From: Styela clava
Taxonomy: Eukaryota
DNA: 64,000 nt
NCBI RefSeq assembly: GCF_964204865.1
Contig: NC_135252.1
Location: forward strand, 17,732,001 to 17,796,000
Direction: 5' to 3'
The notes beneath the pieces were generated by a model. It ran no database searches. It saw only the letters and a program-made list of their open reading frames with translations, and was not told the origin of the DNA. A program made the translations under genes and the position numbers. Positions 1 through 64,000 of the stretch are shown here, piece after piece (the stretch's first letter is position 1; each line of letters begins with the position of its first letter).

Positions 1-3000
1 AAGGTAACCGTAGTCTGTCATGCTTGTTCTTTTTAGATCGTCGTTTTTCTTTTCTGTTCGGTTTGAAAATAAGAGATGATGTTATTCGTTGAAAAGATTT
101 TATTGTGCAAGTCTTAATAAACATTACTGAAACTACTGATGAAACTTATGTCAGTGATTCCAAAACTGCACGTACTAAGGCATTGCTCGACAATTTTGTG
201 TACATTGCAAAACATCAATCCATTTCTTAATAAATTTAGTTCTATCCGCCAATATTTGAAACTTATTAATATAAATGATCGAATCTTCTGGAATTGAAGT
301 TGAAAAGATGGTAATTTCCATGATACCAATAAAGCAAGGTGAAAATACTGAACTTCTGAACTCCCATTTTCAATATTTATCCACTCTTTGGTAAAAATAT
401 ATTTATAGATGTATTACAAAATCTTCAAACCAACCTCTCAAGATCTGATTTAACTCTTTGTTTAGAAGCAGAAGTTCCAGCAAGACCCAATGCAGATTTA
501 TTTCCAGAAAGATGTTTGGTTCGGTTTATGGCTTTCAAATTGCCAGATCCAACGGCTACTTCTCTCTTTGCCATCTTCAAACTTTTACCATCCCAGTCTT
601 TCATCTGATACCTGAACAACGAAGCAATTTCAGTTATGAGGTAAAACTGTGTGCTCAAGATGGAAAAAAATTCAAGTGGAGGACATATTAATAGTAACAA
701 TAAAATGTATAGTCCATGTAAAATGTTTAGTCCATGAATCAGACATGAATAAATGGTTAACTACTGTATAACTAGATCGGTGGTTGGGCATATGAACAAG
801 TTTTCTTATTCGTTTTCGCTCCACAAAAAAAAATATTAAAATCCTAACCTAATCTAAAGGAAGAGTAAAGCATTGGAACTAATAGATAATAAATCCTTTT
901 TAGTGAAAAGATTTCAAAAAATAATAGTCTTACATTTTGGAACGTTTTCACTATCGTTGTTTCATGGAGCATCACACTATTACACACAAGATAGCAAGTA
1001 ATAATAGAAAGCATGTAAAAATGTTTACCTTTTCTCAGCGATTTCCAGTGTAAGATGAAGTAATTCCCATTTTCCTTTCTCTCGTCGCTTTATCATTTCT
1101 AATATCGTTACAGCTCTACTCAAATCTCTTCTTAACTTCAACATCTTTTCATACGAGGCTTCATCATTCTTACGATTCTATGAGATATTTAAATTGGTTA
1201 AATATTTATTATTTATCTATTCAAAAATTTCTCGTGAAAGACGAATCATGTCTTCACTCTGAACAAAACTAAGCAGTTAGCTGCTAAGTTTTTCGAAAGA
1301 CCGGAACTTTTACAGCACAGCATGTATAGTCTGTCAAAATTTTGAGCGTAGGGTACGACTCAAGAAATCAATATACATGATGCAATCCTGCCGCAATAAT
1401 ATCAAGGTTTACAAACACCCTTTGAAACACACAGATTCGATATTAAAACAGTTATGTCCGACAACAAAACAGTTGGATCCCCAAATATCGAAATTAAATC
1501 ACATCGTAATCCGTATATTGCCTAATATGGCACGGAGCATAGAAACTGGCCTAATTATGTATATATAATTATTTTGTGAAAACAAATAACGGTAAGAGAA
1601 AAATCACCTTTCTTGTTTGCATTTTCTCAGTTCTTCGACGAAAAGCAACATAAGAATCTCCACTAGATGATCCATCCCTTCTCTCCTGCCGAACCTACAT
1701 GAAATCATAGAAAAGCTAAAAACACGGCTCTGTCCAAATATCATCTAGTACAGGGTGGTCCGAACCCAGGCCCGCGGGCCACATGTGGCCCGCCGCTTCA
1801 TTATCTGTGGCCCGAGTCGCCTTTGCTGAAGGGTAATCAAAAAATCGCATTTGATGTTGTTTCGTCATAAAATTAATCAGAAAATCTCTTTGAAAGATTC
1901 ACCGGCTTTGTATCTTTTTGATCGGGAATAAATATTCAAACAGGTATAATAAATAAATATCAATGTTATGGCCTGAGAATATAATTCCTTCCGGTGAATT
2001 TTTGCAACCAGCATAAACAGTATTACAAAAAATTCTACTTTCTCCGTTGTGAATAGTTTGAATCTTATAATAAACATAAATATAGAAAAACTTTTGCATG
2101 TTTCGGTGATTTTTCTGGTGTATTTTGCATGTTTTAGCTTGGTAAATGACGAATAATGATAAATTGTTTGCACAATAAAGTGTTTGTTTCGTATTGCCTT
2201 GTTTATCTATTTCTGACACTATTGTGGCCTGCGAACAATGCAAAAATAATTTTGTTGTCCGCGAAGGCGACAACCTTAGACCACCCCGATCTAGTAGCAA
2301 TAATGAAGCTCACATCTCATATGGATATTTAAAGAATAGACTTACAAGTTACAATCCATTTCAAAGTATTATTAAAACATTTCAAATATCATCATATGTC
2401 CTATTAAAAACTCGTATACCAAATCAAGTTAGAATCATTCACAATTTATGGCCAAAATTCAAAATGCAAAACTTAAAATCTAGACTTGAGCAAAAAATAA
2501 CTGATTTTAGAAATTTAGGAAATTCATGCTGTTGAAAATTGTGGAGTGTTGAAATTCGTTCGCAGTCTCAAACTTACATGAAACGTTACTGCTCCTCCAG
2601 CTGGTTTTGCTCTTTTCTGCAGCCAGTAATCATAAACAGCTTTAATCAAATCATCGTCTTCTTTTAATAAAAGTTTGGCTTCTTGAAGAGTGACAACCTA
2701 GAAAAGAAATTTTTGCATGATTGCTAAAAAAGAAAAGCTCAAAATTTTTACATAACACATAAAACGTAATTGTTTGCGAACACAACTGCTAAATGGATTA
2801 AATAATTAATATTCCGGTTCAAGAATAATTTCACCTCAAACTTGCCATTACCAATACTGATAGCTTGAAAATAGTACACAATCGACGGAATTTTCTACAT
2901 TTCCAAATTACGTTTTTATATTATAATCGATTTAAGAATATTTCAACCTCAATTAAGCATGCGTTATTCAGAATACGATGGGATTCATTTTTTCATTACT

Positions 3001-6000
3001 TTTTTCTGTGTTTTATATTTTTACATAATTTCTAGCAAACAGTCTCATTTCTCTTAATATCATATGCCAAATGAAGAATATCGAATAGCATACTATGTAA
3101 TCCTAATTCTACTTGGCTGTAACAAACCTGATTTCCACACGACTTCTCCAATCTGTCAATCATTTCTTCAAACTGAATCTCCGAAATATCCAATCCAGTT
3201 CTTTTGTTTGTGTCTTTCACCCATCGCTCATCTTCACTGTCCATGTCATAGTCTGGTTTCTCTTGCTCCATAATGGAGTTAAGGGCTTGTGCTGAACAGA
3301 TAAAGAGATTGAAAGGTAAGAATACGGACAATGGAGTACAACCAAATTAGATCATGTCACATTTTAAGGTTCTGAGTTAATTACATTTTCGTAATAGTTC
3401 GGTTGTAACAGCCGAACCTAAAACTGGTCATAAGGCACTTATCAATAATCAAAACTAAAACAGATACAGGTTTGAAACTCAGACCAAAAGATGAACCCGT
3501 GTTCATAATGAGAGAATATCAAAAAAAAATGTGACATGGACTAATTTGTTTTTTTTTGCTGTAATTTGATAGACAGAAAGTGATTTTTTGAATAGTTGGG
3601 GACATATGGGAACACTTTATTCCATCATGTTCCACCAATTTCACCAACTCTGTGCTCAGCCGAGGTCTAGTTAGCAGTAGAGATGTACCGATACCACTTT
3701 TGTCGCCGATACCGATCCGATACCAGCTAAAAACGCCGATACCGATACGCCGATACTACAATAAGGCCGATATTACCGATACTATGTAATTGTTACTTAA
3801 TTAGGTGTGCTGTGTAAGGCAGGCGGGTTAAAACAATGGTTTTTGAACGCTGTTCATAGTACACATTATTTCAGATCGAAAAAAAAAGATATATTACATA
3901 ATATGAAATTAATGTTTGGTATACATATGCTTTAACTGATTAAGATACATTGTACAGTAAAGCTAGTAATCTCGGTGTTTAATTAGAAAACTCATAAGCC
4001 GGGATGTCCAATTTGAATTTAATGTTAATATCGCGACCTTCGAATATCGTTATTCGTGTGTAAAAGAATATCGAATATCACCCACACATTCTAGCGGCGC
4101 CGTCCTACGTTCAAATTAAATAAATAACAAATATTTTATTTCGTGGCTAATCGAAATCGTCGACGCAATAAGTCGAAGCCAACATGAAAGAATATCAATC
4201 AGCACCGACCAAAAGAAGGCCTACCTATAACCGTCGAGGATGTTTTTCCACTACACTATTTTATATTATTATAAAATTGTCATCATATATTTTGAGACAG
4301 TCTAGGGCTAGGCGGTCATGTCAATATATCTATAAAGATATTGTGTAGTTAAACAAAAATAAAATTAATACATGCGTAGAGGGATAATTGTGTCGGAATT
4401 TAGTTTATCGATGTCGACGGACTAAATGACACTCGTACTTGACGACAATCAGTTAGAATTTATACCCGTGCCAAAAGTCCATGTGCCGTTAATAAGGACC
4501 CCAATTCCACTGTATGCTTTTTGTTATGTGCTGTGTTGATACATTTTTTTATAATTACTATGTAATATTATGGATGTCAATATAAAAAGTTGACAGCGAA
4601 AATAGCCAAATTAGTCGAGCTAGTTTGGCTGATAAATAGCTAAAAACACGTGCATCCTATTCTCTCGCAGGGGTGGGGACATGTATGGCTCATAGCTCAC
4701 GATCTCTCCAGACAAAAAATAAATTCAAAAGTAGTATTCCAACTTATCTTTTAAAACATTCTGGATCATATCAAAAAGATAAATATATCGGAAATATCGG
4801 CCTTATTCTAACCGATACTTGGCCGATACCGAAAAAATGGCCGATATTGCCGATACCGATACATCGGTACATCTCAAGTTAGCAGTACCGATGCATGATC
4901 TAAATGCCCATATAATTGAATATTACTCTATTGCTTTGCAAATCCCTTTGAGTTTGGAATCACAAATATATACATTGAAAAGAATTGACTTGATACAACT
5001 AAACTAAATTTTATTCAGATTTCGCTGCAATTCCGGATAGTCAAACAATTTGAAGTTGGGACATTTTAAAAAAATTATTTTTCTAAAATTTACCATTTTG
5101 TGTGTTATTAAAAAAAATTTTACTTGTTCTAAAATAATATGTAAACACGAAAGGTATTCCATGTCACATTAGATATTATGATGGATGGATGGATGGATGA
5201 AATTCAGAGTATAAGTAGAAAATGGGATCTACCATAATATTATAATATTCGTTTTATCATTAGAAAAATATTTAGCTACAGAGAAAAAATGCTTGACAAT
5301 ACTAATATTTACAGACTGGAAAATAAAATCTTTTCAAATATTAACTTCCTCTTTGTGGAAGATAGCTAACTCAACAAATCTAGTTCAAAATTTTATGAAT
5401 GGGATTACGACTTGTATATCACAGCACCAGACATCAAACATGAACGGTGGATCATTAACCATGACCAAATACAAATATATTTACACAACGGCGGAACAAA
5501 ATATGAAAACAAGCTGTGTGGATTGGAGTAGGAGAGTAAGCAAGAGCTAATGTTCTGGCAAAAACACAACGCCGCCATTTATTTACTCTATGATTTATTT
5601 TGTAGTAATTAACGCCACACAAATTCTATCCATCAAAAGATTTGTGAATTACGTATCAGCAGTTGATTCTATCTATTTACTATTAGACAAGGACTAGTGA
5701 AATGAAACTCCTCTGAAAAAACCTAATGGAAAAAAACCAACAAATACCTTGATTGTGTATATATTGCTTTGGAACTCGAAATTGCTTCTTATAAATGTTG
5801 TTATAATATTCCACGCCAAGTTCTGCCTCAGGAACCGGGATCACCATTACTTTCTTATCACCGTATACTTGCTGTGCAGATATAGCTCGCTGTAAGTGAT
5901 GTTCCTAAAAATAAAATATGAATAGTAAGCAGTGTTTATGATCAGAGTGCCAGACAGCGGTGATTCAATTTGGTTAGCTAGTGCATAGGTTCTCAAAGTG

Positions 6001-9000
6001 CTCCGTACGAAGCCCCAGGGCTCCGCGAGAGTAACCCAGGGGCTCCGCGAGCTATTCGATTACTTTTCAAAATACTGACTTGGCTAATTTAAAACTGTTC
6101 CTAGAAGCAATACTAGCTTTGACGAAATTTGACAAATATAGCCTCGAAATATGGCAAAGGGGCGGAATTAAAAAATGACATTATTTATAAGCAGGAGCGC
6201 AGCCAGGATTCTTAAGAGGGAGGAGGTTCAAAATTGAAATCGGAAATTTACGCGCAACATTTTTGACGATTCAAAAAAAACGGATAACGAGATCTCTGTT
6301 GCGTAAAATATTCAATTCATGACCGATGCGAGCATCTAAAGGGTCTTGTCGTAATAATTTAATTGTGCTCATCGTTACTCACATTCGATTCGAAATTACT
6401 ATTAGGATTACTAAAATGATAAAATACTAGTCTAAAACAACATAAACTGCGTGATAAACTGCTAACTATAAATAAAATAGAGTCGTATTTTTGCGATCTT
6501 GGGATTTGTTAAACTTTATTTGTTCTTTCGCACTCGAGATTATTTTTAAGCAAGATGTCGCCGTTTGAAAAATCACAAGGTCTTGGCAAAATACGAACGA
6601 TAGAAATTCATTTTAGTGCATGCGGCTCTGTCGGTAGTTTCAGAAAGGAAAAATGGTACATCGCACGCATAATTAAATGACTGTGTTTCAGTTTCGCAGT
6701 TACTACGATGAATAACCGAAAACCTAACAAAACACAAAATTTTCTGATTTTCGATGTCTATAACAGCGTTTTTATTCTGACGTGATTCTGCTGAAACAAA
6801 ACTTATAGTGTTATCTTCCATTTTAAGTTTTAGTTCTAATATTTTAGAAGGCCGCTTTTTAATCAAGAAATTTAAATTGCAGATTTACCTCTTTATTAAC
6901 TATTATTTTTAGCATTTCGTCGCCGATGATTATAATATGGTAACATGTTTTTCACATTGAACTCATAATTCCCCACGAGAAAGAAAAAGCAATTATCGTC
7001 GTCATTGTGGAACAATACATGCATATGCCGAAGGAAATTTTTTATTTAGGGAGAATAAACACCGGCGTAAAGATGTTTGAGGTTCAAAACACGCCATGCT
7101 GACGAAAACAATCGGCGATTGTAACAAAATGCAATCGCGCACGTTATTAGCAGCCTTTTAAGTCTTCCAAAAATGTCAAAAGGGAGAAGATTCAATTTAC
7201 AAAGATACAATTTATCTTTGAAATTTAGATTTATTTATGACTTGTATTAACCCTATTAAAAGTGTTTAGTATTTAAATTGAGTGAAGTACGTTTAACTTA
7301 CTCAGGAATATTAATCAGAAAGTAACAATTTTAACATTTATTTTGGGGCTCCGTGAATAATAGTCAACCTTTTCAAGGGCTCCGCAACATCAAAAGTTTG
7401 AGAACCCCTGAGCTAGTGTACAAAAAAGCAGCCAGGATTCTTTTAGGGTATGGGGGTACATTCAATATAAAATTCAAACAGTGTGGCAAAGATGCAATTC
7501 GCCAACTAACAGATCTTGAAAACGATTGTATGTCTGGTGCCGCTATTGCGTGTTAAGGTGATGACATACAGAACTACAGAACAGAAAACAAAGTTGTTTG
7601 TTCTGAGCAAAAAGGTTGAACACTCAACACTCCATTGTCAAATGGGGGCTACAAACACCCACAAGAATCCTCCCTGCTGGCTGCGCCCCTGACTGAGCTG
7701 GATTTTTAGGTCTATAATAACAGATAGAGCATGAAGCCAAGCTTACCCTGATAGACAGAGTTACCAAAAAGATTTCCTTATACTTTATAAAAAAAAGAAA
7801 ACTTATTCAGCTTTTTTTATTAATATTAATATTCAATTTCTAATATTAATTTAAAAATGTTTTCAACATAAATCTGCATTATTTGAGGTTCAAAGTCTAC
7901 TTTTAAAATTTGAAAACCATGCGAAACCATTAAAAAAAGAAAGCAAAAGAAAAAGTTTGTCGAAATATTATACCTTTATATTCAAACACAGACTCACTCC
8001 TGTTTGGGATGAAATATCAAGCCAATTTTTCCAGCCAGTAAAAATCGATCATACTCAATTTGGGCAAAACAGTAAACAAACACATCATTCATTGGGAAGG
8101 AAAATAGTATGGCATGCTTGTGATAATGATATTTTTAATACTTTGCTTTTTGAAATACTGAAATAAATTAATGTAGTACAAATACGTCTGCATGTGCTGC
8201 AAACTGCTTAAATAATGCCCAAAATAAATGTTTGACTAGCAAATATTGCAAGATAAACGCCTTAACTGCTTAAATAATGCCAAACAAGAAGGTGATGTAA
8301 AAAAGTCTGTATCGTGCGATATGAAAATTACTGACAGGCGCGTTTTGTTCAAATCTCACCTACTCAATTTTCAACTGAGTAGTATGTTCCATGCCAAATG
8401 GGAGATAGTATTTTTTATTTAAAAACATAATTACTGTTCCGTTTCTGTTTGTGTCAATTAACTGACTTTCGACCTATGCAAAAATACGCATCGTCACCAT
8501 AATTTTGCGAGACAAGACCCTTGCGTCAAAGCACCGGTTGGGATGTTCCGGTTAATAAATAATTTTACCCATATTTATGGTGTTAAGTGTAGACGTAGCT
8601 ATAAAATCCAAACCGGTAAATATGTAGTCAAATGTGAATGAACGCCCATGGAAATTAGGTCGCAATAGCAGATACAAGAATTGCTGAGAGCCGGTGTACA
8701 ATGACAGTAGGGAACAGTTTTCCGATTCCAAGAATACCCTCCACATTAAAAACATCAATTATACCAGTGAGAGCAAACCCCTCCCTTACAAGACAGTCTG
8801 GGCCTCAAACAGCAAAAACTGGCACTGCGCAATAAACTGAAAATGTCACCATTGGATTATTAAAAAAATATAATCACATACGAGAAAAATATTTACTGTA
8901 GCATTCAAGAGTTTTTAGCAAAAAAAAAACACAATTTTAGTCACATGACTGCTGTCACAAACGTCACAATCTATTTAAATTACTATCGAGACACATTTGA

Positions 9001-11781
9001 TGAGATCTGACTCATCTGCTGTTGTGCCAGACGTCCTCGTTTCGGAGACAAAAAGAGTGTTTGTTTTATTGAACCAAATGTCAGGACATCAATTAGAGAA
9101 CTGTGCCTACTGAATGGCTTGCATTTCGTGACATCGGTCAAGCTCTTTCCCAGGTCATATTTTTTGACCATATTTTCTCAATGCTATAGGTAAATTTGAG
9201 TCTCCTGTAGCACACGCCTCAAGTACTTTTAGTTAACTTGACTCAACAATTTTTACATATGTCATTCCTAACCCCCATCTGACTACATCATCTGAAATTT
9301 ACATCACTGCGATGACGCAGTTACATAATACAGCCCTCCAAAGTGTACGTATGGTCGCGTAGATCAGAGTTTTCCAGAGAACTTTTTGGGCCGCGCACCC
9401 CTGTTCGTGAATCTTATTTTTTACGGACTCCCATCCTATGCGTATTAATTTATATGCCTAACCAACGAGGAAGAATAATGTTTCATCTGGATTCAGAACA
9501 CAACAACACAAATGACATTGATGTGACGGATCAATTTGTGACGAGAAAACTTGTAGGCCCGACTCTACGGCAGCGATTCTATACAGTTTTACATATGTTT
9601 TGACAAAATAAAATTCCTGAAGGTCTGATTCATACATACTAACGTTAAATATTCGTAGGCTAAGGGCAAATCGATAATTGCACCTCTATATTCGGACTGT
9701 CGGTACTTATCGAAAATGTGGAAGTAATGGGGCTAATTTGATGCTGTGTACTTGGATAGTCTCACACAATTAACTGGGTTTTAACGCCTCATTCCTGCAG
9801 CAACAGGGCTCAAACAGTACAACACACTATCCAAATTCTAAGAATTTCCCTCCAATTGGTGCAATAAAACAAACACTCGATGTGTCTGACAAACGAGGGG
9901 CGTCTGGCACCACATCAGATGCGTTATACCGCGCCATGCTTGTCTCAATATTAATCTAAATTATTCGCAGCCGTCACATGACCGAAAGTGCCGAGTTTTG
10001 CTAAAAACTCTCGAATGCCACGCAACTTCATTATACTATATTTTCCCCGATATTGAGGGACAACAATGTCCAGACGTCTCCCAAAGGAAGGATGTCTGAT
10101 CATTGGTAAAATGGGTTTCTCTGAACGAGACAATGTCACCTGTATAGTGTGCCATACTGTCAAATGATCTTGGCAAAGTGGCACAGGTTCTCGACTGGTG
10201 ATAACTCAATAACACATACAGTCAATTATTACCAACCATGTAGCTCTGTGACTGTCTACCTCGTAGAGGTTGAAAGCGAGGATCGTCTTTATCTCGTTAA
10301 CTAATGTCTATGTAACAGTGAATATGCGTTGTATATATATTTCAGACTCTTAATACCGCTGCGGACCTCCTGGGTAGTCGTCTCGGACCCGAACCCCAGT
10401 TTGGGAAACCCTGGCGTAGACAATCATTCGAAATCGAGCAAGCTATTTCTGTTGTTTTCTCGTCCAAACCATACCGATAAGATAGAGATCGCTGACGTTA
10501 GTGATATCATTATAGTCGGCACAGATGCTATTTCAGATGATCGTAGCTATTTTTTGTCAAGCTTCATGACGCGATTGTGACGTCGTAGTGATGTAATTTT
10601 TGGGTGACATACTCTGGTGGGGTTTAAGAATATTATATTAATAAAAATGTTATGCTATGCCCACTAGAAGTATTTGAGGGCGCCTAATTCAGGAGACCCG
10701 TAAATTTTGTGTGACTTGTTAGATATGATTATTCACATTAATGAATTTAGTGTAGAATGTTTGGGTCGTGATTTTCTAACTACAGCTTGGTTTTTTTATG
10801 TTAATAAGAAGGTAATTTGGTTCTGGTATAGTTTAGTACCACATGCACTTCTAGTTGGCCTGGCTCAACAATTTTTGCATATGCCAATCCTAACCCCCAC
10901 CTGAATACGTCACCGAAAAATTATGTCATTTCGACGTCACAGTGGCGTAATAAGGCCCACCAATATAAGCGGATGGTCGTTCAAAACGCGCAGATAATCA
11001 CCCGAAATCGAGCAAGCTATTTCTTTCATTTTCCGTCACGATAGGAGAGAGATCGCCGGCGTTAGCGAGTTCGTTATCGGCGGCGCAGATGCCATTTCGG
11101 GTGATCGTAATTATACTTTGGCAATCTCTATGACGTGTTTATGTCGTGTTTGTGACGTCGTATTGGCATAATTTTTGGATGGCATAGTCAGATGGGGGTT
11201 AGGAATAACATATGCCAAATTCTTTTTGATACGCCAACTGGAAGTACCTGTGGTACTAAACTATACTAGACCCGGTAATTTGACATTTTATGACAGCTTA
11301 TTTATTGTTTAAATAGATATTTTCAATTTCATTTGCTTATTTTTGTTTTACCGAGGTTGGTCAAAGCATTAATCATGCCATTAACGTTGTTTATCTGTCA
11401 GGAATGCTTTTTATGGTTTTATTGCAATTTTTATAAATGTTGGTAATCACAAGGAAAAATAGTGTAGAATTGGGGAAAATCCCACACATATCTTTTATTG
11501 TAAACAAATGGATAGAAGAAACAGGTTCCCGCTCTTGTATAAAACACGCCTCTGTAGCATCATCTAGCGGTCACAAATTTTAACCCGTTTTCTGGTAATG
11601 GCGGCTGAATTCATAATTTTGAACTTACCGATTCCTCCTCTTTTTCCATTCCTGTGGGCATTTGAGGCACTGCTCGATTAAGAACAGAGTAGTCTGGAAG
11701 ATCGGAAACCTCATGCTTTCGATATATCGGCATAGACTTCGTGGCGTCCAGCGCCCGAGCCCTGAAAGACAGCTTACTCAT
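1..11781 (-). CDS. EPC1: Enhancer of polycomb homolog (NuA4/Tip60 subunit), 5' portion; gene continues beyond the left edge
   Basis: Exons (minus): 11629-11781 MSKLSFRARALDATKSMPIYRKHEVSDLPDYSVLNRAVPQMPTGMEKEEES; 5748-5904 EHHLQRAISAQQVYGDKKVMVIPVPEAE...; 3128-3291 ...EKPDYDMDSEDERW...FEEMIDRLEK; 2578-2697 VVTLQEAKLLLKEDDDLIKAVYDYW; 1608-1694 ...YVAFRRRTEKMQTRK; 1029-1177 NRKNDEASYEKMLKLRRDLSRAVTILEMIKRREK; ~435-611; ~1-53. GT-AG junctions are phase-consistent and the motifs match the EPcA domain of vertebrate EPC1/EPC2. The last two exon boundaries are less certain. Confidence 0.96.
3678..4877. mobile_element. Non-autonomous hAT (Ac-like) element in EPC intron 2
   Basis: TIR TAGAGATGTACCGAT...ATCGGTACATCTCAA; perfect 8-bp TSD GTTAGCAG (3670-3677 / 4878-4885); clustered subterminal CCGATA repeats. 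Confidence 0.85.
5984..7410. mobile_element. Non-autonomous hAT (Charlie-like) element in EPC intron 1
   Basis: TIR CATAGGTTCTCAAA...TTTGAGAACCCCTG; perfect 8-bp TSD AGCTAGTG; GGGCTCCG subterminal motifs at both ends. Confidence 0.85.
9365..10413. mobile_element. hAT-type element nested inside a long-TIR MITE (host ~9190-10706)
   Basis: Ends CAGAGTTTTCC...GGGAAACCCTG; TSD GCGTAGAT/GCGTAGAC; the host sequence is uninterrupted in the neighbouring copy (~10975-11020). Confidence 0.75.
10815..11281. mobile_element. Long-TIR MITE (intact copy of the family interrupted at ~9190-10706)
   Basis: Imperfect inverted termini of ~130 bp (TATAGTTTAGTACCAC...CCTAACCCCCA / TGGGGGTTAGG...GTGGTACTAAACTATA); internal GAAATCGAGCAAGCTATTTC shared with ~10430. 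Confidence 0.75.
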
Positions 11782-11911
11782 GGCCGTTTTTGTTCCAACC
11801 CTAGTCTATTTCTACGTCCAAAATCCCACTTTTCTCAGAATATAAGTAATTCCTGTAAGTCTGATAGGTGTACGACACCTATTCAGAGCCGTAACTCCGC
11901 GCTCCGGCCCT

Positions 11912-11983
11912 TCAAATCTCTCCATAGCATCGCGGTAATCCACCGAATTTTGCCTTCTCGGTCTTTGTTAAAACGTCCATCAT
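11912..11983 (-). other. Candidate upstream ORF (23 aa, MMDVLTKTEKAKFGGLPRCYGEI) in the EPC 5' leader
   Basis: ccgccATGATGG Kozak-like start; TGA at 11912-11914; then 130 ATG-free nt before the EPC start at 11781. Confidence 0.45.
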
Positions 11984-14542
11984 GGCGGATCGACCGAGCT
12001 GTTATGTCCCACAATGCAACTCAACAAAGAACCGTGCGGCTGCGCACAAGCGTTCTGCGCAGTGTTCCCACGCCCAACAACAACCTTCCCATTTCCGAAA
12101 CGGTTCATGCTTCGTCAACAAGCCTCCAGTGGACGCATTGGCCATGGCGAAAGTCTCGTGATAATGATGACGATGCCAAAGGCAGCGAAGGGAAATTTGG
12201 AACATCGCCGAAATTAAAGTCGGTGCTTTCTATTTTTGCGTAATTAAATACATGTGACGCCTGCGTATTTCCCAATAGAAGTTATGGAATAATCACATTC
12301 ACTTCCAATTTATTTAATTTTGCACACATCTACCAAGATCTGAACATCAAAGAATATCATCAACGGATCCAAAAACTAAAATAAGGGCCAAATGAAACTA
12401 TCAATTGTCTGTTTCAACCCAATAAGTGACAAATTCTGGTTCAAAAATATGGTTGCACCTCTGATATTAGTCCATATACTTGGCAGGCAAAGTAGTATAA
12501 ACAAGTTGCTTGAATTAAATAATTTTGTTTCATATATATATTTATATACTTTATTTTTATAAAGGACTTCGATCACCAGAGGTTTTCCTCGATATCATTC
12601 AGATACAGAATTTTAAAAATGACACATGACAAAATAACAGATATGTTTTTGACATCCAAATTGTTTTTCCCTGTAATATGAGGGACTTTGCATACCACTG
12701 TGGCAGATAATAATATCAACTTTGGTGTTTCGCTCACGTAAGCCTGGCAATGGCACTTCATGAAACTTGTGCATAAGAGCTGGGTCAGGAAATCTGCCTA
12801 TATGAGATAAGTTTCACTATTCACGACGCATGTTGGAATTTGTAAAAATGGTAATAACATAGAAAACAAAATTTTCACCCCTGTGGTCTTAATGATGATA
12901 ATAATGAATAGGCTTAGACGGAAAATAATTATTCTAGCGAACAATGTAACAAATATTTCAGATTGATCAAAAATCTCATTAAAAAAAAAGAATAGCTCAT
13001 TTATAGACATTGTGGACTATTACAATGTAGAACCATTATACAGGGAATGTGATGAAACTTCAATTTAGGAATTAAAGCTCACTGACAAAATTTTGACCTT
13101 GTTCAGAATACTGTAACTAATGTAGAGGACAAAACATTGCTTTACGAGTATGTGACAGGCACTGTACTGTTGATGGCCAAATTGGCAATTCCAGTCGAAT
13201 GAAATTTAACGATACAACTTTTTTAGCAGAATTAAATATAGTCAGAAGCATTAATTGTAATGTTAGCATTTGAAAACTTCTGTTCTCTGAAATCCTAATT
13301 CCAAATAAATTTCTGATTCCAATCAAACACACGAGATCCCCCACATAAGAGTATTTAATTAAGCAGGAACTGCAGGAACTATCATATTGACAATCTTTCT
13401 ATCTAGCTTCTCAGCCCCGATAAAAAATCCATGTTTGAGGAATCAAATAGCACTATTCATTTGTAAACCGGTGCACTGTTACTAGATAATGTGTTCAGAT
13501 AAATATGTTGATTGTGAATATGTTGCACAAAGGCCCCATTTATACTGTCAGAGAAAAAAAGAGTGGAACCCAACATTCAGCGGGGCGGAAGTAACCATGT
13601 AAAGAAGGGGTTGTGCAACCTGCGTCCCGCGGGTTAAACGCAGCCCACAAGCAAAAATGAAGTGCCAATTTTAAATAGTGTGTAGTTTAATCTGGTATGT
13701 GCGAGTAATTCCAGCCCCTTTGTGATGAAAACCCTATACCACAGTTCAATTTATTATCAATGCATATGACATAACAATGCCCTAACAGGCCAATAATAAT
13801 AAACAAACCAATAAAAAAGGAGAGTGACTGGAAGCATTTAGTGCCCATCAACAGCCTAAACCTAAAAAACAGCCAACAGCTAGCTTGTGCGAAGCGAACA
13901 ACAAATGCCATAAGATCAATAACCAAAATTTTTGCGCCTGCAACTACTATAAAGCCTATGGTAAATAAAAGTGTGGCCCCTGGTTCCACCCAGTTATTTG
14001 TATCGGGCGTTGCTGAATTAATGGTTGTACACCCCTAATGTAAAGTATCGTTATGGAATAAGACCAATATAACAAAAACAGAAAATCCAAGTTGGACAAA
14101 ATTCTGAGATTCGTACCCGGTGTAGACTATGAGAAACTGACCATTACAAATATGGATACATTTCTAATTTTTTCAGAACAGCTTGAACAAGTGTATTCCT
14201 TCAATTAAAGTTTATAATAAACACTTCATTACAATTCAGAATAGAGATGTAATTCTATACCAGTTTTGTCGATGCGGAGAAGCGAACTTCAACTGAGACG
14301 TGCTAATTTTAAAATTTTCATCGTTTATTTTTGTTTTTAAAATAGAAATGTTCAACTTTGCAGATCTTGTAGAATGAGAGTTATATAATTGGATTCAACT
14401 AGATTCAAAAAAATTATTTATTTCGATACATCTCTACTCTGACTATCAAATTTGGTTATAGTTTCCCCACCTAATTATCGGAATTATTAACACAATTAAA
14501 GGTTTCTTGATTAGATACATTGGAGATTGAATCATCAAGTAA

Positions 14543-17500
14543 TCAATGATGATGCTTGTGGTGCTTCTTCTTCTTGTGATGCTTCTTATGCTGTCAAGAC
14601 AAAAGTACACAATTATAGTTTTAGGTTTCATTCAAACTTAAAATTATGTGGAACGTGCATAATACAATCACAACACCACAATACCACCTATTTATTTTAA
14701 GGTTTATCAGAAAGAGAGAGTTTTTGCCACTACACCAACAAAGCCAGTGAACCCGGGCTGCTTTGGAAATAACTTTGTTACCTTGGCAGTTCTTTTACAA
14801 TTTTTTTTTTATACCTGGTAATTGGTATTGTTCATTCATTTATCCCATGTCAGTATGGTGCATCATGATAAGCGTTCGAAATATGCTCGCCACTGCACCT
14901 GATTTCCTTGTGCAAAATTGCTGGTTTGAATCTCGCAAGGGATGAATTATGTGCAAGAGAGGTCACTGGATATGATTAAGCAGTCTTGTTGTTTTTCCTC
15001 TCCCAGGGGGTGCATATGAAATCTTATCCATATATATAATGTATGACATATTGTCTATGAGCCTTTTTAATAACGAATATCCTATGGAAATGACTACTGT
15101 CCATGGTATAATGGTTTCTAAAAATCTCCATATGATGTTCAGTTAACTCTGATATTTACAAAGAAGTATTGGAAAACAAACAGAAGAACATACATAAATA
15201 TAATCTATAACGAAAATATAAATCAAATCGTACATGGCCTCCATCTGAACTGGAAGAACTGGAGCTCGAACTTGAGCTAGATCTGCTGTGATGTTTATGG
15301 TGATGTCCATGATGAGCGTTCTCAAGCTCTCTTTCTAACTTTCTTGCTTCATGATGGCCACCACCATGCGTGACTTCGTGCTCCAAATGTTTTACTTCAT
15401 GTTCGAGATGTTGGGCCTCATGCTTCATATGGCGCTCAGCCTCATTTATCTCGTGTTCCACTAAAAACATTTGGGAAAATTAGAATTGGAAAACAGTGAT
15501 TAACACTTTATTTATTGTATGTGACGATTGTTGACTGTAAAGTCAGCCATTAGTAGCAATGATGCACCATGCTGTTATTTTTTGTATTGATATTGTGTTT
15601 GTCAATCGAATATGGAGAATCCCAGTCTGGCTTTCTCTGATTCTTTCACTGTGGGATTCTTACATGGGTGTTGTTCGAGGTTTGGTACTTTTCAATCATG
15701 AAGAATGAAATTTATCATATAAAAAGCTTAATGGTAACTGAGTAATTCTGAAAGAATACATGGGACTGAAAAACAGATGTGAATGATAAAAGTAGTGAGA
15801 GGTCCTAGTCAGGATATGGTGCTGATCCCAGGGGCCAATGTTTGAGGGCCAGTTTAGTTTTTTAGTTTTTTTTTATTGAAGCAAGATCAGGGGTTTTGTT
15901 ATTTCATTTGGCAAGATCATGCTCTGCATTATTTGTTGCCTATGAAGTTGTTTACACTTTGTTGAGAAGTTTCCAGTCATTTTATGCTGCCTCGGACTAC
16001 ACACAACTCAACAGGGATTAGCTTAATAATTAATAAAATTGAGACTTATAAATATAAATGGCATAATAAAATAGAATTTAGCTTAGAGAAAGTTAAAATG
16101 AAATAGGAAAATAATGACATCACAAAATTCCCTTGTTTTGGCTTGTTGTGATACCACACCCAATACTATCAATGATTAACCAGAATGTTCATTAAGTATC
16201 TTATAATCAAAGTTATTAGTTTTCATTTTCAATCTATTGACATTGTTGCTCAGTTCCACATAATAAAAGCAGATGCCGACATTCGTAAATAATATCAGAT
16301 GGAAAATTGGCACTTATATTGAAACCCACACATTTTGAATCCTGCCTCATGCTATGTGTTTATATATAACATAGACTTTCAATATTTTAATTTGAAAATT
16401 AAAATGTCCAGCCAAATGTTACAAGATTCGATTTGAAAGTAGTAAACTCACTCAAGAAAAATTGAAGACACATATGATCTTCCTAATTGCAATTACTGGC
16501 CTGTTTTAATTAATAATTTTAAACATAGTTTTCTCATTAAGCACAATAATATCCAGTGGCATCATGAAGAACCAACCACTTGCTTCGAAAAATTCTAAGT
16601 TGATAAATCTCAAATATCTAATAAGATTTATCATCCACAGTTATATCATTTTAAAACAATTATAAAAGAAGATTTTATCCATCAAATTTGATACAATGAA
16701 TTTGAAATTTGTTGGAGTCAACCTTCATGACCATAGGGTTTCTGGATTTCAAACCATATCAGAAGAATTATTTATCAAGTATTCATAGCAATCTATTATT
16801 TTGACTAATATTAGTTGATAAGAAATCAAAATAACAAACCATGATGAGTCATCTTCTCTTTATTGGAGTAGTTTTCTACATAGAGTGAGGAAAAGCATCA
16901 AGTTCATGTAAATCAAACCACATTAGTTAAAAACAAAGTCTTCAATAATAAATATGGCATAGATGCATAGAAATTCGTTAATAACCATCAAGATGCAAAT
17001 AAACAGAGCTTGATGCTTGAATAAATAGACATGCATCAGAAATGAGCAATTGGATAATAGCAAAAATAAACCAACATCCCAGAATGATTCATTTCTACAT
17101 CAATTGCAAAGAACATAAAAAAGATTGGACTCTACTAAATGGAATATCCTTTACAGACAATAAGTATCAGAAAGCATATTTATGGATAATTAAAAAAACA
17201 TCTCATATCCTCAGCATTGCGGCAAGTTCAATAACAAAGTAAACATTAACAAAAATACCTGTTTCAATCCACAAACGAAATTTCAAAATTGAGACTTCTT
17301 GATCAAGAGACTCCAGAAATACTACTGAGATATATTTATGAGATTTCTAATTCCATATTTTTTCTCACAGTTAATGTTTAACTGGGATGTATGGCGATCA
17401 TACCATCTGGGTCATCATAGAGAAAAAAGCTACAGGAATAAAATAACCATATATTAAAAAAAATAGATTTGAATGGAATTCAAAAGTTGGGAAAATATTT

Positions 17501-18390
17501 CCTCTATTCAATAATAAGATACAGCATGAACATTGACATTGAGAGACTAGAGATTTCTTGCTTAACACAGCTGACTGTGTTCAGCATATTATTGACATTT
17601 GTTGGATATGCAACACACAATTACTAGATAATAAACTCCACCACAGTTACTAACTCTATAAAGAATCGTATTAGTCATAGTCATTAGTCAATTTAAAATG
17701 TTTCTGTTTTACAAAATAATACAATAAATTCAAACTATATTGGAGGGTTTGTAACTGTTCAAAAGTAGTAATTTCATATTAATGTGGGAATTAATCATTG
17801 AAACTAACCGCATGTTACAAAGATGGCGGATTACATAATAAAACCCATTGATAATCAATGGATATGTCATCTTTAGTTGAACATATGAATAAGAAAATTT
17901 TCTTTTCCATTTTAATCTTTTCGTAACCCATGAAATAAATATTTAGTAATTGTGGAAATTACATTCAGTATTAAACTGTTACATTCATCAGTACACATAT
18001 CTACTATACTTCACTTCGAATGAATACATAACTATTATAAAATGACCTAAATTTGAAGCATTCATATACCTTTATACACTCATACAATGAAATACAAATA
18101 TATGAACTATACAAAGTAGACTATAATTCAAAAACTGCAAATCAACAATCACAGAATCAGACATTAGCATGAACAGATTTATCAGTTTATCATGATATTC
18201 CTTTAATCAGATACCGTGCTGTCGTGTTGCATGTTGAATAAATTAGGCTATATTCCATTCAGATATTTTATTTCCGTCGTGCATGAAATATTGTACGACA
18301 CAAGTAATAAAAAAATTGCAACAATGATATCAGTTGAAATAAATATCATAGTATAAATTTACCATATTTATTTATTACTTACCCACTCAT
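14543..18390 (-). CDS. Small histidine-rich protein (~102 aa), unknown family
   Basis: Exons 18383-18390 (ATGAGTGG|gtaagt), 17404-17429 (microexon, tag|...G|gtatga), 15234-15460 and 14543-14590 (stop TGA). Phases join in frame (309 nt) to give MSGFFLYDDPDVEHEINEAERHMKHEAQHLEHEVKHLEHEVTHGGGHHEARKLERELENAHHGHHHKHHSRSSSSSSSSSSSSDGGHHKKHHKKKKHHKHHH. The last two exons are well supported; the first two are inferred from splice signals only. Confidence 0.75.
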
Positions 18391-19104
18391 AACAGTACTA
18401 TGTTTCTGTTCGTTTAATCCACACATAGTTTAGGAAGCATATTTGGTATCCACCTTTCGAACGAAAACCCACCCAACACATTGCAAAGGACAAATGCAGG
18501 GCGCTTGCGCAGATTGATTGCAAAACAAATGAGAAATGCACAGCTGGGATCGCTGATGCGCAACAAAATTGTGTGACGTAAAAATCGTGGTTCCGAAAGG
18601 AAGGAATTATCTACTTTTACTCATCTAAGGCCGAGTAATCCTAAATTTAAAGGCAAACGAGTATTTCGGGGATGTAGCAGTTCAAAATAGGAGAGTAACA
18701 GTTAAGAGTACCTACTTTGAAATGCACCCCATTTTATCCAATAAACATTTTGCATCGCTTGAAGTTTCAGTTTACGTTCAAATTCATCGACGTCTGCGTT
18801 GCTATTGATAAGATGTGTATGATTGTAAACATTGAAATCGCCATATTTCGACGGTGTGTATCCGAATATATGAATGAACATAGATGGCTCGGCTATAAAA
18901 CTTTCTATGGTGTTTCTTTTTGGTGCCATGGGCACGTGCTTATATTGCTTAATAGTTAATTCAGGCCTGGCTACAACATTCCTGCTTCTGTATACCGTAT
19001 ACGCCTAATATACTATACTAATCCGTAAGCATAATAAAGCAAGACTGAGTAGATAGTCAGTCTCGCGTTGTAACCCAAACTAATACCTTCAGCGAAGTCG
19101 AATG

Positions 19105-19390
19105 TTAACAGTATTGAAGTTGCGGATAAACGCTTAACGACTGACGCTTTTTAACAGTATTGAAGTTTCGGACAAATGCTATTCAAACATTTAATGACTG
19201 GCGCTTTTCAACAGTATAGTAGCTATAGTTCAATGCCATTTAAACATCTAACGACTTACGCTTTATAACAGCATTGAGTTTACGGCGAAATGATATCTAA
19301 ACATTCACCGACTAAAGATTTTTACCAGTATTAAAGTTACGATAGAATGCTATTAAAATGTGTATAACGACTGACGCTTTTAACAGTTAT
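19105..19390. repeat. Degenerate ~57-bp tandem minisatellite (~5 units)
   Basis: Recurrent TTAACAGTATTGAAGTT...AACGACTGACGCTTTT units. The one plus-strand frame I translated contains several stops, and the ORF track shows no ORF spanning the array. Confidence 0.7.
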
Positions 19391-21695
19391 GAGGTAGGTA
19401 TTGAATCGAAATCGCCATATTTGGACGGTGTGTAACCAAATATAAACATAAATGGCTTCTGATGAATGCGTTATATGAGGTGCTGGAAATCCTATAAGAA
19501 TGACAAACCTAAGTTTTTGGAGCGTTCTCAATTATCTTTGATATTCATACAAGAATAATCGGAGCTCCAGAAGCATGTGCACCAAGATGGCGCACAACCC
19601 AAACATAGTATGTGTAGCAGGTTAGGGTTCAGGCTGTGCGCGATCTTGGTGCACATACTTCGGGAGCGCCGACTTATCACCTCACCTCTGGTTACACTGG
19701 GTATCGCAGGTAGAGATTATGTGCGAGAAAATTGATGGACCATTCACGTAGGTAGGGGCTAGACATAAATGGGCAAAGAACGGCCCGCGGCCCAAATCCG
19801 GCCCGCTGGGTAATTCAATCTGGCCCGCCTGATGCTGGCACAACCAAACTGAAACCAAATTTTGATATTTTAGTTAAAAATAACTCAAGGAATTTGTTGA
19901 TATTACGGTTAAATTTAGCTTTGGCAGGCGGCTTATTGTTTCTACTGTTGCTGTTGTATCACTGTAAATATTGTTCGTAAAATGTAACTTTTTACGTCAC
20001 ACTTACAGGGCCCGCCAGCCTAGGTAGGCAAAATTTTTGGCTCCTCGTTCAAAAACCTTGCTCACCCTTGGGCTAAAAGGTTGGTTACAGATTTCGCCAC
20101 TACCGAAGTCCATACATCACGAACGATCAATTAGTAAACATTAAACAGGAGATGGGTGAGAGACGATCCTTCGTTGTAACTAAGCCGTCTTATATTTGAG
20201 TAAATTAGTTTTTAGTTTCGTATTCGCGGATAACTATAAAAAATATTATGAACTTGAAATAATTAAGTTAGCAGTACATTTAAGTTGAAATGCTCACTAA
20301 ACCTGGCTTCAACTCAGGACTTCCGAGTAAATTAAGTCAAATTAATATATCATAGAATACGTATGGATGATATATTTACCGCGGGATAAATCGAAGTGGT
20401 TCAATCAAATTCCCTATAATGAGTGCTATAGCAACTTCGGTTTGAACAGATCTTGATTGTTGAAGTAGGCTGTGACGTATATATATATATAAAATGATTA
20501 GAGCACTGGTTTCAACCGGGTTTTTACGGCGCCCGAAGGTTTCTCCAGAACAATCCGGGGTCTCCGCAAATTTATATTCAATTCAATCACAAGAGTATAT
20601 TATATGATGTAAAATTTTAAATATAACCAAATACCTACCAGGTTTGCCCGAAATGTTAAACTTACTACAAGATCGCCAGTATTGGGTTTGCTTTATACTA
20701 TTCAGGCAATTAAAGACAACTGAACTATTCTTGGAGCCTTTGAAATATTTCATCGGGGATCCGCTCCAACGAAAAGATTGAAAACCACTGAAATGAAGAT
20801 TAGGCAAACCGCTCATAGCCGACGAGGAATTTCCGCCTCACATACTTTATTTGCGAATTTTTTAACGTTAATCAGTCAATCAAATTGATAATTTATTTAT
20901 ATTGATATAATATAGATGTATTATGAAGCACGCAGGTCACGCAAACCTTACACCTAAAATATGAAACTTATTTATATCTATGTCATTTTCAGAATTATTT
21001 ATAAAATCGCATAGTTAAGCTGAGAAAGGGAGATTTTTTCACTTTCCCCCTCGTTTTGAGATATTCGAATTATGAAATTCCCCTTTACACTTTTCAAATT
21101 TTCGACCAAATGTGAGGATTGACAACTTTCGTGACGTTGATTTACATATCCTAAGCAGTCTATTATATTTAGGTTAACAGTTTGTATATAATAATATAAA
21201 CATGTAATATATAACATTACACCATCTCAAGATTGTTCTTCAATGCGCACTACATTTCGTGGAGTTAGATATGTTTGTTAAAGCCACTAATCTCAAAATT
21301 TTCTAAGATATATCGCAATGTAATCTGTTTTTCGTGAAATACCATTGATCACACCAAGACCTGCGCCATGTTGCCAAGCATCACTGTTACCTGAAGTTAA
21401 ATGATAAATTGATTTTGTGGTTGAGTACAGCCTTAATTTTACTCATTGGCGATGGCGCGCTTGAAACGCGCAAAACTGTGAAGCAACAGAAATCAATATT
21501 AAACCAAGCATTCAATGGGCATTTTTATAATCATATACGTATATTTTACAGAAGAATTGTGAATAAGATAATATACAAAATCGAATTTTACAACTTTGAC
21601 ATTAGATAGCAGTGACTTTTAACAAATCTTTTCAACCCTCAATTTCTTTTTTGAGGAAATAGTTTCGCTGAACACGTTGAAAAGAAGAAGAACTG

Positions 21696-26456
<4,761 letters not shown>

Positions 26457-27188
26457 CTTATTCGCTGGTATACCAGACTAAGACTTTCTCATTATGGCAA
26501 ATAGGTAAAGATTTCAATTCTTTGTCTCACACACAGCTTGAGAATTTCGTACATTTCATTAGCATTTCAATATATTGCGGATGTTTGAAAAACGCGAATC
26601 AACTCTTCTATGAATATTTATTGATTTACGGAATGAAGCATATTTTGGATTTGATAATTGTGCAGAATAATCTGAAAGTATAAATGTGAAACTTCCTCAA
26701 TAAGTTTATTAAACAACGGTGAAAGCAAATTATATTTTTCGATTTTTATTATCACAAATACATCAATACAAATGTAAAAACGAAAATTTCTGGGATGAAT
26801 GAATCAGAAATCACCTGAATCACTTTCTACCAACTACACGAAAAGCAGTTCTCGTACAATTCGTTACATACATAAAAATTACTCATAGCCAAATGTACAA
26901 ACGCCATATTTTAAAGGTAATAGATGCTAATATTTAGGATTTCATTTGTAAAATCAATTAACTATTTTTGGTTTAACTCAAAATGAAAGCAACTGTGCTA
27001 CTTTTTTAAAAACTTCTTTCATATTATTTCCGATAATTCACAGAGAACACAATTCTAATGCGTGAGTCATGAACATATTTCCGCCACAGTCAGTTCATAT
27101 GAATTTATTGATACTGGTTTTGATACTAGTTGAAATTAGGCCAGTCTGTTCAGAAATCATACATCACGTTAACAGCTTGGTCATGTCA

Positions 27189-27658
27189 TAGGCTTACCAT
27201 ACGTCCCGCTTTTAAGCGTTTTGTCCCGCCGTCCCGATAAGTCAACCAAAAGTCCCGCTTTCCCAGCATAATACACAAACATGTTCTTGTTACTGTTGTT
27301 TCTGTGTAGCGCAACGCTAGCCTTCTTACTGAAGGCGAATGCGTTCGTTTCCCGCTGATACCCATTGATGACAGACGTATCGCATGTAAAACCAATACTA
27401 ATTAGTCTAAATTCGAATTATTTGTACCGGTGTCGTTAACTTCATTTCCTTCCTATTTTTCGGACTGAACCCGATATTTGGACAGAGAATAAGCGCATGA
27501 AATTTCGTTAACAATATGGTCAATAAAGACAGCCGAGACAGCTTTAAATATAGGCCTATGTAGTGAAATCGGAAAATGTGAAGTTACAAAATCACAGCTA
27601 ATGGGTCGTTGTCTTTCGAGGCGTCCCGAGTTGAAGTCACAAAAATATGGTAACCCTA
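27189..27658. mobile_element. hAT-type MITE
   Basis: TIR TAGGCTTACCATA...TATGGTAACCCTA; 8-bp TSD TCATGTCA; GTCCCG subterminal repeats. Confidence 0.8.
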
Positions 27659-28314
27659 TCATGTCATAGCTATAGAATTTTAATGAAATAGGCCACTGTA
27701 CTTCTTTTTGGTGCCCGTATTTTCTTTTTGTCAAAATAACGTCATAATTAAATTGATTATTATAGATATGAAATAATAGCGTTTTTATTTTAAAAGCCAT
27801 GTAGTGCTTGCTTGTTATTTTATTCATTTATTCAGATTCACACTATTTCACTAATAAATGATTTTTTGTTGACAAACAAAATGAAAGCTTATTATTTTAT
27901 TTCGCGGAAATTTTCTCCAATGTTTCGAATTCCTGTTAAATAGGAAAACAATATTTTTGAAATCTCAATTTCTCCATCTTTCCCGAAAATGTGAAGAACC
28001 TCGGGCCATATAGTTACAGATTATATGTGACATTTTGAAAATAATTCAGGTTTTTAAAATCACAATAATATTATCGCAAAACTTAGCAGAGAAATATCGT
28101 ACTTTGTTATATAATAATATGCGTTCAAATTGGGACGAGTAGTTTGTTTAACCTGAGTAAAGTAGTCATACAAACGAGTGTGGATTGCAAAGGGTTAATG
28201 AAGTGAAAAATAACAAACACAGCGGTTGATGACGAAATAACATGAAAGAGTCCCTCGAGGGCATGAAATAATAACAAGGCTATAAATATGTAATATACGT
28301 TCTCAGTATTCGTG

Positions 28315-28386
28315 TCCCAGATGGTCTAGGGGTTAGGATTCCTGGCTTTCACCCAGGCGGCCCGGGTTCGATTCCCGGTCTGGGAA
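28315..28386 (+). tRNA. trnE: tRNA-Glu(TTC)
   Basis: 72 nt. Acceptor stem TCCCAGA/TCTGGGA; anticodon arm CCTGG-CT TTC AC-CCAGG; T-loop GGTTCGATTCC; TTTTT Pol III terminator at ~28391; TATAAAT ~34 nt upstream. Confidence 0.96.
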
Positions 28387-29310
28387 CATCTTTTTCGCTA
28401 TGCAATTTTACTCGCGTCTAGATGATTTCATCGCACAAAAAAACGAGTTGTTCAAAACAACAAGGAGAAAAATACCAACAAGTACGAAAACAGCAACATA
28501 ATAACAAAACGATCTACAGGTACATTTCGTGTCCAAAAACACCGTTCAACTCATAGCATTTAGTTCTAGAACATTGCCCCTGCACTTCTTTTCGAGACTG
28601 TAAAGTTGGAAAAATTTTTACAATCAACTCCGCGTTAAAAATTATTTTGGCTTCGACTCCAAACCCGGGTTAAGAAAAATCGTGATTCCGACATCGGGTT
28701 GAGAATATCCGGTTTTGATAACAATAACTTTGGCATATGCAGCCATTTTTACTAGACTGGTAAGAAAGATTTAGTAAACTTATCGCTTTTGAGTTTCTAC
28801 TTTGACTCAAGAAAAAAGTCCAAAATTCCGGATCCGCAAAATTCAGAATTTCGACTCCGACTCCAACGCAATAGCCCTGATTCTTTCACCAGTACGTCTA
28901 AATTGGGTCTATGGTATACAAAGTGTATATGGTGGGGATTTGAGATTGTAATGTCCGGGTACAGCACTTGGTTCATACATCATGGATGTGGAAAAATTAA
29001 TTATAAATTAGGAGAAGTGTAACTAACAGAGGTTTTGCGCAACTATAGGGTATAAGTGAACGATAATGCAATTCTTTAGGTTGTAACAAATATTATTGCT
29101 TCTCTGTATAGAAATGTTCGACGTGGCCAATATGTTTTCGAACCCACCAGAACGCATTTGAGTCCGGTGCTTCGGGATTGAGAAACACTGACCTGAAGCA
29201 TAATTGCTAGAATACTTGGTAGATCAGGGAAGAAAATCAATGTTTGAAGTAAAAGGTCTAATTAATATAAATGCTGCATTGCGTGAGGAAGCAAATGAAA
29301 AAGCATCCTT

Positions 29311-32300
29311 CTACAGCAATAGCCCAATACACAAGTAAAGCAAATAGCATATAATCAGTCCAATCACACTTAAACTGATCATCATTTCATTTTGCATCTT
29401 CTTGAAGATCGGGCTCTGTTTCATCAAGTTTTCCGCCAACTTCCCTCTCTCGTTTTCGTGCGGAAATGGAACTTTTGGAATATCTTTGCCGAGGAATTCA
29501 CACAGTGGTTTCCAACCTTCTCTCAGATCACATATAAGTAGGCGATCTTTAGGAGCTCTCTGAAGAGATGATATAGTAGGCAACAATTAAACCGGTACTA
29601 TACGTTATTAACTCGTTGTCCGCTTTCAAATGAATTTTAGATTTTTATAGAGAGCAAAAAACATAAATGCAATAAATAAGTAAGATTGTAAGCAGTGTTG
29701 CCAAATAATTAGCAGTTTAACTTTAACATAGATCACGCTCATACCGTGAGAACAGAATTGCAATGGTCTCGATAGCGTTTTCTGGCAACAGTCATGCTCA
29801 CTCCGCAAAATACATTCCACGGCAAGAAGTTGTAGTTGCCAAATAAAAAGCGTGCTGCAAAATTAAAGCAATTTTACATTTATTTACATTGCACATAATA
29901 TCACACAAATTCTCCGATTGAAAAGGAGAGACCAGGGGAAAAAATACCTGACTAGATCGCAACGAACGCGAACTCTATGTCACACGGTGCGCATTTTTTT
30001 ATTTTGATGACTTCATCAAACGTTAAATTAAATCCTATAGCGCCCACATTTTCAAAATAGCCTTCTGGCGACAACAATAATCTTTAATTACTGGAAATTT
30101 TGAAGCAATTGGTCTAGTTACTAGTAGTTAATAAGAAAATCGATTTTTTACAAGAAGAAGAAATGAAGAAATGAATGACTAACAATAATAACAACAACAA
30201 CATAATAATAACGAGAATATCGGTCAGGGACCGAAAACTCATCAATCGAAAGTTAGGGGATCCCCCAAAACAGCGCTTTTACTCCATAGTGATACCCACC
30301 CATCACTAATTAATTAATAACTCGCTAATTATATGACATAATTCGCCCAAAATCAATGGGCTTCTGGTCCGAGATATGATGAAGGCACATGCAAAATCTG
30401 GAGCAGATTCAATCTCGTTTTTGTGAGATATTGCATGCATCTAACAGACAGACAGACAAATTAAAATCGATAAGTATCAAGAGAGCTATGCTCAAATATA
30501 TGGACACGTAGCGCCACCCAGTGGGACTAATTTTGATGACGTCATATCGAAAAAAAAGAATAGCCTTCTGAAAAAAAATTTTATCTTCAACCACTGAAAA
30601 TTTCAAAGCAATTGCTCCAGTATTCGAAGAGAAAAGCGATTTCTTCAAAACGTGTCAAAGAACACTACAAGTACACTAAGACAAACAATAATAACAACAA
30701 CAACATAATATTGAAACGAACGCTATGTCCACTAGGTGTCCAATAACAAAGCGATCCATATCTATACTTCGTGTACAAAACCAATCAACAGGTCCACTTT
30801 GTGTTCAACAAGATTTCCCAAAATATTAGCGACTTAATTATAGGAAAGGCCGAAGGGGCATCCAACTGTATTTCGAGTTTTTGGCTCACATAAACATACG
30901 AACAAGATATTTACGTGAGTTACGCTTGTGATAAAGTCGACAAAAAATATTAAGATCGCTGAATTAGGCCAAAAAGTTCATTTTGAATGTTTTGATGTAT
31001 CTGAAAGTGGCTGCAAAACAGCTAGTGCCGGATTTAGGCGATGAGAGATTTTAGGCTATTCCGTTTGTAAAACCGGCCCATCCCTAATATGACATCAAAT
31101 ATTTTATAAAAGTTAATTTAACAATTCCAGTATTTTTTTCAAATGTATTATAACGCCATAAATGAATTTTATAATTCGCGGGAAATATGATAAGCTATTT
31201 TAGTTACAGCCCGGATACGTACACAACATCGAATGAGAAGTTGAACTCAAAATGAACTTATGAAGTTGAAGGCTGCAACGTCATGACACCAGAAAACGTG
31301 ATGGATTATTACTAGTCGCGCGTAATGGCTACTGATAAATAAAATTATTGTTTCATTTCTTAGAATAAACAGGACTACGATAAAAAAAGACATATTCATT
31401 TATTCAACTGTGATTAACGTTTTAAACGGAAATGTAACAAGAATATCGGTGATTTACGTAATTAAACAAAAATAGTTCACTTTTAAAATAGTACACTGGT
31501 TAAATTCCGGAACATGCGTTTTAACTTTAAAAATGAATGGTAGTTCGAAATTGAACGTCGAAGCCCTCATGAGCCACGGGGCTTCAGATTATTGTTAATT
31601 TGTCGCTAAATACACCAATCAATTATCATGAAAAATACTTTTCTCCTCAATTACCTAATGAATTATAATATTTACATATACACAGGATTTTTATTCATAT
31701 ATTTGGAAGCTGTAAAGAAGTAAATATTAAATAAATTCTCACATATTGTGGGTTATATCGCGTGTATTCGAGAAAGTCTTTTCATTTTGTTCCACTCACC
31801 AATAATAGACAGCGTATAAAAGAATTTGAATCCAGTATAAGATAATGTTGACAAAGCTAAGAATCCCCAATTTGTATTAAACATTTTTACTTGGTTGAGG
31901 AAGCTTTTTTCCCAAATTTCTTCGTTAGTTCGCTGTAGAAATATTATCTAAAGTAAGATAAATTCTTTTTACTTTTTCAACTTGGGTGACTTATAGCGAA
32001 CAAAATAAAGTAATAGACCTTATTTAATTGTTCTTACTTTAGCGTCAGGAAACGCTTCCAAAATTTCTTCCCAAAAAACTGCAAACGGAATATCAACTCC
32101 AACATCGACGTTTTCGTACATTCGGCGAAAATCCTCTTTTGTGCCTCCTTGCTGCAAAATCTGCAATATGCGTAAATAATTATTTGATGTCTACAGAGGG
32201 AATTAAGTGGAATCGTATGCTCGGAAACTTCCCAGCTATTTTTAATTTCTGTCTCACAAAGTATTTATTTCATTCATTGTTTAATCGGTGCCCCTCGCCT

Positions 32301-32575
32301 TTATCAGTGAATGAAATATATAATTTATTTTAGCTACACGTTGAAACGACAAGGGTAGAGGATTCAAGTTAAAAATTAATTGGCGATTTTGGATATATGA
32401 CATTTAACGATTACTAGACTCGACAAGAATGTCAAAATAAAATAACCTTAATCCATTCGTCTCCGAGATGATATAAATGGTGTTCAAAATCATAAACTGA
32501 ATATCCAAGAGTGTCAAGAACAGCAGCCATTGTTTTGGTTCCTGTTTTAACAAATCCTGCAACGATCACCTTCAT
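29311..32575 (-). CDS. P-loop sulfotransferase-like protein (Sulfotransfer_4-type) with C-terminal TM helix, copy A (252 aa)
   Basis: Exons 32447-32575 (MKVIVAGFVKTGTKTMAAVLDTLGYSVYD), 32038-32160 (DVGVDIP...WEEILEAFPDAK), 31800-31947 (IIFLQRTNEEIWEKS), 29745-29854 and 29311-29559 (APKDRLLICDLREGWKPLCEFLGKDIPKVPFPHEN plus hydrophobic tail). 759 nt, in frame. Confidence 0.9.
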
Positions 32576-35234
32576 CTTTGGTCAAATATTTTTGGTTTCT
32601 ACTCTCGTAGATTCCTAAATAAGGCTATGAAATTTGTTTTATTTGAGAAGTGGTTCCAGGTACCTAATTCAACGCAAATATGATACAAGTAATATTTGCA
32701 TCTTTTGTTGTCGACTAAATGTGTGGTCCCCTAAAGACGTTAAGGAATTCACAAGATCGCAATAATACGAATGAAATCTGAATACGATCTGGCAGTTTAC
32801 CGTGCATTGCCGCCGCATCTTAGAGAAGTAATGATTTATTATTGAGTAAGTCGATGCAACGCGAGTAACACTGAACACAATTAAATTAACATAGAAGGGC
32901 ATTCTAAATGTTCGTGTCGACCATGGATTAAATGCTTTCGCAATAGAAAATCCTTACTCTATTGAACAATCGGCTCTTTTAATGAGTGGAGCAATGGTGG
33001 TGACGGTTTCAAAATACCCCCCGTTAATTCCTGGCTGACAACTGTCCTTTCTACACTCCGAAATATGTTGTCCTTGTTATTTCAACAATACTATTAACAT
33101 CTCGAGTAGAGGAATCGTTCTTTATACTTTTGGCGAAACCTATTCTGTGCCAAAATAGTTTTCGTTTAAAAAAAACTAGTCGTAGGAAGATACAACTGGT
33201 TTAAAATTGCTTCGTGCGATTCGGAAATGCCAAATATATAAATAAAACGATTACACAGTATTGGCGGCACAACGTGTAATCTCACAAACGAACAGTTGTA
33301 AATCTATGTCTGTAAGCGGCTAAATATATCTATATATCTGTCGATAGTTTTCTACAAGTATTTTATTCTATCTGGCTTGCCTGGAGCAATTTTAGAATTG
33401 TATAAAGAGATCTATATCACATATAAACATCTCACCACTGACAGAAGCCAAAAATAAAAGATGTGGACACGATCATCCCATTAAACACTTTATCAGCAAT
33501 TTTCAAAAAGGAAACATCTTGTTTTTGAGCCCATCCCATTTAAATAACATAAATTCTCTATTTCATTGAAAACACCCAATTTGTCTAGTACAGTGACTTT
33601 CAACTCGCGTTCTGTGGTTGATTTGTGAGGAACCGCGTGTTCCGCGCCAAATTGTTGTTCCCCGAATATTTGTTTCATATTTCGGCAGATTTTATTTATT
33701 TTTTTCCGTTATTCTGGTAATAAACATGAAGAACCAGTTCTCAATTTGCAATATAAGTAATGTAAGACGATTGCCATTCTAGTGCTCACTTGCCTTTGAC
33801 CTCTGAATTGATCTCATACTAACTGAAAATCTAGAATTACCAGTTATATAAATTAACAGTGTCTGTATGAAGTCATTCTGATCATCCATGACTCAAATAT
33901 TCCTAGGCTAAAAATGGATGGACTCTAGAGTCTAGAATAGATCATACTGAAAGCAGAAAATCAACCTAGCTCGGCATTTCCAATTGCCTAGGCTGGGATA
34001 TAATTTTTGGTTTTTTACTTCGAGGTGAGAAAGTCAATATGACGACTTAGTCATGTAGCGAATCCAAGTCTCTCATTTTTTTGGCTACTAGTTTGAGGAA
34101 TAATCTGAATAAATCGAATATCCCAGTCTAAGCCCCACTGGTGAGGCCCCTTGCTCTTTTACAACTAAGCGGTGGAAGACGGTACCAATGGTCCAATCAA
34201 GTGCCTGTGGCCGTTAAACAGCTGTACTGAAAAAAGCTTAGCGGAGCAGAAATAGAATATAAGGAACCACTACATTTGGTTTTAGACTGACTGATTTTGA
34301 TACTGATGTTCGTGCTATTAGAAGATTTGTTCTTATTGAAGTAAGCCCAGATATCAAGTTAAAATGTTATTGCTGTTTTCATTAACCCGCAGCCTACCTC
34401 ATTACACCTATTCTCATTATTATTTTAACGTTTTGTGCCCTGAGTTTGGAAAACTTTTATTTGCATTTTATATTATTAGAAATCAATTTGTTTTTAAAAT
34501 CAATTTGATATTCTATTAGTCTTATGTAGTCAAAGTCTAGAGTCTGTGAAAAAGGGTCGATAAAATTATTAGTTAATTGGATCATTCATTTACGAAAAAC
34601 CTAAAGTTTGCATATGTTGTTATTCGCTACAATTCATAATATAAGTGTTGCGCGATTCAGAATGGTTGAACAACGCTGTTTAAAGAATAATAGGTCACGT
34701 GCACAGGCAGGTCCAGATCATGCCTGTCATAGACCCTAAGCTTGGTGCCTTATATATAAAAAATAATAATAATGAAAGTCATGTTCTATACCATCTGAAA
34801 TTGAATAAGTAAGTTTCAGTATCCATTGCTAATTGAGGGCCAAATTACCATTAATTTGCATTGTATATATTTTTTTTTTTTAAAGAAAGTTTTTAGATGA
34901 TTATTGAAAACATTATTTCAACCGGGTCAATATTGAGGTCTTTGTCGTTGTTTCATTAAACACTAAGGCCCCAACCATTGAAAAATCGTCTCTGAAAATG
35001 TCTGAGGTGCACCCTTTTTCTTTGTGCTCTAATCACGTGCTGATTTTGGTTAATAGTTAATCGAGCACTGCCCACAGGTCTCAAACTAAATACGGAACTG
35101 TCGATCAAAGCTAACTACAAAATTTGAAGTGTTGAAATCACATAACTGATTGGTATATTGTAACGTATAAAAATCATAAGGGTTCAATTAAAATGAATGC
35201 GTTGCGAGATCGAATATTGCACAGAAGTACTCTT

Positions 35235-37619
35235 CTACATAAATAGCCCAATGGACAAGTAAAGCAAATAACACAGGATCAGTCCAATCACACTTAAACT
35301 AATCATCATCTCATTTTGCATTTGTTTGAAGATCGGGCTCCGTTTCATCAAGTTTTCCGCCAACTTCCCTCTCTCGTTCTCGTGTGGAAATGGAACATTT
35401 GGAATATCTTTGCCAAGGAATTCACACAGGGGTTTCCAACCGTCTCTCAGATCAAAGATAAGTAGACGATCCTTAGGGGCTCTCTGCAAATGTGAAACGA
35501 GATAGCGATTAGAGACCGCTGACTTATCACTCTAACATCCTTATCAACCTAACACAGACAAACAAACAAATACCTATCAACATACTTACCGCTTGCGATC
35601 AACAAGTAACGATCGCGATCGAAAAGTAATAATACATTGCGATGATTGGGAACAGCAACACATTGAGATGCGTTCAGGGGACCTTCAGATTATTTTAAAG
35701 TCCGAAAAGGTAAATCCTAACTATCTTTTGAACTTTAATTTACAACCTACTCATACCGTTAGAACAGAGTTGCAATGGTCTCGATACCGTTTTCTGGCAA
35801 CAGTCATGCTCACTCCGTAAAATGCATTCCACGGGAAGAAGTTGTAGTTGCCAAATAAAACTCTAGCTGCAAAATGAAGATATTGTCGTGATTTCTGTAC
35901 GGTATAGAAATCACTGAGTTTGGAAATGTTAAATAACAGCTTGTCGGATTGTTTTGATTAAAGGGCATTCTAAATTTGTAATGTTATCTCCGTAGATGAC
36001 AAATTTAGCTGAAAATTGCATTGATTGCCAAATCAAAATATCCAAAAACCGTCCTAAATTCGATATCTGGATATTTCTAAAGTGATGGAACGGTGGTTAC
36101 AATACAATCACAAACTGCTATTAAGAATGCTTTTCTTAATATTTTTCTATGTCGAGCAGTGATCCTCAACCTTTTTTCGTTGAATTTATCCCTTTCGCCT
36201 ATTTTAGAACCCTTTATTCCCCTCTCACTATGCAGTACCTGCAGTAGAAAGTCCGGTACTTTGCTATTCAGTTTTTAAACGATCTTTACCTAATGTTATG
36301 CGCAAATCGCACCATCGCTTTTGTACAGTTAAAGTAGTTTATAACGGGTATATAAATAAGTAATATCGCAATAATAATGAACTAAAGAATATTTTAGTAA
36401 TACTACAGCAAATACAAGGGAAGTTTCTCCCCCAAAACGGAAAAATTCTGTTCGTTGATGGAGAGAATTACGATTTGCTATCAAAGTTTTAATATTTACA
36501 GGTTTTGTTACGAACAGAATTTTCGCCTTGTGGAAGTCTGTCTACACTTACCAACGATAGAAACCTTGGTAAAGAATTTGAATCCAGTATACGATAATGT
36601 TGACAACGCCAAGAATCCCCAATTTGTATTGAACATTTTTATTTGATTAAGAAGGCTTTTTTCCCACGCTTCTTCGCTTGTTCTCTGAGAGAATATTATC
36701 TGTAAATATAGATTTAATTTAACTTTCCTACATTTAATTTACTTCCGTGTGACATTGTGGAACAGGGCTACTCAACTATTTTCACCAAAGGTTCGTTTAC
36801 GAAACTTGAAAATTACTGGGGTCCGGACATTACAGAAAATTTTATTTCATCAAATAAACGAAACTTCAAATTCAATATTTAATTAAATTCAAGAGCAATG
36901 AATGGCTCGCAAATATGGACACAAATATCGCACACCGGTACCAGTACGACAAACTGTATAGCTGTGTATTTAAATTGTATCAAAATCATTTAAAACTATA
37001 AAACGATGCTTATGCTGCTAAAATAAACGAGCAAACGAGGTCCAAATTTTATGGTCGAAAGGTCCGAATTCGGACCGCGGTCCGCCAGTCGAGTAGCCAT
37101 GTTGTAGAATACAGAAAGTAGTACTTTTTCATACTTTGGCATCAGGAAACGCTTCTGAGATTTCTTCCCAAAATACTGAAAATGGAATATCAACTCCAAC
37201 ATCGACGTTTTCGTACATTCGACGAAAATCCTCTTTTGTGCCTCCTTGCTGCAAAATCTGCATTAAATAAAGGTTATCATTGTGTGTTTCTGAGCAATTG
37301 CCCCAAATAGGATTCTGAAAATATGAGTTATTTGAATGACAAAGGAATGTTACGATATTAGAATGCCGGAAAACGACGCCGATTCCGAGTTCGGAGTAAA
37401 TAAAATAAACTAGGCGGTCTCGTATCATATTCAGCGTATATTATTAATTTTCTCTCAAGTTCGATGGGCTTGAACTCAAGTCATAATTACCTTAATCCAT
37501 TCATCTCCGACGTGATACAAATGATGTTCCCAATCATAAACTGTATATCCAAGAGTGTCAAGAACAGCAGCCATTGTTTTGGTTCCTGTTTTAATAAATC
37601 CTGCAACGATCACCTTCAT
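35235..37619 (-). CDS. P-loop sulfotransferase-like protein with C-terminal TM helix, copy B (252 aa)
   Basis: Exons 37491-37619, 37135-37257, 36552-36699, 35757-35866 and 35235-35483. Exon sizes are the same as copy A (129/123/148/110/249) and the motifs are conserved. Confidence 0.9.
36763..37101. mobile_element. hAT-type MITE in sulfotransferase B intron 2
   Basis: TIR CAGGGCTACTC...GAGTAGCCATG; TSD TTGTGGAA/TTGTAGAA; same family as 38946-39259, in opposite orientation. Confidence 0.75.
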
Positions 37620-38945
37620 CTTTGGTAAAATATTTTAGTTTTTCTCATTAATTACTGAATAATACTGGAAATGAAATAATGTAAGGATTAAATGAGGCGG
37701 ATAAGTAATAATCTATTTCTTCTGAGTGAACATTCGAAAACACGCTAAAATCGTCTAAAACTACCAAAAGTTTTTTAGTAATTATGTAACAATAGATTCT
37801 AAACTCAACTGCCTAAAGTAATTTCCAATGATTCTTCCCAGTACGAAATACGTCAATAACCACGACAATTGCAGAAAAGGCATTTTGTCATCGACAAAAG
37901 TATATTGTCAGTTAGTCGCTGTTACAGCGGTCCGTTTCCGATGCCGCAAAAAACAATTTTGGTTGATGGTGAAATGCTCAACCATTTGAAATAGCCGGTT
38001 CCTCATTTTAGAATCTATGTTGATTTAATATAGTCTGGTCGGTATGCTCCCATTTTTTCAGTTTAGGTGTGTGTGAGTGTATGCGCGCGCATGTGTGTGT
38101 GTTTGTGGGAGGGGAGGGGGGGTACTTATATTTAAGTTCGGAATTAAAGGTGGTGTAACAGCTCGAAATTATGGGAAGGGGAAAGTTTAAAAAGGTTTGC
38201 CCCCTATGGAGGAGGTGTAGGGAAATCACTGACTCTGATCGACTTTAATTACGTCAGTTACCCAAATAGGAATTTCATATCATGTACGTTGTATAACTAA
38301 CTCATCGTAAACTCGAATCGTCTAAAATTGCACACCGCCAAGTCCAAGCAATTTGGTGAATCTATACCCGAAATAATAAGTGTTACCTAAGCCCATGTTT
38401 TCGATGTAATCCAATTTTATATAATGCGCAAATTATTTCATCTATGCACTGTGTTCGTCTTTATATAAGAAATTATATAATAACGCTTCTATTGGGAGGA
38501 TTTTTATACCTTTCCCCAATTAAGTTTTCCTCATACCTTCATTAATTCTGTGAACGTTTTAAACTAATAGATATGATTACGTATTTTACTAAAACCGTCA
38601 CCGGAAAAGATAACAAGCATAAACATAGGTTCATTTCAATTTGATTATTCAAAATATTTACATATTGCGGTAGATGCCATCCTGTTATTGCCACATCACT
38701 AATTTGCTCATCTGATTTCTTTGATTTTGTATATCACAAGTTATGGTTTCGAGAGGTGAAGCAATAAAACAATCTTGCCTATCTCATCTATTGTCTACAC
38801 CTTAAGATAAACAGAATAAATAAATAAAATAGATCAGAAAATTAGTGATAGTACAAAAGTTTCTATTTTAGGCATAATCTGGGCATGCACCAACAAACCA
38901 GACCAGAAGTCAACCCTTTTGCGAGGGAATCCTAGTAGTCTATAG

Positions 38946-39259
38946 CAGGGCTACTCAACTGGCGGACCGCGGTCCGAATCCGGACCTTTCGGGTATTTGA
39001 TTCGGACCGCGCATAAATCTTCATTTTGAATCAGTAGCCCCCCTTTTAAAATTTTCTTTATAAAATCACTTTTAGAGATTCAAAAATATATATGAAAAGA
39101 ACTATAACGCCATAACAAACAATCTTGATTAGCTAATTATCATTAGTCGGCCGAGGAATTGCGTGTTTGATGCCGAAATATAATTTCTGGAAAGTCCGGA
39201 CCCAAATATTCTTGAAGTTTTGTATGCTGACCTTCGGTAAAAATAGTTGAGTAGCCCCG
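38946..39259. mobile_element. hAT-type MITE
   Basis: TIR CAGGGCTACTCAACT...AGTTGAGTAGCCCCG; perfect TSD GTCTATAG. Confidence 0.82.
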
Positions 39260-41305
39260 GTCTATAGTACCGTTTCATGACGATTTAGGTATTATCAGTC
39301 AGCGACTCACGGACAGCGGGAGAGAAACAATTAATATAACAGTGATGCACATCTTATTACAAGTTTATTACATACTTATTTTTTGTTAGCCCTGTCCTTT
39401 TAAATATTACAATTGATGCTATTCCAATTCATTACTCTGTGTTTACATATAAGAAAGCTATGCTTTAATATTTGTAGGCGAAGTTCAAGCCTCGGTGCCG
39501 GCACGGTGAAGGAAATTGACCACAAAATTTGTTGGAACGAAATTAGTTTCCATGACAGAATTAAGTGTTCTCAGATTTCATAAAAGTATCCCCACGTTCT
39601 GGGTGAAATATCCGATTCTATGAGAATTTTGAAAAATTGAAAGTTTTGTAGCGGCCTCAACCATAGCTGAAATTGTTTGGTCTATTAACCGCAAAGAAAA
39701 ACGATTTTCGCAACATACTTCACTTCGTACGTAACAAAGTCACGTGATTAGCCTGGTCATGTGCTTTCCTGATTGACTGTGATTATGAATAAGTCTAAAC
39801 TGCAGCTGCGACATTGAACCATACGTTACATATTCGTGATTCAATTCGGAGCTAATCACTGGCTTTTTTACGAGTTTACACTGAAATTCAATACGAAATA
39901 CCATTTTTACAAGTCATTTAAGAACAACAGAAAAACGAACGGTGGTACAATTTATTCAGTTGCGCATTGTAAGCGTGAGCGAGTAGATTCAATTCTTATC
40001 AAGGCATTCAGTTATTCATTAACTTTGTACAAAACATTTAGGCATACGTTCCGGCGTTTTACTATTGCGGTCGTCCCAAATTTCAGGCATTTCACAACAT
40101 TTTCAACAAGATTTGTAAGCCATGATGACAATTATAGCCGTATAACAATGGTGAATGTTATCAAATGCATATGCTACAATTTCCAACATATCTCCAACCC
40201 AACCCAAAATTTTGCTCTTTGACTGACCAACTCGGCCGCCTATGAGCAACATATGATCGGCGCTAGTTAGACAAATTAAAGTTTCCCTTCTTTTTAAGAT
40301 TGTTACTTATTTTTAAGTTGCGTGATTATTTTGTTTGATTTTCGTCAAGAAGATACACATAACCTAAATTTTAATGTTATAAAACAAAGTACGCGGGTTC
40401 CGGAGAGTCATAAATCCGATACTATTGTTGGACACTGTATTCATTATTACTCACGGGAACACTGTTTTTAGCTTATTTCAAGCAGTTCCGCAATCAAATA
40501 TCAGGCCTACATGTACGACTACTGGTAAGTTACCGCATATGGTTTTCGGGGAATTGATGATAAAATATTTAGTTTTGCCCTCCGTGTCCATATATTTGAG
40601 CATAGCTCTCTTATTATACTTTGAGGCATTCCAATCCCGGATGTTGTAAATGTTCGCCTATGACCAGACCTTAGTATTGCTTTTTCGCCAAATTCAAGCG
40701 TTTTCCGATTGTTTATTTATCCCGAACCTTAACGATCGCTGTTGCAGAAAAAGTGGACGTAACTTGCAATGAAACCGTTTCGAGCAATGAGAAAGTGTTG
40801 CAGCAAATTGTTTTTGGACTCGGATTCGAGACGAATCCACTCATATTTAGGATTCAGATTTAATATTATATTTTGCTTTTACTAATTGGCTCCTCCGTTA
40901 TGTGTGTTATCTATGTTGTATAGTCAATTATGTCAATATTTGTCGTCAAATGTTTATATAGGTCATAGGAAAACGACAAGAAAGCAAAACAAGAAATTTA
41001 CTTGTGTGTACTAGAAATAATACTAGTATGGTTAGATTTTAACTGTAGCGTTCATTAGGCGTCGGATTAAGACGACGAGGGGCCCTAGGCTGAGCGATTG
41101 TTGAGGCTTCTCTTCACAACAATGACGTCTTCTAGAACAAGCTTTTAAAATTTAATAACGGGTTAAAATTGAATGTACAAGCCACAGGCTTCAGCCTCTC
41201 TTGCCCAATGGTACATTCGGGCCTGTTTGTAGATTAAATTTATGTAAGATGTTCAGTATGATTTCAATGCAACGAACAGATTTAAAAAAGCAACTACCGA
41301 ATAAA

Positions 41306-44300
41306 ATGAAAGTAATTGTTGCGGGTTTCTCGAAAACTGGTACAAACACTATGGCGACTGCTCTTGGAATTCTTGGATATTCTGTCTATCACTGGGAGGA
41401 TCATTTTATACATTTGGAGAAAGAGTGGTTAAAAGTCAGTCGTAAATATTTATTGGCCATTTGTCTCAAACCTATTTGCAGAAAATATCGTACTATATGG
41501 GTGTGTGACACATCGTGCTGAACGTTAGGAATACGCTTGCCACCGTACCTCTGATTACCCGGCGGGGGTTCGCAGGTTCCAATCCAACGGGGATAATTAT
41601 GTGGCCGGTTCGATATATGATTAAGCCGTCTTATTGACTTTCCTTTTCTCACGATAAATATGTAAATCCTATCCTATAGGTGTCACTTCTGCGTTAGTTT
41701 TTGTACCTTTGCCTTGAGCAAATACATGTTTGAATAAGTCTGAATTGAGAATGTTAGACGTTATATACACGCTCAAATCAAATCTGTTTTAATTTTCACA
41801 TAGATATTGAACGAAGGCGGAAGAACAGAAGATTTCTATCACATGTATAAAAATGTTGACGCGGCTGCTGGAATTCCATTTTCTATGTTTTGGGAAGAAA
41901 TTTCAGAAGCGTTTCCTGAAGCCAAAGTACGTCGAACATGGGTCATTTTATTAAATTGCTGGCAATAAATTGCAAATAATAAATTGCAGATATCTGGATA
42001 CTGAATGATCTATAGAAGTGGTTCGCAACCTTTGTCGTTAAATTCCTTCCTTCGTCTATTTTTGAACTCCTTATTCTTTCATCTCTGTGGAACAGAAAAA
42101 ACTACTTTATATGTCCAATCTGCACAAGTCGATCTTCTGCTTTTGTACAATTCAAGTAGTATAGTATTAAGAATATTAGTGGTACTACAGCAAATACACA
42201 GCCAAAGCAGAAGCTCCCTGGAGCGGAACCACTCCCCGGTTGGGGAACGTTGTACCTATAAGAATTTATGATTGGAATGCAAGCAAACAAAAGTATTATG
42301 CTGATTCCCAGTAACTAATTTTACATTAGAAAAAGTTTTTTTTTCAATTATATCGACATTTTATTTGTATGATTGCAGACTGTCAATTATGATAGGTCAA
42401 AGAAAAGTAAAGATGTTCTCTTGTTATGATTCAGATAATTTTTCTCCAGCGATCAAGTGAGGATGAATGGGAAGAAAGTGCTATAAATCAGTTGAAAAAG
42501 TTTAATAAAGATTGGAAATTCCGATTGCTTCCAATCTTTTCTTACACTGGATACAAATTTTTTAATTATCTTGCGGTTATCAGTAAGTTCATTCAATTTC
42601 TACGTCTGTTTCCTTTACATTACTTTAATTTTGTTATCTCGGAAAAATTTGATACTCCTGTAGTATGCGAACCAAGATGGCGGACACCGGATCGTTGTAT
42701 GTGTACCAGGTCAGGGTTAGACCATAATTTCAGGTACAAATACTACGGGAGTCACTTGGCTAGTCCCCGAACTCGTAATAGAACTAAAATAAGGAAAATT
42801 AGAATAAAATTATGGCTTAACCCCAACCTGGTACACATACTACGTTCCGGTGACCGCCATCTTAATTAATATACTACATGAGTACCATTTATTGTCCAGA
42901 AATTTTCCTGGCAAACAGGTCGAACTCCATAAAAATTTACATGCCAGTGCAATGGTGTCTCCCTGTCAATAGCCTTGTTAAACACGAGGTGGGGCTATGG
43001 ATCGTTTTGTTATTATGTTGTTGTTGTTGTTAGTTTTTTTCTTGTTGTTGTGAATCATCGTTTTTCTCCTAAATCACTTATTCAATTGCCTTGAATTTTC
43101 AGTGGTCAACGGTTGTTGTTGTTGCTATTACTTTGATATTAGATTTGAAATTACTTCGTTTTGGCATTCGTGTCTATATATTTGAGCATTGCTTTCCTGT
43201 TTTCAAATTACACCTTTTTAATTAGCGTGAAACTATGCATTCCATATATCAGCATAATAGAGCATATTCTACAGTTGGATATTTGTGCTCATTATATTTA
43301 ATTATAATTTTTTTTAGATCGAGTTGTATATGGTAACCTTAGCGTTCTACCATGGAATTTTTGTAATGCTATAAGTCCTATCGTTGCCAGAAAAAGATAT
43401 CGGGATCATTGCTGTTCTGTCCTGACGGCAAGTGATTATTTTACTCTAATAGTTTTTACTTTGACTTATTATTCCGATGGCTGTCCAAACCTTCTATATT
43501 TATAAATTATCAAATTTATTAAATACGACCAAGCAGAGTGTCCAGAGCAGGGGTCACCAACCTTTTCGAAGCCGAGGGCTACTTTCTGGGTAAACCAGTT
43601 CAATGTACACTTCTAAAAAAGTTTAGTCGATTAAGCCTAAACTATCAATAATTACTGGTATTTAGTCAAGTAGAGACACTGATAAACTCTAGGATTCTTC
43701 AGAAAATCAAGCGATATCACAACGTTGAAATAAATTTCTATCAATGACACTTGCGTTGCATTTTAAAACTGAGTGTTTTCAAATTGGTTTTAAAGTGATC
43801 ACTACTATAATATCCTAGGAAACTGAAATGTACCTGGGTTATTTGCAAACACTCTGCACAGGCCTAAGATGAAATGGACCAAATTAACAGTTGTACTACC
43901 AAATGTTACAGAGGCGCGTTTCTTGACACTGTAACACTGAGCGAGACTTGCAGATCATCAGAAAGGCGTGTTCCGTGTTTGTTTCTGGTGAAGTAAATAT
44001 GAAAAAATGTTGATTCACAAAGATAGGTTGAACCAAACAATAGTCTCAATATAAACCCAATATTTGTCATCGTCAGGGGCAGCCCTGCCTTTACGGCCGA
44101 CCAGCAGCAAAATTTCACCTGCCATTGGTTTTCAATTCGCTGCCGCTGTAACGGCAGCTCTCCATTGGTGTGTGGCAGCTAAAAAGTCTGTCGCCGTGGG
44201 TTTTGGCTTGGCCATAGCGGGCCATGGTTCGGGAATACCGCCGTGGTTTTGCGGCAGATTTAGACGCAACAAAATACTTAAAACTGAACTTGAAAAAACG

Positions 44301-44920
44301 CGTATTAGTGGAAGGTGATATCTGTGTGATGACATAATTGGAAGACTATTGAATGACCCGTCACATTGCTGAGGTCAAATCAGGTTAATTGTTACAAAAA
44401 TTAATATAGTGCCAAACACTTCCCACACGGTTCCCATATAAGTGTGATTAGTACAAGAATAGCAGAACAAAAATTAATTGATGTAGCTTACTGATAAGCG
44501 CCGTTATTGCTAAATCTGTAACATCCTCTGAACACCCATTGATTCACTATAAAATTTTCCGGCTCTGACATTTTAATTTTAGGATTCATTTATTTATTAT
44601 TCACACTTTTTTATTAATCTTGGGATTTGACTTGATAAACGAACAACTTATACACGTTCATCAATATATGATTTCAGAGAGCGCCAAAAGATCGTTTGCT
44701 AATCTGCGACCTGAAAAGAGGCTGGAAGCCGTTGTGTGAATTCCTGCAGAAAGAGATACCTGATACTCCTTTTCCACACGAAAATAAAAGAGGAACACTG
44801 GTTAAAACTGGGACGGAAAGAAATGCAATGTTTAGAAAAATGCAAACTGAAATGATATTTAGCTTAACTATTATTGCAGTGATAGTTTGCACACTATTTC
44901 TTGTACTCCTATTGCAATAA
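41306..44920 (+). CDS. P-loop sulfotransferase-like protein with C-terminal TM helix, copy C (250 aa, most divergent)
   Basis: Exons 41306-41434 (MKVIVAGFSKTGTNTM), 41804-41926, 42435-42582, 43318-43427 (GC donor) and 44678-44920. 753 nt, in frame. Confidence 0.88.
41520..41677 (+). mobile_element. Possible tRNA-derived SINE fragment
   Basis: B-box-like GGTTCCAATCC; 3' ATCCT repeat tail; TAAGCCGTCTTAT also found at ~20181. Confidence 0.35.
42651..42886. mobile_element. Palindromic GG-ended MITE (~235 bp)
   Basis: Imperfect ~80-bp TIRs containing CCAAGATGGCGGACACCGG; same family as 46633, 49481 and 54987. Confidence 0.8.
43548..44120 (-). mobile_element. Decayed hAT (Charlie/GTF2IRD2-like) transposase remnant in sulfotransferase C intron 4
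   Basis: TIR-like CAGGGGTCACCAACC at 43548. ORF 43906-44118 contains LFGSTYLCESTF...NKHGTRLSDDL, typical of the hAT C-terminal dimerisation region. Right end not defined. Confidence 0.7.
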
Positions 44921-46632
44921 TACGTGGATGACTCATAAAAATAAGATGTGTTGAAGCGAGATAAACAATAGTTATCTAAGAAAATGTTTTTAATTCATCT
45001 TTCAACTCAAAATCTCTTTCTCGCGCATGAACTAAAAACAAAAGGTTCATGCAAAAAAATATGGATATTAGAGAGGTCTAGGTTACGGTTTTATATAAGC
45101 ACAACTTTCCTATATATTGCTGTGCATAAACACAGTTACGACTCGTTAATCATTGACTTCATCAGAAATACCATGTTGCAGGCAATTTGTTTGAGTAAGA
45201 CTTTTAACTATATTTAACACTGCATAAAGCAGTTTATATGTTATACCATTTCACAGTAACTTATTGCAGTCATTCCCCATAGACATACTATTGTACTATA
45301 TTTGAAAATTAATTTAAGCGACACAGCATAACTCCATAATAGATAACATATTCATTCAGTATTAAACTTAATGTGCAATACACCAATATCCGTTAATTCC
45401 AATGTGACGATAACGATAGAATGCTCGTTTATTTGATCTTGAGTATTCCGTGAATATGATAGGCATGTTGCAAACACCGTAAATCATCCAACACCGTTGT
45501 TTCCTAGTATTTAAACACAACTTAATAATGAACATGGTACTTTGCAGACAGCTGTCACGAACCATAAATTTTCAGATCGCGTAATAAAAGTTATAAGAAA
45601 GTAGAGAAAGAAGTGGTTTGTTTGTTAAATTTGTTCCTTCGCCTATATTGGAACTTCGTTTTCTTCCCTCAAATTACATGATAACTACTTCAATTGTTCA
45701 ATCCTTAATGAATCCTTAACAATGAGTCCTATACTCACGCTTTTGTACAGTTTAAGTAGTTTATGTGTGTACAAATAAGCATTGTAGTAACTATAATAAA
45801 GAAAGAAGGTATGTTCGTATAGGTGTACCAAAGCAAATACAGAAACCATATATATATAGTCAATTCTAGTTTTCTGGAAAGGCGCGGTTTGTGATGGAAA
45901 TTACCCACGGAAGATGTCTTCGGGAAGAAAACAATTCACCATTAGAGCTTAGACGGATGCGTTTCGGGTAAAGAATGAAGTCTGTAACTGAATAGAAAGT
46001 ACCGACAGTAAAAAGAGAAAAGACTGTCATAAAAACAGGAAGTCGATAATAAGTGAGGGCATTCAAGACAGAATTCACACGACTAATATATATTGGATGG
46101 ATATGGGATAGCACATTTAGGGCTGGGAATAGTTAACCGGTTCATCAGTTCACCGTTTTAGTTGCCTAACGGTCACGATTAACTTTGAGCGCAAATCGTC
46201 ATCCAAGGTAGCACTCGATTTCTAATGTAAATTATAGGAATAAAAATTAATTCGCACGGAATTGTGATGCGGACATCAACACCAACGGCGGTTAGCCGGG
46301 TAACCGATCAATGTGTGAAATGACCAGTATATATATATATATATATATAGCCAATTGCTTCTCTGTTTCGAATAATCATGAGTGCACTTGATTCAAGTAT
46401 ACAATACAGAAATGTTTAGCTAAAGCTGGTGAGTCCGCATGGTCAGTAGACCTATCACGTGCAATACAGACTAGGAAAGGGTAACGAGCAAAATTGGCAG
46501 AAACCTTGGTGAAACGAAGCCCGATCTTTAACAGATAAAAAATGGAATGATGGTGTGATTGGACCGATCATATGTTATTTTGGTTTTACTTGTGCATAGG
46601 ACTTGCTGTAGTATCACTATGGTACAATATTT

Positions 46633-46856
46633 GGTACTCCCGAAGTATGTGAACCAAGATGGCGGAGACCGGAACGTAGTATGTGTACTAAGTTAGGCCA
46701 TAATTTCAGGTACAAATACTACGGGAGTCACTTGGCTAGTCGCCGAACTCGTAATAGAACTAAAATAAGGAAAATTTGAAAAAAAAATATGGCCCAACTG
46801 GTACACATACTACGTTCCGGTGTCCGCCATCCTAGTTCACATACTTCGGGAGTACC
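46633..46856. mobile_element. Palindromic GG-ended MITE
   Basis: GGTACTCCCGAAGTATGTGAAC...GTTCACATACTTCGGGAGTACC termini. Confidence 0.85.
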
Positions 46857-48675
46857 CATAATTTTCATGTATATAATTGTTTTGAATGGTGACAAGACAT
46901 ACCTTACGTAAATATATATCACATAACTTTCGGAATGCTGAATATAACACTAGTCGTCAGCTGTAAATTTTTCGTGATGTCTTTCTATTACCCATCCTAA
47001 TATTTATGTAAGAATAACTATATATATATATCGAATATTCAACCATCCAGGTTTAGACAACTCGCAAAATATCCGCTGGAATGAGTGTAGTTTAGTTACC
47101 TTTGTAAAGTTCTGGTTTCGGCTCTGATTTTGAAATGCTGTTGACAAAAGCTTGCAGAATCATGTGGGCAGGTTTGCAAAATTTAAAAACCACGGGAACA
47201 GATGAAGGAAACTTTTTCAAACTTCATAGGTTGACCATTTGCATTTATCAACAGGTTTATTATAACCTCAATATGGTTGTATTCTATATATACGACTTGT
47301 AGACGATAAGATCATAATCAGATTATTTGTTGTAGAATAGCTTCAATTTTCTGCTTACATTCCGTTAAACTGTACGCCCCAGGGGATTATATTCAACAGT
47401 TTAACAATTAGTTAGAATCATGGTTTTCAGATAAAATGTTTAATTGCGGTTGCTTAAAGTCACCCAAGGTTTACATAATAAATCTGAAATAATATTTGAT
47501 TTTTATTGCCTAGCGTAGTATGTTGCCGTCTGGCAAAGTGATAAAGACGATGATGTTTCTTCTTATTTCACGCATTGAGTTAAATCGAGTACATTTCACC
47601 ATGGAGTTTGGATAGAAATCTCGCACAATAAAAAATACTTATCATCTATTACCAGCGGTTCCCAAAGGGTGCGGCGCATTAGTGCGTCTTGACGAGTGGG
47701 TAGGTGCGCCGCGAAAATTGACAAAATATTTTAGATAGTGTATTTATTATAAATGTTCTTTTGTTCCTTATTTTAAATGTTGCGTATATAAATCAATAAA
47801 TCCCTTTTTTACGCCGTTTACTTCCTGTTACGTAGTGTCTGCCTCTAATGTTACGTAACAATAGAACGATAAACTACTTTGTGCAATTTCGTGAGCTGCA
47901 GTTCATATATCTAAAGAACAGAGTTTAGCGAATATGGGTGATTTTTCCAGCATTTCGAAGAAAAATCGAGCAGAGATGAGGAAGAAGGGTTGAACAAAAG
48001 GTTTGGGAATCGTTGATCTATTACTTTTCAGGACGAAAAGGAACCGTAATTCCGCATGTGTTCGAGGGTGATAGTTTTTATTTTTTTTTCCAAGACACCA
48101 TTTGGTATTTGAACTAAACCAATCATGTGATATTGCCAACTAAAATTGCGATGTCTTGGGTATAACCAGATCACCAGTAGACAAAAATAATATAGGTTGA
48201 TATAAGACAAAGCAATAAGACAGTAAAACACAGCCTATCGTGAGACTTCAAAACGCTAGAATGAATAACAAGCACGCAGGCAGGTAAAAGCAAGTAGCTA
48301 TTGCTTGAATGCGATTTTGACATCATAATCGCAAAGTTCGTGGGGAAAACAGCAAGCTATGACGCAAATACATAACAGAAATTCGACAGAAATGTTAGAT
48401 TCGATGAAACACCGCTCCACGTTTTAAAATAGAAAATTTGGGGGAGTATGATTTAAAATTTGAATTGTAAGCGCAACCTGTATTCTTGGCACTAACTGAA
48501 TACACACTATTGTTTCAATATATATTATATATATATATGCGTCATTTATCGGACGAAATAAATTTTTAAAAATGATGTCGTTATATTTCTTAAATCAAAA
48601 TGTTTTTGCTTTTATCGGAAGTTTTCAGGAGCGTATCGTTTTATCTAGTTTTATAAACGAAATAGCACATACAAT

Positions 48676-51600
48676 ATGAAGGTGATCGTGGCAGGGTTCA
48701 TCAAGACCGGAACCAAAACAATGGCCGCTGTTCTTGATATTCTCGGATATTCGGTTTACGATCTGGAACATCATTTCTATTATCTGGAAAAAGATTGGCA
48801 GAAGGTAGGCATCGATATATTAAACCACGAAAAGGTGAAAGGGGAGGTTGCATAACTTCGATTGAAAATATATAAGCACAACATCCTCTTAATATAAATA
48901 TCCCGTTTATGATGATATTCATGACGCCATTAATAATGCTTTATTTGTGTTGCTTGATGTCGCTGCTGAGCTCTTTCTCCTTTGCTGGAATACATGCTAC
49001 CTAGTGCTTAGGTTTATGATTTGTATATTTGTATTTGTATTCGTGTGTTCACAGTTGAACTTCCGCACAAACTATATCTCTAACTTTTTTACTTCATATA
49101 ATAAAAATAACAATCCAAAAAATACATTGTGATTGTATTGGCCTGGCGACTAACTGACTTTTTTAGCCATCTCGATATTGGATATACACGCATTAATGTT
49201 ATAGCCTACGCCATGTTGTCAATACATCAAAAAACCAACAAAAATGTTGTCCGTTTTTTGACTCGTGAGGTAGCAGTGTTCTTCCAAATAACCGCTTCAA
49301 TTATATTAGATCTTGAAAGAAGGCGGAACAAAGGAAGATTTCCACCGAATGTACAAAGATGTTGATGTTGGAGTCGATGTCCCGTTCGTAATATTTTGGG
49401 AAGAAATATTGGAAGCGTTCCCGGATGCTAAGGTTACCTTCAATAGCTTGGATATTGTGTTTTCTATTTATAAGATAATGGGTCCTTCAAGTATGTGAAC
49501 CAGGATGGGGGTTAGGCCATAAATATATTCCAATTATCCTTAGTTCTATTACGAGTTCGGGGACTAGCCAAGTGACTCCCGTAGTATCTGTACCTGGAAT
49601 TATGGCCTAACTCTAACCTGGTACACATACTACGTTCCGGTGTCCGCCATCTTGGTTCACATACTTCGGGAGCGCCAGATAATGAAACTTCTGCAAACAA
49701 GCAAAGAGGGAGATGTTTTATTTCTGAAACATTTCTTCTATCTTTTTTATCATAATGAAGTGGGATTGTAGTGAATACGGTGTCCGTGCTTTTTCACTGA
49801 TTGATTTTTTAATCTATTTGGACTGATTACACATCTGATTTTACATCTCCTTGATAACGGTGATAACGCTTTTCAAGATAATATTTCTTCAACGAACGAG
49901 CGAAGATGTCTGGCAGAAGAGTGTCGAAAATCAAGTAAAAATGTTCAACAAAAATTGGTTGTTCAGATCTCTCTCTGTTCTATCCTACACAGGATACAAA
50001 TTCTTTGCTCATGTAGGCCTCGTCAGTGAGTATGTTACTGTCTTGCGCAGGGGTGTGCAACCTTTATTACAGGAGGGCCAGATACAAGTAACTGGGTGAA
50101 GCCGCGGAACGCGGGCACATTTATTTAAGATAGCGTTTCCCGTAGTTGCCGGCACAAAAAATTGTTACTTTTTGTTATTGAGCTTACGGCATTGTTACGA
50201 GTCCTTACAAAAATGGTGAGTTAAAACGCATACATTTCTAAAGAAAACTGCTTTTCAAATTTATTGTCACACTGACTTTGAGAAACAAGTCTTTATAACA
50301 TTGCGTATTTTGCTAGCTAGTTTTGCTCATATGACAGTGGCGCTTAGGTACCGGTATAGGCTTTACGATGCAAATTGGAATCGCTCGCATATACCACGTT
50401 AAAGAAATTAAAAACTCGTTTCGCGGACACACCATTCAAAATTGTCACTTCTCTGCTAGTACAATTTCTCCGCACAATTTTTCTTTGTGGGCGCATTTGG
50501 CCCGCGGGCCGCAGTTTGCACATCCCTGGTCTTGTGCTTTAAAGACGATCAATATACATTGGAATCAAAACATTGGAATCAAATGTTCCCATAAAACCAT
50601 AAACTTCTTCCAATCATCATACAACCACCTTGTAATTTTTAAACATAAAAATTCAATAAGTCACAAAAATGAGTATGAGATCGATACCAAGGTGGCACCA
50701 AAAATGTGTTCAAAAATAACAACTTTATTGCTCATGTCATCAAATAAGCCGGACAAATGGCATTTTAAACCGCACTGACAAAGTGAAAGGCTATTTATAT
50801 TTTTTGTACAATTATTGAAACAGATATCAGATACCATGTTTTTTTAGTTACATATGTTGTTTTCTAAACTTCATATTCTATATTTCCGAGATCGCATAAT
50901 GTTCGGCAACCATACTTTCTTTCCCTGGAATGTTTTCAATGGAATCAGCAGCACTGTTACCAAAAAAAGATACCGTGATCACTGCAGTTCAGTTTTGGAG
51001 GTGGGTTATATATTAGTATTAGCTTATTGACACACAATGGACCTATAGATCGTTTTGCAAGAAGTTTGCTCTTGTCATGTCTGGGGTTTTATTGTGAATA
51101 AAAACGCTTTTCGCCGCAACCAAGGAAATAATTAATTTCAAATTTTCGGTAACTAAAGAAGTAGCTAGAGGAATGTCATTCATATGTTTTTCATACCACT
51201 CTGATTGATACGGAGCTTGATATTTTGAATCACGTTTGAGATTTTGAGGGCATTGCGCGACCTACTGGCATTCCATTACGCTTGTCCGCCGACGACCTTT
51301 TGAGAAAACTCAGTGCTAAGGCGTTGCGGACTTACTGATGTTTAGAGAAATAGATGGATTTCATTTCGAATGCGACGTTTTATGCCCGCAAGCCTTATTA
51401 GTCAGTAAAGGGCGATATTCTTATTTAAGCACACGATAGCAATAATGCACAATGGGAAACACGAATAAGGCCGAAAATTTAAGAGAAGACACGTAATTAA
51501 TTTCGTCTCATATTATATTACCAATGCGCCTAACTTCGGACTCTTACTAATTACAAATAAAAAAATTTTAACTTATAGTTCTTACTGAATTTCGACTTAT

Positions 51601-52204
51601 GTTACCAATTTCATTTTCTATATAGCAAATTCCAGAATATTTAGTGCCGGATAAATATGGCCGACAAATGGATATCGTTGTAAACAGGATATTTTGTTCC
51701 GATGTTTGACACCTTCATGGCAGTCATGTTGGCCATATGTTTGTTTGATCATTGCTATATTGTTTATCAAATTATAACTGTCTTTACAATTATTCGCAAC
51801 TTGTAGCGTGGACGCGTTGGTGATCATACATTACAATCATACCACGATACCGGATGTGGCTCTATTTATTATTGCTCTTCAGATCAATAAAACAGTGTTC
51901 CAAATACACAAGCAAAATCATAAAATAATTATGTTCTATGTGCTAACATGTTTAGCGAGCTCCGAAAGATCGTTTACTTATCTGCGATCTGCGAAAAGGT
52001 TGGGAACCACTCTGTGAATTTTTGGGCAAAGACGTTCCAGATACACCTTTTCCACACGAGAACGAAAGAGGAAAGTTGGCAGAAACATGGATGAAGCGAA
52101 GTCCGATTTTTAAGAAGATGCAAAATGAAATGATGATTAGTTTAAGTGCAATTGGACTGATATTATGCTACTTAGTCTACTTATTGTTTGTTGGCTTGTT
52201 TTAG
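48676..52204 (+). CDS. P-loop sulfotransferase-like protein with C-terminal TM helix, copy D (252 aa)
   Basis: Exons 48676-48804 (MKVIVAGFIKTGTKTM), 49310-49432, 49878-50025, 50891-51000 and 51956-52204. Same exon sizes as copies A and B. Confidence 0.9.
49481..49676. mobile_element. Palindromic GG-ended MITE, internally deleted copy
   Basis: Perfect 8-bp TSD AGATAATG; reverse orientation relative to 54987. Confidence 0.82.
50048..50528. mobile_element. hAT-type MITE
   Basis: TIR CAGGGGTGTGCAA...TTGCACATCCCTG; TSD GTCTTGCG/GTCTTGTG. Confidence 0.8.
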
Positions 52205-53392
52205 TGTATAAGTATATCCATATTGTCTATTATTCATACTCCGTAGGATGACTTTATCTACTAATTTACTTATGTTGTGCGATGTCTAGATGTTACAAGA
52301 TGGCAAATTCCTTATAATAGCCGACTAGTTTATGATTGTTGACCATATATGAAAGCAATACAAGGATTCCACCTAAATATTCGCTCCAATCTTAAAGCTA
52401 TATTAGGATTTAAATCAGTGTTTGACACAAAATAATATAAATTTTATTTTATAGGATTTTGATACTAACTGCCTTTGTTATTAACTTGTTTATATATTTC
52501 AGTTGTTAGTGATGTTTAATTATACTTTTTATTGATGAAAAAGATTTTTGCAAAATTAGCGCGAAGTGTGATGAAATTTCATCGATTTGATCAATCACTT
52601 TCCACACGCCGTCACTTCGGAGCGCTATTGAGCGTGTACTATTTGCCTTGCGTTGGTAGAGACAAACGACTGGCAACTCGCCTATCTTTAACATGTCTTG
52701 TCTTCGAAATTTTATTGATTTATGAATACATATATTCTAGACTAGAGTATATAACATAATCATATTTTTGGGCAAAAGTTGTCCAGGGAACTTTCTGTTT
52801 CAATGTGATGAAAATATAATCTTAATAAGTTCTTAAGTAGACTGACCTCAATATCTTTTAAAGATTATACATACGCCTGCTACGACGGCCACAATGATAG
52901 CTTTTTTGACGTCGCAGCGTCACATTCATTCTTCGAGTCTCGCCCAGCCAATGCCAGCCCACGGCTTAATCATATGGCGAACCACAGTCTCTCGTCCGGT
53001 TACCATTCCATGCCAGGCATGGGATTAGTTAGCCAGGTGTTTGTTCCAGATGCATGGATTTGATGGTGGAGGAAGTACCAGCGGTGTTTATCGTAGATTC
53101 CATTTTCAGAAGCATCCAATACATAACCATATCAGAAAATGATTTAAATGTTTCTCGAATTCATCTTTGACGCAAAATAGACTTGTAGTGATTAATCGTG
53201 CAATTAGCACAGTCGTTTTTCGAAACTATTTTTTAAATCCAATAACCACCCGTCTCTATGAAGAATCATATTACACGCTAAAGTGATAGTAGCAATGAAC
53301 CAATTGTCTTGCCAAAATTGACATGGCGTAGGTGAACAAGATCATGCGATCGGCAATAAAAATAACGTACAAATGTAGTCCACTGTATAGAT

Positions 53393-53924
53393 CAGTGGTC
53401 TCAACCTTTTTTGGTGCCAGATCCAAATTTCAACCCTCAAAGTCGTCAGGAGCCGCACAAAAAACAACGAAAATTTGAATAGCAACAAAACAAAACTCAA
53501 GTATTTATTTTAAAATAACAACTTCAACAAAACTGGGAGTGAAAACCAATTTAACGCCAAACTTAACATTAGCTTTGACTTTTAATTCCGAAGTCTGAAA
53601 TAGCGAGACGCAATCGTGATGAGTGTATACTTCAGGAATATATATAACAATAGCTAGATAGCTTCATGTTTTCATCATGATATCTATTTCAATTTGAAAA
53701 TATTTCTCTTTCCAAACACATTAAAACGCCCGAGAGATCGACCTAACAGCTACGATGACATCAATGTTAACTACTGCACTATAGTCTTTCAATTTCGAGA
53801 CATTGAATAATTTTCGATGAAAAATTTTCATGGAAACTGAATAATTTTTTAAGGACAATGAGAGCCGTAAGAAGAAGGATTGATAGTCGCATGCGGCTCT
53901 AAGAACCGCGTTTGAGAATCACTT
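53393..53924. mobile_element. hAT-type MITE
   Basis: CAGTGGTCTCAA...TTGAGAATCACTT; TSD GTATAGAT/GTATATAT. Confidence 0.65.
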
Positions 53925-54986
53925 GTATATATACTTTATATTGTTGGGAAAAGCAGTGAAATGTTTAATCCATCTTGATAAGGTTAACCACACTAACTAC
54001 AAATAAACAAACTTTAGTATTGGTATATAGGATATATATTATATCTATAGGTAAAAGAAATTCAGATCGGATTAGGTTTCCCTAAGTTGCTGAGAAAGGC
54101 ATTTTCTACAGAAGAAGCTAGTTTCAAATCGTTGAAACGTTTCATGCTGTAAGTGTAAAATGAAAACAATCGAATGTTCCAAACTTATGCTATGTTTACT
54201 GTCAAAACAAGGGTAATCTTACTTGATACACGTTGAGAGGATATTGAATACAATAAAACAGTATCAAAATTCAAGTTTTTGAACGTATTTCTTTATACTT
54301 TTGACTGCGTGAAGTTCTGTCTATAGGCCTCTCCAATGGTTACATAACATAGTTTAATAAGGTAACAGGAAATATTATTTTCCTTGTTTAATGATTTAAC
54401 CACACAAGATGCAAGCTCATTTCTGTTGAAGCATGTTGTGCCGAGAAGGTTCAATTAGAGTTGAAATTAAACCAAAAAAGAATATAAAAGCGACTGTGTA
54501 TTGTAGACACATATTAAAAGAAGTTGTTTCAGGCAAAGAGATATCTTTTTGACGATAAGTTTCAACAAATGTCAAACATCGCTATGAATGTCTACACTGG
54601 AAACGGTATCCGCAGGCACAGGCTGGAAGTATTGGAAAGAAAAACGCCAACGATCGATAGACAAATGAAAATTCTCATCCTGGAAGACAAAACACCACTC
54701 GGCAATAAAAAAACTGAATGGAATCTCCTGAGTCGTCGTATTGCGCATGTTATGAAACGGGAATCCGACTTGCAGAGGTGTAGTCCTTCAACAAACGATA
54801 GTGCTGATGTGGGTTCTAAACAACGGCCCGGCATCAAATGTACGATAATGTAACTTGCATACCTTCAATTGTATATCAAAATTTCTTAATCTGCTTTTAT
54901 TGTTGCCTTGCTACATATTGTGTGATTTTATTGATGTTCCTTCAAGTATGCTACGCACATAACTGACAATTTTAAGCAAAAATATC

Positions 54987-55222
54987 GGTACTCCCGAAGC
55001 ATGTGAACCAAGATGGCGGACACCGGAACGTAGTATGTGTACCAGGTTAGGGTTGGGACATAATTACAGGTACAAATACTACGGGAGTCACTTGGCTCGT
55101 CCCCGAACTTGTAATAGAACTAAAATAAGGGAAATTGAAACAAAATTATGGCCTAATCCCAACCTGGTACACATTCTACATTCCGGTGTCCGCCATCTTG
55201 GTTCACATACTTCGGGAGTACC
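54987..55222. mobile_element. Palindromic GG-ended MITE (best preserved copy)
   Basis: Near-perfect ~85-bp TIRs; perfect 8-bp TSD AAAATATC. Shorter relatives at 19561-19670, 57426-57634 and 58335-58447. Confidence 0.88.
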
Positions 55223-58200
55223 AAAATATCACAGTAGTAATTTTATATTTGTTTGTGCACTAAATAGTTCTTTTCAACTCGAGGCAGTATTTTGAGTCAC
55301 GAACATGCTGGGAGAAGTATTAAAACAAAAGTGTGTACTGCAAATTGCCGTATACTCCGTAAATGGTTTGTATGAAACAATTCAAATTGAAGCGTCGAAG
55401 AAAGTTTGTGATTGATATAACATTTTTTGCTTTTTCGAAGATGAATGAATTCATAAAAATATGTTGGATGATGATAAATGTGAATGCGTTTTTATACCAC
55501 GAATGTTCCTTTCGTATCAAATCATTTTATCGGTGGAAGTGAGATTATTCAAAATTTTCGTTGTCACTATGAAATAAATGTTTGTGGAAAGTCAAGTTTT
55601 ATTTTATTTTCATTCAGTGGGTATCGACGTAGAAAAGGCAGATTGAACCCCACTTCGTTTTTTCTATGTAATTGTCTATTTATAAGATCTCAAATCAAGA
55701 CTGCTCGTAAGCTGGAGCCCAAAGTCGAAATGTTGACCTAAAATATTTCGAGGTGGTGTTTAAAAGCAAAGTATTGATATTACGGCTTTTTTAGTAAATC
55801 GTTGAATTGTGGCGATTCCCACCGCATAATGTGAAAGCTTTGGCTTGTCAACGGATATCCATGCTGACGTTTATTACTAGCACTCGCTTTATGTAAATCC
55901 ACCCAGATCTTCCGCAATAGTGATAACCTAGATCCCCTCCGACCTCAGTCAGATTTTTTTTCTGGTTTCCGTGGATATTTAAACCGATGAATGGGTAAAG
56001 AATTCGCCATTTTCAACTAGAGTTGAAGTCAAAATTTTGTTCAACAAACGGTCGTCTACGATCTTGCAATAAATATTCCAGCGTTTCTCAAACTTTTTGT
56101 TCGTGTGGCGCCAAATTATCAGGGAAAAAACCCGCGCCGCCTTTACACGAAAAAAATTGCTGCTCTTGAATAAAACTATTTTCTGATCGATAAGGTGTAC
56201 TTTGAGCTTTTTGAACGTAGACCTAATGGCGAAAGGTCAACTCTTCGTCATCTCTGCCTGCTTTTTCCTCGAAATACTAAAAAGAATCACTCATGTTCGC
56301 TAAACTCGGTTCAGCAGTTAACAAACTGCATCTCGCGAAATTGTAAGTAAGTAATGTGTAACCCTACTGTTACATGTCCGTTACGTAACAATAGATCAGT
56401 AACAGAAAGTAAACAACATAGAAAGGTTAACTGAATTTATTGATTTATATACACAGCATCCAAAATAAGAAACAATAAAACACTGTACAAAAATACAGTA
56501 AGTCAAATATTCAATCATATATTACTTAGGTCCATCTCTTTGTTTTATGTACAAAATATAGCGCCGTCGACATTTTTCGCCGCGAAAGTGTTTATTGCTT
56601 TATTAAAATACTGACTCTACAAATCAAGCCCAGACATAAAATTATGAAAATAAGGAGGACTCATTTGTTAAATCCATAAATTGCCACCAATTAATATTCA
56701 AAATACTATAAATTTACAATTGCAACTGTAAATTGAATACAGAGACGTGAGTCGCATAAATGCAAATGCCTATGGTTCTGTCACGGTCTTTGACGTGAAC
56801 TTTGTTTATACGTTTTAAGTTGATACTCATAAATTGTAGTTTTATTAAGGATTTATTCTCTGCGTGGTTGTAGAGGAAGCTGTTACTCAAGAGCGCTCCA
56901 TACCCACAAAGAGTCCGGTAAGGGCAATCAAATAACACTGTTCCCTTTTCCATGATTGGATAAATCAGGATTAGGTGTTGTCGGCTGTCGCATCTTGAAA
57001 TTTGTCTTTTTATCAGGCCAAATTATTTGGGTAGTCGGTTCAATTAAGTTACGAAAATTTTACACCTCCTTATACCTGGCTGTAACTATTATCGAAATAC
57101 TGATAGTTCAAGTGTCCGTTATTTCTCATAATACCACACATTGGTGTTGCCATTATTCATAAATCTAACTAGTCGTTAAAAACACAAATTTTTTATATAT
57201 ATATTTCATCTCTTCAAGATATAGTAACCGATAAAATGAACTGAAAAAGAGCGATTATAGGTCGACTGTATGGAGTTTTGGTATATCGAGTTTTAAGTGC
57301 CAATTCCATAGTCATATTGCTAAATTAAATGGATCCCAATAAGGGCCTCAAAAATAAAGAAAAATGCTCAAATTTTTGAGAGGTGAAATTTTCCTTTCAT
57401 TTTGTTACATCACAATTTTTTAGAAGGCGCTCCAGAAGTGTGTGTACCAATATGTAGGTAATTTTATTAGCCTACTTTACATCAAGTCGTGTAAAGGACC
57501 TGAAATCTATGGGCAGGGGGTATATTCACTTGGCTAACACAGACAGTCCCCGAGCTCGTGATATAATTAAAATAAAGAAATCGGAATAAAATTATGGCCT
57601 GACACTAACATGGTACACACTCTACGGGAGTATCTTTTAGAATATGAGGGAATATTGATCATTCTAGATATTGATAAAGTTGACAAAGCTGAATTGTATA
57701 TATAACTATTAAATACAACCACTAGCCGGCGTAGTCGTGAAATGGGACATTATGGGTAAAAAGTACAAATATGGGGCTCTCGCCCGGTAACTTTACTTTA
57801 AACGGCGACTGTCACAATCAACTTGGAGGGAGTTGACTTCGATGACCGAATGGTCGTATCGCTCCCTCCAGTCTGTATCGAAAAAAATGTTTTTGTGAAG
57901 CCTCATTTTTCGTTATTGGACACGTAGTGGACATAACGATCGTTTCAATATAATGTTGTTGTTCTTGTTGTTGTTCTTTGACACTTTTTGGACACCTAGT
58001 GGAAAATCTAAGTCGCTTTTTTCTTTGATTACTGGACCAGTAGTTGAAGATTGAATTTTTTTCTAGTTGTTATGACTGTTTTTTCTGGTTGACGAAATAA
58101 ATCTTTCTCTCTCTCATAGCTAGTTATGTGAACGAACGAACGAACAGCTTGAAAATTAACGTATCGCACAACTGAGGACTAATGAGTGTTGGGACATCTT

Positions 58201-58678
58201 CAAATATAGATTAGTTGTATCTATTTAATAATCGGAACGCCTCATCATTCTATGGCCCCCTTGTTTATATGCGTTCAGGTACCTAACAAAAAGTTCAAGA
58301 ATATGTTACAATATATTTATTAATAAAATAAAACGGGCCTCCGGAAGTATGCGCACCAAGTTAGCGCACAACCTGAACTCAGGTTGTGTACCAGGGCAGG
58401 GTTCAGGTTATGCGACATCTTGGATGCATGCATACTTCAGGAGTACCAAAATTAACAATATATCTTTTAAATTAAACTGATGTATCTTTGTAGAATAGTT
58501 TGTAGAATAAAACTGCTCAAAGTCAGAGCGAATAACATGGTAAAAATGTGAGTCAAATAGTTTGTATAATTAGAGGAAAAGCAATTTCAAAGGTTGTATT
58601 GTTTTGCATTTGTATTGGCCAAAATAGAATGATGCCGAAATGAAATTTAGTTAGAACATTACTAGTAGAATATATCAT

Positions 58679-60108
<1,430 letters not shown>

Positions 60109-60186
60109 TCAGGTACAAGGAAGAGAAGGTAGCAACTGTTTAGATGTACTTGAGCTGGAATGATTATTACCATCTCCTTACCCGAG

Positions 60187-60305
60187 TTATATACGGATAA
60201 TACAATAGAAAGTGCGAATGCAGTTGTCGACACTCTAGCACTTACCGTTCGATTGTACTCAATATTCGCTCCTTATTTGGTGCGAGATTGTATTCGAAAC
60301 AACTG
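60187..60305 (-). promoter_or_regulatory. Proximal muscle actin promoter
   Basis: TATATAA (minus) at 60187-60193; E-boxes CAGTTG/CAACTG at 60221-60226 and 60300-60305; CArG box CCTTATTTGG at 60271-60280; minus-strand GTGTCGACAACTG and TTCGCACTTTC at ~60208-60233. Confidence 0.75.
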
Positions 60306-63300
60306 CATACCATCGGCACTATCACATCTCTCGAGCTGCAAAAGTTTTTAATATATTGATCGATTCAATTCAAACGAATGTTCTCATTATATGTTAAATT
60401 TCAGCTAGATAGTTCAACTCATTACATAAATAATAAAAATCCATTCGACTGAAATTTACAATATTTACTATAGCATATATACGGATGTGTACGAATAGAA
60501 AATTTTGTTCTATATCAGTTATCCATGTTTATTAAAATATGAATGGATTTAATTTCCATTATTTACAAAATGTATATATTTTATTATAAAACGATCTTTC
60601 TCACGAAATTTGAATAAATATAGTCATTCAATGAAATTGTATTTGACTTCATTTTACACAGGTTGGCCTCACAATTTACCGCAGAGGGGAGAGAGATTAT
60701 GTGTGTGTGTGGTACCGACAACCTGCTCTCTATGTTTTCGAAAATTTTATTTTTCAAAACCAAAAGATTTGATCACGGATGTTTGACATGATAATATTGC
60801 GAAGATATTTAAAATGATGACGTCGTATTACGATTAAGAAGGCTTACTCCGGAGTCAAATATAACTGCAGATGGTAAATTGGGGTCTTCATACTCCGGAC
60901 TTGAGCTTGGGGCCTAAACACAAAGCTGAAAATAGCACCCACATTTACTCATCTTGTCGCAAGCATGCAAACAAGTATCTTATATAATTCAATCGAATTC
61001 ACCATACGGCAGTTCATTATAATGAAATAAAATACAACAACAATTATTTAATTCAATACAATATCACGGGCTTGTCAGATTACGCAATATTGCATCTTTT
61101 TCGAGACATTGATATCGCTCTGTTCATCTCAAGATTTGGTTTTCTGAACTCAAACCGCCGAATTGGGTCAAATTAATCGCCACTTGATGGCGTTTACAAT
61201 GCCCCTGTTTAAATCGCGATTAGGTAACTTTTTGTGAATTCTTCAGTCCAACGGCTGATTGCAGTATTATTCGTGATTAGGTCGACTTTGGTCCTGCGTC
61301 GATTACCTCCTATTTTGAATTTTGAATTCAAACCCTCTTTGACTCACCTAAAAGTAATTAATTTGTCACGTGACTTTGTAAAAAATCAGGGAAATCCAAA
61401 ATTTGTGCACATATTTGTTCAATGAAAATACTTCGAATAAAGTGTGCCTTTATTATTTTTTATAAGCATGGGGGACGAATAAGCAATATATTTTGTTTAT
61501 TAACTAATAATCGACATTCAAAAAATTTTTTTTATTTCATTTGTAAGTAACAGATACTCACAGATTAGATACGCAAAAAATGTCTTAAATTTTGTGAATA
61601 TTTTTATAGTGTGCACATGTGTCTAATTAGCGATCTTTCGAAACATTTTTGTAAATAACCAAAGCAAACTTCATCCATAATTACGAATATGCCTGACATA
61701 TTCAGTATTGTTTCGATAGGTCTTTGATGTCGTGGGAATATCTAGTCGTGTGACCATATTTCTGTCGCTATATATATTTCCGAATCAGCATTGTTGAATT
61801 GGCTCCGAATTAGGCGAGACAAAGGGGAAGTCCCATATTGGGTTACAAAAACGAGTATTTCGTCGGAGATGATAAAATGGCCACTCTCGCCCAAGCGTGA
61901 AATATAAAGAGCTTAAACAATAGGTCGAATGGTTTAGAAATATAACGCTTGGCAAGTAACATAGGCTACGAGGATCCCTCGAAGCTGTAATACGCTTTTA
62001 TAAAACCTAATATCCTCGAAAAATGTGTTTACTGTCTGATTGAGCTCGACCTATGAGGGCAACCACGGTGCCATGTGATACTCTGAGTCTTTTAACAGGG
62101 TGTGTGGGAAAGTAAGATATTCTCTGTGTTAAAATTGTGTTTATGAATGATGTCATTAGATTTCTGTCGCGTGTAGACGTTCCCAGGATTATGATGATTG
62201 AAAAAATATCGTTGCAATTTTAAGATTTTTTTTCTATATAGACAGGGGTCATTGATATGCATTTCCGACATAACTTATTTTGGAACGAGTCTGCCAAAAT
62301 TGTACAAACTAGATACGGAATATTATAATAGAAGTTAAACTATTTGAAATACAATTACTTATAATCGCAGAAATAGAAATACGTTTATTAGAATTGACCG
62401 TTAATTAGGAGAGCTCACAGGATAGGTTCTTGTGTGGCTCATGCCTCGTCTAAGGTATTTTGTAATTGGCATTCGAGTTAACTTATATAACTTTATAACA
62501 GAAGTTAGGAGAAAAGGATCTGTGTGTTAGATATATTTCAATTGCTGCAAGTAGTTTCACAAAATAGCGTCTCGGGTGAACCGCCTTAGCTCTGTTATGG
62601 ACAAACTATATTGCAAATTACTTTGCAATGATGATTTTCCATAAGTTATGGGCGAACAACACTTTACCTGGAATAATATTAACTATTTGAGAAAAACAAT
62701 TCAGTCGCGATTTATCGGAAATTTAACAGACAACATGTTACAATATTTGTAATATAATATACCTCGTTCGTTTCTAACAACACGCTGGGTTAAGTCACAC
62801 GGGAAAAAGTGATTTTTTAATTATTTGTCGAGTTTAATAGCTTAAGTTTGCGACAAAAGTTAATAATTCGGAATCGCCGACTTTTAATAAACAAAAAAAT
62901 AATCTATGTTTAGCTTCCCCAAAATAAGGTTTCTTGTTACAGAAAGAAACAAACAAGAGTACCGAGGAATTTAATATTTTTCGTGGCGTCGAAATGAAAA
63001 TTTTAATCGTTAAACGACGGTTTAAAAATCTAGTAAATTTACTTGAATAGATCTATAATTGTATCATTAAAATTGTGTGCTAAGAGAGTTTAAAATCATA
63101 TACCGATCAATGATGATACGGAATTAAATCGAGACTTGTAATTATGGCTGATGTTTGACTGAGCAAGACAAAAAAGTTGTTTGAATTACGCATATTTTCA
63201 ATAAAATTTTCGCGTTTTTGTAAAAGCATAGCGGTATGTGTAATTTTTAGAAAGCATGTTAAGATCAAGGGCGTAACATTGCAGGTTTATGTGAGAGTGT

Positions 63301-64000
63301 TACAGTGTTTTTGAATCGAACCGTACAAAATATGATCCGAATGTCAGACCGCAGATGTCTTCATTTTCGCGAGGCCCCACACCGCACTTACCTGGAATCG
63401 TAACGTATCCTAGATCACTTGCTAAGTGTTGGCACATAGCCCTGAGAATTGTATTTTTAATATTGGATACTTTGAAATAAAAAATGTTTAGTATTTTACA
63501 GTTAATTGAAAAGATGTTCAAGGATACTTGATGCTCGTAAAATGATATGGTTTTTAATTGTACAAAAAAGAGCATGTTTAATTCATAACAATATTAAATT
63601 TTTGTATAATCAAATGCTAGAACGTTAGTATGTTCCACATGGGTCAAGGATTACAGAAGTTTTGTAAACACATTCTATCTTTGGCACAATTTGTACCTTT
63701 GTTTGTGGAAAAGATTAATTTTTCCCCGCTAGGAATGTGGTTTATGCGCCGCGGAAACCTCGTCCTAAACCTTCGTGTTTATGCTCAACAAGCTTGGGCA
63801 TCACGGGTCGCGAACATGTTGCCACTGGGAATCGATTTCCTTGACCTTGAAAGACTAAATGTGGGAAAATAAGTCATAACAAGGAATTTGATGTGAATTA
63901 TCGACTTCATAACATTTTATTTGGACAAATAGTTTTTGTGAAAAAAATATTGGTATTTCGATACTAAGGTGAATAGATAGGTTATGAATTTTAAAAATGA

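What the first reader, a model, noticed from the sequence alone, without database searches (positions are those of the whole stretch)
29311..52204. Cluster of four intact tail-anchored Sulfotransfer_4-type genes in a tunicate
Seen: four complete 5-exon paralogs with identical intron positions. Each has an N-terminal P-loop (GFxKTGTxTM), a QRT/SxExxWxxS segment, a GWKPLCEFLxKxxPxxPFPHEN motif, no signal peptide, and a single hydrophobic helix at the extreme C-terminus. Established: these motifs resemble the PAPS-binding 5'PSB/3'PB elements of the Sulfotransfer_4 family, known mainly from fungi and bacteria. That family differs from soluble SULTs and from type II Golgi sulfotransferases with N-terminal anchors. 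Ascidians make sulfated tunic polysaccharides and sulfated small metabolites. Inference: this is an expanded, uncharacterised class of cytosol-facing, membrane-anchored sulfation enzymes, possibly acting on lipophilic metabolites or tunic precursors, and possibly patchily distributed or horizontally acquired.
Basis: partly seen in the sequence, partly recalled or inferred. Interest (0 to 1): 0.75.

Follow-up and report, generated by a model that had tools for sequence, protein, structure and literature searches.

The report
Membrane-tailed sulfotransferase genes in sea squirt
Four neighbouring copies of a sulfotransferase-like gene with a membrane-anchoring tail lie here in the sea squirt Styela clava; three look functional and one is doubtful, they belong to a very large ascidian and coral gene family that databases list only as unnamed proteins, and their chemistry has never been tested.

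Summary
Window 29311-52204 carries four 5-exon paralogues, A and B on the minus strand and C and D on the plus strand. Exon lengths (129/123/148/110/249, or 243 in C) and intron phases (0,0,1,0) are identical. Every gene matches Pfam PF17784 Sulfotransfer_4 exon by exon.

The organism is Styela clava. A, B and D equal RefSeq "uncharacterized" proteins LOC120343290, LOC120342766 and LOC120343149. Contigs from RNA-like runs carry gene B introns 2-4 and gene A intron 2 spliced exactly as modelled. dN/dS is 0.09-0.16.

Each protein ends in a 22-24-residue uncharged hydrophobic stretch. No other hydrophobic segment is present.

Gene C is doubtful:
- it needs a GC-AG intron;
- it has Gly where the catalytic Asp sits (SmSULT D91);
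- both of its RefSeq models are truncated.

The cluster is not special. The genome holds at least 80 further loci. The tail is shared by most relatives in tunicates and reef corals. Horizontal acquisition is not supported, and tunic-polysaccharide sulfation does not fit the topology.

This scan had already noted the same family on other DNA of this genome (s1-825804, s1-813430). My verdict is an ordinary member cluster of an uncharacterised, tail-anchored variant of a known enzyme family.

The parts
29311..32575 (-). Gene A (LOC120343290), 5 exons, 252 aa: 32447-32575, 32038-32160, 31800-31947, 29745-29854, 29311-29559
   Evidence: Exon model. All five exon translations are exact substrings of P0002 / XP_039268359.2. 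PF17784 scores 178.1 bits. The intron 2 joint appears in RNA-like runs X1 and X2, and an exon 1 contig ends exactly at 32447.
35235..37619 (-). Gene B (LOC120342766), 5 exons, 252 aa: 37491-37619, 37135-37257, 36552-36699, 35757-35866, 35235-35483
   Evidence: Exon model. All five exon translations are exact substrings of P0133 / XP_039267664.2. PF17784 scores 181.1 bits. Joints 35483>35757, 35866>36552 and 36699>37135 appear in 3 of 3 RNA-like runs and 0 of 1 DNA-like run.
41306..44920 (+). Gene C (LOC120343356), 5 exons if the GC-AG intron 4 is used, 250 aa: 41306-41434, 41804-41926, 42435-42582, 43318-43427, 44678-44920. This is the doubtful copy.
   Evidence: Exon model; the intron 4 donor is GC. 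RefSeq products are 172 aa (exon 4 skipped, frameshift into exon 5) and 187 aa (stop just after exon 4). Codon 41870-41872 encodes Gly where A, B and D have the Asp that aligns with SmSULT D91.
48676..52204 (+). Gene D (LOC120343149), 5 exons, 252 aa: 48676-48804, 49310-49432, 49878-50025, 50891-51000, 51956-52204
   Evidence: Exon model. All five exon translations are exact substrings of P0136 / XP_039268203.2. PF17784 scores 185.1 bits.
29314..29385 (-). Gene A C-terminal hydrophobic tail (24 uncharged residues, last codons before the stop)
   Evidence: best 19-residue KD window 2.61, with 1 residue after it.
35238..35309 (-). Gene B C-terminal hydrophobic tail (24 residues)
   Evidence: best 19-residue KD window 2.35, with 1 residue after it.
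44852..44917 (+). Gene C C-terminal hydrophobic tail (22 residues)
   Evidence: best 19-residue KD window 3.02, with 2 residues after it.
52130..52201 (+). Gene D C-terminal hydrophobic tail (24 residues)
   Evidence: best 19-residue KD window 2.48, with 3 residues after it.
46449..46604 (+). Decayed relic of a fifth copy's last exon (distal part and tail), with stops and a frame break
   Evidence: Local tblastn of P0002 residues 196-250 gives 36% identity, E 7e-4. The translation shows three stops.

Best explanation
This is a tandem, partly inverted cluster (A and B leftward; C, a relic and D rightward) of Styela-specific paralogues of a tunicate-wide family of PF17784 sulfotransferases.

Proposed mechanism: the roughly 210-residue N-terminal domain binds PAPS through the K-T-G-T loop and the R...S element. 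An Asp, the equivalent of Schistosoma SmSULT D91, acts as the base that transfers sulfate to a hydroxyl of a small acceptor. The last 22-24 residues form a tail anchor inserted post-translationally into an endomembrane, most likely the ER given the high hydrophobicity and the uncharged C-terminal end. The catalytic domain therefore faces the cytosol, where PAPS is made, and meets lipophilic acceptors at the membrane surface.

The large, tandemly duplicating repertoire suggests diversified substrates, either small-molecule or xenobiotic conjugation or lineage-specific sulfated metabolites.

Genes A, B and D fit this. Gene C has probably lost catalysis and may be mis-spliced.

Shown here: gene structure, family membership, conservation of the motifs, purifying selection, and splicing and expression of B (and part of A).

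Inferred only: membrane insertion, orientation, organelle, PAPS use and substrate class.
For: Family membership:
- PF17784 hits are exon-wise and colinear. Exon 1 scores 34-41 bits, exon 2 scores 28-36 and exon 5 scores 54-59, against a cut-off of 22.8.
- The database proteins for A, B and D score 178-185 bits over profile positions 1-214.

Solved relatives:
- 9KF1 (E 1e-20), SgdX2 8Y9P (1.2e-17) and the Schistosoma sulfotransferases 4MUA/5TIV/5TIZ (about 1e-9 to 1e-10).
- With a family profile the E-values are 7e-44 to 1e-33.

Conserved residues in the 78-sequence alignment A2:
- T11, G12, W96 and S99 in 78 of 78
- K10 in 76 of 78
- R90 in 77 of 78
- D66 in 72 of 78

D66 aligns with the Asp of the T-D-L-P segment in all Schistosoma chains. 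PMC7167500 calls that residue catalytic D91 (passages read).

Tail:
- It is present in all four genes.
- It is present in 108 of 124 full-length word-search relatives and 87 of 106 full-length representatives.

Selection: A-B dN/dS is 0.158 and A-D is 0.091. In pairs with C, dS is saturated while dN is 0.20-0.24.

Expression and splicing.

Independent support for the exon junctions: an intronless 252-aa paralogue (L002, 72% identical to A) is colinear with them.

Precedent for lipid-surface association in this family: Aspergillus oryzae LdrG and LdrH (PF17784) bind lipid droplets (bioRxiv 10.1101/2022.11.24.517872, passages read).
Against: - No enzyme assay, localisation or structure exists for any tail-bearing member.
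- The tail call rests on Kyte-Doolittle hydropathy alone.
- The runs used as RNA are labelled only 'RNA? (a guess)'.
- Exon 4 has no Pfam hit in 4 of 4 genes. Exon 3 scores only 13.6-17.3 bits, below the cut-off.
- Gene C lacks the Asp, and 4 of 78 aligned relatives also have Gly there. Either the base is dispensable in some members or some members are not enzymes.
- The genome also has many classical PF00685 sulfotransferase loci (103 matches), so no gap in sulfation capacity needs filling.
Confidence: 0.6

Rival explanations
1. The genes were acquired horizontally, from a bacterium, a fungus or another marine organism, and then expanded.
For: The family is large outside animals: 6547 representatives at E<=1e-3. 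Among named close relatives only tunicates, scleractinian corals and one aphelid appear. In the quick tree the coral clade sits among tunicate lineages, so simple vertical descent is not demonstrated.
Against: All four genes have four spliceosomal introns. Across the genome's paralogues, matches end near residue 85-87 and restart near 164-170, so at least two intron positions are family-wide. The family is present in Styela, Ciona, Clavelina and Oikopleura, so any transfer would predate the tunicate radiation. A, B and D fall in an 8-row Styela-only clade with SH-aLRT 99. GC content is like the rest of the window. Starred branches do not force more than one origin of the tunicate label.
Confidence: 0.08
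2. They sulfate tunic polysaccharides or other secretory-pathway glycans, like Golgi type II sulfotransferases.
For: Ascidians make sulfated glycans. This rests only on titles and abstract openings seen in the search listings.
Against: The P-loop starts at residue 7, so there is no N-terminal signal anchor. The highest hydropathy in exons 1-4 is 1.14 or less. With a C-terminal anchor only, the catalytic domain stays cytosolic; this follows from established knowledge of tail-anchored proteins. The genes are not related to Golgi carbohydrate sulfotransferase families: only PF17784 is significant, and PF13469 is sub-threshold.
Confidence: 0.04
3. The hydrophobic tail targets another compartment, such as the mitochondrial outer membrane, peroxisomes or lipid droplets, rather than the ER. 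Alternatively it acts as a hairpin or an oligomerisation helix.
For: Fungal PF17784 proteins LdrG and LdrH sit on lipid droplets. Several Ciona, Clavelina and Styela paralogues have weaker tails (KD 1.2-1.8) followed by 17-29 more residues.
Against: In the four window genes the tail is long (22-24 residues), strongly hydrophobic (KD 2.35-3.02) and ends without basic residues. By general knowledge of tail-anchor sorting, this points to the ER. The fungal proteins use amphipathic helices, not a terminal membrane span.
Confidence: 0.2
4. The proteins use sulfation as an activating step, turning a hydroxyl into a leaving group in a biosynthetic or bioactivation pathway, rather than as a terminal conjugation.
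For: Both characterised solved relatives work this way. The Schistosoma enzyme activates the prodrug oxamniquine (PMC7167500, passages read). SgdX2 is titled an 'activating sulfotransferase' in sungeidine biosynthesis (seen only as a reference entry in PMC11677658).
Against: No neighbouring biosynthetic genes were seen in the window. A family of 80 or more copies looks more like a broad-substrate repertoire.
Confidence: 0.12
5. Gene C is a decaying or non-catalytic copy, not a fourth working enzyme.
For: Gly replaces the catalytic Asp. Asn replaces K14 and His replaces D29, two columns that are at least 90% conserved. Intron 4 has a GC donor; the only nearby GT would break the frame. One RefSeq model skips exon 4 and another stops right after it. 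A decayed fifth copy lies next to it.
Against: All 250 codons are open although dS against the other copies is saturated. Exon 5 keeps the family motifs and the tail. The GC donor is followed by A-A-G-T, the usual context of working GC donors (recalled). In addition, 4 of 78 relatives also carry Gly at that column. No reads were laid on C.
Confidence: 0.5

Closest known systems
Schistosoma oxamniquine-activating sulfotransferases (SmSULT-OR, ShSULT, SjSULT; PDB 4MUA, 5TIV, 5TIZ), after which InterPro IPR040632 names PF17784 the S. mansoni type
   Same: They share the Pfam family, an aligned P-loop, the R...S element, the catalytic Asp (D66 of gene A aligns with SmSULT D91) and the C-terminal G-W-x-P-L-C-x-F-L motif.
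   Different: The flatworm enzymes are soluble proteins of 253-263 residues whose alignment ends before any hydrophobic tail. They are distant (single-sequence E about 1e-9). Their natural substrate is not given in the passages I read.
Bacterial PF17784 structures: SgdX2 (8Y9P) and 'sulfotransferase family protein' 9KF1
   Same: These are the best solved matches, at E 1.2e-17 and 1e-20 with gene A's protein and 4e-43 and 7e-44 with the family profile. The match covers the full catalytic domain.
   Different: They are 212-256 residues long without a membrane tail. SgdX2 acts in secondary-metabolite biosynthesis (reference title only).
Aspergillus oryzae LdrG and LdrH
   Same: They are PF17784 proteins held on a lipid surface, with the catalytic-type domain in the cytosol.
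   Different: They attach to lipid droplets through amphipathic helices, not a C-terminal transmembrane tail. The role reported for them is in droplet number and size, not a shown sulfation.
Other tail-bearing PF17784 genes of tunicates and reef corals, including the arrays this scan noted elsewhere in the genome (s1-825804, s1-813430)
   Same: They have the same length class (about 240-275 aa), the same motifs and the same terminal hydrophobic tail. All are annotated 'uncharacterized protein'.
   Different: In the window genes the first roughly 86 residues are split by an extra intron; in most other Styela copies they are a single exon. Coral proteins appear as whole 243-aa products called on metagenome contigs, which suggests single-exon genes (an inference).
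Classical cytosolic SULTs (PF00685) and Golgi type II sulfotransferases
   Same: All use PAPS-binding 5'-PSB and 3'-PB logic. This is general knowledge, as restated in PMC11677658 (passage read).
   Different: They belong to different Pfam families. They are either soluble or N-terminally anchored with a luminal domain. The catalytic base is not the Asp used here.

Membership tests
Pfam PF17784 Sulfotransfer_4 (S. mansoni-type sulfotransferase) | Profile HMM score above the gathering cut-off of 22.8 bits | tested here: met
   Exons 1, 2 and 5 of all four genes each pass alone (28.4-59.2 bits). Exon 3 scores 13.6-17.3 bits, and exon 4 has no hit in 4 of 4. The database proteins for A, B and D score 178.1, 181.1 and 185.1 bits.
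Pfam PF17784 Sulfotransfer_4 | 5'-phosphosulfate-binding loop (K-T-G-T) near the N-terminus | tested here: met
   Present at residues 10-13 in 4 of 4 genes. In alignment A2, T11 and G12 occur in 78 of 78 and K10 in 76 of 78.
Pfam PF17784 Sulfotransfer_4 | 3'-phosphate-binding Arg ... Ser element | tested here: met
   R90 and S99 are present in 4 of 4 genes; in A2 they occur in 77 of 78 and 78 of 78. Assigning this element as the 3'-PB is by analogy with other sulfotransferases (recalled).
Pfam PF17784 Sulfotransfer_4 | Catalytic Asp equivalent to SmSULT D91 | tested here: inconclusive
   Asp is present in A, B and D; Gly is present in C. Alignment to the Schistosoma chains comes, and the D91 label from PMC7167500. 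The 2-residue offset between chain and paper numbering is my inference, checked against L149.
Pfam PF17784 Sulfotransfer_4 | PAPS-dependent sulfate transfer | not testable with these tools
   Needs an enzyme assay.
Tail-anchored membrane proteins | A single transmembrane segment at the extreme C-terminus | tested here: met
   Uncharged runs of 24, 24, 22 and 24 residues end at the last residue. The best KD 19-mer scores 2.35-3.02 with 1-3 residues after it. This rests on hydropathy only.
Tail-anchored membrane proteins | No N-terminal signal sequence or other membrane span | tested here: met
   The best KD 19-mer in exons 1-4 is 1.14 or less in all four genes, and the P-loop begins at residue 7. 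No SignalP-type tool was available.
Tail-anchored membrane proteins | Post-translational insertion with the N-terminal domain in the cytosol | not testable with these tools
   Needs localisation and topology experiments.
Golgi type II sulfotransferases | N-terminal signal anchor with a luminal catalytic domain | tested here: not met
   There is no N-terminal hydrophobic segment, and the Pfam family is different.
Recently horizontally transferred gene | Restricted to one lineage, intron-poor and nested within a donor clade | tested here: not met
   Each gene has four introns. The family occurs in four tunicate genera. The window genes fall in a Styela-only clade. Deep rooting was not resolved.

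The most novel reading that the evidence does not exclude
The tail-anchored PF17784 family may be the missing enzyme set that makes the sulfated lipophilic signals and defence compounds of ascidians. One candidate product is the egg-derived sulfated steroid SAAF, which attracts sperm in Ciona (abstract openings in the listing). The enzymes would work on the cytosolic face of the ER, next to the membrane-bound enzymes that hydroxylate such substrates. The rapid birth and death of copies would then underlie species-specific chemistry. The same invention is shared with reef corals, so it would be an old animal solution that most phyla lost.
Probability: 0.1. Interest if true: 0.8.

Novelty: new variant of a known kind. 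Interest (0 to 1): 0.42.

Why it matters
Known PAPS-dependent sulfotransferases are either soluble or anchored by their N-terminus with the active site inside the Golgi. A sulfotransferase held on a membrane by a C-terminal tail, with its active site in the cytosol, would be a third arrangement. It would suit oily substrates that never leave the membrane.

I found no description of such an enzyme. The search 'tail-anchored' plus 'sulfotransferase' found 16 papers, of which 12 were listed; none is about such an enzyme, judging by title and abstract opening. Searches for PF17784, Sulfotransfer_4 and IPR040632 found 5 and 2 papers, and none deals with tunicates or corals.

The family is among the larger gene expansions of Styela clava and is shared with reef-building corals, yet every member is unnamed. 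For this particular window the value is modest, since it is one of many such arrays. Gene C does offer a natural example of a copy that has lost the catalytic residue.

Tried and rejected
Things tried that led nowhere or were set aside:

- Replacement of classical SULTs. I asked whether this family stands in for missing cytosolic sulfotransferases. It does not: PF00685 gives 103 matches in the same genome.
- Coral sulfotransferase expansion paper (PMC12314368). The expansion it reports is PF00685, not this family (passages read).
- Didemnum genome paper (PMC8704543). It lists two tunicate-only orthogroups with 'sulfotransferase family domains', ENOG502CNPV and ENOG502CXMB (passage read). I could not tell whether they are this family, because supplements are closed and no other paper holds those ids.
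- Retrocopy hallmarks. No poly(A) tract is visible downstream of the intronless paralogue L002. Retroposition is therefore inferred only from its lack of introns at family-wide intron positions.
Cluster look-ups instead showed that two such clusters contain Acropora and Porites proteins. Contigs reach 3.4 Mb, so I read them as coral DNA.
- Deep phylogeny. The FastTree and quick IQ-TREE runs warn of long-branch joins and cannot be rooted reliably. I draw no donor or order of events from them.
  - For one search, 43 of 149 representatives were dropped for length outside 225-320 aa, along with the partial or long named proteins P0003, P0007, P0024 and P0033.
  - For one search, only 51 named rows were used.
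  - Gene C is in no alignment or tree, because I made no joined product for it.
- Names for representatives. Of the 20 representatives I picked, 7 had a name: 4 Styela, 1 Clavelina, 1 Oikopleura and 1 aphelid. The other 13 had none. The absence of other animal phyla from the best 150 is therefore weak evidence.
- The search for 'SgdX2' alone returned grant numbers.

Full report
**What is in the sequence**

Translating the open frames of one copy and comparing them with the whole window gave five colinear matches at four places. I read the codons at each boundary and fixed exon coordinates numerically.

| Gene | Strand | Span | Protein |
|---|---|---|---|
| A | - | 29311-32575 | 252 aa |
| B | - | 35235-37619 | 252 aa |
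| C | + | 41306-44920 | 250 aa |
| D | + | 48676-52204 | 252 aa |

- Exon lengths are 129, 123, 148, 110 and 249 nt (243 in C).
- Intron phases are 0, 0, 1, 0 in all four genes.
- All 16 of 16 acceptors are AG.
- 15 of 16 donors are GT; C intron 4 has GC.
- Intron lengths differ widely, from 90 to 1945 nt.
- DNA similarity between copies is confined to the exons.
- B and C are head to head, 3.7 kb apart.
- A decayed piece of a fifth copy's last exon, with three stops, lies at 46449-46604 between C and D.

The spliced models were searched exon by exon, and the joined step was left out.

**Family**

Each gene matches Pfam PF17784 (Sulfotransfer_4) exon by exon and in profile order.

| Exon | Profile positions | Bits | Versus cut-off 22.8 |
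|---|---|---|---|
| 1 | 1-37 (1-40 in D) | 34-41 | above |
| 2 | 58-92 | 28-36 | above |
| 3 | 93-128 | 13.6-17.3 | below |
| 4 | none | no hit in 4 of 4 | - |
| 5 | 175-214 (175-213 in C) | 54-59 | above |

**Organism and annotation**

- A search of the window's own genome found an intronless full-length paralogue on another contig. I fetched it as L002; its ORF is 252 aa and scores 168.8 bits.
- Used as a word-search query, it returned itself as 'uncharacterized protein LOC120332197 [Styela clava]' at 100% identity. This names the organism.
- The same search and the cluster look-up returned proteins that contain all five of my exon translations as exact substrings:
  - A is XP_039268359.2 (LOC120343290).
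  - B is XP_039267664.2 (LOC120342766).
  - D is XP_039268203.2 (LOC120343149).
- These proteins score 178-185 bits on PF17784.
- The intronless copy is colinear across all four junctions. This is independent support for the splice model.

**Expression and constraint**

The one read-laying run covered window 31700-37650.

- Contigs of three RNA-like runs from two studies carry joints 35483>35757, 35866>36552 and 36699>37135. These are exactly gene B introns 4, 3 and 2, seen in 3 of 3 such runs.
- Two of those runs carry gene A intron 2.
- A DNA-like run that covers all 30 bins has none of these joints.
- A 10-letter loose end at 37259 in one run reads, by my eye, as the end of B exon 1.
- The runs are labelled only 'RNA? 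(a guess)'.

Amino-acid identity summed over exons:

| Pair | Identity |
|---|---|
| A-B | 223/251 |
| A-D | 188/251 |
| A-C | 153/251 |

Nei-Gojobori counts pooled over exons give dN/dS 0.158 for A-B (dS 0.37) and 0.091 for A-D. In pairs with C, dS is saturated and dN is 0.20-0.24. The copies are therefore old and constrained.

**The tail**

- In each gene the last 22-24 residues are an uncharged hydrophobic run that ends at the final residue.
- The best 19-residue Kyte-Doolittle window scores 2.35-3.02, with 1-3 residues after it.
- No window in exons 1-4 exceeds 1.14, and the P-loop starts at residue 7.
- By these simple measures the proteins fit the definition of tail-anchored proteins.

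**Catalytic residues**

In a 78-sequence alignment:

| Residue | Present in |
|---|---|
| T11, G12 (P-loop) | 78 of 78 |
| W96, S99 | 78 of 78 |
| K10 | 76 of 78 |
| R90 | 77 of 78 |
| D66 | 72 of 78 |

- Solved relatives are a bacterial 'sulfotransferase family protein' (9KF1), SgdX2 (8Y9P) and the Schistosoma oxamniquine-activating sulfotransferases.
- D66 aligns with the Asp of the T-D-L-P segment of every Schistosoma chain.
- PMC7167500 calls that residue catalytic D91 in SmSULT (passages read). I inferred a 2-residue offset of chain numbering and checked it against L149.
- A, B and D keep this Asp.

**Gene C is the exception**

- It has Gly at that position (codon 41870-41872), Asn for K14 and His for D29.
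- Its intron 4 donor is GC, and the only nearby GT would break the frame.
- Its two RefSeq products are truncated. One, of 172 aa, joins exon 3 to exon 5 out of frame. An older one, of 187 aa, stops just after exon 4.
- Against decay: all 250 codons are open despite saturated dS, exon 5 keeps the motifs and the tail, and 4 of 78 relatives also have Gly at column 66.
- I rate 'non-catalytic or decaying' at about even odds.
- 'Four intact' is therefore true of the reading frames but not established for function.

**The cluster in context**

In the Styela genome:
- PF17784 gives 154 matches. Only 150 of 280 candidates were scored, so this is a lower bound.
- By my hand count, 80 of the 150 listed rows start at profile position 1-7, on 15 contigs. 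Many lie in tandem arrays.
- The window genes' own split N-terminal exons are not among those rows.
- With gene A's protein as query, most other copies match residues 1 to about 86 in one open frame. Only the window genes split this stretch at residue 43/44, so this subfamily has an extra intron.

Outside the genome:
- A profile word search found 580 proteins at E<=1e-10 among 2854 candidates.
- Of the best 120, 38 carry an organism name: 29 tunicate (Styela, Ciona, Clavelina) and 9 scleractinian coral.
- Unnamed 'metagenome' clusters include Acropora and Porites proteins.
- The exhaustive search gave 6547 representatives at E<=1e-3, 1725 at E<=1e-10 and 81 at E<=1e-30.
- Of 20 representatives I looked up, 7 had names: 4 Styela, 1 Clavelina, 1 Oikopleura and 1 aphelid (Amoeboaphelidium). 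The aphelid protein also has a tail.
- The tail is present in 108 of 124 full-length word-search relatives and 87 of 106 full-length representatives.

Trees:
- A, B, D and the intronless copy form a 4-row clade with support 99-100.
- That clade lies within an 8-row Styela-only clade in the IQ-TREE run.
- The corals form one clade.
- Deep branches are unreliable because of long-branch warnings and the lack of a root.

This scan had already noted the same family elsewhere in this genome: a nine-copy array (s1-825804) and s1-813430. I saw these after I had formed my own reading, and they agree with it.

**Mechanism, with what is shown and what is inferred**

Shown:
- gene structure
- family membership
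- motif conservation
- purifying selection
- splicing of B and part of A
- the conserved terminal hydrophobic run

Inferred:
- The domain binds PAPS and uses Asp66 as a base.
- The tail is inserted post-translationally, most likely into the ER.
- The domain faces the cytosol, and the acceptors are small lipophilic molecules at the membrane surface.

A precedent for lipid-surface PF17784 proteins exists in Aspergillus oryzae. LdrG and LdrH bind lipid droplets by amphipathic helices (passages read).

**Alternatives weighed**

- Horizontal acquisition is not supported for these genes, given their introns, the pan-tunicate spread and the Styela-only clade. Whether the family is patchy among animals stays open: no other animal phylum appeared among the named hits, but most hits are unnamed.
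- The genome also has many classical PF00685 loci, so this family does not replace them.

**Literature**

- PF17784 or Sulfotransfer_4 occurs in 5 papers, and IPR040632 or the two orthogroup ids in 2. None is on tunicate or coral members.
- 'Tail-anchored' with 'sulfotransferase' found 16 papers, 12 listed. None describes such an enzyme, judging by title and abstract opening.
- The Didemnum genome paper mentions tunicate-only orthogroups with sulfotransferase domains. Supplements that might identify them were closed.

**Verdict**

The cluster is one ordinary member of a very large family that is already annotated but unnamed. The family's tail-anchored architecture appears undescribed and untested.

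Noticed in passing
window 46449-46604 (+): A decayed fragment of a fifth copy's last exon lies between genes C and D. It covers the distal motif region and the hydrophobic tail and has three stops.
   Followed up: partly
window 42637-42964, 46625-46865, 49538-49687, 54969-55225: Copies of a short element with inverted-repeat arms (MITE-like). Two of them lie inside introns of genes C and D, and arm pairs are 79-96% alike.
   Followed up: no
window 58679-60093 (-): Three open frames translate to actin-like sequence, so a multi-exon actin gene lies downstream of the cluster.
   Followed up: no
L002 998-1756 (G000:C17:6601915-6602667) and L001 860-1630 (G000:C14:7903361-7904116): Two intronless, intact, tail-bearing PF17784 genes. 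The first is 72% identical to gene A and looks like an old retrocopy of this subfamily, although no poly(A) remnant is visible.
   Followed up: partly
window 35481-35679 and 36675-37271 (introns of gene B): Summed contig depth is very high in all four runs (up to about 31,000 in the DNA-like run). This indicates high-copy repeats inside the introns.
   Followed up: no
G000, many contigs: Classical sulfotransferase PF00685 is also expanded, with 103 matches and arrays on C6 at 3.29-3.53 Mb and C4 at 15.29-15.36 Mb.
   Followed up: no
window 15156-15470 (-): An open frame rich in His, with a poly-Ser run. It lies inside the stretch another first-stage note describes (s1-810879).
   Followed up: no
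proteins P0011-P0026 and similar (ENA contigs): Coral relatives appear as complete 243-250 aa products called on metagenome contigs. This suggests single-exon genes in corals, in contrast to 4-5 exons in Styela.
   Followed up: no
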